From: Alphaproteobacteria bacterium
Lineage (GTDB): Bacteria; Pseudomonadota; Alphaproteobacteria; G965222575
Assembly (NCBI GenBank): GCA_965222575.1
Contig: OZ244958.1
Span: 480,001-544,000 of the forward strand
Direction of reading: 5' to 3'
Length of the DNA stretch: 64,000 nt
This document shows positions 1 through 64,000 of the stretch, piece after piece; position 1 is the first letter of the stretch, and every line of letters starts with the position of its first letter. The notes under the pieces are model-generated. The model made no database searches, had not been told where the DNA came from, and saw only the letters and a list, made by a program, of their open reading frames with translations. The position numbers and the translations under genes were made by a program.

Positions 1-1906
1 CCTTCCCCCTCCCCCTCCCCTTCCCCCTCCCCCTCTTCTTCCCCTCTCCCTCAAAAATAGCCGCACCAAGACCTACCGCCTTCTCCACCGTCCGAGGCGT
101 AATGCCATGCTCCTCATTGTACTCCAACTGCCGACACCGACGCCGACCCGTCTCCTCCAACGCTCTACGCATAGACCCCGTCAACCTGTCTCCATACAAT
201 AACACCCGACCCGCACTATGACGCGCCGCACGACCCATGGTCTGTATCAATGACGTCTCTGAACGCAAAAAACCCTCCTTATCCGCATCCAATATCGCTA
301 CCAATGAACACTCAGGAATATCAAGACCCTCACGTAACAAATTAATACCAACTAATACATCATAAACCCCTAACCGCAAATCCTTAATCAGGGATATCCT
401 CTCTAAGGTCTCTATATCAGAATGAAGATACCGACTCTTTATCGCCCCTTCCTGTAAATACTCCGATAAAACCTCCGCTAGCTTCTTCGTCAATGTCGTC
501 ACCAAAACCCGACCCCCGCTCAATACCTCCTTTCTTATCTCTCCCAGTAAATCATCAATCTGATAACCCGCACCCCGTACCTCGCAGATAGGGTCTAATA
601 AACCCGTCGGCCTAATCAACTGCTCCACAATACGACCACTACTCAACGCCTTCTCCCAATCCCCAGGCGTCGCCGATAAAAAAATCGTCTGAGGACGCAA
701 TACTTCCCACTCCCCAAATCGCAACGGCCTATTGTCTATACAGGACGGTAACCGAAACCCATAGGACGATAAGGTATATTTACGACGAAAATCTCCCCGA
801 AACATCCCCCTTATTTGCGGCACCGTTACATGAGACTCGTCTACAAAAAGTATCGCATCCGACGGTAAATACTCAAAAAGTGTCGGCGGCGGCGCCCCAG
901 ACGGACGACCCGTAAGATAACGCGAATAATTCTCTATCCCTTTACAAAAACCACTACACCGCATCACCTCTAAATCATACAACGTCCTCTCCTCTAACCG
1001 CTGCGCCTCTAATAACTTGCCACCTCCCCTCAATACCAATAAACGTTCCTTAAGCTCCCTCCTAATCCCCCCCATCGCCCCCTCAAGAGTCCTCTTCGAT
1101 ACCACATAGTGACTTTGCGGATACACCACACACCGCTCTAAAATCCTCTCCCTCTTCCCCGTCAATACCCCTACTTCCTCTATCAACTCAACCCTTTCGT
1201 CAAATAGCCTAATCCTCCAGTACCTCTCTAACAAATGCGACGCATAAACCTCCAAAACATCCCCCCTCAACCGATACTGACCACGCTCCAACGACAAAAG
1301 CGTCCTCTTATACTGCAATAACGATAACCGACACAACACCTCCTTCAACCGTACCTCCTCCCCAACCTCAAAAATTACCACCAGTGACCCATAAGACGCC
1401 GCATCCCCTAACCCATATAAACACGACACAGACGCCGCTATCAGTACATCACGCCTCTCCAAAAGCGCACGCGTCGCACTATGACGCAACCTGTCTATCT
1501 CTTGGTTAACCGTCGCATCCTTCTCTATATACGTATCACTCCGCGCAATATACGCCTCCGGCTGATAATAATCATAGTACGATACAAAATACTCCACCGC
1601 ATTCCCAGGAAAAAAACCCTTCATCTCCTCATATAACTGAGCCGTTAAGGTCTTATTGTGCGACATTATCAACCCAGGACGACCCGTCCGCGCTACAACT
1701 TCCGCCATGCTAAAAGTCTTCCCAGAACCCGTCACCCCTAATAATACCTGATTGCGTACCCCCGCCTCTAACCCAGCTATCAACCCCTCTATAGCTTGCG
1801 GCTGATCCCCACAGGCTGAATACGAAGACACCAACTTAAATGGGGGCGAACGCTTCTTATACTCAACCCTAGGTGCCTCACTCCGCCACACAGAACCAGA
1901 CTCCAT
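1..1906 (-). CDS. uvrB: Excinuclease ABC subunit B; 3' end runs off the window
   Basis: Not in ORF track. Hand translation from ATG at 1906 gives MESGSVW...FKLVSSYSACGDQPQAI...LLGVTGSGKTFSMA and near the left edge HGITPRTV. An in-frame TTG at about 1942 is an alternative start. Confidence 0.95.
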   Translation of the reverse strand, partial: MESGSVWRSEAPRVEYKKRSPPFKLVSSYSACGDQPQAIEGLIAGLEAGVRNQVLLGVTGSGKTFSMAEVVARTGRPGLIMSHNKTLTAQLYEEMKGFFPGNAVEYFVSYYDYYQPEAYIARSDTYIEKDATVNQEIDRLRHSATRALLERRDVLIAASVSCLYGLGDAASYGSLVVIFEVGEEVRLKEVLCRLSLLQYKRTLLSLERGQYRLRGDVLEVYASHLLERYWRIRLFDERVELIEEVGVLTGKRERILERCVVYPQSHYVVSKRTLEGAMGGIRRELKERLLVLRGGGKLLEAQRLEERTLYDLEVMRCSGFCKGIENYSRYLTGRPSGAPPPTLFEYLPSDAILFVDESHVTVPQIRGMFRGDFRRKYTLSSYGFRLPSCIDNRPLRFGEWEVLRPQTIFLSATPGDWEKALSSGRIVEQLIRPTGLLDPICEVRGAGYQIDDLLGEIRKEVLSGGRVLVTTLTKKLAEVLSEYLQEGAIKSRYLHSDIETLERISLIKDLRLGVYDVLVGINLLREGLDIPECSLVAILDADKEGFLRSETSLIQTMGRAARHSAGRVLLYGDRLTGSMRRALEETGRRRCRQLEYNEEHGITPRTVEKAVGLGAAIFEGEGKKRGRGKGRGRGK

Positions 1907-1946
1907 CAACAATAACGCACGCTTATACGCTTCTTCTTCCAACCCC

Positions 1947-2816
1947 TTACCCTCTCTTCCTCTCCCTTAACACCAACACAACAAATAACAACACACTCAG
2001 CACCAACACACTCAACCCAAACAATAACGTCCCAATCCCTCCTCCGCGCTCTAAAAAAACCGCACCCCCATAACGCATCCATAACCACTCCCTCAGTCCT
2101 TCCTCCCCTAAACCCCCAGCCGCTAAAGACTTAAGCTTCATCTTCAAATCTAACGCAAGAGGCGCAGACGAATCCCATAAAGTCAATCCCTCGCATTGTA
2201 GACACTCAAGGGTCTTAAAAAACGATACCAAATCTCCCTCCTCCACTATATCCCTCTTACCCTTTCTACCACCCGCTCCCCTCTCCAAAACTACCAACTC
2301 CTCTTTCTCCTCTCCTTTTATCCACGGCCATAAATATCTCTTAATAACATCCAATGTCAAACCACCATGCAGTATCGTCACAACCCGCCCCTCCTCCAAT
2401 AAAACCACCGCCGGGACATCCAAAACCCCCATAGAAACCAAAACTTCCCCCTCTTCATCTTTCCCAACCTCATCATAAAGACCCCCACCAAAACCCCATT
2501 CCTCATCCTTATACACCAACGCAACTAACTTAATACCAGCCGCATCAATATATTCCTTCAACCCCCTAAACACTTCCACATCTAAAACCGACTCCCTCGA
2601 CCAAGACGCTACCACATGAACAATCACCCCCCCTGTCCCAAAAACCCCTTTCTCCAATACCCCACCCCCAAAACTACGTACTGCTACATCCCAAGACACC
2701 GCCGGGTGAGACACTGTTATCTCTCTTTTCCGCTCCTTAAACAAGGACAACAATAACCCCAACGCTCCCACACCAAACAATACCACACACACACTCAACA
2801 CCAATACCCTAAACAC
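1947..2816 (-). CDS. CcmG(DsbE)-like thioredoxin domain fused to a CcmH domain (cytochrome c maturation)
   Basis: N-terminal TM, then VIVHVVASWSRES and GVLDVPAVVLLEEG (TlpA/DsbE-like fold with cis-Pro motif). C-terminal LECLQCEGLTLWDSSAPLALDLK...YG plus TM matches the CcmH LRCxxC motif. Lies directly after ccmF. Confidence 0.75.
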   Translation of the reverse strand: MFRVLVLSVCVVLFGVGALGLLLSLFKERKREITVSHPAVSWDVAVRSFGGGVLEKGVFGTGGVIVHVVASWSRESVLDVEVFRGLKEYIDAAGIKLVALVYKDEEWGFGGGLYDEVGKDEEGEVLVSMGVLDVPAVVLLEEGRVVTILHGGLTLDVIKRYLWPWIKGEEKEELVVLERGAGGRKGKRDIVEEGDLVSFFKTLECLQCEGLTLWDSSAPLALDLKMKLKSLAAGGLGEEGLREWLWMRYGGAVFLERGGGIGTLLFGLSVLVLSVLLFVVLVLRERKRG

Positions 2817-4674
2817 CCAAACCCTTCCTCCTCCCCCTCCTAAAAACCGACACCAACACAGACCCCCCCATCACTAAGGCTCCCAACCATATCAAATCAA
2901 TCAAAGGCTTGTAAGAAACCTGTACCAAATATCTCAACCCCTCTCTCCCCGCGCCGCGCGTGTTAATAGCCATATGGACATGAGACGGAAATACCCGCAC
3001 AAAATCCGATTCCCACGTTTGGGCTAAAGGCGCCTTATAATACCTCAAAGACGGCGATAACTTAAAGGGAGGCTTTCCCGCAGATTCCCCCTCAAATGTC
3101 GTCACAAGTGACTGATAATTCTCCCCCTCCTCCCAACGCTCCTCTACCATCTTAAGAGTAATGCCCGCAACCTCAATATGCTCTCCTACTTCCAAAATCT
3201 CCTGCTTCGTCACCTCCAACCCTTGCGACGCTATCCCCAATAAACTCACGCACACCCCAACATGGGCAAACGAACGCACTGTCAATACAAGTCCCCGACC
3301 TTCCCATAAACTCCCAATAATCCCCCAAAAACTCACTGCTACCCAAAACAATACCAAAAAACCCCCGCCTTGCCACCGCCAAAACAAATACGTCAACCCT
3401 AACGATACCACCAATCCCCATAACAACGGCTTCACCCGTTCCCTCCCCACAAAACCCCTAGACGATACAACAGGCATCATCACCAAAAATACCCCCATAG
3501 GTAACAACAACATCGTAAAATACTCCTCCCCCAACGCCACAGGTAACGAAAAAAATACCCCAGAAATCACAGGCCACAATGTCCCCATCAACACAACCAC
3601 CGCAATAGCACATATCCAAAGACACTGACCCAATAACACCAGCACACGAACACTCATCACCTCCCTACGCCAACGCCTCAACCCCGGGCCCATCACCACA
3701 GACACAACACTCACTGCAAAAAATACTAGAAAAATCATCAACAAAATTACCCCACGCGTCGGCGACGACGCAAACCCATGTACCGATACCAATACCCCGC
3801 TCCTCACCAAAAACATCCCCATCAAAACTGACAAAAAAGGGAAGCCCAATAAACTCATTAACAAAACACCAAAACCCCCTCCCACCGCATACAAATGAAG
3901 AACCCCTATCACTAAAAGCCATGGCATAAGCGCTACCGTCTCCACAGGATCCCAAAACCACCAACCCCCCCAGCCAAGCTCGTAATACGCCCAATAAGAC
4001 CCTAACGCTATGGCTATAGTCAAAAACCCAAACGCTCCCCTAAGCCAACCCCCTAAACCCCTAACTACCTCAACACCCCTAAAACACCCTAACAACCCAA
4101 CACTAAACGGCACAAGTAACAATGCCGCTCCTAAATAAAAAAAAGGGGGATGAAACGCTAATGACGGATCCTGCAAAATCGGATTCAACCCCGACCCCTC
4201 CAATACAGACTTTACCCCCCTAAAAGGCGACGAAAATACACTTGACAACAAAACAAACGATAAAATTACACTCCCCATAATCCCTAACACATATCGCTTC
4301 CCCTCTAAACTCCCTCCCCCGCCGCCAACAAAACTCCACACCACGCGCACAAAACACAACATCATCAACCACAACAATAACGACCCCTCATGATTCCCCC
4401 ATACCCCAGCTACCCTATACAAAAGAGGCTCCCCCTCATGACTATGACGCCACACCAACCACAAAGACAAATCCGTACCAACAAAACCCCACAGCAATAC
4501 CAAAAAACTCACAACACACAAAACAAGTGCTACCACACTCATCTCACGCTGAAGAAAAAAAATACCGCCTCCCCTCAATACGCCCCCCACACGCACAAAA
4601 CCCAATAACACAACGAAAATCTCTACTAACAAGAGACTCCATAAAACAACATCTCCTAAAACCCCCAACATCAC
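2809..4674 (-). CDS. ccmF: Cytochrome c heme lyase subunit CcmF
   Basis: WGNHEGSLLLW, GLNPILQDP..FHPP, WAYYELGWGGWWFWDPVE, RSGVLVSVHGF motifs. Confidence 0.95.
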   Translation of the reverse strand: MMLGVLGDVVLWSLLLVEIFVVLLGFVRVGGVLRGGGIFFLQREMSVVALVLCVVSFLVLLWGFVGTDLSLWLVWRHSHEGEPLLYRVAGVWGNHEGSLLLWLMMLCFVRVVWSFVGGGGGSLEGKRYVLGIMGSVILSFVLLSSVFSSPFRGVKSVLEGSGLNPILQDPSLAFHPPFFYLGAALLLVPFSVGLLGCFRGVEVVRGLGGWLRGAFGFLTIAIALGSYWAYYELGWGGWWFWDPVETVALMPWLLVIGVLHLYAVGGGFGVLLMSLLGFPFLSVLMGMFLVRSGVLVSVHGFASSPTRGVILLMIFLVFFAVSVVSVVMGPGLRRWRREVMSVRVLVLLGQCLWICAIAVVVLMGTLWPVISGVFFSLPVALGEEYFTMLLLPMGVFLVMMPVVSSRGFVGRERVKPLLWGLVVSLGLTYLFWRWQGGGFLVLFWVAVSFWGIIGSLWEGRGLVLTVRSFAHVGVCVSLLGIASQGLEVTKQEILEVGEHIEVAGITLKMVEERWEEGENYQSLVTTFEGESAGKPPFKLSPSLRYYKAPLAQTWESDFVRVFPSHVHMAINTRGAGREGLRYLVQVSYKPLIDLIWLGALVMGGSVLVSVFRRGRRKGLGV

Positions 4675-4698
4675 ACACAGTCTCCTAATACCAATCTT

Positions 4699-5127
4699 TC
4701 AGATAACAACATAAAAGGACTTCAGATAAAACGGCAATAACGGCTCAGACAACGGCCTATAGGTCTCATCATGCTTCGCTAACACCCGCTCTGCAACAAA
4801 TACCCCCGCGCTCGATACCCACCGACCCTTCACCACTACCAATTGACCCTCCCTAAATAAAGACGGCAGTAAACCCCCATACCTCACCCGTAACCGCGTC
4901 CGACTATCCTTTATCTCAAAAATAACCCAAGCTCCCTCTTCCTCAACACTCCCCACGCATACCTCACCCGCTACCTTCAATACTCCACCCCCTCGTATCA
5001 ACTCCTCTTGCGACGGAAAAACAAAAAACGAAACCGTCCTGCTAATAGAAAAAACTAGCAACAATACCCCCAACACTACTAAAAAACACAACAACACAGT
5101 AACCCTAAAACCCACAACAACCCTCAC
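4699..5127 (-). CDS. ccmE: Heme chaperone CcmE
   Basis: LPSLFREGQ and VLAKHDETY heme-binding motif; N-terminal TM. Confidence 0.93.
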   Translation of the reverse strand: MRVVVGFRVTVLLCFLVVLGVLLLVFSISRTVSFFVFPSQEELIRGGGVLKVAGEVCVGSVEEEGAWVIFEIKDSRTRLRVRYGGLLPSLFREGQLVVVKGRWVSSAGVFVAERVLAKHDETYRPLSEPLLPFYLKSFYVVI

Positions 5128-5966
5128 CTCAACCTCACAAGCTTAACCCCTAATAACCCCATCATCAAATACCCCAATCCTAACCCCACTAATAACAACG
5201 CACTCAACACCACTAACGAAAAAGACCAAACCAATCCCACTCCCAATAATACAAAAAACCCTATCAACCACAACACCAACACCACGACACTCCAAAACCT
5301 CATCCTCCATAAAAAAGTCCGATTAAAGGCACTGCCAAATACCAAAAATATCCCCAACCCATACAACCCTAACGCTACCACTAACAACGGTAACAACATC
5401 GAATAAGAAATCGTTGAAGAAGACAAATCCCTAAATACCACACTCGCTCCCTGATGCAAGGTATTCCACCACTCCACTGAAAACTTGATAATAGGAAGAT
5501 TAATCCCTCCCAATATCCCTATCACACTCGCCCCATACAGTCCCTTCTCCCCAATAGCTAACCGCGGTATCAACAACACCACAATATACAAAAAAAATAA
5601 CACCAACACAGAGGTCAACCTCCCATCCCATACCCACCACCACCCCCACGTAAACCGTCCCCATATAGACCCCGTCACCAAACACAAAAAAGTACTCATA
5701 CATCCCACACGCGCCGTGGATAACAAAAGCCTGCCTAACCCTTCTCCCCTCTTCAAACAATACAGTACCCCAACCACGCACAACACCACATAAAGCGATA
5801 AACTCAACCACGCATACGGTACATGAAGGTACAGTATCCTAAAAACTTCCCCCTGAACATAATCACTAGGCGTCAAAAATAATCCCCAAAATAATCCCCA
5901 TATATACAAACTTACCCCCAATACCCCACACATACTCAACACCCACGATAACACCAATACCCGCAC
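5124..5966 (-). CDS. ccmC: Heme exporter/CcmC with a C-terminal hydrophobic extension
   Basis: QGEVFRILYLHVP, GSIWGRFTWGWWWVWDGRLTS (WWD domain), SVEWWNTLHQ. Start placed at GTG 5966 behind a GGAGG SD; the ORF track starts at TTG 5999. Confidence 0.92.
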   Translation of the reverse strand: MRVLVLSWVLSMCGVLGVSLYIWGLFWGLFLTPSDYVQGEVFRILYLHVPYAWLSLSLYVVLCVVGVLYCLKRGEGLGRLLLSTARVGCMSTFLCLVTGSIWGRFTWGWWWVWDGRLTSVLVLFFLYIVVLLIPRLAIGEKGLYGASVIGILGGINLPIIKFSVEWWNTLHQGASVVFRDLSSSTISYSMLLPLLVVALGLYGLGIFLVFGSAFNRTFLWRMRFWSVVVLVLWLIGFFVLLGVGLVWSFSLVVLSALLLVGLGLGYLMMGLLGVKLVRLR

Positions 5967-6060
5967 CCCAATTCCTCCCTCTTGATAAAACCTATCCAAT
6001 CACTTTATAATACCCCCTTAATACTTCAACAATCAACTTCCTTCTCCCACACGTCTCCCC

Positions 6061-6825
6061 ATGAGCTACCTCCTCGCCATACAAAATTGCTCCCTCTACT
6101 TCAACACCTTTTGCGCCTTAAACAATGTCTCCCTCAAAATCCCTAACGGAAAAATCTCCGGACTCATCGGACCAAACGGCGCCGGCAAAACAAGCCTCTT
6201 TAACTGCATAAACGGACTCTATAAACCCTCACAAGGACATATCCTCCTAAACCACCACGGCAACATCACATCCCTCCCACCTCACAAACGAACCGCACTC
6301 GGTATCACCCGTACCTTCCAATACCCCTCCATACCCCCACATATCTCCACCGCCCAAGCCGCCTCCACAGGCTCCTACACCCTCTTCCAATCCTCCCTCA
6401 TAGACACCATCTTCAACTCTAAACGCTACAAACATCACAACTCACAACACAAAGAATGGACCTCCTACACCCTCAACCTCTTAAACCTCTCTCACCTCAA
6501 AAACCAACAAGTCCAAACCCTCACCTTCGTCCAAAAAAAACAACTCGAAATCGCTCGCGCTATCACCCCTAATACCAAACTCCTACTCCTAGACGAACCA
6601 GCTACAGGCCTCTCTATAAACGAAATCTCCTCCTTCAAACTCACCATAAAACGTCTCCAAAAAAAACTCAACCTCTCCATCCTCATGGTCGAACACAACA
6701 TGACCCTCGCCCTCGATATCTGCCAAACCCTCTTCATCCTCAATAACGGTAAACTCATCGCCAACGGAACACCACACTCTATCCAGCAAAATAAAATCGT
6801 CCAAAAAGTCTACTTGCTCCAATAA
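6061..6825 (+). CDS. livG: Branched-chain amino acid ABC transporter ATP-binding protein (LivG-like)
   Basis: GLIGPNGAGKTS, GITRTFQ, LLLDEPATG, VEHNM. Confidence 0.85.
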   Translation: MSYLLAIQNCSLYFNTFCALNNVSLKIPNGKISGLIGPNGAGKTSLFNCINGLYKPSQGHILLNHHGNITSLPPHKRTALGITRTFQYPSIPPHISTAQAASTGSYTLFQSSLIDTIFNSKRYKHHNSQHKEWTSYTLNLLNLSHLKNQQVQTLTFVQKKQLEIARAITPNTKLLLLDEPATGLSINEISSFKLTIKRLQKKLNLSILMVEHNMTLALDICQTLFILNNGKLIANGTPHSIQQNKIVQKVYLLQ

Positions 6826-6834
6826 CCTGACAAC

Positions 6835-7506
6835 ATGAAACATATCCTCTCTATTAACCTCACTTGCGTAAGACAAAAACAACAAGTCCTCACCAATATC
6901 AACTGTACCCTCAATACCCACCACATCACCCTCCTAACAGGACCAAACGGCGCCGGCAAAACAACCCTCCTAAACTGTATCTTCAACCTCATCCCCTACA
7001 ACGGATTAGTCCTCTTCAACGGACACAACCTCTCACAACTCCCTCCACAACGCATACCCCCACTAGGACTCGCTTACATCCCAGAAAATAAAGGACTCTT
7101 CCCAGAACTCACCGTTAAAGAAAATCTCTCCCTAAGCGGACACAACACAAAACGAACCCTACGCAACAAAACCCTCAACCACCTCCTCAACCTCTCCCCC
7201 TCCCTCAAAAAAAAACAACACCTACAAGCCGGGTTCCTCTCAGGCGGCGAACAGCAATACCTCGCCGTCCTCAAAACCCTCATGATGAACCCTAAACTCC
7301 TACTCCTAGACGAACCCCTAAATGGCCTCTCCCCTAAATGGAAATCCTCCCTCCTCAACCTCCTCAAAACCCTCAAACAAAACGGCATGACCATCCTCAT
7401 GGCGGAACAACCTAGCCCCCAATGTAAAAAAATCACCAATACCACCTGGACCATCAACAAAGGACACCTCCAAAACCACCCCACCTCCCAACATGTGGAT
7501 ACATAA
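6835..7506 (+). CDS. livF: Branched-chain amino acid ABC transporter ATP-binding protein (LivF-like)
   Basis: GPNGAGKTT, LFPELTVKENL, LSGGEQQ, LLLDEP. Confidence 0.85.
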   Translation: MKHILSINLTCVRQKQQVLTNINCTLNTHHITLLTGPNGAGKTTLLNCIFNLIPYNGLVLFNGHNLSQLPPQRIPPLGLAYIPENKGLFPELTVKENLSLSGHNTKRTLRNKTLNHLLNLSPSLKKKQHLQAGFLSGGEQQYLAVLKTLMMNPKLLLLDEPLNGLSPKWKSSLLNLLKTLKQNGMTILMAEQPSPQCKKITNTTWTINKGHLQNHPTSQHVDT

Positions 7507-8368
7507 TCTCGTTCTCATCCTCTCAAACGGCAGTATCTATGCCCTCATCGCCCTCGCCCTGGTCATGATCCATAAATCCACCGGCCTCATCAACTTCGCT
7601 CAAGGCGAAATGGCTACCTTCAGCACTTACATTTGTTTCTCCCTCATTACCTTCTTCCACCTCAACTACTGGGTAGCCTTCTGCCTCACCCTCCTCCTCT
7701 CCTTCCTCTTAGGACTCTCCATAGAACGATTCCTCATCCGACCCCTCTACAAACACATCACCCTCAACCACTTCTCCGTCATCACCCTCTTCATCGGCCT
7801 CATGATTACCTTCCACGCCTCCACAGGAGTCCTTTGGGGCTTTGGAACCTTCCCTTTCCCTTCCCCCTTCAAAACCATAGACTCCCACCTCATAAGCGGA
7901 CACCACTTAGGCATTGCTCTTCTAGCTGCCCTCCTCTTCCTTGCTCTCTTTCTTTTCTTTCGCTACACCTCTATGGGCCTCAAAATGCGCGCCGCTGCAC
8001 AAAATCCTCAAGCCTGCACCCTCATGGGTATCTCCGTCAACCAACTCTACAGCTTAGGATGGGGACTCGCCGCTGCCCTCGGCGCCATAGCAGGACTCCT
8101 CACAGCCCCCATGGTCTTCCTCGCTCCAGATATGATGATGGCAACCTTCATCTATGGATTCGCCGCCGCTCTCATCGGCGGACTCAATAGCCCCCTCGGC
8201 GCTACCCTAGGCGCTTTCCTCCTCAGTACAACTGAAATCCTCATCATCCAATACATCCCAGGATTCGGTACCGTTATGAAACTCCCTCTTGCTCTCCTCT
8301 TCATCGTTTGCCTCCTCATCCTCAAACCAGAAGGACTCTTCAATAAAAAAAATCCTCAGCGCGTCTAA
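7493..8368 (+). CDS. livH: Branched-chain amino acid ABC transporter permease (LivH-like)
   Basis: GSIYALIALALVMI..STGLINFAQGE, GLKMRAAAQN, KPEGLF. Confidence 0.88.
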   Translation: MWIHNLVLILSNGSIYALIALALVMIHKSTGLINFAQGEMATFSTYICFSLITFFHLNYWVAFCLTLLLSFLLGLSIERFLIRPLYKHITLNHFSVITLFIGLMITFHASTGVLWGFGTFPFPSPFKTIDSHLISGHHLGIALLAALLFLALFLFFRYTSMGLKMRAAAQNPQACTLMGISVNQLYSLGWGLAAALGAIAGLLTAPMVFLAPDMMMATFIYGFAAALIGGLNSPLGATLGAFLLSTTEILIIQYIPGFGTVMKLPLALLFIVCLLILKPEGLFNKKNPQRV

Positions 8369-8371
8369 CCC

Positions 8372-9328
8372 ATGACCTCTAAACTCCTCCTCCTTATCCT
8401 TACCTGCGCACTCCTGCCTCTCTTCCTCTCAGATTACACCCTCTTCCTCTCCGTCTCCCTGATAGGATGGGCTATTGCCCTCTTCGGCCTCAACTTCGTC
8501 ATGGGGTTAAGCGGGCGATTCACCCTGGGCTCTAACGCCTTCATGCTCCTAGGCCTCTATACCGCCACCATCAGTATCAATTCCGCAACGGGTGCCCTCA
8601 TCGCTCTCACCACCGCCACCGCCATAGGCGCCTTAGCCGGACTCCTCTTCGGACGACTCACCACCTCCTTAGAACAAGCTTCCCTCGCCGCCGCCACCAT
8701 CGCTCTCGCCCTCGCTTTCCCCCCGCTCCTCAAACACCCAGCCTTCGAACCCCTCACCGGCGGCGTGCAAGGACTCCACATCCAGAACCACCTCTTAACC
8801 CTCCTTCCTTTTCAGACCATACCCCTATCTGATACCCTCCTCTTTTGGCTAGCAAGCGCTCTCCTCCTCCTTACCGCTCTTACCTTCCACCGTATCAAAA
8901 TAAGCCCCCTAGGGCCCGTCTCCGCTTCCCTACAGCACAACCACATGGTCGCTCAAGCCATAGGAATCAATACTGCCAATATCAAAACCCTCTTCTTCTC
9001 CCTAAGCGGCGCCTTCTGTAGCCTCGCAGGTGCCCTCATCGCCCTCACTACCAAATTCGCCTCCCCTGATAGCTTCGACCTCTTCACCTCTATCTCCCTG
9101 CTGGTCGGCCTCACCATCGGCGGACTCTCCTCCACCAGCGGGCCCATCATAGGAAGCCTCTTCCTCTTCTTCGTCCCAGACCTCGTCGCAGAATACCTCT
9201 CAAAAACCGCAACCTGGGCCCTCTATGGACTCCTCCTCATCCTCGCCGTCTTCCTCTTCCCAAAAGGCATAACAGGTAGCCTACACCGCCTCCCATCAAC
9301 CCTACGACTCCTCTTCCCAAAGCGGTGA
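8372..9328 (+). CDS. livM: Branched-chain amino acid ABC transporter permease (LivM-like)
   Basis: GLNFVMGLSG, TGGVQGL, GPIIGS, FPKGITG; position in the operon. Confidence 0.82.
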   Translation: MTSKLLLLILTCALLPLFLSDYTLFLSVSLIGWAIALFGLNFVMGLSGRFTLGSNAFMLLGLYTATISINSATGALIALTTATAIGALAGLLFGRLTTSLEQASLAAATIALALAFPPLLKHPAFEPLTGGVQGLHIQNHLLTLLPFQTIPLSDTLLFWLASALLLLTALTFHRIKISPLGPVSASLQHNHMVAQAIGINTANIKTLFFSLSGAFCSLAGALIALTTKFASPDSFDLFTSISLLVGLTIGGLSSTSGPIIGSLFLFFVPDLVAEYLSKTATWALYGLLLILAVFLFPKGITGSLHRLPSTLRLLFPKR

Positions 9329-9985
9329 CTCTATCTTCAACAAAAGCTCCTTCCGACGACGCAACTCTTCCTCTGTCAATGCCTCAACAAAACCACGCCT
9401 CTCAATCACCGCCTCATCACCACCACTAGCCAACACAACCGCCGCCTCTTTCCTTCCTACCTCCTCAGGTTCCCCCGCTTTCTCAAGACACATCTTCCTA
9501 TAAACCTCCGCCAATAACTGCGCATCCAGTAAAGCCCCATGCTTCGTGCGCTTAGACAAATCTACCCCATAATACACGCAAAGACTATCCAGCGACACAC
9601 GTTGCCCAGGAAGCTTCTCCCGCGCAATCTGTAGCGTGTCTATCACTTCATTCTTCAATTCCCCCTCACCGCTCTCCTCAAGCTCCCTCTTCAAAAACGA
9701 TAAATCAAAGGGCGCATTATGTATAATAAGAGGACTCTCCCCTAAAAAAGACAAAAATGCCGGCATTATTTCCTTAAACAACGGCTTGCCCTTCAGAAAA
9801 TCATCGGATAAACCGTGAATCTTCACCACCTCCTCCGGTACCGACCGACAAGGATCAAGATAACACGAATACTCCTTCCCCGTTAACCGACCATCTAATA
9901 TCTCAACAGCCCCTATCTCCACTATCTTATGTCCCTCAAGAGGACTCAACCCCGTGGTCTCCGTATCTAACGCTATCAACCGCAC
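9302..9985 (-). CDS. dnaQ: DNA polymerase III epsilon subunit
   Basis: LDTETTGL, HNAPFD, HGALLDAQLLAEVY (DEDDh exonuclease). Confidence 0.95.
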   Translation of the reverse strand: MRLIALDTETTGLSPLEGHKIVEIGAVEILDGRLTGKEYSCYLDPCRSVPEEVVKIHGLSDDFLKGKPLFKEIMPAFLSFLGESPLIIHNAPFDLSFLKRELEESGEGELKNEVIDTLQIAREKLPGQRVSLDSLCVYYGVDLSKRTKHGALLDAQLLAEVYRKMCLEKAGEPEEVGRKEAAVVLASGGDEAVIERRGFVEALTEEELRRRKELLLKIESPLWEEES

Positions 9986-10569
9986 ACACGCTTCTCCTTC
10001 ATAACCGACAACACTATAGTTTGTACCTCTTCCTTCAGCCTGTAAAGAGATAACTCCCCTGAAATCCTAAAATCTACACACAACGGCGGTTTCTTATCAT
10101 GACGCAACACAAGCACTTCCCATGGAAAAAAAACCCCACGACCCTCATAACGACGCCGACACACCTCTAAAGAAGTCTCTACATAAACCGTATAGTCCAC
10201 TTCCTTCTCCTGACCCAATTCAAACAAAAGCGGTAACTCCAAAAACACAACCTCCACTGAGTGGGCAAGTGAAGACAAAAACCGCTGCCGATAATCTCTA
10301 ACCAACGGGTGAACAAGAGACTCCAATACCTCTAACTCATGCAAGTTCTCCTTCAAAAACTCCCCTAGCTTCCCTCTATCCACACACCCACTCCCCCCCA
10401 TCAACCCCCGCTCCTCAAAATACCGTAGTACACACTCCTCAACTCGATAAATCTTCCGAACCGCCTCATCCGATGACCAGCTAACGCCCCCAACACACGC
10501 CTCAAGACACGTCTTCACTACCAAACTCTTGCCAGCAGCAGGATAGCCCGTCACCCCTAACAACAACAC
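9976..10569 (-). CDS. coaE: Dephospho-CoA kinase
   Basis: LGVTGYPAAGKS P-loop, LESLVHPLV, ELPLLFE. Likely start is GTG 10569; the ORF track extends upstream through maf. Confidence 0.88.
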   Translation of the reverse strand: MLLLGVTGYPAAGKSLVVKTCLEACVGGVSWSSDEAVRKIYRVEECVLRYFEERGLMGGSGCVDRGKLGEFLKENLHELEVLESLVHPLVRDYRQRFLSSLAHSVEVVFLELPLLFELGQEKEVDYTVYVETSLEVCRRRYEGRGVFFPWEVLVLRHDKKPPLCVDFRISGELSLYRLKEEVQTIVLSVMKEKRVCG

Positions 10570-10589
10570 ACCACCCCTTCCCCCACGCC

Positions 10590-11204
10590 TCACGACACCA
10601 CCACCCCTTCCCGCCTCAAAACCTCCAAAAGCCCCAACAACGGTAACCCCTGTATAGCAAAAATATCCCCTTCTATCCTCTCCATCAAGTGCAACCCTAA
10701 CCCCTCTATAGCACCACCCGCTAGCATCTCCAATCCCAATGCCCCCACCTCCGCACAATACCCCTCAATAAACCTCTCCCCCAACACCCTCATCTTCAAA
10801 AGCGGACTCTCCACTGCACTCCACAACACCTCCCCACCACGTGCTAACACCACAGAGGTATGAAGATAATGCTCCTGTCCACTTAAAACCCGAAGCTGTT
10901 CCCTCAACTCCCCCATACTCCGCGCCTTCCTAAAAACACAACCTCTACACTCCAACACTTGATCCCCTCCTACCACATAGGCAGACCCCCTCTTTCGCGA
11001 CACACTAAGTGCCTTCTTCTTCCCTAAATGCAAACTCATCCCCTTCCCGTCTCCTTCCCTCATAAACTCCCTCCCCTCAACACCCTCATCTACCTCAGAC
11101 AGCAAAACCTCAAAAATAAGACCCAACCCCTCTAATAAACGACGACGCACTACACTACCAGAGGCTAACACCAACTGCTCAGAAGACACCTTCATAAACC
11201 CCAT
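10590..11204 (-). CDS. maf: Maf family nucleotide pyrophosphatase
   Basis: LVLASGSVVRRRLL, GGDQVL, LSGQEH, IQGLPL. Confidence 0.9.
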   Translation of the reverse strand: MGFMKVSSEQLVLASGSVVRRRLLEGLGLIFEVLLSEVDEGVEGREFMREGDGKGMSLHLGKKKALSVSRKRGSAYVVGGDQVLECRGCVFRKARSMGELREQLRVLSGQEHYLHTSVVLARGGEVLWSAVESPLLKMRVLGERFIEGYCAEVGALGLEMLAGGAIEGLGLHLMERIEGDIFAIQGLPLLGLLEVLRREGVVVS

Positions 11205-12037
11205 CAGCCCCCCCTCTCCACCTTCCGCTTCTCCAAAAAAGAAAAAATCTGCGACGCCGTCTCCTCCACAGACTGATAAGTCACATTCAAACTAATCCAA
11301 CCATTACGATTGAACATACGCTTCGCCCTTGTAACTTCCTCCTCTATGGACTCCTCACGCGTGTAACTATTCCCCCTGTTACTAGCCTTAACCCCTATGC
11401 TATCAAACCGCTTCTTCCGTATCTCCCTCAACCGCAAAGTCTCCACCATCAACCCTATCACAGGACAACCTGCCTCCCTCAAAACCTCCTCAGGAAACCC
11501 CTCCTCCAACACAAAAGGCACATTCGCAGCCCTCACTCCCTTATTCGCTAAATACAAACACGTCGGCGTCTTCGACGTCCGCGATACCCCAACCAATATC
11601 ACCTCAGCTCCCCCTATACTCCTCAAATTCTTTCCATCATCATGATTTACACAAAACTCTATGGCCTCTATCTTCCTAAAATACGATACATCTAAACTAT
11701 GTTGACGACCGGGCTCCTTCTTCGAAACCTGACACAAATACCCCTCCATTAAAACCATCAACGGACCTAAAACTCCATAAACCTGAAGTCCCAACTCCCT
11801 CCCGCGCCTTTCTATCTCTTCCTGTATCTCCTTCTTCACCACCGTCGTAATAATTATCCCAGGGAGACGCTCTATCTCCTTGAAAACCTCCAAAACACGA
11901 CGCTTCGTCTTCACCTCGTTCCACCGCACAGACCGCGGCTCCTCTAAAAACTGAGACAACACAGCACGACCCAACAAAGTTAACGTCTCTCCCGTCGAAT
12001 CCGATATAAAATACACAACCCTTTCCACGCGCTTCAA
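11204..12037 (-). CDS. Pyruvate,phosphate dikinase / PEP synthase regulatory protein (DUF299)
   Basis: ISDSTGET, HDDG, GVSRTSKTPTCLYLA, ANVP. Confidence 0.92.
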   Translation of the reverse strand: MKRVERVVYFISDSTGETLTLLGRAVLSQFLEEPRSVRWNEVKTKRRVLEVFKEIERLPGIIITTVVKKEIQEEIERRGRELGLQVYGVLGPLMVLMEGYLCQVSKKEPGRQHSLDVSYFRKIEAIEFCVNHDDGKNLRSIGGAEVILVGVSRTSKTPTCLYLANKGVRAANVPFVLEEGFPEEVLREAGCPVIGLMVETLRLREIRKKRFDSIGVKASNRGNSYTREESIEEEVTRAKRMFNRNGWISLNVTYQSVEETASQIFSFLEKRKVERGG

Positions 12038-12238
12038 ACTCTCACCTCAAACCTAAAAAACTCTCTCTCCCTTCCAACAACTCAACTCAGTAATTTTCAT
12101 CCCTACTACTTTATCACTCTTAACACACTCTCCTCACCATCCTATTTCTCATTAGGCTTTTCATACCCCTTTACAACCCTCAACTCATTGAAAAATAAAG
12201 ACTATTTACTAAAATTCTCCGCTCTTTCCCTCCCCCTA

Positions 12239-12253
12239 TTAATAAAGTATTAA
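12239..12253. promoter_or_regulatory. Candidate CtrA binding site (TTAA-N7-TTAA)
   Basis: TTAA TAAAGTA TTAA is an exact consensus match in the AT-rich intergenic region upstream of DUF299; chance occurrence is possible in AT-rich DNA. Confidence 0.45.
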
Positions 12254-12309
12254 AGAAGATTTCTTTACGGATTATTACAGTATAAACACTAAAAAAATTA
12301 AAAAAAACT

Positions 12310-12338
12310 TTGACATCGCAACAATAAGGGGATATGAA
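12310..12338 (+). promoter_or_regulatory. sigma70-type promoter for the porin gene
   Basis: TTGACA-N17-TATGAA preceded by A-tracts (UP-element-like). Confidence 0.6.
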
Positions 12339-12429
12339 GGAACAGTAAAGGGAAATTTTCACTCCCAGAAAATAAGGGAAAAAACAAGTATCGTATTAAA
12401 AATAAAAGAGAGTTTAGAGGGTTTTATTA

Positions 12430-13827
12430 ATGAAAAAGCAGTTATTTATTATAGTGTCTGTTGCAATAGCTTTTGTTGCACAAAGTGCTTATGCTAAAAT
12501 AGAGACCAAAATCTCTGGTCGTTTCGCAGGGGGTCTTAGCTACTCTAAAGACAAAGATCACGAAGACTTTATTCCTAAAAACGCGGACGGAACCGATGCT
12601 CCGAAAAAAGCGGGGGATGGGCTTGAAAAAATAAATCGCAATGCTTACCAAATGATGCGCTATGGCCGTATTTACTTCAAAGCTTCAGGGCAAGTTACCC
12701 CTAGAGTTTCCGCTGGTGTGTTACTCTCTATGGAAATGGATGGCTCTATGGAAATAATGTCTGCTGGAAAGCTCGATATTACAAAGTTATTTGATGAAAG
12801 CTATATTTGGATAACAACGGCACTAGGACGATTGGAACTAGGAGGCACAGAACACGCGCCACTCAAGCTTAGCGCAGAACTCTCTTCTATGCCTAACATG
12901 TACTATTACGGCTTGTATGATGGGGCAACAGCTCCAAACTTCTCATTTGCCCAAAATCTCGGTTTAACTGGAGATGAAAACGATAAAATCAATTACTTCA
13001 CCGGCGCCCTTCTTAAGGGAATAGAAGCGGGGATTTCTTTTACTAAAGACCCAAGAGTAATGCGCAGAGGACAGCTTCTCTTCGAAAAGCAGTATGGAAA
13101 AGGACTGAGAAATATCTTTGAGTTCGCTGTGCGCTACAAGACAAAACTCGAAAACGGAATGAGTCTTACCGTCTCTACTGGGTACTCTACAGCGGGACTT
13201 GACTTTGCCGAAAGTACTAGCGCAACAAGTAACCAGTGGTATGATCCTGTTACGGGAGACGCCTTTGGCCCTGGTGCTTATGCGACTTCAAAGTCCTCAA
13301 CAAGAACAGGCCTGGGAATTTTAGCGAAGCAATTTGAGGGGAAAACACTCCAGGAAATAGCAAAGGAGGAAAGAAAGCCTGTTGTTTGGACTGTTAGTAC
13401 CAATGTCAAAATGGAACACCTCTCTCTTTCCTTCCTCTTTCTCAGAAGGAACGAAAGAAATCTTGATAAGATAACGGAATGGATTGCTAACATGGAATAC
13501 AAGGCTGATAAATTTACCTTTGGATTCGAGTATGCGCAATCTGTTTTTGTGCCCTTCTCTACTTTTGGTGGTCATACACCGGGCGTAAAATATAAAACCA
13601 CTGGTCTCCATGGAAAAATCGCTTATAGTGTTGGTGATGGCGTGAGTGTTATTGGAGGGTATGCTATTGTAGATAATAAAGATGGCGCCTATACTTTGGG
13701 AAGCGACCTTGCTGACTATGTTAAAACCATAACCGGTGCCGCCGCCGCGGTAGAGAAAAATCCAAGCGGCAAGTTGCGTAGTAAAAAGTACACCTATCTG
13801 TACACAGGACTGGTTGTAAAGTGGTAG
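12430..13827 (+). CDS. Outer-membrane porin (alphaproteobacterial general-porin-like)
   Basis: Sec signal ending AYA; DESYIWITTALGRLELGGTE porin-like motif; amphipathic beta strands; C-terminal aromatic W. Confidence 0.75.
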   Translation: MKKQLFIIVSVAIAFVAQSAYAKIETKISGRFAGGLSYSKDKDHEDFIPKNADGTDAPKKAGDGLEKINRNAYQMMRYGRIYFKASGQVTPRVSAGVLLSMEMDGSMEIMSAGKLDITKLFDESYIWITTALGRLELGGTEHAPLKLSAELSSMPNMYYYGLYDGATAPNFSFAQNLGLTGDENDKINYFTGALLKGIEAGISFTKDPRVMRRGQLLFEKQYGKGLRNIFEFAVRYKTKLENGMSLTVSTGYSTAGLDFAESTSATSNQWYDPVTGDAFGPGAYATSKSSTRTGLGILAKQFEGKTLQEIAKEERKPVVWTVSTNVKMEHLSLSFLFLRRNERNLDKITEWIANMEYKADKFTFGFEYAQSVFVPFSTFGGHTPGVKYKTTGLHGKIAYSVGDGVSVIGGYAIVDNKDGAYTLGSDLADYVKTITGAAAAVEKNPSGKLRSKKYTYLYTGLVVKW

Positions 13828-13867
13828 CTTTTTAGACTTCTTCTCTTTACAAGAAAAGAGACTAGAA

Positions 13868-13906
13868 AAGGAAGCGGAATACAGATATAATGTATTCCGC
13901 TTCCTT
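13868..13906 (+). terminator. Strong hairpin, probable intrinsic terminator after the first porin
   Basis: 16-bp perfect stem AAGGAAGCGGAATACA / TGTATTCCGCTTCCTT, 7-nt loop, followed by ATTTCTTT. Confidence 0.75.
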
Positions 13907-13936
13907 ATTTCTTTACTAGAGAGTAAGCTTTATAAC

Positions 13937-15205
13937 ATGATTGTCTTGAGATATCTTTTTCAAACTTGCTTGGTTCTTTCCCTAGGGATTCCTATTTTCA
14001 CAGCAAAAGCGGAGGTAACGTTTGGCGGAACCTTTGCTTACTTGTATAACAAATATACCGGCGGTTACGTCCATGAGAGTACGTTTTACTATGGCAAAGT
14101 TCATATAAGAGGACAAAAAAGCTTCTCAAACAATAATGCACTCGGTACGAAAAATGCCGGCTTCCATTTCTCCTTCAGAACCCACTCCCATGAACTTCAA
14201 CGATTCTTGAGATTAGGATATGGATGGATTGATACAAGCTATGGAACTATCGTTATAGGGGGCTTATTCTCCGCTTCCGACCTCTTGCATATTCCTCCCT
14301 ATAAATTCCCTTGGGAAAACTATGAATTCCTGCGCGATGAACAAATGCTAGGCTTTGATGCCGTCAACTTTTACGATTTTTACGATAAATCCTCTAGCAC
14401 TCTTGATAAAAAGGCTTTCTTCTCTTCCTATCCCATGGATCTGTCTATGGCCGATAAAATTACCTTTTTGTCGCGTCCTAGTGACGGACTGCAATTCGGG
14501 GCCTCCTTAACGCCAGATAATAAATACTTCGGAGACGGAAACCTCCTCTTCGAGGAAAAATTCCCTGAAGAAACTACCGACACAGATAAATTATATGATA
14601 CCCGCCATGGCTCTATCGATTTCGCCGTCCGGTATACAGCCCCTAAAAAAGAAAGCACCCGATATCTCACAAATTTTCGCCTCTTCTTCTCCTCTTCCTT
14701 TGCTTTTCGATACAAAAAAAAGCACGGAGACACAAACCTCAAAGCCCCTTATACAATCTCCGGAGGCTTTGGCTTCCTAATCAATAACAAAATCATAAGA
14801 AAACAACATGACATCGTTCTCTCCTATAAGAGATATGACGACCCGTTGGGCATTACATCCGATACCTTCTCTGCCGGCTTAACCTTTCGGTACTACAAGT
14901 GGAATACCGGTGTTGTTTTTATGCGAAAATCTCTTAAAAATCGTCACACAAGCGTAACTCAGGCTAAAAATTACTGGCTTGCAATGGGACTGTATGCAAA
15001 CTATGAGTTTATGAAAGAAGTGTATTTGACCTTGGGAATCAACATTTTTAAGGACGAAGCGACCAACGCATCTTTGGGTGTGGGAGCCAACCTTAAGCAC
15101 TATAAACCTTTGGGTATGGGAAGAAAGATTGGAACAGGGGACGCGGCAGATCAGGCAGAAGAAAACTTCATCAACCTCTATGTGGGGATTGTGATAACCT
15201 TCTGA
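13937..15205 (+). CDS. Second outer-membrane porin-like protein
   Basis: Signal ending AKA; GYGWIDTSYGTIVIGG and ADKITFLS resemble the matching segments of the first porin; C-terminal F. Confidence 0.7.
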   Translation: MIVLRYLFQTCLVLSLGIPIFTAKAEVTFGGTFAYLYNKYTGGYVHESTFYYGKVHIRGQKSFSNNNALGTKNAGFHFSFRTHSHELQRFLRLGYGWIDTSYGTIVIGGLFSASDLLHIPPYKFPWENYEFLRDEQMLGFDAVNFYDFYDKSSSTLDKKAFFSSYPMDLSMADKITFLSRPSDGLQFGASLTPDNKYFGDGNLLFEEKFPEETTDTDKLYDTRHGSIDFAVRYTAPKKESTRYLTNFRLFFSSSFAFRYKKKHGDTNLKAPYTISGGFGFLINNKIIRKQHDIVLSYKRYDDPLGITSDTFSAGLTFRYYKWNTGVVFMRKSLKNRHTSVTQAKNYWLAMGLYANYEFMKEVYLTLGINIFKDEATNASLGVGANLKHYKPLGMGRKIGTGDAADQAEENFINLYVGIVITF

Positions 15206-15221
15206 GGCTTACACTTGCGGT

Positions 15222-15400
15222 GCCCCCCCCCTCTCCCGCAGTGAAATTAACATGAACCCCTTGAAGACGCACAGAGGCCTTGCGGTGCCTGCACAATATC
15301 ATCAAGGCTTAACGTTCCAGTAAGAGTGCATCCTTCACTTTAAGACAGGTTGGTTGAAAGTAGAAAATCCCGGCACAATTCCTTTGTGCGTGGGGGGTAG
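15222..15400 (-). ncRNA. Possible structured ncRNA (6S RNA-like)
   Basis: No convincing ORF. Minus-strand ends CCCCCCACGCA...TGCGGGAGAGGGGGGGG can pair, and CTTCAAGGGGTTCATG recalls the 6S 3' arm. Not verified by folding. Confidence 0.3.
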
Positions 15401-15455
15401 GTATAATTTTCTTAAGGAAGCACGGGGGGCGTTGCTTAACAAAACAAGTGGCGTT

Positions 15456-16139
15456 TTATGCCTTACCCTTTTTTGGTGTTACGCGGGCAGGTTGCTTGGC
15501 AGGTTGCTTCTTGGGAGGGGCTTTTTTCGTCTTCTCACCAACCGATACCTGCTTCATTAAAGCCCCAAGCCTTTCGTGACTCGCAGACCCAAGCGATACA
15601 ATAAATTTAATCCCATCTTCCGGACTAAGGTCTAAAGGATACACACTCTCTTTAGGAACTATGACTAAAAACCCAGAGGTCGGATTCGGCGTCGTCGGTA
15701 CAAAAATCGTCAGACCATCTCCGCCAGGAACGTCTACCTCATCATTTGTTATAAACCCTAGCGCCCAAATCCCAGTTCGCGGATACTCCAACACCACTAC
15801 ACGACCAAAATTCTTCTTCTGTACAATGGAACCTAACGTCTGCTTGCTCGTCTTGTAAATAATCCCTAATAACGGAATCCTGCTTAGCCATCTCTCTAAC
15901 CCTTCCAAAACCTTCTGGCCAGCATAACGACTCGCACAAAACCCTATGCCAATCAACACAAATAAACTCAGTAATAACCCCATCCCCCATGGAGGGTCTA
16001 ACCCTAACGCCCCTAAAAGAAAACTGTCTAAAAACTTCAAAATGGTCGTGGCTAACCACACCGTAAACACAATGGGAATGATAACAATCGTGCCAGCTAT
16101 AAACCAACGACGACAACTCTGTAGTGACTCCTTATACAT
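15456..16139 (-). CDS. DUF502 family membrane protein
   Basis: RIPLLGIIYKTSKQ, VVLEYPR, FVPTTPNPTSGF. Confidence 0.9.
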   Translation of the reverse strand: MYKESLQSCRRWFIAGTIVIIPIVFTVWLATTILKFLDSFLLGALGLDPPWGMGLLLSLFVLIGIGFCASRYAGQKVLEGLERWLSRIPLLGIIYKTSKQTLGSIVQKKNFGRVVVLEYPRTGIWALGFITNDEVDVPGGDGLTIFVPTTPNPTSGFLVIVPKESVYPLDLSPEDGIKFIVSLGSASHERLGALMKQVSVGEKTKKAPPKKQPAKQPARVTPKKGKA

Positions 16140-16140
16140 C

Positions 16141-16491
16141 CTAAGGCTTCTTGAGCTCCTCTCTTATCTTTCTTAACGCCTCCTCAGATAGCAACGTCTT
16201 CCCCTCCTGCCTTAACAGATGATCTCTAATGTTAGAGGGGTCTTCAAGGGAAATCCCTAAAAACTCTAACACAGAACGCTCTCCTCCATTTAACCGAGAC
16301 ACATCATGCACAGACGAAAAAGAAAAATCCCTCTCCGGAAAAGACTTAAAACCGGGCGGAACTATCAACGGCGGCGTCCGTAATAACCGCTCCAACGGAT
16401 GCTTCTCCTCCTCCGTGTAAATCCCAGTAGCACCTCCACAGCCACTCAGTACTACACACAAACATAAGAAAAAATTCCTCATCCTTTTCAA
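16141..16491 (-). CDS. Lipoprotein, DUF3035-like
   Basis: Lipobox LSGC; PPLIVPPGF motif; position after lspA as in other alphaproteobacteria. Confidence 0.65.
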   Translation of the reverse strand: MKRMRNFFLCLCVVLSGCGGATGIYTEEEKHPLERLLRTPPLIVPPGFKSFPERDFSFSSVHDVSRLNGGERSVLEFLGISLEDPSNIRDHLLRQEGKTLLSEEALRKIREELKKP

Positions 16492-16513
16492 TCTCCTGAT
16501 AAACTACCTCGCT

Positions 16514-16984
16514 TCAATACTTTACCACGCTCTTCCATGCTGTACAACCCACAAAAATCATACACCCAAGCGTTATGAAACTATCCCCTATATTAAAAGC
16601 AGGAAAGTGATACACCCCTATATGAACGTCTATAAAATCCAGCACAGCACCCCTGAGTATCCTATCCGTGAAGTTCCCAACCGCACCGCCGCTTATACAA
16701 CAACAACTCAATTGCACCACCCTGCTACTAGACCTAAGTCCCCATACCATAAAGACACCAATGAGAAAACTTGTTAAGATAATCAAAATAAAAAATGCCA
16801 TCTGACTCATAGCCGCAAATAACCCAAAGGCTATACCCTTATTGTAGACCAACACAAGCGAGATATACCGCCCTAGCACCCACTCCTCTCCAAGCTCTAA
16901 AAAGGACAGAATGTACATCTTCGATGCAACATCAAAACACGTAATCAGGGCAACGCCAAGTAAAAATAACGCACTCCTTTTCAT
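16514..16984 (-). CDS. lspA: Lipoprotein signal peptidase
   Basis: NKGIAFG, GGAVGNFTDR, VLDFID, PAFNIGD. Confidence 0.95.
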   Translation of the reverse strand: MKRSALFLLGVALITCFDVASKMYILSFLELGEEWVLGRYISLVLVYNKGIAFGLFAAMSQMAFFILIILTSFLIGVFMVWGLRSSSRVVQLSCCCISGGAVGNFTDRILRGAVLDFIDVHIGVYHFPAFNIGDSFITLGCMIFVGCTAWKSVVKY

Positions 16985-19722
16985 CTTTTACAGGCACGCA
17001 CAATTTTCGTACATCGGTCACAAAGCGTGCTCCATTCCCCCACCTTCCAACACCGACCACACCTCTCCCCCCACGCCTTTTTCACCTTTATTTCACCAAA
17101 CCCTTCACAAGAGGAAAATTTCACCCCCACTTTTGACACAATAAACAATGCCTCAAACTCTACCTCAAGCTCTTCCAAAGAAAATTGACCAAATCGACTC
17201 TCCTCTACAGCAAGTTCTACATGAGCCTCCAGACTGGACCCTATCTCCTTCTCCTCCCGCGCAACCTCAAGCTCTTTTTGAACAGCCACCCTCACAGGCT
17301 CAAATTCCTTGTACATCTTCTCTATTTCCTCTTCGTACCAACACGACGGCACAACAGGAAAAGACTCCAAGTGACTACTCCCACTTCCGCCGCCCTCAAG
17401 ATAGGCCTCCTCCGCCGTAAAGGGTAAAAAGGGACCTAACCACACCGTTACATACTTGAGAACTTGCCTCAAAATATACACGCTAGCGAGACGCTCCGCA
17501 GAATCCCTCGGGGCGCAGTACAACACATCCTTGCGTATATCAAAGTAAAACGTCGACAAAAAGGTCACAAAATCAAATAACTTCTTTACCACAACATGAT
17601 AACGAAATGTCCTCACCTCAGAACGTAACGCCTCATCTAGCACAAATAGTCGCGATAAAATATACCGCTCAAGTGAGGGCAAAGGAAGCGAAAATACCTC
17701 CCCCTCTTCCCGCCTTAAATTCCCTAAACAGAAACGCAAACAGTTTCTAAACTTCCTATACATGTCTTGTGCCGTGGCAAAAGACTCCGCACTGTACTTC
17801 AAATCCTCCGAGCAATCTGAGCTTCCTACCCATAACCGCAAGACATCACAACCATAGCGGTCTATCAACTCCATCAACCCTCGCCCCTTCCCCTGTGACT
17901 TAGAAAACTTCTTTCCGTCTCCGTCTACAATAAATCCATGCGTCATCACTGCTCTGTAAGGACTCTTCCCACCGCTTCCGCACCCGTGCAACAATGACGA
18001 CTGAAACCAACCACGATGCTGGTCAGACCCTTCTAAGTATAAATCCGCTACGGAATCGCACGACAAAAGACCAAAACAATGACTCACTCCAGAATCAAAC
18101 CACACATCCAAAATATCAAACACTTGCTCATAATCAGATAAAGCATACGTGCTCCCTAACAGCTCCTCTCCCCTCTCCCACCAAACATCAGAACCATGCT
18201 GGGCAAAAAATTCCACTATCCTCCGATTCACTTCCTTGTCCACCAAAGGCTTGCCTGTCTCCTTGTGAACAAAAAGCGCACAAGGAACACCCCATAACCG
18301 CTGCCTTGATAATAACCAGTCAGGACGATCCCTCACCGTGGCTTCAAGCCTCCTTTTTCCCCTAGAAGGAAAAAATGATACCCCCTCTAACGCCTCAAGT
18401 GCCTTTTCCCTTAAGCCTAACCGTTCCATACTCAAAAACCATTGCTCAGAACTCCTATAAATCAAGGGCGCCTTAGACCGCCATGAATGCGGATACTCAT
18501 GGCGAAAAGTTGAGGCGTTATAATAACAGCTTGCTTTCTGAAACGCTTCAATAACGGCCTCCTCACTCTTGAAAATATGAAGACCTCTAAATAGCGGCAC
18601 CTCATTTGTAAAGACCCCACCTTCCCCAACATAGTTCAATGAATCAAGCCCCTCCCGTTGCCCTAACGCAAAATCCTCTACGCCATGATCCGGGGCAAGA
18701 TGTACCAATCCCGTCCCCTGATGCGCTGTTACAAAATCACTCGCTAATAAAGGATTTTCCTTCCTGTAACCGGGTAAAGGGTGCGCATAACGCAACGAAC
18801 GCAGTTCTTCAACCGGTATCTCTTTGACAAAACGCAGAGACTCTCCCTTTAAGCGCTCTATCCCTTCTACCAATGCCTGCCCAATAACCAACTTCTTCCC
18901 CACAGAATCTGACTCGTAAAGCCCATAAGATAAATCAGGATTGTAGGCAATAGCCTGATTACACGGCAATGTCCAAGGCGTTGTAGTCCACACCAATAAA
19001 CTCATATCCTCCTCCCCCGTTACATCAAATAGAACATAAACAGTGCGCGATTCCTTTTCCCGATACTCAACCTCCGCCTCCGCAAGCGAGGTTTCCTCAA
19101 CCACAGACCAGTACACAATGCTCCTCTTGCGATATAATCGACCCTCTTCCAGAAAATTCAAAAATTCCCGCACAATAATGCTCTCAGAACGCTTATCCAT
19201 AGTCGTATACGCTTCATCCCAGCAAGAAAGAATCCCTAACCGCTTAAACTCGCTTTTCTGTATCTTTATCCACTTCTGCGCAAATTCACGACACTGGGCA
19301 CGAAACGCTAGCACCCCTAAGGACTCCTTCTTCTTCCCTTCTTCCCGTAAGGTCTCTTCTATTTTCCATTCAATCGGCAACCCATGACAATCCCAACCAG
19401 GACGAAAATTTACCGCCTCTCCAAAACCATGACGAAAACGACAGGTCATATCCTTCAGTATCTTATTCAATCCATGACCCATATGAAGGTGACCATTAGC
19501 ATAAGGCGGGCCATCATGGAGCAAAAACACGCCTTCTCCTTCCTTAGAGGTAAAAAATGCCTCCTCAAGCCCCAACCCCTTCCAATACGCTAAAAGCTCT
19601 TCTTCCTTCTCTCGAAATGCTGCTTTGATGGGAAAACCCGTGGTGGGTAACTGCAAGGTAGACCTATAATCATGCTGCTTCATACCCTCTCCTGAGGCTT
19701 TTGTGTTTCTCTTGTCTCCCAT
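16981..19722 (-). CDS. ileS: Isoleucyl-tRNA synthetase
   Basis: HDGPPYANGHLHMGH, WTTTPWTLP, EGSDQHRGWFQSS, KFSKS, C-terminal Zn finger. Alternative ATG at 19683. Confidence 0.97.
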   Translation of the reverse strand: MGDKRNTKASGEGMKQHDYRSTLQLPTTGFPIKAAFREKEEELLAYWKGLGLEEAFFTSKEGEGVFLLHDGPPYANGHLHMGHGLNKILKDMTCRFRHGFGEAVNFRPGWDCHGLPIEWKIEETLREEGKKKESLGVLAFRAQCREFAQKWIKIQKSEFKRLGILSCWDEAYTTMDKRSESIIVREFLNFLEEGRLYRKRSIVYWSVVEETSLAEAEVEYREKESRTVYVLFDVTGEEDMSLLVWTTTPWTLPCNQAIAYNPDLSYGLYESDSVGKKLVIGQALVEGIERLKGESLRFVKEIPVEELRSLRYAHPLPGYRKENPLLASDFVTAHQGTGLVHLAPDHGVEDFALGQREGLDSLNYVGEGGVFTNEVPLFRGLHIFKSEEAVIEAFQKASCYYNASTFRHEYPHSWRSKAPLIYRSSEQWFLSMERLGLREKALEALEGVSFFPSRGKRRLEATVRDRPDWLLSRQRLWGVPCALFVHKETGKPLVDKEVNRRIVEFFAQHGSDVWWERGEELLGSTYALSDYEQVFDILDVWFDSGVSHCFGLLSCDSVADLYLEGSDQHRGWFQSSLLHGCGSGGKSPYRAVMTHGFIVDGDGKKFSKSQGKGRGLMELIDRYGCDVLRLWVGSSDCSEDLKYSAESFATAQDMYRKFRNCLRFCLGNLRREEGEVFSLPLPSLERYILSRLFVLDEALRSEVRTFRYHVVVKKLFDFVTFLSTFYFDIRKDVLYCAPRDSAERLASVYILRQVLKYVTVWLGPFLPFTAEEAYLEGGGSGSSHLESFPVVPSCWYEEEIEKMYKEFEPVRVAVQKELEVAREEKEIGSSLEAHVELAVEESRFGQFSLEELEVEFEALFIVSKVGVKFSSCEGFGEIKVKKAWGERCGRCWKVGEWSTLCDRCTKIVRACKR

Positions 19723-19741
19723 TAAGATTCCAGTTGCTTAA

Positions 19742-20713
19742 CTAAATCTCCCCTAACATATCAGGCAAGATAGTTTCTATCTTCGTAAACCGCTTCTTCG
19801 ATAACGCAATGTCTTCTTGTATGCGCTTCTTTAACAACTCTTTGTTGGAAAACTTCTCTTCAGGTCTTAAATATCCTACGAAATACACATCCATTTTCTT
19901 GCCCTGTAACGACGACGCCTCATGGTAATCCAGTAAATGCGCTTCTAATACGGGAGGTTTATCAGACTTCATGGTAGGTGCTTTCCCAAAATTCACAACC
20001 CCCTTGTAAACCTTTTTCCCGCCAGATAACCGTATATAGCTCATATAAACACCAAATGCCGGGTGTATCACTTTCTCTATTGACATGTTCGCCGTTGCAA
20101 CACCTAAGGCTTTCTCACCAAGACCAGACCCTTTCTCTACCAAACCCCTAACACGCCAGTACCTCCCTAACAATAAACTCGCCTCTCTCACCCAACCGCG
20201 AACAATATATTCCCTGATTTTAGAAGATTGACATACCTCTTTCCCAACCCTATAACAAGGCACAACATGACAAGTATCAAAAAACTTCTCTAAAAGTATA
20301 CTGCTCCCTAGCCGATCCTTCCCAAAACGAAAACCCTCTCCTACTACCACACTGCGGCAACCAATCATCTCATGTAAAAATTCACAAAACTCCACAGCAC
20401 TCATACACGACACCGTAGAATCAAACGTCAGATTATACACCTTCTTCACACCAAAAGCCGATAATAATAACAGCTTGTCCTTTTCCGTTGTCAACAGAGA
20501 GGACCCATCCAGTGACCCAAAAAATACACGCGGATGAGGGGAAAAAGTCAACACGCTTAACGGACGTATCGTACTCACATCTAGACCTTTGCGCAATAAC
20601 CACTGGTGCCCTAAATGTACCCCGTCAAAATTCCCAATGGCTATGGTCTCCGCTAGCTTTGTCTTCTTCTTCTCTTCCTTCCCAGACAATTCTATTTTGT
20701 TGTACTCACTCAT
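19742..20713 (-). CDS. ribF: Bifunctional riboflavin kinase / FAD synthetase
   Basis: IGNFDGVHLGHQ, TFSPHP, GFRFGKDR, ATAN, LEAHLLD. Confidence 0.95.
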   Translation of the reverse strand: MSEYNKIELSGKEEKKKTKLAETIAIGNFDGVHLGHQWLLRKGLDVSTIRPLSVLTFSPHPRVFFGSLDGSSLLTTEKDKLLLLSAFGVKKVYNLTFDSTVSCMSAVEFCEFLHEMIGCRSVVVGEGFRFGKDRLGSSILLEKFFDTCHVVPCYRVGKEVCQSSKIREYIVRGWVREASLLLGRYWRVRGLVEKGSGLGEKALGVATANMSIEKVIHPAFGVYMSYIRLSGGKKVYKGVVNFGKAPTMKSDKPPVLEAHLLDYHEASSLQGKKMDVYFVGYLRPEEKFSNKELLKKRIQEDIALSKKRFTKIETILPDMLGEI

Positions 20714-20772
20714 TACTGGTGCCCTAAATGTATTCCATCAAAATTCCCAATGGCTATGGTCTCCCCTAGCTT
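20602..20772. repeat. 58-bp direct duplication of the ribF 5' region
   Basis: 20602-20659 versus 20715-20772 with 4 mismatches; both encode ETIAIGNFDG(V/I)HLGHQ on the minus strand. Confidence 0.9.
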
Positions 20773-21339
20773 CTTCCTCTTTATTGTACTCATATCATTC
20801 TGGAAAATACTGATTCCTCCTACTCCTTTGACTATGCCGAATTTTAAGACCCGCCGCACTCTACGCACACTTGTGATTCCTCCAAGACCATAAACAGGCA
20901 TAACACTTCTTTTTACCATATTCAAAAAAACATACAACCCTAATCCTCTTACCCCATCATGACTGCGCGTCTCAAACACAGGTGATAAAAAAATTACATC
21001 CGGCAATACAATCTCCCTATGACAACGCAATAAATTCTTCACAGAATGTACCGAACAGGTATAAAGTATGCCCGCTTTCCTCTTGCTAAACATCACAGGG
21101 GGCACTGGTGATAACGATTTTTGGTGATACCCAACACCCCCTAAAGATACCCCGTCAAAAAAAGTGGACAGCAAATAAAACCCTTTATGAGAAAATCTTC
21201 TTCTTAAAAACGATACAGTGGATAAATTCTCTTCTTTATCTCTAAGACGCACAATCAGGCCTATTGACGATGGTAAATTTTCAATCACTCGCTTCGAAGG
21301 CGCCTTTTCTGTATCCGTGAAATAAAAAAATCCGCACAT
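20713..21339 (-). CDS. Thiamine phosphate synthase (ThiE/TenI)-like protein with a RibF-derived C-terminal tail
   Basis: CSVHS, IFLSPVFETRSH, PVYGLGGI, GVGGIS. Confidence 0.75.
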   Translation of the reverse strand: MCGFFYFTDTEKAPSKRVIENLPSSIGLIVRLRDKEENLSTVSFLRRRFSHKGFYLLSTFFDGVSLGGVGYHQKSLSPVPPVMFSKRKAGILYTCSVHSVKNLLRCHREIVLPDVIFLSPVFETRSHDGVRGLGLYVFLNMVKRSVMPVYGLGGITSVRRVRRVLKFGIVKGVGGISIFQNDMSTIKRKKLGETIAIGNFDGIHLGHQ

Positions 21340-21342
21340 CTC

Positions 21343-22122
21343 CTATAAACGACACACCACAGGGACATGGTCTGAAGGCTTCTCCCAACCTCGAAGCTCT
21401 TTCTTGACGCTTATCCCCTCCACCCTGTCTGCTAAAGACGGACTCAGTAAAAAATGGTCAATTAAACAGCCCGCATTCCTCTCCCAACACCGACCGCGAT
21501 AAGACCAAAAACTAAAGGGGGGATTCTCTTCTCGTAATAGGAGCGGATTGACATAACCATAGCCTTGAAGTAAACGATAAAACCCTTGCGCATCAGGGTG
21601 CGCCACCGCATCACTTTTCCAAGATTCCCAGTCATGACAACACGCTTTATTCGGAATAATGTTGAAATCTCCACACACAACTACTTCCTCTTCCACTCTC
21701 TCCTCGAACAGCTTACACAGCGCCCGTAACCACAGAAGCTTCTTGGAAAAATTCTCACTCCCAACAGGATTCCCATTCGGAGCATACACATTGCATATCC
21801 GTATCCCCTCTATTTCAGCCTCTATATAACGCGCTTCCCCCTGCTCCGATTCTGCTGCGGCTTCCGGTGACTCCTCTAGCGTCAACCCATAGCGAATATC
21901 ATGAGCCAAAAACTGCGATAAAATCGCAACGCCGTTATACCCTTTTTGACCAAAAATTGCCACGTTATATCCTAATTCCTCCGCTAAAGTGCGCGGAAAC
22001 TCATGGTCTTGACACTTAATCTCCTGTAAACACAAAACCTCCGGTCTTTTCTCCTTCAGCCAACGCTCTAGTATGTGCTGTCGCGACCGAATAGAATTAC
22101 TGTTAAATGTTGCAATCTCCAT
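21343..22122 (-). CDS. xth: Exodeoxyribonuclease III
   Basis: MEIATFNSNS, LCLQEIK, GQKGYNGVAILS, GDFNI, PSDHVPV. Confidence 0.95.
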   Translation of the reverse strand: MEIATFNSNSIRSRQHILERWLKEKRPEVLCLQEIKCQDHEFPRTLAEELGYNVAIFGQKGYNGVAILSQFLAHDIRYGLTLEESPEAAAESEQGEARYIEAEIEGIRICNVYAPNGNPVGSENFSKKLLWLRALCKLFEERVEEEVVVCGDFNIIPNKACCHDWESWKSDAVAHPDAQGFYRLLQGYGYVNPLLLREENPPFSFWSYRGRCWERNAGCLIDHFLLSPSLADRVEGISVKKELRGWEKPSDHVPVVCRL

Positions 22123-22198
22123 AACCTGTACCCTAGCATATCTTCTCAAAAAAAGATACCATAGGACTGATATTCTTTCAAAAAAACCGTGCCTGTTC

Positions 22199-22906
22199 GT
22201 GATTACCTTCTATGGCTTTTCTTTCCTGCCAGCTTCACGCCTCGTCTTCCTCGCCCTAGAAGAAACCAAGACATCCTATGTCTTAAAGTCTCTTCAACCT
22301 TGGAATCTTCAAAAAGACTTCCTCATCCTAAGCCCTTGGAAAGAAATTCCCGTCATCGTTAAAGGCACTGACATTATCAGAGGAGCTATTCCTATTTGTG
22401 AAGACCTCTTCCCTCCACGTCATGCGCAAGGGGTAGCGGAACTAGCGTTCTTAGAAAACGCCGATACGCCCTCTCTTCTAGGGAAAGGAGGGGGGCAAAC
22501 CGCTGAAATTCGAAACCTCGTCCAGCTCTTTGAAGCCAACATGACACATGCTACAACGCTTCCCATCTTGCAAGAAAAAGCCCTGAATTTTTTCGACCAA
22601 AAAGGCGCCCCTTCGCCACAACGCTTAACCCGCGCAGAAAAAGCACTCCAACTCTATCTCAACCGCATACAAACGCTCTTTGAAGCCTATAACTTCCTCG
22701 CCGGTAACACCCTCTCCCTAGCAGACCTCGCCGCCGCCGCTCACTTCTCCATCTTAGACTACTTTGGCGCAGTCCCTTGGGAAAACTATCCCCTCGCTAA
22801 ACAGTGGTATATGAAAATGAAATCGCGGCCGGCTATGCAAAAAATCCTCTCTTGTTCCCTCCCAGGCTTCTCCCCACCTCCTCATTACGCAACTATGGAT
22901 TTCTAG
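22199..22906 (+). CDS. Glutathione S-transferase family protein
   Basis: GST C-domain LAGNTLSLADLAAAAHFSILDY...WYMKMKSRPA; usual position upstream of queG; start inferred at GTG 22199. Confidence 0.85.
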   Translation: MITFYGFSFLPASRLVFLALEETKTSYVLKSLQPWNLQKDFLILSPWKEIPVIVKGTDIIRGAIPICEDLFPPRHAQGVAELAFLENADTPSLLGKGGGQTAEIRNLVQLFEANMTHATTLPILQEKALNFFDQKGAPSPQRLTRAEKALQLYLNRIQTLFEAYNFLAGNTLSLADLAAAAHFSILDYFGAVPWENYPLAKQWYMKMKSRPAMQKILSCSLPGFSPPPHYATMDF

Positions 22907-24054
22907 TGTCCTCCTTCGCCCCTCAACTCGCTCATTATGCAAAATTACAAGGCTTCCATGTCATTGGCTTCTCCAAGCCAACCTTGCCTCAACACATCAC
23001 GCGTAACCTCCAAGTCTTTATAAAATGCGGACACCATGGACAAATGCACTGGATGGAAACCTCTCTTGACAGAAGACTACAGCCTAAACACCTTTGGAGC
23101 GAGGTGAAATCTCTCATCATGCTAGGCATGAACTACGCCCCTGACAAAAACCCCCTCCTGCACAATAATAACCCAAAAATTCCCAATATTTCTGTCTATG
23201 CTAGGGGTGATGACTATCATCTTGTCCTTAAAAAACGACTCAAACGCATTGCTCAATGGATCTGTCATCATACAGACCAACCGCATGTCAAACTCTTCGT
23301 GGATACAGCACCCGTCATGGAAAAACCCCTCGCCGCTCAAGCCGGCTTGGGATGGCAAGGAAAACACACAAACCTCGTGAGCCCATCTTACGGCTCATGG
23401 CTCTTCATCGCCTCTCTCTTTACCTCTCTTGACCTCTCCCTCTTCCAAAACCTACCCCCAACACACAACAAAATCCCCTCCTGTGGTAGCTGTAGAAAAT
23501 GTCTCACTATTTGCCCAACTAACGCTATTATCGCCCCCTACAAAATCGATGCGAGAAAATGTCTCTCCTATCTCACCATTGAACACAAAACCCCCATCCC
23601 TATCCCCCTCAGAAAATCCCTCAAAAACAAAATCTATGGTTGTGATGATTGCTTAGCTGTTTGCCCGTGGAATAAATTTGCTAAAACTTCCAACATCATG
23701 GCTTTTAAGGAAAGACCTTCTCTAAAAAATCTTCCCTTGAAACTGCTCCTCTCCCTTAATGACCAGAGCTTCAGAGCGCTCTTTCGAAAATCCCCCATCA
23801 AGCGAATCGGTGTCCATCGATTCCTAAGAAATGTCCTCATAGCTGCTGGCAACAGCCAACACCCTCCCTTGATTCCTGCTGTCATTACCTTGTTGCGTCA
23901 CCCTCATCCTCTCGTTAGAGGCGCTGCCGTTTGGGCCCTCGGTCAACTCATCGCTCAACAACCCTTTCGAAACATTGCCCAGCTTTATAAAAAACACGAA
24001 CAAGACCACTCTGTCCTCAAAGAATGGCAACACGCCTCTGAACCTCTTACATGA
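22906..24054 (+). CDS. queG: Epoxyqueuosine reductase
   Basis: YARGDDYH, VDTAPVMEK, CGSCRKCLTICP, YGCDDCLAVCPWNKF; start inferred at GTG 22906. Confidence 0.95.
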   Translation: MSSFAPQLAHYAKLQGFHVIGFSKPTLPQHITRNLQVFIKCGHHGQMHWMETSLDRRLQPKHLWSEVKSLIMLGMNYAPDKNPLLHNNNPKIPNISVYARGDDYHLVLKKRLKRIAQWICHHTDQPHVKLFVDTAPVMEKPLAAQAGLGWQGKHTNLVSPSYGSWLFIASLFTSLDLSLFQNLPPTHNKIPSCGSCRKCLTICPTNAIIAPYKIDARKCLSYLTIEHKTPIPIPLRKSLKNKIYGCDDCLAVCPWNKFAKTSNIMAFKERPSLKNLPLKLLLSLNDQSFRALFRKSPIKRIGVHRFLRNVLIAAGNSQHPPLIPAVITLLRHPHPLVRGAAVWALGQLIAQQPFRNIAQLYKKHEQDHSVLKEWQHASEPLT

Positions 24055-24758
24055 AGAACACCATCACATTGCAAACAAAGGGCTTAACTTTTCATAATCG
24101 CCTTCTTTTCCCCCCCTTTACCCTTTCCATAAGAACAGGAAAAACTTCTATCTTCATGGGACACAATGGCGCCGGCAAAACTACCCTTCTCAAAGCCATG
24201 GCCGGACTGCCTCATGACTTCCAAGATTTTCGCCTCCTCTTCCCCCCCTCTCTTCCCCACCCCTCCATAGGATATTATCCCCAAAACGCTACCGTTTTTC
24301 CTCATCTTACTGTGAAAATGAATCTCTGTATCGGATACCTCTTACGGGGAGAACCTGTCTCTGAGAAAAAACTGCAGGAGGTCATCACACTCTGTCAACT
24401 GCAATCCCTCGCTTCTCATAATTGCCAAACCCTCTCAGGCGGCGAAGCCAGCAGAGTCGCTATGGGGCGCGTCCTCATGGAAAATCCAGATGTCATTCTC
24501 ATGGATGAACCCTTCAATGCTCTTGATGTCTCTTATAGACTCCTTCTCCAAAAAAAAATCCACACCCTCTTCCCACACAAAACTATCCTCATGGTGACGC
24601 ACTCCATCAATGAAGCAGCCCTCTTAGGACATGATATCTTCTTATTCCAAGCCCCCTTCAAACCAAAAAAATGCCTCACCCAAGATAACTGCGGGCTGCA
24701 TGATAAGAAAATTTTGCAAAATACCTCCCTCTTTCTCCAAAACGCCCTCACCTCCTAA
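24051..24758 (+). CDS. ABC transporter ATP-binding protein (ThiZ-like)
   Basis: GHNGAGKTT, LSGGE, MDEPFNALD, MVTH; in an operon with an NMT1-type binding protein. Confidence 0.8.
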   Translation: MKNTITLQTKGLTFHNRLLFPPFTLSIRTGKTSIFMGHNGAGKTTLLKAMAGLPHDFQDFRLLFPPSLPHPSIGYYPQNATVFPHLTVKMNLCIGYLLRGEPVSEKKLQEVITLCQLQSLASHNCQTLSGGEASRVAMGRVLMENPDVILMDEPFNALDVSYRLLLQKKIHTLFPHKTILMVTHSINEAALLGHDIFLFQAPFKPKKCLTQDNCGLHDKKILQNTSLFLQNALTS

Positions 24759-24764
24759 CCTCCT

Positions 24765-25544
24765 GTGAAACCCCTGCTTCCTCCTCTCTTGATGATTTGT
24801 ACCTTACTCGCCCTTTGGGAAGGCGCTGTTTTTCTCAGCACTGTGCCACCTTACATTTTACCCCCTCCCTCTGCTATCTTCACCACCTTGTGGCAGCTAA
24901 AATCTCTCCTAGCACTCCATGCTGCTACCACTGCGTTGGAAATCCTCACAGGGTGGATAAGCGGGGCAAGCCTAGGACTTGTCATCGGTACCCTTTTATT
25001 CGCTCACTTGGGTGCTAGAAAAATGCTCATGCCCCTCCTGATTATCTCCCAAGCCCTTCCTGTCTTCGCACTATCCCCTCTCCTTGTCTTGTGGTTGGGA
25101 TTCGGCTTAGCCTCTAAAATCGCCATGGCGACCCTCATGATTTTCTTCCCAGTCTCAACTGCTTGCTTTTATGGATTGCTCTCTATCCCAAAAGATTCAG
25201 AAGACCTGATGATACACCTGAGTACCTCCTCCCCTTTACTCCTCAAAAGAGCCCTGTATGTGCGTATCCCTTTCGCTTTGCCACAGATAAAACAAGGACT
25301 CCTCGCTGCAGCGACCCTTGCTCCTCTTGCTGCTATCATCGCTGAATGGATAGGAAGCGCACACGGACTCGGATACCTCATGATGCATAGCATCGCTAAA
25401 ATGGAAACAACCACAATGATGGCGGCTCTCTTCGTGCTGGTCTCTTTGGCTTTAGCTTTTTACTTGCTTGTTAAAATCTCCTTAAGTATAATGACTTCCA
25501 TTCTGTGCATTGCTCAAAAAAGAATGCAAAATTTTACCACCTGA
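24765..25544 (+). CDS. ABC transporter permease (ThiX/SsuC-like)
   Basis: YILPPPSAI, SQALPVFALSPLLVLWLGFG, AEWIGS..GLGYLM. Confidence 0.85.
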   Translation: MKPLLPPLLMICTLLALWEGAVFLSTVPPYILPPPSAIFTTLWQLKSLLALHAATTALEILTGWISGASLGLVIGTLLFAHLGARKMLMPLLIISQALPVFALSPLLVLWLGFGLASKIAMATLMIFFPVSTACFYGLLSIPKDSEDLMIHLSTSSPLLLKRALYVRIPFALPQIKQGLLAAATLAPLAAIIAEWIGSAHGLGYLMMHSIAKMETTTMMAALFVLVSLALAFYLLVKISLSIMTSILCIAQKRMQNFTT

Positions 25545-25553
25545 ACACTTTAC

Positions 25554-26498
25554 ATGAAAAGAATCAACGGGCTTTTTGTTTTCATATGCGCCTTTTGCAC
25601 ATTCAATGCTTATGGCGCACAAAACTTGTCCGTTACCTTAGATTGGTTCATCAATCCAGACCATGCCCCCTTGCTTCTCGCTCAACACTTAGGGCTGTTC
25701 CAAAAACAGGGACTTACCATCACCATCATTCCGCCTGCCGACCCTAATAGCCCCCCAAAATTCGTCGCAGCCGGGAAAACCGATATTGCAATCTCTTATC
25801 AACCACAACTTACCCTCTTCGCTGCTAAAAATATGCCCCTCGTGAGAATCGCAACCCTCATAGCAACCCCACTCACTTGCTTGGTCGTCCTCAAAGAAAG
25901 CGGTATACAAAATCTCTCTCAACTCAAAGGAAAAAAAATCGGCTACTCCGTCGGGGGATTTGACGATATCTTCCTGAATACTATGCTGTCCTCCGCTAAC
26001 CTTTCCGTAAAAGATGTACAAAAAGTCGCTGTCAATTTTGCCCTCTCTTCCTCCCTTGTGTCAAAAAAAGTCCACGCCATAATCGGCGCCTTTCGAAACT
26101 TTGAACTGAATCAACTCACCCTCCTCAACCAGCCCGGAGTGCCTTTCTTCCCAGAAGAATACGGCGTCCCCCCCTATGATGAACTCATCTTCATCGTACA
26201 CACCGATAGACTCTCCGACCCACTCCTTAAAACCTTTGTCACCGTCCTAGAAGACGCCGTGCAGTGGCTCGTCAATTACCCAGAAAAAACTTGGGATATC
26301 CTTATCACCGCTTACCCAGAACTCAACACCCCCCTCAATACAAAAGCCTATCACGATACCATTAGACGATTCGCCCTCAGACCCGCTGCCCTCTCTCATG
26401 CTAGATACCAGCAATTTGCTCAGTTCCTCTTCAACAATAACCTCATCCAACACCTGCCCCCCCTCTCACAGTACGCTCGCGACATCACCAATCAATAA
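25554..26498 (+). CDS. NMT1/THI5-like substrate-binding protein (ThiY, hydroxymethylpyrimidine uptake)
   Basis: LDWFINPDHAP, PADPNSPPK, ISYQPQL, GAFRNFE, EEYGVPPYDEL. Confidence 0.88.
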   Translation: MKRINGLFVFICAFCTFNAYGAQNLSVTLDWFINPDHAPLLLAQHLGLFQKQGLTITIIPPADPNSPPKFVAAGKTDIAISYQPQLTLFAAKNMPLVRIATLIATPLTCLVVLKESGIQNLSQLKGKKIGYSVGGFDDIFLNTMLSSANLSVKDVQKVAVNFALSSSLVSKKVHAIIGAFRNFELNQLTLLNQPGVPFFPEEYGVPPYDELIFIVHTDRLSDPLLKTFVTVLEDAVQWLVNYPEKTWDILITAYPELNTPLNTKAYHDTIRRFALRPAALSHARYQQFAQFLFNNNLIQHLPPLSQYARDITNQ

Positions 26499-26525
26499 AC
26501 CCCCTATAATCCCACACCCCCAATT

Positions 26526-26882
26526 ATGTTTTCTCTTGCTCTCGCCAATACCACTCAATCTTCTCCTTTTATTCAACTCCTCCCCCTAGTTCTTATCTTT
26601 GTGGTCTTTTATTTTCTGCTCATTCGACCTCAAAGACGAAAAATGAAAGACCATCGCTTGATGGTACAAAATCTGAAAGTCGGTGACACCGTCATTACAA
26701 GCGGTGGTATCATCGGGATTATCGTTAAAATGAAAGACACAAAACTCCTCCTCAACACAAACAATATAGAACTCCTACTGGATAAAGGCTCTATTTCCTC
26801 TCTCCTGCCTCTTGAACGTGCGAAAAAACCCAACCCCCCAAAACCACAGAAAACATCCCCCAAATCAAAAAAAAGGAAATGA
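26526..26882 (+). CDS. yajC: Preprotein translocase subunit YajC
   Basis: FYFLLIRPQ, LKVGDTVITSGGIIG. Confidence 0.93.
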   Translation: MFSLALANTTQSSPFIQLLPLVLIFVVFYFLLIRPQRRKMKDHRLMVQNLKVGDTVITSGGIIGIIVKMKDTKLLLNTNNIELLLDKGSISSLLPLERAKKPNPPKPQKTSPKSKKRK

Positions 26883-28426
26883 ATAGCCTCCGATTCTCAA
26901 CAGGCTCTTCTTTCGCCATCCTCTTTCTAACAGTGGCTTGCCTCTTTCTAACGCTTGCAAATGTTCCGTTCCTAGCCTCTAAAGTCCCAATCCTCAAAAA
27001 TAAAGCGTTGCGCCTAGGGCTAGACCTGCAAGGCGGAAGCTATATCGTCTTCCATGTGGATACTTCTACGGCTCTCAACGAAGTCATGGAAAGCCTGTTG
27101 AGTGATATCAGAACCATGCTCGTCTCTGGAAACCTCTCCTATCAGTCCCTTGTCCTCTCAGACCAACAAGTCGTCATTACTCAAAAACAGCACCCCCCCC
27201 AAACCATAGCCAATGCCATTAAAGCAGGACTCTCCACCGGTAGACGCTCCTTTGATATCGTCTCAACAAAAGACCGCGTGACCATTTCCATGAATGACCT
27301 CTCTTTACAGGAATTCCAAAACTCCATGGTCAAACAATCCATTGAAGTCATTAGAAATCGTATCAATGAAACCGGCGTTAATGAACCCCTCATCCAACAA
27401 GCCGGAAAACAACGTATTCTCATCCAACTGCCGGGGATTGATGACCCTGATAGAGTGAAACGTCTCATTGGAAAAACTGCTAAGATGACCTTCCACCTCG
27501 TTGTCTCCCCTAATCAGCCGGGCGGTAAAAAATTATGGGCTTGGGAAGGAACACAACAAAAACCTGTCTGGGTAAAAAGAGCACCAGAAATCACAGGCGA
27601 ACACCTCCTAGATGCCCAAGTGGCTTTCCATGACGGACAACCCGTTGTCAATTTTCGCTTCGATAACTATGGTGGGAAAAATTTCGCCCGTATCACAACG
27701 GAAAATGTCTCTAAAGCCTTTGCTATTGTCCTCGATGGAGTGGTGATTAGTGCCCCTATTATTGAAGAACCTATCCTGCAAGGACAAGGCATGATTAGCG
27801 GCAACTTTGATATCCCCCAAGCCCAAGACCTAGCTGTCCTCCTCCGCGCAGGCGCTCTCCCCGCACCCCTCAATATCCTTGAAGAACGTACCGTTGGACC
27901 CTCCCTAGGACAAGACTCTATCGCCGCCGGAAAAATTGCCTTCCTCCTCGCCTTTGTTACTGTCATTCTCTTTATGATTCTAAGCTACGGCCTCTTCGGC
28001 CTCTTCTCAACTGCCGCTCTCATCATCAATTGCTTCATGATACTAGGACTCCTCTCCGGAATCGGCGCAACCCTCACCTTGCCAGGTATTGCAGGAATCG
28101 TCCTCACCATCGGTATGGCCGTGGATGCCAATGTGCTCATCTTTGAACGATTACGAATAGAAATAAAAAATACAACGCAATCCTTCGAAAAAGCCCTCTT
28201 CAATGCCTATAAACGCGCTACACGTACCATCCTAGACGCCAATATCACTACCGCTATCGCAGCCCTCGCCCTCTACTTCCTCGGCTCAGGTCCCATCAAA
28301 GGCTTTGGCGTCACCCTGGGCATCGGTATCTTCACTAGCGTTTTTTCCGCTGTCTTCTTCTCACGATTGCTCATGAGCTTAGCCTTTCACAAGAGAACCT
28401 CTCCTCCAAAATGGGGCTTGACCTAA
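26879..28426 (+). CDS. secD: Protein translocase subunit SecD
   Basis: LGLDLQGG, RAGALPAPL, LTLPGIAGIVLTIGMAVDANVLIFER. Confidence 0.96.
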   Translation: MNSLRFSTGSSFAILFLTVACLFLTLANVPFLASKVPILKNKALRLGLDLQGGSYIVFHVDTSTALNEVMESLLSDIRTMLVSGNLSYQSLVLSDQQVVITQKQHPPQTIANAIKAGLSTGRRSFDIVSTKDRVTISMNDLSLQEFQNSMVKQSIEVIRNRINETGVNEPLIQQAGKQRILIQLPGIDDPDRVKRLIGKTAKMTFHLVVSPNQPGGKKLWAWEGTQQKPVWVKRAPEITGEHLLDAQVAFHDGQPVVNFRFDNYGGKNFARITTENVSKAFAIVLDGVVISAPIIEEPILQGQGMISGNFDIPQAQDLAVLLRAGALPAPLNILEERTVGPSLGQDSIAAGKIAFLLAFVTVILFMILSYGLFGLFSTAALIINCFMILGLLSGIGATLTLPGIAGIVLTIGMAVDANVLIFERLRIEIKNTTQSFEKALFNAYKRATRTILDANITTAIAALALYFLGSGPIKGFGVTLGIGIFTSVFSAVFFSRLLMSLAFHKRTSPPKWGLT

Positions 28427-29368
28427 ATGACACGACTTTTTAACCTCGCTACCCGACTCTTTGTCGCTACCAATTTCTCTAAAAACTACAAACTCTTCTT
28501 TATCGCTTCCTCCCTCTTCGTCGGAATCAGTCTCCTTCTCATCACCTTTAGCGGCCTCAATAGAGGCGTTGACTTTCGCGGCGGTACCCTCATGGAAGTC
28601 CGATTCTCTCAACCCCTAACCCCAGACGATGTCTCCTCCCTCAGAACACTCCTCAACCCTACCGCTCCTCATAGCACCCTTCAACAATTCGGTACCCCAG
28701 ATACCATCTTAATGACTTTCTCTATTTCAGAAAACCTCCAACAAACACTCCAAGATATCAAAGTCGCTCTTGCCTCTTTCGACTCCAACATCGATATTCG
28801 ACGCGTCGAAACCGTCGGCCCGCAAATCAGTCGCGAACTCATCCTAAAAGCACTCCTCGCCCTCTCCGTCACTGTGGCTGGTATCTTTTTATACATATGG
28901 ATCCGATTCGAATGGCAGTTCAGCCTCGGGGCTGTCCTCGCTTTAATCCACGATGTCCTCCTAACTATGGGACTCTTCGCTCTTTTCAAAATGGAATTTA
29001 ATGTCTCTTCTGTTGCCGCTCTCCTCACTATCTTAGGCTATTCCATTAATGATACCGTCGTCCTATACGACTGTATCCGCGAAAATGTTTACGGCAAAGA
29101 AGACTATAACCTGCAGACCGTTATCCAAAATTCTGTCCTGCAAACACTCCCTAGAACCCTCATGACCTCTCTCACAACCCTTTTAGCACTCCTGATGCTT
29201 CTCTTCTTCGGTGGACAAATCCTCAAAGGGTTTGCTATCGCTCTCATCTTTGGCGTCATCGTCGGGACTTATTCCTCTATCTTCATCGCCTCAGCTTTGC
29301 TCTTTGTGTTCAAGCTACCCCCTATCGGTATGAAAAAAGAGGATAAGGATGTTGCCCTAACCTCCTAA
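28427..29368 (+). CDS. secF: Protein translocase subunit SecF
   Basis: GVDFRGGT, GYSINDTVV, GTYSSIFIA. Confidence 0.96.
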   Translation: MTRLFNLATRLFVATNFSKNYKLFFIASSLFVGISLLLITFSGLNRGVDFRGGTLMEVRFSQPLTPDDVSSLRTLLNPTAPHSTLQQFGTPDTILMTFSISENLQQTLQDIKVALASFDSNIDIRRVETVGPQISRELILKALLALSVTVAGIFLYIWIRFEWQFSLGAVLALIHDVLLTMGLFALFKMEFNVSSVAALLTILGYSINDTVVLYDCIRENVYGKEDYNLQTVIQNSVLQTLPRTLMTSLTTLLALLMLLFFGGQILKGFAIALIFGVIVGTYSSIFIASALLFVFKLPPIGMKKEDKDVALTS

Positions 29369-29376
29369 CAACAATA

Positions 29377-29553
29377 AGGGCAAAGAAAGGGGGGGCGGAG
29401 AGTAGAAAGCGGCTGGCGTAGGGGAGATGTGTGTGAAGTGTGCGTTTCTTGTTAGGGAAAAGAGGGCAAAGAAAGGGGGGGCGGAGAGTAGAAAGCGGCT
29501 GACGTGCGGGAGATGTAATAGGGGGGAGCGGCGTTTCTTGTTAGGGAAAAGAG
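29377..29553. repeat. G-rich direct repeat, two copies of about 86-90 bp
   Basis: AGGGCAAAGAAAGGGGGGGCGGAGAGTAGAAAGCGGCTG at 29377 and 29463; each unit ends GCGTTTCTTGTTAGGGAAAAGAG. Confidence 0.9.
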
Positions 29554-29566
29554 AGGAAAGGGGACA

Positions 29567-30166
29567 ATGGGACAGACAGAGCGGGGGGAAAAGCTTGAAA
29601 ATAGGAGTGAACGCGTAAGACGCGAGTTCTTTTTGGGGCTTGATACTGTTACACTTGCCCGAAAACTCATTGGAATGCTTTTTGTCCATGAATATTGTCA
29701 TCAGACGCTTGCTGGTATTATCTCTGAAACTGAAGCTTATACCCAAGAAGACCGAGCCTCTCATTCCTTCAACGGGCCTACTAACAGAAATCAAGCTATG
29801 TTTGGACGCCCGGGAACCCTTTATGTTTATCTTATTTATGGCGTGCATTATTGTGCTAATGTTGTAGCGGAAGAACAGGGACGGGGTTGTGCTGTTTTAC
29901 TGCGCACACTACTCCCCTTCAAGGGCCTCCATCATATGGCTCAGAATCGACAAAAATCGCCAACTCACCCAACCCTTACCTGTGGACCCGCTAACCTCAC
30001 AAAAGCTCTTGGTATCACCCTCAAACACAACAAAACAGACCTTTGCCTTGAACAAACCCCTCTCTTCCTCACTCCATCAACGCCCCCACTTTCTATTACG
30101 GCTACACCACGTATTGGAATCTCAAAAAATCAACAAAAACTCTGGCGATTCATAGGACAATTCTAA
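29567..30166 (+). CDS. DNA-3-methyladenine glycosylase (MPG/Aag family)
   Basis: ISETEAY, DRASHSF, YVYLIYGVHYCAN, CGPANL, TPRIGIS. Confidence 0.92.
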   Translation: MGQTERGEKLENRSERVRREFFLGLDTVTLARKLIGMLFVHEYCHQTLAGIISETEAYTQEDRASHSFNGPTNRNQAMFGRPGTLYVYLIYGVHYCANVVAEEQGRGCAVLLRTLLPFKGLHHMAQNRQKSPTHPTLTCGPANLTKALGITLKHNKTDLCLEQTPLFLTPSTPPLSITATPRIGISKNQQKLWRFIGQF

Positions 30167-33100
30167 GACCCCGCACTTAAAAGCTTCATATCCCCTCCAG
30201 AAGCCGTTGTGTCTATTGACACTGTCTTCTCCGTCGTAAAAGAATGCAGATAACGCGGACCGCCAGCCTTAGGGCCTGTCCCTGATAATCCACAACCTCC
30301 AAAGGGGTGAATGCCAACTTGTGCCCCTATTTGATTCCTATTGACATAAATATTGCCAGCTCTCATCTTCTTGCTCACCTTCTCTATCCTGTCATCACAG
30401 CGACTATGAAAACCGAATGTTAAACCGTAACCAGTCCCATTAATCTCTTCTAAAACCTCATCAAGCTCCTGCTTCTTGTACCGACTAATGTGCAAAATAG
30501 GACCGAAAACCTCCTTCTCAGGGAGCCTAATGTCCGGCAAAAGCCATGCCTGTGGAGGGACAAAATACCCCCTAGAAGACGGCACCTGCCCACACGCTAC
30601 TCGCTTACAACCCCTAGAGGGCAACCCCTCTACCCATTCTTCTATCTCACGCTGCGCCTCCCCTGATATCACAGGACCAATATCCGTGGACCTATCCCAC
30701 GATATCCCCACTTTCAATTCCTCTAAAGCCCCTCCTATCATCTCTATTTGCTTCTCCGCAATTTCCTCCTGTAAATATAACACACGCAACGCCGAACACC
30801 GCTGTCCCGCACTCCGAAACGCCCCGCTTAACACATCGCGCGTCACCTGCTCCGTCAACGCCGACGAATCCACCACCATGGCGTTAATCCCTCCAGTTTC
30901 CGCTATCAGTGTGGCAATAGACCCCTCCCTTTGCGATAACCGACGATTAATCTTTCGCGCCGTCTCCGTACTCCCAGTGAACGCAACCCCGCTTAACCGA
31001 TTGTCTAATAATATCTCCGAACACACCTCTTCTCCTTCCCCCGGCAACACATGTAAAACACCGCGCGGTACCCCCGCCTCATAAAGTATCTTTACCGCCT
31101 CAAACGCTATCAACGGCGTTAACTCAGAAGGCTTCGCTAGTACGCTGTTCCCAACAGATAACGCAGCGCAAACCTGTCCTAAAAAAATGGCAAAGGGAAA
31201 ATTCCACGGCGATATACACAAAAATACCCCCTTCCCCTCAACATAATACCTGTTCTCTTCCCCTGTTGCCCCTACTAATAACTGCTCCTGTAAAACCTTC
31301 TCCGATTCTACCGCATAATATCTCAAAAAATCTATCCCCTCCCGTACCTCCGATATACACTCTTCTAAACAACGACCCCCCTCAACACTGATTAAGGACA
31401 CCAACTCCGGGGACTTCTCCTCCATCCTTAAAGCCGCATCTTCTAAAATCTTGCGCCGCTCCCCTTTGCTTCTCCTCCTCCATCCCTCTTGTGCCAAACT
31501 CGCCTCCCCTAAAGCCACCACCGCCTCTTCTCTACCGCAAGACTCTACAGCACCAACAAGTAAAGACCTATCATTAGGACTCCTAACTTCAAGCTTCCCT
31601 GAATCACTTGTCTCCTTCTTGCGCAATGACTTCAATAACTTTGATACCGACTGCTCCAAAACCAATAAATCTTTTTCATTACGCATATTCATCCCTCTGC
31701 TATTACGCCGCCCCCTCAATATCTCCCCAGGCTTCCTCACGCAACTCTTCCCCTTCTGATGTAACGGATCCTGCATCACTTCCTCTACCTTTTTTGTTTT
31801 ATCTGATAATTGTTGCACAAAAGAACTATTCGCTCCATTTTCTAATAAACGACGCACTAAATACGCTAATAAATCATCCTGCCCCCCAACAGGTGCGTAA
31901 ATACGAGGGGGATTAATTGCAAATTTTTCCTGCAAAACCTTATACATACAAGCCCCCATGCCGTGAAGACGTTGAAACTCCCAACCCTTGTAATCGCCTC
32001 CACTCATCTGTAACACACTACAAGCAGTATGCAAATTGTGCGTCGCAAAACAGGGATACAATCGATCCCTTAACCGTAACAACTCCTGACTACACACAAG
32101 ATAACTGATATCCGTATAGCACTTACGCGTAAACACCGCATAATCCCTTAATCCTAATTCCTGATAATGCTTAATCTCTGTGTCCCAATAAGCCCCTTTT
32201 ACCAAACGCGGCATCAATCGACGCTTGGTTTGTTGCGCTATTTCCTCTAAATACCGCACAACCGCTAACCCACGACGCTGATACGATTGTAGCGCTACCC
32301 CAAACCCTTCCCAATCCTTCAGTTTCTTATCCTTACACACCTCAGAAAATACCCCTAAAGTAAGATGAAGCCTGTCCGATTCCTCCGCATCTATGCATAA
32401 AGGGACATTGTAAACACTTGCTAAACGCGCAAGCTCTAGTACCCGCGGCACCAATTCCTCATACACACGCTCCCTTTGTAACACATCAAAACGAGGATGA
32501 ATCGCTGACAATTTAATCGATAACCCATGATTCCTTTCACTTCCCTCCCTCCCAATAGCCTCAAGTGCTTCCATGTACCGCGAAAAATACTTCTCCCCAT
32601 CCTTCCTAGTCCATGCTCCCTCCCCTAACATATCAAATGAACACACACAACCACTAGACTTCTTAAGACCTTGCTCTATTTCCTGCCCATAGATAAACTT
32701 CTTCCCCATCAACGACACAATATGATTCATCACCCGCCTGATGATAGGACGGCTAAGACGATATAATAAAGAACGAAATAGCCCCTTCTTCCCTCTAAAC
32801 CCTAGCACCCCTTTTGAACATAAAAGCCCCACTGTAGAGATGTCTAACCAAACATTCCCTCTCCATAAGTGTGATGTCCAATCTCCCCGCGCTAACTTAC
32901 CGGCTATAAAGCTATGGGATGTTCTCTTATCTGGTATCCTAAGCAGTCCTTCCGCTAAACACATCAGTAGTACCCCCTCTTCAGAGTTTAAGTTATACTC
33001 CCTCATCACCGCCTGTATCACCCCCCCTCTCTCTTCCAGTACCCTCACTTTCTTCCCTAAAGCTGTAGACTGCTCCACTATGCCCCCTCTCTCTTTCGCA

Positions 33101-33228
33101 CTGAGTGACAATAGGGATACCAACTCTCTGATGAGCTCTTCCTCTTCCCTATCCCAACTAGCCCCTAAGGCTTGCGTCGGGGCATACACAGAGGTCTCTT
33201 TGTAACTTGGCACAACCCTTTGACTCAT
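30163..33228 (-). CDS. putA: Bifunctional proline dehydrogenase / P5C dehydrogenase
   Basis: SFDMLGE, RLVKGAYWD, ATHN, VRRLLENGANSSF, ISPWNFP, AETGG, SAGQRCSALR. Confidence 0.97.
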   Translation of the reverse strand: MSQRVVPSYKETSVYAPTQALGASWDREEEELIRELVSLLSLSAKERGGIVEQSTALGKKVRVLEERGGVIQAVMREYNLNSEEGVLLMCLAEGLLRIPDKRTSHSFIAGKLARGDWTSHLWRGNVWLDISTVGLLCSKGVLGFRGKKGLFRSLLYRLSRPIIRRVMNHIVSLMGKKFIYGQEIEQGLKKSSGCVCSFDMLGEGAWTRKDGEKYFSRYMEALEAIGREGSERNHGLSIKLSAIHPRFDVLQRERVYEELVPRVLELARLASVYNVPLCIDAEESDRLHLTLGVFSEVCKDKKLKDWEGFGVALQSYQRRGLAVVRYLEEIAQQTKRRLMPRLVKGAYWDTEIKHYQELGLRDYAVFTRKCYTDISYLVCSQELLRLRDRLYPCFATHNLHTACSVLQMSGGDYKGWEFQRLHGMGACMYKVLQEKFAINPPRIYAPVGGQDDLLAYLVRRLLENGANSSFVQQLSDKTKKVEEVMQDPLHQKGKSCVRKPGEILRGRRNSRGMNMRNEKDLLVLEQSVSKLLKSLRKKETSDSGKLEVRSPNDRSLLVGAVESCGREEAVVALGEASLAQEGWRRRSKGERRKILEDAALRMEEKSPELVSLISVEGGRCLEECISEVREGIDFLRYYAVESEKVLQEQLLVGATGEENRYYVEGKGVFLCISPWNFPFAIFLGQVCAALSVGNSVLAKPSELTPLIAFEAVKILYEAGVPRGVLHVLPGEGEEVCSEILLDNRLSGVAFTGSTETARKINRRLSQREGSIATLIAETGGINAMVVDSSALTEQVTRDVLSGAFRSAGQRCSALRVLYLQEEIAEKQIEMIGGALEELKVGISWDRSTDIGPVISGEAQREIEEWVEGLPSRGCKRVACGQVPSSRGYFVPPQAWLLPDIRLPEKEVFGPILHISRYKKQELDEVLEEINGTGYGLTFGFHSRCDDRIEKVSKKMRAGNIYVNRNQIGAQVGIHPFGGCGLSGTGPKAGGPRYLHSFTTEKTVSIDTTASGGDMKLLSAGS

Positions 33229-33306
33229 TCTTTCATTGTAATCTCATTGTGACTTCTTTCACAGAAAGTATTATTATCTTCTCATCATAGTCACCGTTCC
33301 CTCACC

Positions 33307-35331
33307 ATGAAACAGAAATTTACTCTTTGGTCTATGCGTATTCCACTTGTTGCTACGCTCTGTTTCACAGCCCTTTTCTTCGTTGGCGCCTATTTCTCTT
33401 ATGACCCTTTTGTTGGGCCTTTTGTCTACAATGAGAGGCCTGCTCCTGATTTTTTTTCGCGTGTTTTACTCCTTTGGAAATGGGGTGCTGCTAGTTGTTA
33501 TCAAGGAATTGGTCTCACCTCTTTATTTCTAGCAGCAACTCTTGCTCTTTTAGGCATAAGAATAGGCCTTAAAGGAGAGGCACCTCCTCTGAAAGTGACA
33601 GTGCCTTTCTTGGTACTCTTTGTGTTCACCACGGCGTTAGCACTTGAAATCGTATATCCAAAACAAAATGTCTCAGGACTCTTAGGCCTCCTCTCTTTTC
33701 ACCTCTTATACACGCTCATTCCTGTGGGAGAAAATAGCCAAACAGGCACTGTTGCGCTCTTTTTTTCCCTCACGATTTCTTGCCTTATCTTTTTGTACTT
33801 TGGGGGGAAAAATATTTGGAAACAGCTTCTTGCAACCCTTTTCTCTCACTTCTCCTTTCAAAATCCTCTAAAATCTCAACGCCTTCGGCCCGCCTCTCGT
33901 AAAAAAATCCCCCTCACCCCGCCTCTTTCTCTCCTGAAAAAACCACAGCCTCAAAACACAGAGGCACACCAAACGGAAGTTAGGAATCGTATCCAACCTC
34001 TGAAAAAAGCCCTCAGTGATTTTGGCATCAAAGGGGAGATTATTGATTTCTCCATCGGGCCTGTGGTAGCAGTTTACAACTTCTTCCCAGCCCCGGGTAT
34101 CAAGGCTTCACGCATTATCTCCCTAGCAGACGATATCGCCCGCTCCATCGGCGCTCTCTCTTGCCGTATCGCCCCTATTCCGGGCAAGCAGTCTTTAGGC
34201 ATCGAAGTCCCACTGCAAAAACGACAACCCGTCCTCATCCGATCCCTCATCCAAGACCCAGCCTTCACAAAAGTGCACCATGATACCCTTACCCTTGCTA
34301 TGGGACAAACCATAGATGGGAAACCCTTCTATGATAATTTAGAAGATATGCCTCATCTTCTCATTGCCGGTACTACAGGTGCCGGAAAATCCGTTGGCTT
34401 GAATGCAATGCTGATTTCTATCCTCTATAACAGAACCCCACAGCAGTGCCGTTTTGTCATGATTGACCCCAAAATTTTAGAACTCTCCCTCTATAATGAT
34501 ATTCCACACCTCCTCACCCCCGTCGTTACAGACCCCAAACACGCATTAAGCGCTCTTAAATGGCTCGTCAATGAAATGGACCAACGATACCAGAAAATCG
34601 CAGACCTCGGCGTGCGCGACATCTCAGGATATAATCAAAAAGTCTCACACGCTACTAAAACAGGCAAAATGAGTACCCTCTCCTCTTTTCAGCGTACCCC
34701 GCTAACCCCTCTCCCGAGAATCGTCCTCGTCATTGACGAATTTGCAGACCTCATGATTATCGCACGCAAAGACGTTGAAGATTGTATCCAACGACTCGCT
34801 CAAAAAGCCCGCGCCTGCGGTATGCATATGATACTAGCTACCCAGAGACCTTCCGTAGATGTTATCACAGGAACTATCAAAGCTAACCTCCCAACCCGTA
34901 TGACCTTCAAAGTCGCCTCCAAAACAGATAGTCGCGTTGTCATGGGACAGAGCGGTGCGGAACAACTCTTAGGACACGGCGATATGCTGTATATCCCAAG
35001 TGCTTCAGAAATTATCCGTCTCCACGGCGCTTATGTTTCTGATACAGAAGTGACCGCTGTGGCAAAATTTTGTAAAGCTCAACAAAAACCAGATTATATC
35101 ACTATCCCCTCAACACCCTCTCAATACCCTTCCGCACTGCCGCAAGAAGAAGACCCCCTCTATCAACAAGCTGTGGATTGTATCTTGCAACAAAAACGAT
35201 GCTCTACTTCCCTCCTGCAAAGACGATTTAATATCGGGTACAACAGAGCCGCTAGAATGGTCGACACCATGGAAAAAAATCAGGTTGTCTCTTCTCCTGA
35301 CCACACAGGAAAACGCTCCATTCTCCTATGA
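33307..35331 (+). CDS. ftsK: DNA translocase FtsK
   Basis: N-terminal TMs, PHLLIAGTTGAGKS, ATQRPSVDVITG, gamma domain IGYNRAAR. Confidence 0.96.
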   Translation: MKQKFTLWSMRIPLVATLCFTALFFVGAYFSYDPFVGPFVYNERPAPDFFSRVLLLWKWGAASCYQGIGLTSLFLAATLALLGIRIGLKGEAPPLKVTVPFLVLFVFTTALALEIVYPKQNVSGLLGLLSFHLLYTLIPVGENSQTGTVALFFSLTISCLIFLYFGGKNIWKQLLATLFSHFSFQNPLKSQRLRPASRKKIPLTPPLSLLKKPQPQNTEAHQTEVRNRIQPLKKALSDFGIKGEIIDFSIGPVVAVYNFFPAPGIKASRIISLADDIARSIGALSCRIAPIPGKQSLGIEVPLQKRQPVLIRSLIQDPAFTKVHHDTLTLAMGQTIDGKPFYDNLEDMPHLLIAGTTGAGKSVGLNAMLISILYNRTPQQCRFVMIDPKILELSLYNDIPHLLTPVVTDPKHALSALKWLVNEMDQRYQKIADLGVRDISGYNQKVSHATKTGKMSTLSSFQRTPLTPLPRIVLVIDEFADLMIIARKDVEDCIQRLAQKARACGMHMILATQRPSVDVITGTIKANLPTRMTFKVASKTDSRVVMGQSGAEQLLGHGDMLYIPSASEIIRLHGAYVSDTEVTAVAKFCKAQQKPDYITIPSTPSQYPSALPQEEDPLYQQAVDCILQQKRCSTSLLQRRFNIGYNRAARMVDTMEKNQVVSSPDHTGKRSILL

Positions 35332-35918
35332 AACTCCTGCCGCTCTTGACCCTCTTTCTTGTTTGCTCCGCCACCGCCCAAACACAACCCCAAAAACAAA
35401 CAGAACAACAGGTACTCTCCCTCTTACAAGACCTCCTCCAAAATGACGAAAAAGCCCTCTTCTCTCCCTTTACGCAACAGGACCAAAAAGGAACCTCCAC
35501 CGGTACCCTAATCCTCTCAAGTCAAGGACGATTTCGCTTTTCATACCACCATCCTACCCCTATGACTATCATCTCAGATGGAATCTGGATAGCCATAGAA
35601 GAAGACGGCTTCCTGCAACGCTATCCCCTCTCCTCTTCGCCTCTCTCCGTCCTCAAACGCAAAGATATCAAGCCCTTTATCAAACAATTCTCTTTTCATG
35701 AACGCCTCGTTACCATTCTCCTCGCCCACCCCAAAGACCCACAAGCCCCTTCCGTCACCCTCAATATCGAAACTTCCCCCCTTACACTCCTCTCATGGAC
35801 CATCAATACCCCACACCCCATCATTGTCTTACTGACAAACCCCACAATCTCTGATGCCAAAACCCTCCCTATCTCTACTTTTTTCATTGACTACGATAAG
35901 TATTTCCACGAAGAGTAA
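35328..35918 (+). CDS. lolA: Outer-membrane lipoprotein carrier LolA-like protein
   Basis: Signal peptide; FTQ..., GRFRFSY, IISDG; follows ftsK. Confidence 0.75.
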   Translation: MKLLPLLTLFLVCSATAQTQPQKQTEQQVLSLLQDLLQNDEKALFSPFTQQDQKGTSTGTLILSSQGRFRFSYHHPTPMTIISDGIWIAIEEDGFLQRYPLSSSPLSVLKRKDIKPFIKQFSFHERLVTILLAHPKDPQAPSVTLNIETSPLTLLSWTINTPHPIIVLLTNPTISDAKTLPISTFFIDYDKYFHEE

Positions 35919-35951
35919 CAATACCCAAAGAGAAAAAGTATTTTTTTAACC

Positions 35952-35980
35952 TTGTCTCTTTCCAAACTTTATGCTATAGT
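35952..35980 (+). promoter_or_regulatory. sigma70-type promoter with extended -10
   Basis: TTGTCT-N17-TATAGT with TG at 35972-35973. Confidence 0.6.
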
Positions 35981-35992
35981 CAGCTTCATATC

Positions 35993-36103
35993 GTGGGTAA
36001 GCGTGTGCTCAATATTAAGGGACGATTCTTGGTTTTCTCTTTCTCTTTTTCCGATCTCTTCTCTTTGAAAAGCATTGTGCACACCGGAAGCTTAAACCTG
36101 TAA
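35993..36103 (+). CDS. Candidate 36-aa small ORF (or sRNA) in a short standalone transcript
   Basis: GTG...TAA gives MGKRVLNIKGRFLVFSFSFSDLFSLKSIVHTGSLNL, lying between a promoter and a hairpin. Confidence 0.4.
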   Translation: MGKRVLNIKGRFLVFSFSFSDLFSLKSIVHTGSLNL

Positions 36104-36149
36104 GAGCGCCCTAGAGAGTTCTCTAAGGCGCTCTAATGTGGGGTTTTTT
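36103..36149 (+). terminator. Hairpin, probable terminator
   Basis: AGAGCGCC-CTAGAGA..TCTCTAA-GGCGCTCT stem (36103-36134); a T-run follows about 10 nt later. Confidence 0.55.
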
Positions 36150-36298
36150 ATTGCAACAAAATGACCCCCTTATGGTTTTACCTTATCCTCCCCCCCCCGG
36201 AGAGAGGGATTCAACCCCCTTAGTTTTTGCTCAGTGTGGAGGAGAGACGGATGAAAATGACCAAAAGAGACGCAATTGATGTCCAGAATTGAGGAGCC

Positions 36299-36386
36299 CG
36301 GAGAGAGAGGGATTCGAACCCTCGAAGGGCTTATCACCCTTACTCCCTTAGCAGGGGAGCGCTTTCAGCCACTCAGCCACCTCTCC
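36299..36386 (-). tRNA. tRNA-Ser(GCT), long variable arm, no encoded CCA
   Basis: GGAGAGGTGGCTGAGTGG...CTCCC CT GCT AA GGGAG...GGTTCGAATCC CTCTCTCTCCG. Confidence 0.95.
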
Positions 36387-36514
36387 TTAAGACCAATTTT
36401 CCCTGAAAGTCTGCCTTACGGATTTCTTCCTTTAGGCAAAAATCTTAACGTAATCTCTTCACAACTGCAATTCATTCCTGTAAAATAGAGCTTTCTTGTA
36501 TTTCATCTCTTACG

Positions 36515-37828
36515 GTGTCTGAAACTTTTTATATCAAAACTTATGGCTGTCAGATGAATCACTATGACTCTGACAAAATCTCTGATATTCTCCTTCTCAT
36601 GGGATACCATAGAGTCGATTCCTATCTCAAGGCGTCCATCATTGTGCTTAATACCTGTCATATTCGTCACAAGGCTACGGAAAAAATGTATTCGAAGCTA
36701 GGGGAGGTGAGAAAAAAGACGCGCCCCCAGCGCCTTTCGCCTCTTATCATTGTTGCCGGGTGTACAGCTCAAGCAGAGGGACAGCTACTCTTTCAACGCA
36801 ACGAACAGGTGCGTATTGTTGTGGGCCCGCAAGCCTATCATCAATTGCCGCAGCTGATTAAGCGCGCGAAAGTGTGTAAGCAACTAGCTCTTGATTTCAA
36901 GGTTATTGAAAAGTTTGACCACTTGCCTAAACCTGTTACTTCAAAGTCTTCCGCTTTACTTTCTATTCAAGAAGGGTGTGACAAGTTTTGCTCTTTTTGC
37001 GTGGTGCCCTATACCAGAGGGCCAGAGCTGTCAAGACCTGTTCGTCAGATTGTAGCGGAAGCGACACAGCTTTCGCGGAAAGGAGCACTTGAGATTACAC
37101 TCCTTGGGCAAAATGTCAATGCGTATAACGGACAGGGATACGATGGAAAGCCCTGGACACTTGCACAACTTCTCCACCTTCTCCACAAGACCTTACCGCT
37201 CAAACGTCTCTCCTATATGACCTCTCATCCCCTTGAGATGACCCAAGACCTCATTACGGCTCATAGAGATATTCCTGTGCTGATTCCCTACCTTCACCTC
37301 CCCGTACAATCAGGTGCTAATCGTGTTTTGAAGGCGATGAATAGACGATATACTGCCCAACAATATGCAGAGATTATTGCCCAAATGCGTAGCCTCAGAC
37401 CAGACATGGCCATCAGTTCAGACTTTATCGTTGGCTTTCCGGGCGAAACCGAAAAAGAGTTCCTCCAAACCATAAGCCTCGTCGAGAAGATTTCCTTCTC
37501 CCATAGCTTCTCTTTTACCTTTAGTCCAAGGCCGGGGACAAAAGCCGCTACCTTAGAAAACCCCGTACCTGAACAAGAAAAACGTAGACGACTCCTCTTC
37601 TTGCAAGAAGTCCTAGCCAAACAAGCCTACAACTTTAACAAATCCTTTGTAGGGAAAACCCTTCCCGTGCTCTTCCAATACAAGGATACGAAAAAACAGC
37701 TGCTGAAAGGAAAATCCTCCTATATGCACAATGTCCATCTTCCTCTCAACTCAAAATACTTAAACAAAATCCTGCCTGTGCAAATTACAAGTACCTCACA
37801 GCATGCTCTTAAGGCAGTCCTTACATGA
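36515..37828 (+). CDS. miaB: tRNA methylthiotransferase MiaB
   Basis: TYGCQMN, NTCHIR, QEGCDKFCSFCVVPYTRG, SDFIVGFPGE. Confidence 0.96.
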   Translation: MSETFYIKTYGCQMNHYDSDKISDILLLMGYHRVDSYLKASIIVLNTCHIRHKATEKMYSKLGEVRKKTRPQRLSPLIIVAGCTAQAEGQLLFQRNEQVRIVVGPQAYHQLPQLIKRAKVCKQLALDFKVIEKFDHLPKPVTSKSSALLSIQEGCDKFCSFCVVPYTRGPELSRPVRQIVAEATQLSRKGALEITLLGQNVNAYNGQGYDGKPWTLAQLLHLLHKTLPLKRLSYMTSHPLEMTQDLITAHRDIPVLIPYLHLPVQSGANRVLKAMNRRYTAQQYAEIIAQMRSLRPDMAISSDFIVGFPGETEKEFLQTISLVEKISFSHSFSFTFSPRPGTKAATLENPVPEQEKRRRLLFLQEVLAKQAYNFNKSFVGKTLPVLFQYKDTKKQLLKGKSSYMHNVHLPLNSKYLNKILPVQITSTSQHALKAVLT

Positions 37829-38307
37829 CTCACCACCACCATAGCATAATGGTAAAAATTGATAAAGATACCCACAATTGGGCTTTTTGTAGAGCCCTCC
37901 TTCAGAACCTTTCTCCTACCATTTTAGGCTTTCTGCACCAACGTGTCCCCCAAGGATTCAGTGCGGAACTTTCTATCTGTTGTGTAAGCCCTCAAACCAT
38001 CACACACCTAAATCATACCTACAGAAACCAAAAGTCCCTCACCAATGTTCTTGCGTTTCCAACCCAGTTTACACACGCTCTAAATGACCAGCACCCCCTC
38101 TTGCCCCTTCCTCTTGGCGATATTGTGATTTCTCCTCATAAAGCTTGTTGTGAAACCATGGCTTTACAGACCTCTTTTGTAGCACACTTTGCCCACCTTA
38201 TCTTCCACGCTCTCCTCCATCTCTTCGGGTACCAACACAATAACAAAGCCGCTGCCCATAACATGTCTCAACTTGAACAACAATTGCTTGATAAAGCAGG
38301 TCTATGA
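37825..38307 (+). CDS. ybeY: Endoribonuclease YbeY
   Basis: LNHTYR..TNVLAFP, LGDIVI, HALLHLFGYQH. Confidence 0.9.
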   Translation: MTHHHHSIMVKIDKDTHNWAFCRALLQNLSPTILGFLHQRVPQGFSAELSICCVSPQTITHLNHTYRNQKSLTNVLAFPTQFTHALNDQHPLLPLPLGDIVISPHKACCETMALQTSFVAHFAHLIFHALLHLFGYQHNNKAAAHNMSQLEQQLLDKAGL

Positions 38308-39104
38308 AGTCTCTTCTCAAACTGATTCAAAGATACCGCTCTCAAAATCAACCGCAACAGGCCTCTCTCAAAAAAAATGTCCAAGAGCAACAGAAATTCA
38401 TCAAGCTCAATGTGGAAAAACTCCCCTATTCCTCAGTTTCCTCCATTATGATCCCAAGACCCGAAATTGTCGCTTTTGATAGGAAATTGAAAATCCCAGA
38501 TATCATTCCTATTCTTCAACGCACCCCTCATGCCCGCTTTCCCCTGTATGACAAAACCCTAGACCATGTCATCGGCATGCTCAGACTCAAAGATATTGTC
38601 GCTTCTCTGTTGCTACAACAGCACAACAAATCCCTGAAGCACTTTTCCAAAAAAGTGCTGTTTGTGCCAGAAAGTATGCTCGTGACAGACTTGCTGGTGG
38701 AAATGAAAAAAACCGGCATTCATCTCGCTATTGTTCTGGATGAATATGGCGGTACGGAAGGACTTGTGACAATATCAGATGTCACAGACGAAATTACAGG
38801 GGAAATGAGAGAAGGTATTGCATATCAGATTCTCAATAAGCCCCTCAAGTCCCTTCCAGATGGATCACTGGAGATTGATGCCAAAACGCCGCTTGAAAAA
38901 GTGGAACAGTGGATGGGGCGGAAAATCATACACGATAATCACGATGTTCATACCATCGGTGGGCTTGCTTTTGAACTCAACGGCGCTGTCCCAGATATAA
39001 ATGATGTTGTGAAATATGAAGACTTTGATATTCACATAATAAAAGCCGATAAACGCTATATTAAAGTCGTGAGATTGACAAAAAAAGACCCACTTGTCTC
39101 TTGA
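38304..39104 (+). CDS. CBS-domain HlyC/CorC family protein
   Basis: MIPRPEI, HARFPLY, LAIVLDEYGGTEGLVT, TIGGL. Confidence 0.9.
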   Translation: MKSLLKLIQRYRSQNQPQQASLKKNVQEQQKFIKLNVEKLPYSSVSSIMIPRPEIVAFDRKLKIPDIIPILQRTPHARFPLYDKTLDHVIGMLRLKDIVASLLLQQHNKSLKHFSKKVLFVPESMLVTDLLVEMKKTGIHLAIVLDEYGGTEGLVTISDVTDEITGEMREGIAYQILNKPLKSLPDGSLEIDAKTPLEKVEQWMGRKIIHDNHDVHTIGGLAFELNGAVPDINDVVKYEDFDIHIIKADKRYIKVVRLTKKDPLVS

Positions 39105-39122
39105 AAGTTTGTACAGTACACT
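39094..39122 (+). promoter_or_regulatory. Probable promoter of tRNA-Asn
   Basis: TTGTCT-N17-TACACT just upstream of the tRNA. Confidence 0.5.
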
Positions 39123-39134
39123 CTTTAAGTTGTA

Positions 39135-39206
39135 TCCTCGGTAGCTCAGCGGCAGAGCAAGCGGCTGTTAACCGCTAGGTCGTTGGTTCGAATCCAACCC
39201 GGGGAG
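39135..39206 (+). tRNA. tRNA-Asn(GTT), no encoded CCA
   Basis: TCCTCGG TAGCTCAGCGGCAGAGC AAGCGG CT GTT AA CCGCT...GGTTCGAATCC...CCGGGGAG. Confidence 0.95.
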
Positions 39207-39235
39207 TGCTACAGATAAAGTAGAAGACAGCTCTT

Positions 39236-40030
39236 ATGCCCTTTTCCTCTCCCGTTTCCATTGTTATTGTTGGCTATGGACGCATGGGGAAAGCCGTAGG
39301 GAAAGTCTGTGAGGAACAAAACCTCTCTATTCAAAGTATCTGTCATTCCCTAGACGAACTAAGAGCGGCAACCTTTAAGCAACCAGCTGTTGCTGTTGTG
39401 TTTACGACCTCTCCTACCCTTACCCCTACACTTGAAGTGATTGCACAACATCATATGCCTATGGTGTGTGGTTCCACAGGGTGGCAGGAAACAAAGCCAC
39501 AAATACAAAAGCTCATCAAGGACTATGGCATTCCTTGCGTGATGGATAGTAATTTTTCACTAGGGATTCATCTCTTAAATGAAATGGCAACCCTAGCAAC
39601 CACACTAACAGACCCGCACAATTATAAGATTGCTATCAGTGAAATTCATCACCGTCATAAGAAAGATAAGCCTTCAGGGACAGCACTTAATCTCGTACAG
39701 CGGATACTAGCCTATAGTCGGTCTAAAACCTCCTTTTCAAAGGGTTCAGTGCGTAACTCCCACCAGAAGATTGCCCTCTCTTCTCGGCGCCAAGGCGCAG
39801 GGTGCGGGACGCATCGGGTTTCTTTTTCTAGCACTTATGAACGGCTTGAAGTGAAACATGTTGCCCTCCATAGAACACTCTTCGCCCAAGGGGCTGTCCG
39901 CTCTGCTCTTTGGCTTTATGGCAAGAGGGGTCTCTTTTCTTTCAGCGATGTTGTACGGCAGGAAGCCCACTTTCCCCCTAGGGGGTTGCCCCTAGGGGCT
40001 AGCCCCCCCAATAAAGTTCGTGGGGAGTAG
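39236..40030 (+). CDS. dapB: 4-hydroxy-tetrahydrodipicolinate reductase
   Basis: GYGRMG, GSTGW, NFSLG, EIHHRHKKDKPSGTAL, FAQGA. Confidence 0.92.
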   Translation: MPFSSPVSIVIVGYGRMGKAVGKVCEEQNLSIQSICHSLDELRAATFKQPAVAVVFTTSPTLTPTLEVIAQHHMPMVCGSTGWQETKPQIQKLIKDYGIPCVMDSNFSLGIHLLNEMATLATTLTDPHNYKIAISEIHHRHKKDKPSGTALNLVQRILAYSRSKTSFSKGSVRNSHQKIALSSRRQGAGCGTHRVSFSSTYERLEVKHVALHRTLFAQGAVRSALWLYGKRGLFSFSDVVRQEAHFPPRGLPLGASPPNKVRGE

Positions 40031-40074
40031 GGTTTTTTCCCCCTAGGGTTTTTTTTCCCCCTAGGGGGTTTTTT
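39974..40074. repeat. Cluster of CTAG-centred G/C palindromes
   Basis: CCCCCTAGGGGG (39974-39985, 40057-40068), CCCCTAGGGG (39989-39998), GGGGCTAGCCCC (39995-40006), CCCTAGGG (40041-40048). Confidence 0.85.
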
Positions 40075-40075
40075 C

Positions 40076-40105
40076 TTGACAAAGGGCTTGGAATTGTCCT
40101 ATTAT
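40076..40105 (+). promoter_or_regulatory. sigma70-type promoter for the orphan gene
   Basis: TTGACA-N18-TATTAT. Confidence 0.55.
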
Positions 40106-40155
40106 ATAGGCAACCCGTCTATAGTATAGATGAGTTATATAATCTAAACAGGAGC

Positions 40156-40932
40156 TTGGTAATCATGGAGAGAAGAAAGACGTACTTCGGTACTGCAAGA
40201 GAGATATATGTTAGTTTTCTGACAGTAGGGGTTGTTCTATTAGGAGTATTAGGAGGGACATTCCTCTTAGCGCAAAGTTCCGCCGTTGTTGATCAACCTT
40301 CCATTACAATAGATGAACACCTAAACTTTGGGGCTTATACTGTGACCCCGATGCAACTGAATAACGGGGAAAAGATTGAGTGTAACTTAAAGAGTAATGG
40401 AAACACAGAATGTAATAATGCCACTCCTGTTGGTAACTGGGCACAGGTAGGGGAATTCACTATTATACCGGAGATTTCGCCCATCATAAGTACCGATCTC
40501 AATACGGGGAACCCTTACACCACCTATGAACCTCTTGCATTTATAAAGGTTTCATATATTGAGGGGTCTTTTAATTTGAAAAAGTTGAAAGAGGCGGGAG
40601 TGGAGTTAGTGTTCAGGTTTCGCAAAAAAAGCGGCCCGGCGGGCGATCTGAAGAAGTCCACTGGGACTAGTAGTTCGAATGTTGCTGACCTGACGGTGTT
40701 TAATCCCCTTGAGTCACCAGAGGCCTATATGATATTTGTCGGTGACACTTCGGTATCAGTGGCGGCAAACGTTAATAAGAGCCCAAGGGTATTCAAAGTT
40801 TATGGGAAGTTAATAGTGAGTGACCCGGTGAAGTTTTTTGCTTACAGAACAAAGCATAATATTAAAGATGCCTCGAAAGTACTAGGCACATTGAACTTTA
40901 AGGTTGCTACTACGCGGGCAGGGACTGATTAG
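40156..40932 (+). CDS. Hypothetical exported beta-rich protein (possibly DUF4402/pilin-like)
   Basis: 258-aa ORF with hydrophobic signal, SITIDEHLNFG, a Cys pair, VGEFTI and VYGKLIV; family assignment is tentative. Confidence 0.65.
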   Translation: MVIMERRKTYFGTAREIYVSFLTVGVVLLGVLGGTFLLAQSSAVVDQPSITIDEHLNFGAYTVTPMQLNNGEKIECNLKSNGNTECNNATPVGNWAQVGEFTIIPEISPIISTDLNTGNPYTTYEPLAFIKVSYIEGSFNLKKLKEAGVELVFRFRKKSGPAGDLKKSTGTSSSNVADLTVFNPLESPEAYMIFVGDTSVSVAANVNKSPRVFKVYGKLIVSDPVKFFAYRTKHNIKDASKVLGTLNFKVATTRAGTD

Positions 40933-41073
40933 TAACGAACCGCGACAAGCTTAAGCTTCAAGCTTCAAGCTTTTAAGCACACTTAGGGTGCGTGGGGGAC
41001 TTTCTTGACCTTTAGGGGGGGGGGCTAGCCCCCTAGCCCCTAGCCCTGGGCAGTGATACAGAGGCGGGGCTTC

Positions 41074-42237
41074 TTACGAATAGCCGTGCTCTTTGAGTAC
41101 CCAGTCTATCCATGGAAGTGCGCGGGCAATGTCTTCTTCCTCTATGGTAGGGCCTGCCCAGAGCCGAAGACAAGGCGTTGCTTTGTGGTGATTGATTACA
41201 TCACACGCCCCCTGATGGCTTTCCAGTAAATCCCCTATGGAGTCTAGTTGTTGCCATTTCTCCTTCTCTGTGAGAGGCAAAAAGGCTTTGTGCGTCAGGC
41301 GTATGGTGAGGGCTAGCGGACACCGGCTTGCAGGCTCTTTAGCGAGAAAATCCAGTGAGGGATGACGGAGTACCCAGTTATGTATTATCTCTGCATTGGC
41401 GTGGGTTTTCTTCACTAAGGCGTCCAAGCCTCCTATGGACTCTGACCACTTGAGGGCGGCGTACATGTCAAGGGCTGCTAGCATGGACGGCGTGTTGAGA
41501 GTCTTGCCTGCGAAAAACCCTCTTAAGAGCGACTCCTCTCGCGGTAACCCTAAAACCTTAGGAATCCCCCAAGGCGGACGATAAGACAAAAGCCTCTTGA
41601 TAGCGCGCGGAGACAAAATACACATACCAAATCCCCCTTCACTTCCTAGGGCTTTTTGCCAAGACCAAGTGGTAACGTCTAGTTTTTCCCATGGAATATT
41701 GTTCATCCCGAACACGCCGCTTGTGCCATCGCAAAAGGTCAAGCCCTTACGCTTGTGTGATATCCAATCAAAGTCCGAAACCATCACTCCAGAGGTCGTA
41801 CCATGGAGGGTAAACACAATATCGTGATTACTGTTTGTGCGGGAAAAATCTGGTAATACCCCGTAATCTGATAGAAACACATTGGGATTGAGGGCTAATT
41901 CTTCCTTGATGTCCTTAATCCATAACTGCCCAAAATAGTCCCAAGCACAGACATCTACAGGCAGGACGCCGAGCAAATTCCAAAGTGCCATTTCAAAAGC
42001 CCCGGTAGCGCTTCCCGGGGTTATCCCTATTTTGTAGTCGTGAGGAAGATTGAGAAGTTGATGACTTTTGTTTATAATGTCTTTTAGGAGTCTTTCTCCT
42101 GCTTTTGAGCGGTGAGAGCGATTGAGAACGCCGTAAGGGTCTTGATAGGAGTCGCTGATGGAAGCGGCTTTAGCGGTGGGGCCTGAGGAAAAGAAAGGAC
42201 GCCGGGGACGTTGTAGGGGCTTTGGGGGCAGACTCAT
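41074..42237 (-). CDS. serC: Phosphoserine aminotransferase (alphaproteobacterial/Methanosarcina type)
   Basis: FSSGPTAK, RSHRS, GTTSGV, SWQKALGSEG, TLNTPSML. Confidence 0.93.
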   Translation of the reverse strand: MSLPPKPLQRPRRPFFSSGPTAKAASISDSYQDPYGVLNRSHRSKAGERLLKDIINKSHQLLNLPHDYKIGITPGSATGAFEMALWNLLGVLPVDVCAWDYFGQLWIKDIKEELALNPNVFLSDYGVLPDFSRTNSNHDIVFTLHGTTSGVMVSDFDWISHKRKGLTFCDGTSGVFGMNNIPWEKLDVTTWSWQKALGSEGGFGMCILSPRAIKRLLSYRPPWGIPKVLGLPREESLLRGFFAGKTLNTPSMLAALDMYAALKWSESIGGLDALVKKTHANAEIIHNWVLRHPSLDFLAKEPASRCPLALTIRLTHKAFLPLTEKEKWQQLDSIGDLLESHQGACDVINHHKATPCLRLWAGPTIEEEDIARALPWIDWVLKEHGYS

Positions 42238-42299
42238 GGAGAGGAAGCGGGGGGGTATAGGGGGTTGAGTAGAATTATTATCTTGGTATTGAGGGACGA

Positions 42300-43163
42300 A
42301 TGCAACAAAAAGGACTAGTGACTTCTACGACTGAAAGGATAATCACCTTACAGTCAAGTGAAGCGGGGGCAGTAGAGGAGTTTTTACAGGCTCTTCTTAC
42401 TGTTCGTGTAGAATCTGTGCCAAGGTGGAGTTATTTATTATTACCGCAGGGGAAAATTCTGTATGAGATGTTGCTTTTCCCAGTGGGGAAAGCGTGGTGG
42501 CTTTATAGTCCTTATGAGTGTCAAGGACTTCGAGAGAAGCTTTTGTTTTATCGTTTGCGTCGTCCTTTGGAGATTGGGGTGAAGGAGGTGGGACTCCATC
42601 GTTTTTGGGGTTTAGAGGAGGGTATGGTGCTTCGGGAACTGAATGTGGGGGGGGGTATGATTGCTTTGTTTGGGGATCCGCGTTGTGAGCGCTTGTGTTT
42701 TTGGGGTGTTGGGGAAGGAGAGCGGGGGGGGTGGGGGTATAGGCAAGAGACGTTAGAAGCCTTTCAGCGGTGGCAAACTCGTGTGGGCATTCCGGCGCTT
42801 GGTCAAGATTTTGACAGTGGCAAAGTCTTTGCTTTAGAAGCGGGTGGCGTGGTGTGGCGGGCTGTGGATATTGATAAGGGGTGTTATCTTGGGCAAGAGG
42901 TTGTCACGCGTATGCAGGTACGCAATTTACAAAAGAGGGGCTTTATTTCTGTGCGGTGGAAGGGGGTGATACCGGCGCCTGGCCAAGAGGAAATTCTCCA
43001 AGGGTCTCCTGATGAACAACCCTTGTGTATTGGGCATTTGCGTTCCTATTGGCAAGAGAAGGACAGCGGTGGTGGTCTTGCGTGGGTGGACTTAAGAGCC
43101 ATGAGAAAAGACTCCCTTTTTTTTCTAAAAAAGCATAGCATTATGCTTGAGGTAGAAAGATAG
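42300..43163 (+). CDS. ygfZ: Folate-binding Fe-S/tRNA-modification protein YgfZ
   Basis: LLPQGKI, KGCYLGQEVVTRM. Confidence 0.88.
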   Translation: MQQKGLVTSTTERIITLQSSEAGAVEEFLQALLTVRVESVPRWSYLLLPQGKILYEMLLFPVGKAWWLYSPYECQGLREKLLFYRLRRPLEIGVKEVGLHRFWGLEEGMVLRELNVGGGMIALFGDPRCERLCFWGVGEGERGGWGYRQETLEAFQRWQTRVGIPALGQDFDSGKVFALEAGGVVWRAVDIDKGCYLGQEVVTRMQVRNLQKRGFISVRWKGVIPAPGQEEILQGSPDEQPLCIGHLRSYWQEKDSGGGLAWVDLRAMRKDSLFFLKKHSIMLEVER

Positions 43164-43194
43164 GATTGCAAAATGGAGACAAAGGCGTTATATT

Positions 43195-43707
43195 ATGGGC
43201 ATAAGCGGAGATGATCTGTTTTTTAGGGAGCTTTTATCCAGTGCTCTTAAGGGGGAGGGTTACGGGGTTGTTTGCGTCCGAATACTGCGTGGTAGAAAGC
43301 CGGTTTTTCAATTGATGATAGAGAGGCTGGATAAGAAGCCGGTTGGGTTGAAGGATTGTCAAAAGGTGAGCTGTTATGTCTCTACGATTTTGGATGTAGA
43401 AGACCCTATTGCGGGGGCTTTTTCTCTTGAGGTTTCGTCTCCGGGGGTGAACAGGCCTTTGGTGACCAGTGCGGACTTTTCTGCTTACGAGGGCGAGAGA
43501 GTAGAGGTAGTGATTCGATTCCCTAGGGAGGGACAAAGAGTCTTCCGGGGTATCCTGAGGGGGAAAGAAGGGGAGTGTGTCTTGTTGCAAGAGCAGCAAC
43601 TAGGCTTGACGACTCTTCCGTTTTCGGAGATTACGAAGGCTTGTCTTATGCCCTGTGATGTGCATTCGACGGGGGAACGGGAACTAATGGAGGGTGAACA
43701 ACGGTGA
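43195..43707 (+). CDS. rimP: Ribosome maturation factor RimP
   Basis: LDVEDPI..FSLEVSSPGVNRPL. Confidence 0.95.
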   Translation: MGISGDDLFFRELLSSALKGEGYGVVCVRILRGRKPVFQLMIERLDKKPVGLKDCQKVSCYVSTILDVEDPIAGAFSLEVSSPGVNRPLVTSADFSAYEGERVEVVIRFPREGQRVFRGILRGKEGECVLLQEQQLGLTTLPFSEITKACLMPCDVHSTGERELMEGEQR

Positions 43708-45230
43708 ATTGGACAGAAATTGAACTGCTTGCTGATGCGATATCTGCTGGGAAAGCCATTACACTTGAGAAGGTGTTGGAGGCTATGGAGGAAGCGTTGG
43801 GGAGGGCGGCTTATCAGGAGTATAAGGGCCCTGTGAAGGTGACATTGGATCAGAAGAAGAAGACGGTGTCTTTTCAACGTATCTGGGAGGTGGTGGAGGC
43901 ATTTCCTTTAGGTGAGCATAGGGATAAATTCCTATTGCTTGACGAGGCACGAAAGAAGAAAAAGACGGTGAAAGTCGGGGATATTCTAACGGAGGATGTA
44001 CCGCCTATTAAGATGACGCGGGTGGGGGCACAGCTTGCTAAGCAAGTGTTATTTGCCAAGGTACGGCAAGCGGAGCAGGAGAGTCAATATCAGGAATTTT
44101 CTGCTCGTGCGGGCACTTTGATTAATGGTGTTGTGCGCAATGTAGATTATGCTGGCGTGGAAGTGGATGTTGGGGGGAATGCGGAGATTTTTCTCCCGCG
44201 CAAGGAGATGATACCGCAGGAAATGTTTCGACAAGGCGATCATATTTGCGCTTATCTTACGGAGGTTGAGAGTGAGAATAAGGAGAAGGATAATAAAATT
44301 ATTCTTTCGAGAACGCATCCGCAGTTTTTGGTTCATCTTTTCGCTCAGCAAGTGCCGGAGATTTATGAAAACATTATTGAAATCAAGGCGGTAGCGCGAG
44401 ACCCTGGGAGTAAATCTAAAGTTGCTGTTCTGTCGAATGATGCGAAGTTAGACCCTATTGGGGCTTGTGTTGGCATGCGCGGTAGCCGCGTCCGGTGGAT
44501 TACCAGTGAGCTACAGGGAGAGCGTATTGATATTGTCCCGTATTCTGATAGTATTGTCACTTTTGTGGTTAATGCCTTGGGGTTATCGGAGGTGACGAAA
44601 GTGATTTTTCCGGAGGAAGAGGGGCGTGTTGAAGTGGTGGTGCCGGAGAATCAGCTATCTCTTGCTATTGGGAGGCGGGGGCAAAATGTGCGGCTTGCGC
44701 ATCAGTTAACGGGCTTTTATATTGATATTCGTACTGAGGAGCAAGAGGCGAAACGAAAAGATGAAGAGACGACTAAGTACGGCGCTCTTTTCGCTGCGGC
44801 TTTGGATGTGGATGAGATTATGGCGCAGTTTTTTGTGACGCAAGGATTTCGCTCCGTTGAAGATATTGTAGCTGTAGGCGAAAAGGACTTGATTGCCATG
44901 GACGCACTGGACGAAGAAGTGGCAAAGGAGCTTTATCAACGCGCTTCAACGTATCTTGCGCAACGTGAAGCGAAAGATAGGCAGTGGGTGAAAGAACAGG
45001 GCATGGAAGAGAGCCTCTTTGAGTTGCCTCATCTTTCTGCTGCTATGCTACGTTGTCTTGCGGAGGCAGGCATTTTGACACTGCAAGATGTCGCAGCACT
45101 CGCCGGCTATGAATTAAGTAGTAAGCAAGGGGGCATTTTGAAAGATTTTGATTTGTTGGAAGAAAAAGCCAATGAAATTGTCATGGAAGCCCGCAAGCCT
45201 TGGTTCACTAACTCCCCCCCGTCTAAATGA
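43704..45230 (+). CDS. nusA: Transcription factor NusA
   Basis: S1/KH domains, ARDPGSKSK, GACVGMRGSR, SLAIGRRGQNVRLA. Confidence 0.97.
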   Translation: MNWTEIELLADAISAGKAITLEKVLEAMEEALGRAAYQEYKGPVKVTLDQKKKTVSFQRIWEVVEAFPLGEHRDKFLLLDEARKKKKTVKVGDILTEDVPPIKMTRVGAQLAKQVLFAKVRQAEQESQYQEFSARAGTLINGVVRNVDYAGVEVDVGGNAEIFLPRKEMIPQEMFRQGDHICAYLTEVESENKEKDNKIILSRTHPQFLVHLFAQQVPEIYENIIEIKAVARDPGSKSKVAVLSNDAKLDPIGACVGMRGSRVRWITSELQGERIDIVPYSDSIVTFVVNALGLSEVTKVIFPEEEGRVEVVVPENQLSLAIGRRGQNVRLAHQLTGFYIDIRTEEQEAKRKDEETTKYGALFAAALDVDEIMAQFFVTQGFRSVEDIVAVGEKDLIAMDALDEEVAKELYQRASTYLAQREAKDRQWVKEQGMEESLFELPHLSAAMLRCLAEAGILTLQDVAALAGYELSSKQGGILKDFDLLEEKANEIVMEARKPWFTNSPPSK

Positions 45231-47548
45231 CACAAGACCAAAAAAGACCAACGCTTTCACTTTCTTCTAGCCGCGAGGGGGCTGAAAAATCGAAACGTAA
45301 AGGAACGATAGAAGTGGAAATCCACCGTAGAAGCTCTTTTTCAAGCGGAAAATCTTTAAATCCCGTGGTGTCTTCCGCTGTTCGTCCCTTACCCTCTTCT
45401 TCTACTAAGAAGATAGGCATTAGTCTCTCCACTCTTCAAGAAAGGCAACGACAATTAAAGGAGAAACAAGAAACAAGTCCTTCCGTTTCTGTGAGTTTTA
45501 TCAATCAAGTTGTCAAGAAGAAGAGTATGACAAGCACAAAGAGCGCGAAACAGAAAAAGCCCGCTCTTAAAGCGGCAGGCAAAAGAGAGAAAAAGCTTGC
45601 CGGTGCGGGAAGCCGTAAGGCGTTGACAGTGGTAGAAGTTCTCAGTCCTGTTTCTTCACAGGAGAAGACCTATTCCTTAGCGTCACAGAAGAGGCGGCAT
45701 GAGAAGATGGGGTCGGTTGTGGAGTCTTCTCCGCTGCCACCGCTACCGCCTCCGCCGTCGTCTGTACAGAAGGTTGTGCGGGATGTTGTCATATCGGGTC
45801 CTATGACGGTGGCGGATTTGTCTAATAGGATGGCGGAAACGAAAGGGGAGGTGGTCAAGAAGCTTATGGTTTTAGGGGTGATGGCTTCTGTGACGCAAAC
45901 CATTGATGCGGATACGGCGCAGTTAGTGGCTGAGGAGTTTGGGCATCGGGTGAAACGTGTGGATGAGGCGCTGATGGAGGAGGCGTTATTAGCGGAGCGT
46001 GATGTAGCGGAGCAGTTGGTGGAGCGTTCTCCTGTTGTGGTGATTATGGGACATGTTGACCATGGGAAGACGACGTTGTTGGATGCGTTGAGGCAGTCTT
46101 GTGTTGCTACTAGTGAGAAAGCTGGGATTACGCAGCATATTGGGGCGTATCAGGTGGCGGTACGGAAGAAGTTGGTGACATTTATTGATACGCCGGGTCA
46201 TGCGATTTTCACGCGGATGCGGGCGCGCGGAACGGAAGGAGCGGATATTGTTGTGTTGGTGATAGCGGCGGATGATTCGGTGAAGCCTCAAACGCGAGAA
46301 GCCATAGCCCATGCGAAAGCGGCAGGCGTTGGGTTTGTGATAGCGATTAACAAAGTGGATTTGCCGGGGGCTGACCCGAGCAAGGTACGTCAAGACCTTT
46401 TACAGTGTGGGATAGTGGACGAGTCTTTGGGGGGTGATGTACAGAGTGTAGAGATTTCTGCTACAAAAAAGACCAATCTTGATGGGCTTATTGAAGCGAT
46501 TTTTTTACAATCGGAAGTGATGGAGTTGAAGGGGAACATGGCGGGTCGTGCGCGGGCGGTTGTGATTGAGACCTCTCTGAGTTTGGGGCGTGGACCTGTG
46601 GTGACGGTGTTGGTGAAGAAGGGTGTGTTGAAAAAGGAAGATATTTTTGTTGTAGGGTCGAAATGGGGGCGGGTGCGGGCGTTGCGGGATGATAAAGATA
46701 GAGAGATACCGCAAGCGTCTCTTTCCATGCCTGTTCTGGTGTTGGGGGTATCGGGTCTTCCTAAGTGTGGCGATCTCTTGATGGTGGTGGAAACAGAGGC
46801 GTTGGCTAGGAGAATTGCGGAGACTAGAGAGAGACAGGAAAAAAATCAACACCTTGCTCTGCGCAGTAAAAAACCTGACAAAGAGGAAGACGCCGCTGCT
46901 TCTCCTCAAAAGAAGACCTTACCGATTATTGTGAAAACCGATGTCCATGGGTCTATGGAAGCGATTGTAGGGGCCTTAGAGAAAATGCAAAATGAGGAAG
47001 TGTCCGTTTCTATTCCCCATGCGGCTGTTGGCGAGGTGACAGAGACTGATGTGTTGCTAGCGAAAGCCACGGGGGCGAATATTTTCGCTTTTAACATTAA
47101 AACCTCTCCTCATGGGGCAGCGCTAGCCATGAAGGAAAAGGTCTCCATTAAACGGTTTAATGTGATTTATGAGCTAGTAGAAGAGATTGCGGACGAACTC
47201 GGCTTCATGCTAACGCCCGCTGTGACCTTTGAGAAAAAGGGACAGGCGCTTGTGAAAGAGGTCTTCGGCATGAAAAAAGGCAAAGTGGCCGGCTGTATTT
47301 TGGAAGACGGAGAAATCACTCATGATGCACTCCTAACAGTTAAGCGCGGAGAAGAGGAGTTGTTCAGAGGAGTTGCTAGCTCTTTGAGGCATTTTAAGGA
47401 TGAGGTGCGCTCTGTTGGGAAAACCAGACAGGAGTTTGGGATTGTGCTGAAAGATTTTCAGGAGTTCAAGGAAGGGGATATTATTGAAGCTTTTGAAGAA
47501 AAACACAGCCCTAGAGTGTTTCAGGAAACCCGCTCCTCTCCGTCATGA
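45227..47548 (+). CDS. infB: Translation initiation factor IF-2
   Basis: MGHVDHGKTTLLD, GITQHIGAYQV, DTPGH, NKVD. Confidence 0.97.
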   Translation: MTQDQKRPTLSLSSSREGAEKSKRKGTIEVEIHRRSSFSSGKSLNPVVSSAVRPLPSSSTKKIGISLSTLQERQRQLKEKQETSPSVSVSFINQVVKKKSMTSTKSAKQKKPALKAAGKREKKLAGAGSRKALTVVEVLSPVSSQEKTYSLASQKRRHEKMGSVVESSPLPPLPPPPSSVQKVVRDVVISGPMTVADLSNRMAETKGEVVKKLMVLGVMASVTQTIDADTAQLVAEEFGHRVKRVDEALMEEALLAERDVAEQLVERSPVVVIMGHVDHGKTTLLDALRQSCVATSEKAGITQHIGAYQVAVRKKLVTFIDTPGHAIFTRMRARGTEGADIVVLVIAADDSVKPQTREAIAHAKAAGVGFVIAINKVDLPGADPSKVRQDLLQCGIVDESLGGDVQSVEISATKKTNLDGLIEAIFLQSEVMELKGNMAGRARAVVIETSLSLGRGPVVTVLVKKGVLKKEDIFVVGSKWGRVRALRDDKDREIPQASLSMPVLVLGVSGLPKCGDLLMVVETEALARRIAETRERQEKNQHLALRSKKPDKEEDAAASPQKKTLPIIVKTDVHGSMEAIVGALEKMQNEEVSVSIPHAAVGEVTETDVLLAKATGANIFAFNIKTSPHGAALAMKEKVSIKRFNVIYELVEEIADELGFMLTPAVTFEKKGQALVKEVFGMKKGKVAGCILEDGEITHDALLTVKRGEEELFRGVASSLRHFKDEVRSVGKTRQEFGIVLKDFQEFKEGDIIEAFEEKHSPRVFQETRSSPS

Positions 47549-47898
47549 CTTGGATTCCTTCAAAGAAGCCCTTTGCCCGCCCCACCTCGCGACGCTTTCA
47601 ACGTATGGCAACACAGATTCAACGCGCTCTCGCCTATAAAATGGAACGCGGGGACTTTGAGCCGCTCCCTGCTCTGACTATTTGTCGCGTACAGGTTCGT
47701 CGGGACTTGCGATTCGCTACCGTCTTCGTTAGACCAAAAGAACACCTCCAACAACTTCACAAAGTCGAACACGCTCTTGAAGTCCTCCCTCCTATAGCCC
47801 GAAAAGCCTTAGCGGAAACCCTAGCGCTTCGGTATGTGCCTAAACTCTCCTTCCAAATAGAGGCTTCCCATGACCTTGTCCGGATGGTTAGTGAGTGA
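47545..47898 (+). CDS. rbfA: Ribosome-binding factor A
   Basis: DLRFATVFV, LRYVPKLSF; lies between infB and truB. Confidence 0.85.
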   Translation: MTWIPSKKPFARPTSRRFQRMATQIQRALAYKMERGDFEPLPALTICRVQVRRDLRFATVFVRPKEHLQQLHKVEHALEVLPPIARKALAETLALRYVPKLSFQIEASHDLVRMVSE

Positions 47899-48751
47899 TA
47901 AACCATCAGGCATCAGCTCTTTTGATGTGATTAGAACCTTAAAGACGTTCTATCAGGGAAAAGTCGGCTATGTTGGTACCCTAGACCCTTTGGCTACGGG
48001 CGTTTTACCCTTAGCCTTAGGAGAGGCAACAAAATGTATTTCCATGGTCATTGAAGGGCGAAAAACCTATGAAGTGACCGTGAGATGGGGGGTGAAAACG
48101 GATACAGGGGATTGCGAGGGGAATAAGCTCCTCACAAGTCCGCACTCACCCACACAGCAAGAGGTCGAAAGGGTAGCGACCTCCTTTTTAGACCGCCAGT
48201 ACTGGCAAAGGCCTCACCCTTTTTCTGCTGTTAAAGTCAAGGGCAAACGCGCCTATCAACTAGCAAGAGCCGGCAACCCTGTGACTCTCCCCCCGCGTGT
48301 CGTGAGTCTCTTTTCCTTCTCCTGTTCGTCTCCTTCCTCTTTCTCTTTGCAATGCTCAAAAGGATTTTATGTCCGCTCTTTCGTTGAAGATTTAGCCAAA
48401 CCCTTAAACACCTATGCCCATATCACGGCTTTAAGAAGAATTGAAGCCGCCCCTTTTCATATTAAGCAGGCCTTCTCTCTTCAGAAAAACATGACACTTG
48501 CGCACCTTAAAACCCTTGTGATGCCTATAGAAGCCGCTCTCTGTGAACACTGTGCGCTGACTGTTACGAGGCAACAAGAGAGGGATTTATGCCTTGGGAA
48601 AAAAGTGAAAGTGACAGCAGTGCGCACAGGGGGCGAAAAATCCTTTTATGGATGGGCTAGAGGAGAAGAAGGAAAATGTGTTGCACTTGTTACAGGTTTA
48701 CTGCACACTGATGGTATTGTGCTGATTCCTAAGTGTGTGTTGGTGAGGTAG
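47870..48751 (+). CDS. truB: tRNA pseudouridine(55) synthase
   Basis: DKPSGISS, GTLDPLATGVL, SAVKVKGKRAY, SKGFYVRS, LRR. Confidence 0.94.
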   Translation: MTLSGWLVSDKPSGISSFDVIRTLKTFYQGKVGYVGTLDPLATGVLPLALGEATKCISMVIEGRKTYEVTVRWGVKTDTGDCEGNKLLTSPHSPTQQEVERVATSFLDRQYWQRPHPFSAVKVKGKRAYQLARAGNPVTLPPRVVSLFSFSCSSPSSFSLQCSKGFYVRSFVEDLAKPLNTYAHITALRRIEAAPFHIKQAFSLQKNMTLAHLKTLVMPIEAALCEHCALTVTRQQERDLCLGKKVKVTAVRTGGEKSFYGWARGEEGKCVALVTGLLHTDGIVLIPKCVLVR

Positions 48752-48808
48752 GCGTTTGAAATGGGGGGTATGTAAGATAGGGATATGAGATAGGAGATAG
48801 GATAAAGG

Positions 48809-49078
48809 TTGAGAAACGTGGCAGCAACGACACAAGAGCGGGTAAAGGAATTTGGCAACAGTTCAACGGACACAGGGGCTTCTTCAGTTCAGATAGCGCT
48901 TCTTACGGATAGGATTTTAGCGCTTACCTTACATGTGCAACAGAATAAGAAGGATAATGCGACGAAGCGCGGGCTTTACCGGTTGGTGAATCAGAGGAAA
49001 AAACTTCTCTCTTATTTGAAGAGGAAGGATGTAGAGGGGTATCAGAGTGTGCTTGGAAAACTTAAGTTAAGAAAATAA
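48809..49078 (+). CDS. rpsO: 30S ribosomal protein S15
   Basis: DTGASSVQIALLT, KKDNATKRGL, RKKLLSYL. Confidence 0.95.
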   Translation: MRNVAATTQERVKEFGNSSTDTGASSVQIALLTDRILALTLHVQQNKKDNATKRGLYRLVNQRKKLLSYLKRKDVEGYQSVLGKLKLRK

Positions 49079-49099
49079 AATAATAGATGAGGAAAGTAG

Positions 49100-51178
49100 A
49101 TGAAAGTGTATAAAGAAGAAGTGTCATTTGGAGAGGAATCTTTGTTTCTTGAGACGGGGAAAATTGGTCGACAAGCTGATGGGTCTGTGATGGTGAGATA
49201 TGGAGAAACGGTTGTATTGGTGACGGTTGTTGTGGGTTCGGAAGTGGAGGAACAAGATTTTTTGCCTCTTGCTGTGACCTATCAGGAAAAGACATTTGCA
49301 GTGGGGCGTATTCCCGGGGGTTTTTTCAAGCGGGAGGGAAGACCTAGTGAGCATGAAACCTTGGTCTCAAGGTTAATTGATAGGTCTATTAGGCCTTTAT
49401 TTCATGAGGATTTTTCCTCTACGACTCAAGTTTTGTGTACGGTGTTAGCCTATGATATGAAGCATGATCCGGCTTTAGCGGCTATGATTGGGACATCGGC
49501 GGCGCTTCAGATAGCGGGGGTTCCTTGGAATGGGGTTATTGCAGCCGCTAGAGTTGGGTATCAGGAGGGTAAGTTTGTGATAAATCCTGATTTAGACAAT
49601 CTCAAGGAGTCCTCTTTAGACCTTATAGTAGCAGGTGGGAAGGAGGCGGTTTTGATGGTTGAGTCCAAAGCGCAGGAATTAAGTGAGAAGGAGATGATAG
49701 AGGCTGTGATGGTGGGGCATAAGGCTTTTTTACCGGTGATTGAGGCTATTGAGCGGTTGGCTTTGAAGGTTGGAAAAGCGCCTTTGTCTGTGTCTTTGCC
49801 GAAGGCAGCGCAAGATTTTAGTACGCGTGCGGAAGCGGTAGGAGACAAGATAGAAAAAGCTTATGCTTTGTCTGTGAAGCAGGAACGGGTGGTGCAGTTG
49901 AAGGCAGTGCTTGAGGGGTTTTTGGAGACCTTTGAGGAAGAAGAGAGAAGCGAAGCGAAAAAAGCCTTCAAAAAGGTGGAAAAACAAAGAATGCGCCGTG
50001 ACATTCTTAAGGGGAAGAAGCGTATTGATGGAAGAGGGATGGACGAGATTCGCACTATTGAGTGCGAAGTAGGATTTTTACCGCAGGTACATGGCTCGGC
50101 TTTATTTACGCGCGGTGAAACGCAAGCACTAGTGGTAACGACTTTGGGGACGGGCGATGATGAACAGCTGGTGGACGCTCTTGAGGGCGTTACGAAAGCG
50201 AATTTTCTCCTGCACTACAATTTTCCGCCTTATTCCGTAGGAGAAACATCCATGCGGCTTGGCCCGGGAAGACGCGAAATTGGACATGGAAAACTCGCAT
50301 GGCGCGCCCTACAACCGCTGCTGCCCCCTGAATTCCCTTATACCATACGCATTGTGGCAGAAATTACAGAAAGCAATGGCTCTTCCTCCATGGCGACGGT
50401 CTGTGGGGCTTCCCTGTCCTTAATGGATACCGGTGTTCCTCTTAAAGCCCCCGTGGCTGGTATTGCTATGGGACTCGTCAAAGAAAAAGACGAATTTGTT
50501 GTCCTCTCCGATATCTTAGGCGATGAAGACCACTTAGGGGATATGGATTTTAAGGTTGCAGGCACCGCTGAGGGCATTACCGCTTTGCAAATGGATATCA
50601 AGATACATGGCGTTACGCAAGGCATTATGGAAACCGCTCTGGAACAGGCAAGAGTGGGGCGACTTCATATTTTGGAGAAAATGAGCCAAGTTGTCTCGAC
50701 CGAACGGAAAACCATGCGCGATACCGTTCCTAGAATGGTGAAATTCCAGATTCCTGAGCCTAAAATTCGCGAAGTCATTGGCGCTGGCGGAAAAGTCATT
50801 AAGGAAATTTGTGCTTCCACTGGCGCGAAACTGGATATCGAAGACGATGGGATGATTACTATCTCTTCTGCTAATGCTCAAGGCCTGAAAGATGCGAAAC
50901 AATGGGTTATGGATATTGCTATGGACCCAAAAGTCGGCGGTATTCATAAAGGGAAGGTCGTCAAAACACTGGATTTCGGCGCCTTCGTCTCTTTTGGCAT
51001 AGGAAAAAAAGATGGCTTAGTCCATATTTCTCAACTGGACAATAAACGGGTAGGCAGAGTCAATGATGTCGTAAAAGAAGGAGACGAAGTCTTTGTGAAA
51101 ATCCTCAATGTAGAAGACAATGGACGCATCAGACTTTCTATGAAAGAAGTCAACCAAAAAACAGGAGAGTCCTTTTAA
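49100..51178 (+). CDS. pnp: Polyribonucleotide nucleotidyltransferase
   Basis: GRIPGGFFKREG, FTRGETQ, ESNGSSSMA, DMDFKVAG, KH and S1 domains. Confidence 0.97.
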   Translation: MKVYKEEVSFGEESLFLETGKIGRQADGSVMVRYGETVVLVTVVVGSEVEEQDFLPLAVTYQEKTFAVGRIPGGFFKREGRPSEHETLVSRLIDRSIRPLFHEDFSSTTQVLCTVLAYDMKHDPALAAMIGTSAALQIAGVPWNGVIAAARVGYQEGKFVINPDLDNLKESSLDLIVAGGKEAVLMVESKAQELSEKEMIEAVMVGHKAFLPVIEAIERLALKVGKAPLSVSLPKAAQDFSTRAEAVGDKIEKAYALSVKQERVVQLKAVLEGFLETFEEEERSEAKKAFKKVEKQRMRRDILKGKKRIDGRGMDEIRTIECEVGFLPQVHGSALFTRGETQALVVTTLGTGDDEQLVDALEGVTKANFLLHYNFPPYSVGETSMRLGPGRREIGHGKLAWRALQPLLPPEFPYTIRIVAEITESNGSSSMATVCGASLSLMDTGVPLKAPVAGIAMGLVKEKDEFVVLSDILGDEDHLGDMDFKVAGTAEGITALQMDIKIHGVTQGIMETALEQARVGRLHILEKMSQVVSTERKTMRDTVPRMVKFQIPEPKIREVIGAGGKVIKEICASTGAKLDIEDDGMITISSANAQGLKDAKQWVMDIAMDPKVGGIHKGKVVKTLDFGAFVSFGIGKKDGLVHISQLDNKRVGRVNDVVKEGDEVFVKILNVEDNGRIRLSMKEVNQKTGESF

Positions 51179-51190
51179 GCCCACCCCGCG

Positions 51191-51294
51191 CACACTCCCC
51201 CGGGGCACTGGGAGAGGAGGCAACACGCACTCCCGCACACTGAGGGGAAGAGAGGGTGTACGCACTCCTCTGCACACTGAGGGAAGAGGGGGTA
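51191..51294. repeat. Degenerate ~35-bp tandem repeat, about 3 copies, between convergent pnp and mltG
   Basis: Recurrent (A)CGCACTCC..GCACACTGAGGG(G)AAGAG. Confidence 0.7.
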
Positions 51295-51351
51295 TCTGTA
51301 TAGCTAGGGGTGACCCCCTAAGGGGTGAAGCTTACAAAAGAGTCTTGTTGC

Positions 51352-52281
51352 TTATTTTCTGAGGGCGCGAATATTGTTGATATGGTCTTTTAGGGTTTCT
51401 GAGAAGAGGTGTCCGCCTTTTTTGTCAGCGACGAAATAGAGGGCTTTTGTTTTTGCGGGCTGTAGAACGGCTTTGATGGAGGCTTTGCCGGGATGACAAA
51501 TAGCACCGGGCGGTAAGCCTTTGAACACATAGGTATTAAAAGGGTGGGGGGTTTTGAGTTTCTTTTTTGTCAGCGGCGGCTGTTCCTTATATAAAACGGA
51601 AGGGTCTGATTGTAGTAACATGCCTTTGCGTAAGCGATTGTAGAAAACGCCGGCTATCCTGTAGCGTTCGTGTTCACGTGCGGTTTCTTTTTCCACTAGA
51701 GAGGCTAAAATGACAGCTTCTTGAGGCGTGGTGATAAGGTCTGAGAGGGCTTCTTTGTTGCGGTTTTCCCAAGCGGTATTGAGAAACTCCTCTTGTGCCG
51801 TTTTCAGTCTGGTAATCACTGAGGATACAGGAGTTTGGTGTTCTATGTAATAGGTTTCAGGTAAAAGGCTGCCTTCAGCGAAAGCAGGCGGGGTATCTTG
51901 TCTTAAAAATGGACTCTTCTTGAGGAGAGATAAAATCTCTTCAGAGGTTAGTCCTTCTGGAATCATCAGGGTGGTAATTTCTGTTTGTCCTTTGATGAGG
52001 CGGTATAAAATGCTTGCTCCTAGCGTCCCTTTCTCAAAGGAGTAAGTCCCTGCCACAATGCGTTTGTCTTGCCCTAAAAGGCGCGTATAAAAAATAAACA
52101 GCCGGGGAGTGGCGAGATTGTCCTCAAAAGACGACACAATGGACTTCAGAGATTGACCGTATGCAATGTTAAGGTGTACAGGTACCTTAATGGGAAGAGC
52201 AAAGGCTAGGAGGAAAAGGCCTATCTGGCTTACCACAAGTAAGACAATGAGGACGATTAAAGTTTTTTGAAAATTATACAC
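51352..52281 (-). CDS. mltG: Endolytic transglycosylase MltG
   Basis: IPEGLT, EGSLLPETY, LASLVEKET, LQSDP, GLPPGAI. Confidence 0.94.
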   Translation of the reverse strand: MYNFQKTLIVLIVLLVVSQIGLFLLAFALPIKVPVHLNIAYGQSLKSIVSSFEDNLATPRLFIFYTRLLGQDKRIVAGTYSFEKGTLGASILYRLIKGQTEITTLMIPEGLTSEEILSLLKKSPFLRQDTPPAFAEGSLLPETYYIEHQTPVSSVITRLKTAQEEFLNTAWENRNKEALSDLITTPQEAVILASLVEKETAREHERYRIAGVFYNRLRKGMLLQSDPSVLYKEQPPLTKKKLKTPHPFNTYVFKGLPPGAICHPGKASIKAVLQPAKTKALYFVADKKGGHLFSETLKDHINNIRALRK

Positions 52282-53453
52282 CCATTAGTTCCTCCAAAAC
52301 CAAACGAATTAGACAGTACTGCCTTGAATTTTCCTCCTTCTCTCGGACTGAGCGGTACCAAATCAAAAATGTTACTTTGCGGTGGTGTTTCGAGATTCAA
52401 AGTCGCAGGGGCTATGCCAGTTCTTAAGGCTTGAATGGCAAAAATGGCTTCCAGCCCCCCTGCTGCCCCTAACAGGTGGCCTGTTGCGGATTTTGTAGAG
52501 GACACCAAGGGGCGTTTTGTTTCTTTTCCCCACAATTTTGTTAAGGCTTTCAATTCCGTTTCGTCCCCTAAAGGCGTGCTTGTAGCATGGGCGTTGAGAT
52601 ACCCGATATCTGATAAACGAAGACCGCTGCTTCTAAGGGCTTCTTCCATAGCACGCCGCCCTCCCTCCCCGCTAGCCTCCGGTGCCGTGACATGATACGC
52701 ATCGCAACTTGCTCCATACCCTCCCACTTCAGCCAATATCTCCGCTCCACGCTTCAAAGCGTGGTCATAAGACTCTAAAACCAAAACCCCAGCCCCTTCA
52801 GACATCACAAACCCATCACGCTTCACATCCCAAGGCCTAGACGCTGCTTGCGGATCCTCACAATAACCCCGGGATAAAGCACAAGCCGCCTGAAAAGCCT
52901 CTAACCCAAAACGACACAAAGGGGCTTCACTGCCTCCTACTACTACAGCATCACAACGATTAGTCCTAATTAACCAGTACCCTTCTCCTATACTATGCAA
53001 CCCCGTAGAACAGGCTGATGTAATCCCTATGTTAATGCCCTTAAAACCATACCGAATCGATACCAACCCGCCGCACATATTCCCTAACAAACCCGGTATG
53101 GTAAAAGGACTGAGCTTCTTGCCTCCTCTTGAACTCCCCTCCTCCATCCCCTTAAGATTCCCTAAAGCACTCCCTATCAGAACGCCTACTCTTTCCGAGG
53201 CTTCCACGCCGCTTTGCTCTATGGCTTCTACACTTGCTGCTAACCCATAGTGAATAAACGAGTCAAAACGGCGCGCTGTCTTTTTATCCATAAAATCGAG
53301 CGGCGAAAAATCCCTGATTTCCCCACCGTAAAAATCCTGATGTGACAGGCAAACAATACCGCTCTTCCCCGATACAAGAGCCTCCCAACTCCGCTTAACC
53401 CCTATGCCAAGAGGATTAACCGTCCCCATCCCTGTAACCACAACACGGTGCAT
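52257..53453 (-). CDS. fabF: Beta-ketoacyl-ACP synthase II
   Basis: SACSTG, EGAG, NAHATST, KSATGHLLGAAG, NSFGFGG. Confidence 0.95.
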   Translation of the reverse strand: MHRVVVTGMGTVNPLGIGVKRSWEALVSGKSGIVCLSHQDFYGGEIRDFSPLDFMDKKTARRFDSFIHYGLAASVEAIEQSGVEASERVGVLIGSALGNLKGMEEGSSRGGKKLSPFTIPGLLGNMCGGLVSIRYGFKGINIGITSACSTGLHSIGEGYWLIRTNRCDAVVVGGSEAPLCRFGLEAFQAACALSRGYCEDPQAASRPWDVKRDGFVMSEGAGVLVLESYDHALKRGAEILAEVGGYGASCDAYHVTAPEASGEGGRRAMEEALRSSGLRLSDIGYLNAHATSTPLGDETELKALTKLWGKETKRPLVSSTKSATGHLLGAAGGLEAIFAIQALRTGIAPATLNLETPPQSNIFDLVPLSPREGGKFKAVLSNSFGFGGTNGCIIFKKL

Positions 53454-53468
53454 GCCTGAAAAAAAATA

Positions 53469-53711
53469 TTATGGTAAATTCTCTTCAATATATGTAATCA
53501 CAGACCCTACCGTTAACAGCTTCTCCGCTTCCTCGTCTGATATCTCACACCCAAACTTCTCTTCAAACGCCATCACAAGCTCCACCACATCTAAACTGTC
53601 TGCCCCTAAGTCTTTCATGAAGGCCGCTTCAGCCTTGATTTCTTCTTTCTTCACAGACAAATTATCACAGATAATCTCCGTTACAATATTCGTAATTTCT
53701 TTTCTATCCAT
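53469..53711 (-). CDS. acpP: Acyl carrier protein
   Basis: [18 protein letters not shown]. Confidence 0.96.
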
Positions 53712-53755
53712 TGTTCGTTGCTTTCTTTATCTTTCACTCAAAGTTTATTATGAGT

Positions 53756-55078
53756 TTACATGATAAAAAGCCAAGAGAAAAGAGCAAAAATTGGTCCCAA
53801 AAATAGCGCCGCCCACAACATATAACTGAAGAAATCCGGCATTTTTACTCCGTGTTTCTTCGCAATGGACTTCACCATAAAATTAGGGGCATTCCCAATA
53901 TAAGAGTTTGCCCCCATAAATACAGCCCCAGCAGAAATCGCAACCAACGTTGTCTTTTGTGCACCCATCAAGGTCTCTGGGTCACCACCAGCTGCATTGA
54001 AAAACAAAAGATAGGTCGGCGCATTGTCTAAAAAAGACGAAAGCACACCGGTTAACCAAAAATACACAAGAGGATTATTTTCTCCAGTTGATGTTGTTAA
54101 CGCCACAAATAAACTTCTAAATGGACCAGATTGTCCCATCTCTAAAAATCCTATCACCGGCGCAATGGTGATAAAAATTCCCGCGAAAATTTTTCCAACT
54201 TCCAAAATCGGCTCCCAGTCGAATTCATTTTGCTCTCTGATGCTTTGCGGCGTCACAAGGAAGGAAATCACGGCTAAGGTTATAAGACTTGCATCGCGCA
54301 GGAGAGAAGACAAATCCACATGATAGGATGACAGAATCGGTAGCTCATAAGACCAAGTCGTGCTGAGTAAAATGCTCCCAATTAACAGTCCTAAAAATCC
54401 TATGTTATAAAGCCCTTTTAAGCCTTTCTCTTTGCTGCCGCCTTGGTGGGAACGTATGGCGGGGTCTTCTTTGCGCCAAAAATATGTGTCTAGTAGATAA
54501 AAAATCCCTAATAAAATACTGCTGATGAAGACCATGGGTAAGAACAGGTGAACAGTAGGCCAGAAAAAATCCACCCCTTTCAAAAACCCTAAAAACAAAG
54601 GCGGGTCTCCCAAAGGAGAAAGAGAACCTCCAATGTTAGAGACTAAGAAAATAAAAAAGATGACAAGATGAACGCGGTATTTCCTGTACTTGTTAGCGCG
54701 CAGTAAAGGCTTGATAAATAAAATAGAGGCGCCAGTCGTCCCTGTTAAAGAGGCTACCGCTGTCCCCATTGAAAGATATTTTGTGTTGTGAAAAGGAGTC
54801 CCATGACTGCTACCCGCTATCATGATACCGCTTGCTATCACATAAAGAGACGATATCAACACAATAAATGGTAGGTACTCTTCTAAGAAAACATGAAACA
54901 GGAGACTTGCAGTCTCTCCGCTGCCTATGAGGAGAACTTGGGGAACCAACATCAGTCCCGTCCAAAACAAGACGATTTTCCCATAATGATGGTGTATGGT
55001 ACTTGGCAACACCAATAAACCTAGCGCAATGCTTAGCAACAAGCCAGCAAACGGAACGCACCAAAGAAGAGAAGACAT
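53756..55078 (-). CDS. Putative Na+/H+ antiporter (IT superfamily, DUF1646-like)
   Basis: GTTGAS, NIGGSLSPLGDPPLFLGF, SSFLDNAPTY, YIGNAPNFMVK. Confidence 0.85.
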   Translation of the reverse strand: MSSLLWCVPFAGLLLSIALGLLVLPSTIHHHYGKIVLFWTGLMLVPQVLLIGSGETASLLFHVFLEEYLPFIVLISSLYVIASGIMIAGSSHGTPFHNTKYLSMGTAVASLTGTTGASILFIKPLLRANKYRKYRVHLVIFFIFLVSNIGGSLSPLGDPPLFLGFLKGVDFFWPTVHLFLPMVFISSILLGIFYLLDTYFWRKEDPAIRSHQGGSKEKGLKGLYNIGFLGLLIGSILLSTTWSYELPILSSYHVDLSSLLRDASLITLAVISFLVTPQSIREQNEFDWEPILEVGKIFAGIFITIAPVIGFLEMGQSGPFRSLFVALTTSTGENNPLVYFWLTGVLSSFLDNAPTYLLFFNAAGGDPETLMGAQKTTLVAISAGAVFMGANSYIGNAPNFMVKSIAKKHGVKMPDFFSYMLWAALFLGPIFALFSWLFIM

Positions 55079-55090
55079 AACCCTTTTGAT

Positions 55091-56128
55091 TTATTGAGAT
55101 GAGAGAAAAAATTGACGGCTAAGACGCAATCCTTGACCTTGATAATGAGACCCAAGGGCAGCACCATATGGACGAGCAACCGCTTTGTTCAGAGGATAAA
55201 ATGTCAACTGACCCACCACTTGCTTGTGAGATAACAACATAGGCGTTTCATGTACGCGTATCTCTAAGACAGCACGCGAGGGTACCCCTAGACCAAAGCC
55301 CGGGTCAAAAAACCCAGCATAATGTAAACGATATGCCCCTAAACTATGTTCATAAGGACATAACTCTGCTGTCATTGATAAAGGAATGGAAACACTCTCA
55401 TGACTCCGCAAAATATAAAAATTGTCTGGCAATAAAGACAGCCAACCCTCCTTTGCCTTCACAGGCTCCCAAAAATCCTCCGCCCGATAACGCCCAACAG
55501 AATCAAACACTAAAGGCCTTGTAACCGCCTTCTTCGCAACCCACCCCACAACCCCTCCTTCTTCCTCCAAACTCATCCGTATAGGCATACGCTCTATAGT
55601 CTTCTGTTTCACTGATTTCTTCGCAAAACGTATCTGATTAAGCGTGTCTCCTGCTTTGAGAACAATATCAAAACTCCGGGACGAAATTTCCGCATATAAT
55701 GACCCCTCATAACCAAAAGGCGTCCTATCATAACAGGCTATCTCCTTACCAGATTCACACATCAAACGCACAAACATATCTAAGCGCCCAGACGAACTCT
55801 TCGCATTGCTAATACACAGAACTTCTTCTGGTAAAGATAAAGACTCCATCAACGGCACAATATACACATGAGACTTCTTGAAAAGCGCACCATCCCCTTC
55901 CAGATTCAACACTTCATCACTCAAAGACTGTAAAGCCGATTGCAAAGGACAATCCTCCGATGGAAGAAAACTTCCCCGCACAGCATAGGCTTTCTTCCCA
56001 AGACGTAAATCTAAACTTGCAGGCTGTTGCTGTCCCGACTTGAGAGGATGGACAGCATGTACCCATGAAAGCGTGCGCTTCTCCAGTGATAACATCTCTA
56101 ACATGTCATAAAACATAAACCGCCTCAA
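55091..56128 (-). CDS. dcd: dCTP deaminase (alphaproteobacterial two-domain type)
   Basis: QPASLDLRLG, NAKSSSGRLD, HYAGFFDPGFG, YQGQGL. Confidence 0.92.
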   Translation of the reverse strand: MRRFMFYDMLEMLSLEKRTLSWVHAVHPLKSGQQQPASLDLRLGKKAYAVRGSFLPSEDCPLQSALQSLSDEVLNLEGDGALFKKSHVYIVPLMESLSLPEEVLCISNAKSSSGRLDMFVRLMCESGKEIACYDRTPFGYEGSLYAEISSRSFDIVLKAGDTLNQIRFAKKSVKQKTIERMPIRMSLEEEGGVVGWVAKKAVTRPLVFDSVGRYRAEDFWEPVKAKEGWLSLLPDNFYILRSHESVSIPLSMTAELCPYEHSLGAYRLHYAGFFDPGFGLGVPSRAVLEIRVHETPMLLSHKQVVGQLTFYPLNKAVARPYGAALGSHYQGQGLRLSRQFFLSSQ

Positions 56129-56210
56129 ATCGTAAAAAAATACCTGTTATTACTATAGACAATTTCTATCTTCAGGGAAAAGAATTAAAAGAAAGCCAAT
56201 GAGAGATTCT

Positions 56211-56507
56211 TCTTGTCAAAGGCTAAGGGAAACCAGTGAAAGTAGGGCGTGAGGTTGGCGGATTGTCTTTAGTCTCTTGTCAAAGGCTAAGGGGAAACCA
56301 GTGAGAGTAGGGCGTGAGGAGGTTGGCGGGTTGTCTTCAGTCTCTTGTCAAAGGCTAAGGGGAAACCAGTGAAAGTAGGGCGTGAGGTTGGCGGGTTGTC
56401 TTCAGTCTCTTGTCAAAGGCTAAGGGGAAACCAGTGAAAGTAGGGCGTGAGGTTGGCGGATTGTCTTCAGTCTCTTGTCAAAGGCTAGGGGGAAACCAGT
56501 GAGAGTA
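56211..56507. repeat. 64-68 bp tandem repeat, about 4.5 copies, including the prfB stop codon
   Basis: TCTTGTCAAAGGCTAAGGG(G)AAACCAGTGA(A/G)AGTAGGGCGTGAGGTTGGCGG(A/G)TTGTCTT(C/T)AGTC units starting at 56211, 56275, 56343, 56408 and 56473. Confidence 0.95.
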
Positions 56508-57592
56508 AATAGGCTTCTAAGAAGCCATCTATTTTTCCATCTAAAACAGCCTTACCGTTTCTGTTTTCATAGTGTGTGCGTAAATCTTTCACCATTGTAT
56601 AAGGGTGAAAAACATAAGAGCGTATCTGGTGTCCCCATCCTATATCCTCTAATTTTCCGTAGTTTTTTTGTTTATCATCTAGGACTTTTCTTTCTGATAG
56701 TTCGTAGAGTCTCGCTTCTAACATTTTTCGCGCTTGTGCGCGGTTGCGGTGTTGAGAGCGGCTATTTTGGCATTGAACGACAATGCCTGTTGGGTAGTGT
56801 GTCAGACGAATGGCGCTGTCTGTGCGATTGACGTGCTGTCCTCCTGCTCCAGAGGCGCGGTAAGTATCAACGCGAATATCTTTTTCTTCAATTTTGATCT
56901 CTAAACGTGATTCTACCTGTGGATAAACCTCTATGGACGCAAAAGATGTATGCCGTCTCTTGCCAGAATCAAAGGGGGATATCCTCACCAAACGGTGTAC
57001 ACCAGATTCCCCTTTTAACCAACCATAGCTATACCTTCCTTTCATGCCCAAAGTTGCTGATTTAATACCAGCCTCTTCTCCATCTGTACGATGCACAATC
57101 TCACAGCCCACGCCTCGTCGTTCCGCCCACCGACTATAAAGACGCAACAACATCAAAGCCCAATCCTGGCTCTCCGTACCGCCAGCCCCCGCATGAATCT
57201 CAAGATAGCAAGACTCCTCATCACACTTCCCCTTCATCAACGATAACAAGGCTTCATGACGCGCCTCCGCCTGCACCTTCAACAAAGACTCCGCTGTGGC
57301 TTTTTGTAAGGACAAATCACCATCCTCCACAGCAAGCCTGTATAATTCCTCTAAGGTTGTCTGCTCTTCCTTCAGAGACTCATACTGTTTAATGCGTACC
57401 TGCAAGCGCTTTAAGGCCTTTAACTCTTCTTTTAAGACCTGCCCGCCTCCTGCATTCCACAGCGTTTCATCCTCTAGCTTCTCTAACCGACTCTTTAAGT
57501 GTTCCTTGCACTCAGGCCAGTCAAAGACACCTCCTGAGAATCCCTAAGGAGCTATTGAGAGATTTTAGACTGTTTTCAATATCAATTCTCAT
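56485..57592 (-). CDS. prfB: Peptide chain release factor 2 with programmed +1 frameshift
   Basis: ATG 57592 gives MRIDIENSLKSLNSSLGILRRCL, then CTT TGA C with an upstream AGGAGG. The +1 frame is continuous with the ORF containing SPF and GGQ; about 368 aa in total. Confidence 0.96.
57520..57535 (-). other. prfB autoregulatory frameshift site
   Basis: AGGAGG-TGT-CTTTGAC on the minus strand. Confidence 0.95.
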
Positions 57593-57611
57593 GAGGCTTT
57601 GGGGTAGAGTT

Positions 57612-59990
57612 TTAGTGATAGGGCGGTAGAAAAGACGAAGGCTTCGGCCAAGTGAATTCTTTGAAGCTCTTTTCATCCAATTCTTCCCAGCGCGGGCCTG
57701 TTCCCCCCCTTCTCTCCTTTTTAACGGGAATGAAAAGAATCTCCTTAGGGATGGGAAAGGTGCTTTGCGTTGACAACTCTTCAGTTTCTTGTATTGTGTT
57801 CAGCAAATCCTGAAAAATAGGAACCATGGTGTTAGAGGCCGCGGTCTTTTTCCCTAGACTCGTTGGGAGATCATATCCCATATAAAGCCCTATGGCTAAG
57901 GAAGGCGTCAAGCCTATGAACCATAAGTCCTGACTATTGTTTGTTGTGCCAGTCTTTCCAGCGAGAGGAAGGGGGATACGATTCAAGCGGGCAGCTGTTC
58001 CTCGATGGACAACCCCTTTGAGTAAGGATAAAACCTGATAGGCTACGGCAGGGGAGAGAATCTGCTCTCTTTTGTCCACCACGCGCGGGAGCTGGTCGCC
58101 TCCTTTCTCCCAAGGCAACTGCTTGTCTTCAATTTCAAAGGGCGAGTTCACAAGGAGCGTTTTCCCTTCTCTATTCTGTACACGCGAAATGAAGACAGGC
58201 GTTACTTTCTTCCCTCCGTTGACAAAACTAGCGTAAGCTGCTGTAAGCTTTAGTAAGGTCGTCTCAACAGACCCAATAGCCAAAGAAGGCGTTAAAGACG
58301 GATTCTGATTCAGTTGAAAATCCTGTACCCTTTGACCTATTTTGTCCAGACCCACCGCAAGCCCTAGACGAATGGCCATCAAATTATGGGACTGCTCTAG
58401 TCCTTGTCTTAAGGACTTCTCTCCTTCAAAAAAGCCGCTATAATTCCTAGGACGCCACAGCATAAAGTCTCCTTGCTCCATGACAAGAGGCATGTTGGAG
58501 AGGCGCGATAAGGAGGTGTACCCTTGCTCAAAGGCTGTGGCATACACAAAGGGCTTGAAAGCTGAACCGGGCTGGCGTTGTGCCTGTGTCGCCCTGTTGA
58601 AATGCGATAACCCAAATTGCCACCCCCCAATCAATGTTAACACTTCTCCTGTGTGGGCATTCATTATCACTAAGGCACCATTCACTTCAGGGACCTGCTC
58701 AATATGCCACGTCCCATCAACATTCACCCCTACAGTAACCAAATCTCCAACCTGTAGAACCTCATCTAAGGAGGTAAGCGGCTCTCCTAAGGTACCCTCA
58801 CTATCCAGTGTGCGCATCCAGTCTAAATTTTCCTCCCATAAAATTCCCTCTTCCTCTTCTTCTCCATAAAATTGTAGCTTGCCACCTCTCTCTTCTACCA
58901 CGGATAAACGCGCAAATCTCCAACCCGCTAGTAACCCCTCCGGCGGACGGAGACTCCCCCAGCCCAATGCAGACCACTCCTCTTCTGAAAGATGGCCTAT
59001 AGCCCCCCTGTACCCTCTCTTCCTGTCATAACGCCGAAGTCCAGCTTGTAAAACACTTTGACCCTCATATTGTCGTTGCGTATCCATTGTGCCATATAAC
59101 ACAAGACCTTCCTTGTACAACCTTTTTGACCCATAAGTCTTAAGCGCCCAACGACGAACTTCTTCTGTAAACCACGCCGTTGAAGCAGACCTAGCGGTAC
59201 GCTTTTGCTCCGTAACCTCTATAGGAAAAGACACAGCTCTCTTGAAAATATCTGCCGTGATATACTCATTTTTTAACATCTGTTCCAACACCCAACGCCT
59301 CCTCTCTAAGGCCCGAGCAGGGTGCTTAAGCGGGTTAAACAAGTTTGGACCCTTAGGCAAAGTCGCTAAAAACGCACACTCCTCCAATGTCAATGCTGAC
59401 ACACTCTTATCAAAATACGCCAAAGACGCTTTCCCAATCCCCCATGCTCCAAACCCAAAATAAATCTCGTTAATATACAGTTCAAAAATCTTTTCCTTTG
59501 ATAAAATCCTCTCTATACGCAAAGACAAAATCGCTTCCTGTATCTTCCTATCCAGTGTTCTTTCCCGACTCAATAGAAAATTTTTCGCCACCTGCTGGGT
59601 AATCGTTGAAGCCCCTATTAAACGCTCCTTGCGCACCTTACGACCAATATTCTTCAATCCCGCTACAATTGTACTGACTATGTCTATCCCCCCATGAGAA
59701 AAAAATCTCTTATCCTCCGCTGAAATAAAAGCTTTCACTAACAAAGGCGGTAGACTCTCATAAGGCAAATATACCCGGTGCTGATAAGCAAAATCCTCCA
59801 ATAACTCCCCCTGCCGACTGTAAAGACGACTGATGGTATCTGTCTGGTGATTGAGAAGATCACTGTGTGACGGCAGACGCACACTGTAATACAGAAAAGT
59901 CCCCAACCCCAACAACACAAAACACAAACCCCCTGCTAGCAACAGATACAGAACAAAACGACCCCTCAAAAATCGCAAAGAAAAGGACAT
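57612..59990 (-). CDS. mrcA: Penicillin-binding protein 1A
   Basis: AEDKRF, GASTITQQVAKN, RQPGSAFKP, KTGTTN. Confidence 0.94.
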   Translation of the reverse strand: MSFSLRFLRGRFVLYLLLAGGLCFVLLGLGTFLYYSVRLPSHSDLLNHQTDTISRLYSRQGELLEDFAYQHRVYLPYESLPPLLVKAFISAEDKRFFSHGGIDIVSTIVAGLKNIGRKVRKERLIGASTITQQVAKNFLLSRERTLDRKIQEAILSLRIERILSKEKIFELYINEIYFGFGAWGIGKASLAYFDKSVSALTLEECAFLATLPKGPNLFNPLKHPARALERRRWVLEQMLKNEYITADIFKRAVSFPIEVTEQKRTARSASTAWFTEEVRRWALKTYGSKRLYKEGLVLYGTMDTQRQYEGQSVLQAGLRRYDRKRGYRGAIGHLSEEEWSALGWGSLRPPEGLLAGWRFARLSVVEERGGKLQFYGEEEEEGILWEENLDWMRTLDSEGTLGEPLTSLDEVLQVGDLVTVGVNVDGTWHIEQVPEVNGALVIMNAHTGEVLTLIGGWQFGLSHFNRATQAQRQPGSAFKPFVYATAFEQGYTSLSRLSNMPLVMEQGDFMLWRPRNYSGFFEGEKSLRQGLEQSHNLMAIRLGLAVGLDKIGQRVQDFQLNQNPSLTPSLAIGSVETTLLKLTAAYASFVNGGKKVTPVFISRVQNREGKTLLVNSPFEIEDKQLPWEKGGDQLPRVVDKREQILSPAVAYQVLSLLKGVVHRGTAARLNRIPLPLAGKTGTTNNSQDLWFIGLTPSLAIGLYMGYDLPTSLGKKTAASNTMVPIFQDLLNTIQETEELSTQSTFPIPKEILFIPVKKERRGGTGPRWEELDEKSFKEFTWPKPSSFLPPYH

Positions 59991-60059
59991 AAAGCTTGGC
60001 TTGTCTTGATTGATGACTATACTATAAACTGAAAAGACCTACGTGACAACAATCCCATC

Positions 60060-60446
60060 ATGTCTAACACATTTTCTTCCTTTGCTACTATCCTAACGAA
60101 GGAAAAAAAACGACACTTCCACACCCATGATAAAGCCTTTTACGCCCTTCTGAAACATTGGGAAAAATGCGCACCAAATACCATTAGGCAAAACACAAGA
60201 CCCCTTGCATTGAGAAAAGGAATCCTCACACTCGGCGTCCACCCGCACGCTTCCTTGATTGTACGGTATCAACAAGGAAAACTCCTTCTTGCTCTACAGA
60301 ATTTTTTTCGTTCCAAAAAAATTGTGAGCATTAAACTTGTGCCACTTCCTTTGCAAGACACCCTAAAGCCTTGTGCGGGGGAAAAGTTTGAACCCAACAA
60401 GGGGGGGGAAGGAAAGCCTAAAGTCTTGTGCGGGGGAAAAGTTTGA
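60060..60446 (+). CDS. DUF721/DciA-like protein with a repeat-derived C-terminus
   Basis: LLKHWEK...TRPLALRKGILTLGV...IKLV is DciA-like; the last ~28 codons come from the repeat array. Confidence 0.65.
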   Translation: MSNTFSSFATILTKEKKRHFHTHDKAFYALLKHWEKCAPNTIRQNTRPLALRKGILTLGVHPHASLIVRYQQGKLLLALQNFFRSKKIVSIKLVPLPLQDTLKPCAGEKFEPNKGGEGKPKVLCGGKV

Positions 60447-61039
60447 ACCCAACAAGGAGGAGCGGAGGGTCTAAAGCCTTGGGAAAGTTTGAACCCAACA
60501 AGGGGGGGGAGGAAAGCCTAAAGCCTTGTGCGGGGGAAAAGTTTGAACCCAACAAGGAGGGGGAGGAAAGAAAGCCTAAAGCCTAAAGCCCTGTGCGGGG
60601 GAAAAGTTTGAACCCAACAAGGAGGAGCGGAGGAAAGCCTAAAGCCTTGTGCGGGGGAAAAGCTTGAACCCAACAAGGGGGAGGAAGGAAAGCCTAAAGT
60701 CTTGTGCGGGGGAAAAGTTTGAACCCAACAAGGAGGAGCGGAGGGCCTAAAGCCCTGTGCGGGAGAAAAGTGCGGGGGAAAAATTTGAACCCTAAGGGGG
60801 AGGAAGGAAAGCCTAAAGTCTTGTGCGGGGGAAAAGCTTGAACCCAATAAGGGGGGGAGGAAGAAAGCCTAAAGCCTTGTGTGGGGGAAAAGTTTGAACC
60901 CAACAAGGGGGGGAAGGAAAGCCTAAAGCCTTGTGCGGGGGAAAAGTTTGAACCCAACAAGGAGGAGCGGAGGAAAGCCTAAAGCCTTGTGCGGGGAAAA
61001 GTTTGAACCTAACAAGGAGGAGCGGAGGAAAGCCTAAAG
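60362..61039. repeat. ~55-bp G/purine-rich minisatellite, 12 units
   Basis: Unit CCTAAAG(C/T)CTTGTGCGGGGGAAAAG(T/C)TTGAACCCAACAAGG followed by GGGGGGAAGGAAAG or AGGAGCGGAGGAAAG; some units carry internal deletions or duplications. Confidence 0.95.
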
Positions 61040-61351
61040 AGGGGAGTGAACCAGTATTTTCAGGTCTCCCGGACTTGTTGGCAGGATAGTATGGTGATTA
61101 TTTTCATCTAGAAAGGCCACTTGGAACCACCACTCGCCTTCCTCTGTGAAGGTGTGTAATTCTACGGGGAAAACAATGGTGTTTTTTCGCACTGTGCCTT
61201 GGAGGCGTGCGATTTTTGTCGGGTCTTTCCTCAGGACTAAACGCCCGGTGATTTTTGACAAGCTTGAGAGATTGTCATACCCCTTAAGTGTGATAATAAG
61301 GGGTGTTGTATCGCCAATACAGCGGTTAGGAATTGGGGAGAAGTCACTCAT
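61034..61351 (-). CDS. Hypothetical 105-aa beta-sandwich protein, possibly BppU-N/phage baseplate-like
   Basis: IGDTTPLIITLK...GTV..TIVF...GEWWFQV...TILPT pattern; family call is tentative. Confidence 0.55.
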   Translation of the reverse strand: MSDFSPIPNRCIGDTTPLIITLKGYDNLSSLSKITGRLVLRKDPTKIARLQGTVRKNTIVFPVELHTFTEEGEWWFQVAFLDENNHHTILPTSPGDLKILVHSPL

Positions 61352-61529
61352 GGATTTTTTCGTCTTGGAGAGGCTTATAGAGGGCTATGGTGCCATGGGG
61401 GAGTGCAAAGGCAATGGTCATAGAAGGGATGAAGAATGTTATGGTGTTTTTCTTTTGAAGTGTGTGATGCAGGATTGTTCTGCGGGGAGAAGGCAAAGAA
61501 AGCGGAAATGTTGTTGGGAGATTTACCAT
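61344..61529 (-). CDS. Small hypothetical protein translationally coupled to the 105-aa ORF
   Basis: ATG start and an 8-nt overlap with the next gene; no recognisable motif. Confidence 0.35.
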   Translation of the reverse strand: MVNLPTTFPLSLPSPRRTILHHTLQKKNTITFFIPSMTIAFALPHGTIALYKPLQDEKIHE

Positions 61530-61697
61530 GGAGACGTTTTATATCTATGAGGGGTATGATACTGAAAAAGTGCATGGGGTTTTTAGAGTAACTTTCCCCT
61601 TTTCCTCTTTAACAAGTTGCTCTACAGCTGGTGTTTCCGGTAACCTTATGCCTTGTACATTGTTTTTAAGGGAGAAATATGCTTATGATAAGGCGTG

Positions 61698-61769
61698 GGG
61701 TCCGTAGCTCAACGGCAGAGCTGGCCGCTCATAACGGCTAGGTTGTAGGTTCGAATCCTGCCGGACCCA
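61698..61769 (+). tRNA. tRNA with CAT anticodon, most likely tRNA-Ile2 (lysidine), no encoded CCA
   Basis: GGGTCCG TAGCTCAACGGCAGAGC TGGCCG CT CAT AA CGGCT...GGTTCGAATCC TGCCGGACCCA. Lacks initiator features; overall sequence is Ile2-like. Confidence 0.9.
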
Positions 61770-61801
61770 CTGACAGAATGCTTCTTTAATCTTACTAGCT
61801 T

Positions 61802-63088
61802 ATGACTGAAAAAACACCCCCCTTGCTTTCTCGTGAGAACTTATTTTCTTCTCCATGGACTGTTGTGGTTGGGACGCAGTGGGGTGATGAAGGCAAGGGG
61901 CGAATCGTTGATTACCTTTGTTCTGCTGTTGCGGGTGCGGTCCGATATCAAGGGGGGCATAATGCTGGGCATACCATTGTCATAGAGGGGAAGACTTATC
62001 AGTTAAGCTTACTGCCTTCCGCTGTAGCTTATGAGGATAAAACCCTTATGCTAGGGACGGGCGTGGTCATTGACCCCCGCGCTTTAATGCGAGAGATTCA
62101 CTCCTTAGAGGCTGTTGGTCTCTCAATCCGGAATCGTCTGTTCATTGCCCGAAGTTGTGCGTTAATCCTTCCTCTTCATTCACACCTCGATGGCTTTCGC
62201 GAAGAGCGGGCAACACACCCTATTGGTACGACACGTCGCGGCATTGGGGCTGCTTATGAAGATAAAGTCGCTAGAAGAGCTGTTAGAGTGTGCGATTTGC
62301 GTGATGATAAGCTCTTAAAAGAGCGTCTTGCCAACCTTTTAGAACACCATAATCCCTTGCGGCTAGGACATGGAAAAAAACCCCTCACCCTCAAACAACT
62401 CTGGGATTTCTTAGACCCCTATAGACCCCACTTATTGCGCTTTTCCGCCGATATCCAGCACATGCTCCTCGCCGCTTGGGAGAAAAAAACGCCCCTTCTT
62501 TTTGAAGGGGCTCAAGGGACAATGTTAGATCTAGACAGCGGCTCCTACCCTTATGTTACCTCTTCTCATACCTTAGCCGGCAGTATCTATACAGGTGCGC
62601 CCCTCCCGCCTAGTGTCACCCCTTCTGTCCTAGGCGTCACCAAAGCCTATACCACCCGCGTAGGAGAAGGCCCCTTCCCTACAGAAATACCCTCCCATCA
62701 CCCCGTAGCTCAACACTTGTTTCACAAAGGAGAAGAAAGAGGAAGCGTGACAAACAGACCAAGACGTTGCGGCTGGCTCGATGGCGTCATACTGAAATAT
62801 GCCTCTAAAATTAACGGACTAGATGGACTTGTCCTCACAAAACTTGATGTCCTTGACGGACTCGAAACCATAGAGATCGCCGTAGACTATAACCTGCACG
62901 AGATATCTGAACAACATATCTCCTATAAAACCTTCGCAGGATGGCAAAACAACACAGAAGATATCACGCAAAAACAAAAACTCCCACCCCAAGCTAGAGC
63001 GTATATTGATTTTATTGAAGAATTTTGTAATGTCCCTATAAAATATGTCTGCACAGGCCCCCAAAGAAACGCCATTATCCAGTGGTAA
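61802..63088 (+). CDS. purA: Adenylosuccinate synthetase
   Basis: QWGDEGKG, GGHNAGHT, EGAQG, AYTTRVG, TKLDVLD. Confidence 0.97.
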   Translation: MTEKTPPLLSRENLFSSPWTVVVGTQWGDEGKGRIVDYLCSAVAGAVRYQGGHNAGHTIVIEGKTYQLSLLPSAVAYEDKTLMLGTGVVIDPRALMREIHSLEAVGLSIRNRLFIARSCALILPLHSHLDGFREERATHPIGTTRRGIGAAYEDKVARRAVRVCDLRDDKLLKERLANLLEHHNPLRLGHGKKPLTLKQLWDFLDPYRPHLLRFSADIQHMLLAAWEKKTPLLFEGAQGTMLDLDSGSYPYVTSSHTLAGSIYTGAPLPPSVTPSVLGVTKAYTTRVGEGPFPTEIPSHHPVAQHLFHKGEERGSVTNRPRRCGWLDGVILKYASKINGLDGLVLTKLDVLDGLETIEIAVDYNLHEISEQHISYKTFAGWQNNTEDITQKQKLPPQARAYIDFIEEFCNVPIKYVCTGPQRNAIIQW

Positions 63089-64000
63089 ATCCCCCTTCAA
63101 TCCACAAACACTTGCCTTGTATCGTGAGTGGAAAGACTCCCTCGCCGCACGCGCTCTTTCTTGCCATACACAACAAGCCTACAGCTTTGATGTCCTCGCC
63201 TTCGCCTCTTTCATGACAACTTACTTAGGACAAAAAATAACCCTCACTACCCTCAAAACCCTCACCGTTTCCCACATGCGCGCCTGGCTTGCCCATCGCG
63301 CTAACAACTATCAACCCGCTTCCACTACCCGCGCCCTCGCCGCCGTGAGACACTTCTTCTCCTTTAGTAAAAAAAACCTCCACACCATCTCTCTTGCACC
63401 GCAAGTCGTCTCTTCTCCTAAAAAACAACAACTCCTCCCTCGCGCCCTAGAACAAGAACAAATCCAACGCCTCCTCAATTTCCCGCACACAACTCGTACC
63501 CCCACTTGGATTGTCGCTAGAGATAAAGCTCTCATCCTCCTCCTCTATGGACAAGGCTTGCGAATCACTGAAGCCTTACACCTCACCTGTAAACAACTGG
63601 ACTCACCCCTCCTCACTGTCATGGGAAAAGGACAGAGATACAGACAAGTTCCTCTCATGAATACAGTCTATAAAGCCTTGAAACTCTACCTCTCTGAACG
63701 CAAAAAATTCACACGCACAAAACCAACAGACCCACTTTTCATCGGCAAAAGAGGAAAACAACTACAGCCAGCTGTAGTACAACGATTCTTCAGAACCTTA
63801 CGCTCCACCTTGCACCTCCCCCCCTCCCTCACGCCCCATACCCTAAGACATAGCTTCGCAACTCACCTCCTAAATGAAGGGGCAGACCTAAGAAGCATAC
63901 AAAAACTCCTAGGACATCAAAGCCTCAAAACAACTCAAGTCTATACACAACGACAGACCAAAGCCCTCCTCAAAGTCTATGACGCCGCTCACCCTGCCAT
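63045..64000 (+). CDS. xerC: Tyrosine recombinase XerC; 3' end runs off the window
   Basis: Not in ORF track. ATG 63045 MSAQAPK...; LPRAL, RDKAL..LYGQGLRITEA, GKG, TPHTLRHSFATHLL, IQKLLGH, TTQVYT, AAHP. Confidence 0.88.
   Translation, partial: MSAQAPKETPLSSGKSPFNPQTLALYREWKDSLAARALSCHTQQAYSFDVLAFASFMTTYLGQKITLTTLKTLTVSHMRAWLAHRANNYQPASTTRALAAVRHFFSFSKKNLHTISLAPQVVSSPKKQQLLPRALEQEQIQRLLNFPHTTRTPTWIVARDKALILLLYGQGLRITEALHLTCKQLDSPLLTVMGKGQRYRQVPLMNTVYKALKLYLSERKKFTRTKPTDPLFIGKRGKQLQPAVVQRFFRTLRSTLHLPPSLTPHTLRHSFATHLLNEGADLRSIQKLLGHQSLKTTQVYTQRQTKALLKVYDAAHPA

What the first reader, a model, noticed from the sequence alone, without database searches (positions are those of the whole stretch)
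29300..64000. Saw-tooth G/C skew with abrupt jumps at repeat arrays: a possible multi-origin or site-anchored strand-asymmetric mutational system
Seen in sequence: the top strand repeatedly jumps from C-rich to G-rich (about 29.4, 40-41, 48.7, 51.2, 56.2, 57.6 and 60.4 kb; weaker near 33.3 and 36.2 kb) and then drifts back to C-rich over 0.5-5 kb. Polarity reverses inside single genes on either strand. Hand counts per 60-nt line: mpg (+) G16/C6 at 29821 versus G6/C20 at 30001; purA (+) G25/C7 at 61861 versus G9/C24 at 62641; prfB (-) G19/C11 at 56761 versus G7/C24 at 57181. The jumps do not follow divergent promoters (none at 6.0, 22.1 or 60.0 kb), and most sit on G-rich tandem repeats or CTAG palindromes. 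Established knowledge: a C-to-G jump on the top strand is the signature of a bidirectional origin, bacteria normally show one per replicon, and repeated jump-and-decay profiles are described for multi-origin chromosomes. Inference: this lineage may initiate replication at many fixed sites, or chronically expose ssDNA outward from them (R-loop/G4 or break-resection repair), with the repeats being either initiator elements or scars. The profile is from eyeballing and spot counts, not computed.
Basis: partly seen in the sequence, partly recalled or inferred. Interest (0 to 1): 0.85.

Follow-up and report, generated by a model that had tools for sequence, protein, structure and literature searches.

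The report
Patchy extreme strand bias, one origin
A small bacterial genome carries an unusually strong G-versus-C imbalance between its two DNA strands that changes every one to three kilobases, even inside intact essential genes, but it shows one replication origin rather than many, and the cause of the patches is not settled.

Summary
At four-fold degenerate sites the top-strand G/C skew reaches about ±0.9 and changes inside infB, pnp, prfB and purA, but not mpg. One-kb skew varies 3.6 times more than in 97 loci from other Alphaproteobacteria.

The multi-origin reading is not supported. Cumulative skew has one minimum (577 kb) and one maximum (1,146 kb). Gene orientation agrees, 620 to 438. 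dnaA, rnhA, recG and priA are present. Genome-wide, up-steps and down-steps are equally sharp. Steps are not tied to CTAG or DnaA boxes, and up-steps are not specifically tied to tandem repeats.

The handedness that exists is anchored at gene starts. Coding-strand skew is +0.15 at transcription-unit starts and decays within about 1 kb; controls lack this. This explains under 2% of the variance.

The patches inside the collinear rimP–pnp operon cannot be inversions. Their cause is unresolved. I rate this an extreme variant of known strand asymmetry.

The parts
15528..35926 (.). Long homogeneous C-rich background segment (third-position plus non-coding skew -0.50). It holds genes on both strands and has the polarity expected for this replichore.
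   Evidence: Segmentation; four-fold skew of -0.5 to -0.96 in plus- and minus-strand genes.
29369..29566 (+). G-rich intergenic spacer (G89/C19) holding a two-copy direct repeat of about 88 nt upstream of mpg. It is the source of the '29.4 kb jump'.
   Evidence: four-fold sites of the flanking genes stay C-rich.
43195..51178 (+). rimP-nusA-infB-rbfA-truB-rpsO-pnp operon. It lies head-on to the inferred fork direction and is collinear with relatives, yet it alternates between skew of about +0.8 and about 0.
   Evidence: infB and pnp named; the other gene names are inferred from tblastn matches and conserved order; collinear in 124 of 126 relatives' loci; skew.
42004..44840 (.). G-rich patch (+0.63) that starts in the 5' part of the minus-strand gene 41074-42237 and runs through the ygfZ-like gene, rimP and most of nusA.
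45682..46837 (.). G-rich patch (+0.82) wholly inside infB, over the GTPase part. Both flanks, inside the same gene, have skew of about 0.
   Evidence: G45-56 against C3-10 per 100 codons.
48556..49927 (.). G-rich patch (+0.75) covering the truB 3' end, rpsO and the first 276 codons of pnp. It ends inside pnp.
49930..51240 (.). The 3' part of pnp, with weak or negative skew (-0.10; four-fold about -0.35).
51242..52269 (.). G-rich top strand (+0.38) over mltG, so its coding strand is C-rich. An up-step lies at the convergent pnp/mltG junction, beside a 36-nt two-copy repeat at 51225-51293.
55313..56173 (.). Strongly C-rich patch (-0.73) at the 5' end of the minus-strand gene 55091-56128.
56211..56507 (+). 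Non-coding tandem array, 65-nt unit x 4.5, G-rich on the top strand (skew +0.42). Short-read contigs break here.
56485..57405 (-). prfB. The top-strand third-position count goes from G26/C11 at its 3' end to G10/C46 at its 5' end.
57612..59990 (-). Class A penicillin-binding protein gene with a graded skew, from about 0 at the 3' end to -0.77 near the 5' end.
60362..61039 (+). Non-coding tandem array, about 55-nt unit x 12, G-rich on the top strand (skew +0.37). Short-read contigs break here.
61802..63088 (+). purA. Third-position skew falls from about +0.2 at the 5' end to about -0.55 at the 3' end.

Best explanation
The stretch is ordinary housekeeping DNA of a 1.22-Mb, repeat-rich alphaproteobacterial genome with one replication origin-terminus axis. 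It carries an unusually strong strand bias of the deamination type: one strand is enriched in G and T, the other in C and A.

The 'teeth' between 29 and 64 kb are a superposition of four things.
(i) The replichore bias, which makes the top strand C-rich here. This is shown.
(ii) Patches of about 1-3 kb where the polarity is weakened or reversed at synonymous sites, often inside intact genes. Genome-wide their up and down edges are equally sharp. This is shown, but the cause is not.
(iii) A G-over-C excess on the coding (non-template) strand that is anchored at gene starts and decays over about 1 kb. It puts up-steps at transcription-unit starts and declines inside genes, on either strand. The pattern is shown. 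Reading it as transcription- or R-loop-associated exposure of the non-template strand is inference.
(iv) G-rich non-coding tandem arrays that add spikes of their own. This is shown.

On a larger scale (5-100 kb), segments of discordant polarity contain candidate foreign gene clusters, a type III secretion cluster and a phage-like head cluster. They probably reflect rearrangement or acquisition; this is inference. No extra origins are needed.
For: Single axis: cumulative skew has its minimum at 576,990 and its maximum at 1,145,854. Four-fold skew has the replichore's sign in genes of both orientations (+0.23 and +0.34 on the right; -0.30 and -0.09 on the left). There are 620 leading and 438 lagging genes. 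The replichore explains 25% of the variance of 300-nt third-position skew.

Deamination-type, strand-symmetric composition: in patches with skew above 0.6, plus-strand genes read A .15, C .07, G .41, T .36. Minus-strand genes in patches below -0.6 read the exact complement.

Reality and rarity. Contigs of two runs are collinear through the intragenic switches (42001-53243 with 7 differences; 42948-53243 with 13). None of the 8 joints listed changes strand.

Gene-start anchoring: the residual at transcription-unit starts is +0.15±0.02, falling to +0.02 by 1 kb. In 607 control units the profile is flat after the first 200 nt. Coding-sense skew declines 5' to 3' in 62% of 476 genes (p=7e-8; 61 genes at z<-3, 28 at z>3), and in 58.7% with four-fold sites only (p=1.6e-4). 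Divergent junctions step up by +0.18±0.03.

Patches are not inversions: rimP-nusA-infB-truB-rpsO-pnp is collinear in 124 of 126 relatives' loci. Only 10 inverted repeat pairs of 150 bp or more exist, and none flanks a patch.

The arrays carry skew of their own.
Against: The named components leave most of the fine-scale signal unexplained. Gene strand adds about 1% and the distance-from-start term about 0.5% of variance. Ten-kb block means account for 58%, and true within-gene variance is about 18% of the total.

Some features contradict a simple replication-plus-transcription sum. mltG and the 3' end of prfB are co-oriented with the fork yet have C-rich coding strands. There is a strong up-step at the convergent pnp/mltG junction, although convergent junctions show none on average (-0.02±0.03).

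No cluster of DnaA-box-like sites marks the skew minimum, and dnaA lies about 508 kb from it.

Whether long discordant segments are inverted DNA is undecided. By genes, 20 of 70 have a G-rich coding strand, against 301 of 483 in concordant segments. By same-strand gene runs it is 8 of 19 against 94 of 172 (p=0.34).

The gene set is my own longest-ORF call, not an annotation. The controls are stretches around pnp in other Alphaproteobacteria, not whole genomes. There are no expression data, no raw-read coverage and no close relative.
Confidence: 0.5

Rival explanations
1. Many fixed replication origins. Each abrupt C-to-G jump is an initiation site, the slow return is a diffuse termination zone, and the tandem repeats act as initiator elements.
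For: In 42-64 kb, several up-steps lie in spacers that hold small repeats (48.78, 51.2, 56.2, 60.4 kb). The step at 51.2 kb sits at a convergent junction, where a promoter explanation fails. Increment skewness for all sites in the left replichore is +0.37±0.08. A secondary reversed zone exists at about 190-270 kb.
Against: There is one global V in cumulative skew, and gene orientation matches it. Aligned up- and down-steps are equally sharp. The skew signal has no periodicity. DnaA-box-like sites lie near 2.4% of up-steps, 4.0% of down-steps and 2.7% of random points. Arrays are no more frequent in up-step spacers (15 of 56 against 81 of 444, p=0.15) and are more frequent in down-step spacers. 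dnaA, RNase HI, recG and priA are all present. Origins every 1-3 kb have no precedent that I know of (recalled).
Confidence: 0.04
2. History only. The genome has a very strong replication skew that has been scrambled by many inversions and by acquired islands. The patches are relics that are being erased at different rates.
For: Ten-kb block means explain 58% of the variance. Change points are enriched near gene boundaries (39% within 100 nt, against 24% of random points). Composition is exactly strand-symmetric, as flipping would give. Discordant segments include a type III secretion cluster and a phage-like cluster. The genome is 5% tandem repeats. The rimP-pnp operon lies head-on to the fork with a mostly G-rich coding strand, as after a recent flip of 42-52 kb.
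Against: 57 of 125 up-steps and 80 of 126 down-steps lie more than 100 nt from any gene junction. The polarity changes three times inside an operon that is collinear with 124 of 126 relatives' loci, and inside intact infB and pnp. No inverted repeats flank the patches. Lineage-specific protein divergence does not track the dips consistently: in pnp the dips are less diverged, in infB more. The test of orientation bias in discordant segments is inconclusive.
Confidence: 0.2
3. Recombination mosaic. Short tracts of about 1-3 kb were imported by homologous recombination from diverged relatives in which the same genes lie on the other replicative strand.
For: Patch size and symmetric sharp edges that ignore gene boundaries fit conversion tracts. 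recA is present. Differences between near-identical strains are partly clustered, for example 7 within 47 nt at 57824-57870 and 4 within about 100 nt at 55283-55385. A phage- or GTA-like head cluster exists.
Against: Alleles with skews of +0.8 and -0.8 would differ at most four-fold sites. My estimate from the compositions is about 17% identity at such sites if they are independent. That is far beyond what RecA-dependent recombination with MutS present normally tolerates (established knowledge, recalled). Patch skews form a continuum, not two classes. No relative closer than 60% PNPase identity was found in two collections, so no donor is known.
Confidence: 0.08
4. Self-sustaining local domains of single-strand exposure. 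Sense or antisense transcripts form R-loops, which are favoured where the displaced strand is G-rich. C and A on that strand are deaminated, which makes it still more G- and T-rich. Polarity therefore becomes locally heritable and independent of annotated genes. Drift-fixed clusters of strand-coordinated deamination are a close variant.
For: The composition signature implies both C-to-T and A-to-G change on one strand. Domains of about 1 kb reach near-saturating skew. There is a promoter-proximal G excess that controls lack. First-position skew relative to orthologues follows the patches (r=0.53, p=0.006, 25 windows), so the pressure is long-lasting. The G-rich strand of mltG and of the prfB 3' end is the one that read-through from the left would displace (inference).
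Against: RNase HI, recG, mfd and a UDG-family glycosylase are present. Annotated gene strand explains about 1% of the variance. Convergent junctions show no mean step. Patch polarity is not seeded by protein-imposed composition: own third-position skew against relatives' first- and second-position skew gives r=-0.27 and -0.18. There are no RNA or R-loop data, so antisense transcription is assumed, not seen.
Confidence: 0.18

Closest known systems
Replication-associated GC/AT skew of bacterial chromosomes (leading strand rich in G and T; single origin and terminus). Recalled textbook knowledge.
   Same: One global skew switch pair about half a genome apart, the leading strand G- and T-rich at four-fold sites, and genes co-oriented with it.
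   Different: The amplitude is far larger locally (four-fold skew to ±0.9; 1-kb skew sd 0.248, against 0.069 in 97 alphaproteobacterial loci). The replichore explains only 25% of the variance. Polarity changes inside genes.
Transcription-associated strand asymmetry and 5'-end GC skew, known mainly from eukaryotes. For fungal genes I saw the abstract of PMC3315797. For CpG-island promoters I saw only the search listing of PMC4617957. Deamination of the non-transcribed strand in E. coli is recalled.
   Same: G excess on the coding strand that is highest at the start of transcription units and decays downstream, with up-steps at divergent junctions.
   Different: It occurs here in a bacterium, at synonymous sites, and reaches about 1 kb. 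The mean amplitude is small (+0.15) next to the patch amplitude. No R-loop or expression data exist for this organism.
Saw-tooth ('N-domain') skew profiles between replication origins in mammalian chromosomes. Recalled; no paper read.
   Same: The local impression of abrupt upward jumps and slow declines in 42-64 kb.
   Different: The scale is 1-3 kb, not hundreds of kb. Genome-wide, up- and down-steps are equally sharp. The up-steps track gene starts.
Strand-asymmetric C-to-T and A-to-G gradients in vertebrate mitochondrial DNA, set by time spent single-stranded. Recalled; no paper read.
   Same: The same pair of transitions is implied by the composition of the skewed patches, with comparable skew magnitudes.
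   Different: Mitochondrial gradients are monotonic along one replication path. Here the polarity alternates.
Scrambled skew in repeat-rich, rearranging symbiont genomes such as arthropod Wolbachia. I saw only the search listing of PMC4703054.
   Same: A small alphaproteobacterial genome with many repeats and 99-nt (ankyrin-like) arrays, and irregular block-scale skew.
   Different: Rearrangement cannot explain switches inside a collinear operon and inside intact genes.

Membership tests
Single-origin bacterial replication skew | One minimum and one maximum of cumulative GC skew, roughly opposite each other on the circle | tested here: met
   Minimum at 576,990 and maximum at 1,145,854 of 1,215,846 bp. 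A smaller local reversal exists at about 190-270 kb.
Single-origin bacterial replication skew | The skew has the replichore's sign at synonymous sites in genes of both orientations | tested here: met
   Four-fold skew is +0.229 and +0.344 (right replichore) and -0.303 and -0.089 (left).
Single-origin bacterial replication skew | Genes preferentially co-oriented with the inferred fork direction | tested here: met
   620 leading against 438 lagging genes.
Single-origin bacterial replication skew | An initiator gene, and a cluster of initiator boxes at the skew minimum | tested here: inconclusive
   dnaA is present (279.3 bits, under the 343.9 cut-off) at 69,182-70,432, far from the minimum. No cluster of boxes with one mismatch or fewer lies near 577 kb; the densest clusters lie at tandem or repeat arrays (121, 401, 1,139 kb) (positions compared).
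Multi-origin chromosome (saw-tooth skew domains) | Upward jumps systematically sharper than downward returns | tested here: not met
   Aligned profiles of 85 up-steps and 93 down-steps overlay. Mean steps are 0.586 and 0.583. Third-position increment skewness is +0.12±0.075.
Multi-origin chromosome (saw-tooth skew domains) | A recurring sequence element at the upward jumps | tested here: not met
   CTAG, CCTAGG, CCCTAGGG, G6/C6 and DnaA-box-like sites occur near up-steps as often as near random points. Tandem arrays occur in 15 of 56 up-step spacers against 81 of 444 other spacers, p=0.15.
Multi-origin chromosome (saw-tooth skew domains) | Copy-number peaks at the jumps in replicating cells | not testable with these tools
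   The three runs are held as contigs, which give one depth figure per contig.
Origin-independent (R-loop-primed) stable DNA replication | Loss of RNase HI or RecG, or of DnaA | tested here: not met
   RNase H domain 144.7 bits; recG-like 566 bits; priA 512.6 bits; dnaA 279 bits.
Transcription-associated strand asymmetry | Excess of G over C on the non-template strand, greatest near the transcription start and decaying downstream | tested here: met
   The residuals run +0.15, +0.11, +0.10, +0.06, +0.04 and on to about +0.02 in 200-nt bins from transcription-unit starts. Controls are flat after bin 1. 62% of 476 genes have a negative slope.
Transcription-associated strand asymmetry | Gene orientation predicts the sign of the local skew | tested here: not met
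   Adding gene strand raises R2 only from 0.253 to 0.264. Genes on both strands reach both extremes.
Transcription-associated strand asymmetry | Strength scales with expression or R-loop occupancy | not testable with these tools
   No run on record as RNA holds the stretch.
Inversion-scrambled skew | Patch borders coincide with breaks of gene order or orientation relative to relatives | tested here: not met
   Three polarity changes lie inside rimP-pnp, which is collinear in 124 of 126 relatives' loci. This was tested for this operon only.
Inversion-scrambled skew | Discordant segments carry the orientation bias of flipped DNA | tested here: inconclusive
   By genes, 20 of 70 against 301 of 483. 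By same-strand runs, 8 of 19 against 94 of 172, p=0.34.

The most novel reading that the evidence does not exclude
This bacterium has heritable, kilobase-scale domains of local strand-asymmetric deamination. Their polarity is set neither by the replication fork nor by annotated gene orientation. The domains might be self-reinforcing R-loop or other single-strand-exposure domains. They drive four-fold sites to near-saturating G or C richness and have begun to reshape protein sequence inside essential genes.
Probability: 0.2. Interest if true: 0.8.

Novelty: new variant of a known kind. Interest (0 to 1): 0.5.

Why it matters
Strand skew is routinely used to place origins, judge assemblies and infer mutational mechanisms. 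Here it is dominated by a fine-scale component that standard models (replication direction, gene orientation, inversions) do not explain. If the patches reflect a local, lasting exposure of one strand, the genome would be a natural record of where single-stranded DNA forms in a bacterial chromosome. It would also show how far mutation pressure alone can push synonymous, and partly non-synonymous, sites within one gene. If the patches are relics of history, the case is still a caution: a skew saw-tooth does not imply multiple origins, and cumulative skew in repeat-rich symbiont genomes can mislead.

Tried and rejected
Amino-acid composition as the cause: rejected for infB, pnp, prfB and purA, because four-fold sites show the same switches. 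It is accepted in part for the 29.4-kb spike and mpg.

Assembly artefact: rejected. Contigs of two runs are collinear across the switches at about 99.9% identity. One of these runs may be the source sample, so this is weak independence.

Okazaki-scale periodicity: the spectrum is smooth, with no peak between 200 nt and 20 kb.

Motif anchors (CTAG, CCTAGG, CCCTAGGG, G6, C6, DnaA-box-like): no enrichment at steps.

Inverted repeats as inversion substrates: 10 pairs of 150 bp or more, none at patch borders.

Faster local evolution in the dips: own-to-consensus identity ratios go opposite ways in pnp and infB.

Seeding of polarity by protein-imposed G richness: not seen.

Loss of repair or restart genes: recA, mutS, RNase HI, a UDG-family protein, priA, recG and mfd are all found. 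Only the family-1 ung model has no match; in the tool's control panel it matched only 6 of 14 genomes and not Caulobacter.

Close relatives for polarised substitutions: none. The best PNPase identity is 60% in 31 genomes of the class, 60% in genome contigs and 59% in metagenome contigs.

Expression: no RNA holder is listed.

Strain differences: 40 are listed and 18 more not shown. That is too few, and they are unpolarised, so no spectrum test was possible. The 8 joints have sides of 33 letters or fewer at 85% likeness. I treat them as other organisms or paralogues, not as rearrangements.

Literature: four searches listed no report of a bacterial genome with kilobase-scale intragenic skew patches. 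I read passages of one preprint (a different organism, 1.51 Mb and 35% GC) and the abstract and outline of PMC9836097. That abstract reports GTA clusters in G-rich skew peaks, the opposite sign to the phage-like cluster here. Supplements were not opened.

The gene-count test looked decisive against inversion.

My note gave +0.14 and -0.01 for the first-position shift. The scripted values are +0.131 and +0.004.

Full report
Setting. The window is positions 480,001-544,000 of a single-contig genome of 1,215,846 bp with 45.7% G+C. PNPase from the window is at most 60% identical to proteins of Alphaproteobacteria. All 30 nearest genomes offered are only 'same class', and metagenome contigs hold nothing closer than 59%. 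The lineage therefore has no close sequenced relative in these collections. Tandem repeats make up 5% of the genome (107 arrays of 100 bp or more, 61.9 kb). Many long arrays have a 99-nt period; I recognise the repeat as ankyrin-like from memory and did not test it. Genes in the finding's range are ordinary housekeeping genes: mpg, miaB, infB, pnp, mltG, fabF, prfB, a class A PBP and purA.

Noticed in passing
window 57480-57540, minus strand: prfB carries what I recognise (from memory) as the classical programmed +1 frameshift site: a Shine-Dalgarno-like AGGAGG a few bases before CTT TGA C. The long ORF 56485-57405 matches release factor 2 only from model position 55 on.
   Followed up: partly
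window 1-12000: The most extreme bulk composition of the window: GC skew of -0.43 to -0.66 together with AT skew up to +0.49, across genes on both strands. Low-complexity C/A-rich short repeats are present (e.g. 1-50 and 4045-4103).
   Followed up: no
L184:1100-6725 (genome 241,100-246,725), minus strand: A type III secretion gene cluster (SctV 942 bits, SctD, gatekeeper SctW) in a 1.2-Mb alphaproteobacterial genome. It lies in a zone whose skew is discordant with its replichore.
   Followed up: partly
L183:2501-9419 (genome 141,500-148,400), minus strand: A run of 12 small same-strand genes with one weak capsid or prohead-protease match (49 bits), so phage- or gene-transfer-agent-like. Its coding strand is C-rich. 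The abstract of PMC9836097 reports the opposite, G-rich skew peaks, for alphaproteobacterial GTA clusters.
   Followed up: partly
genome 190,000-270,000: An 80-kb zone of reversed polarity inside the left replichore (local cumulative-skew minimum near 190 kb, local maximum near 270 kb), although most genes there are co-oriented with the global fork direction. It could be a large acquired or rearranged block, or a secondary replication feature.
   Followed up: partly
genome-wide, e.g. 872,827-875,835 and 942,235-945,346: Very long arrays of 99-nt units (about 30 copies each), and about 30 non-coding arrays of 30-230-nt units rich in G or C runs. In all there are 107 arrays of 100 bp or more, 5% of the genome.
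   Followed up: partly
window 39975-41043: This stretch shares 85-90% similarity in inverted orientation with genome positions 273.5, 389.0, 391.6 and 392.1 kb, so it is a dispersed repeat family. CCCCTAGGGG-type palindromes lie at 39975-40075.
   Followed up: no
window 55283-55385, 57486-57512, 57824-57870: Differences between the assembly and the main strain of run X2 are clustered, up to 7 within 47 nt, against a background of about 1 per kb. This looks like short conversion tracts.
   Followed up: no
genome 69,182-70,432, minus strand: dnaA scores under the curated cut-off (279 against 344 bits). It lies about 508 kb from the skew minimum and about 140 kb from the skew maximum.
   Followed up: partly
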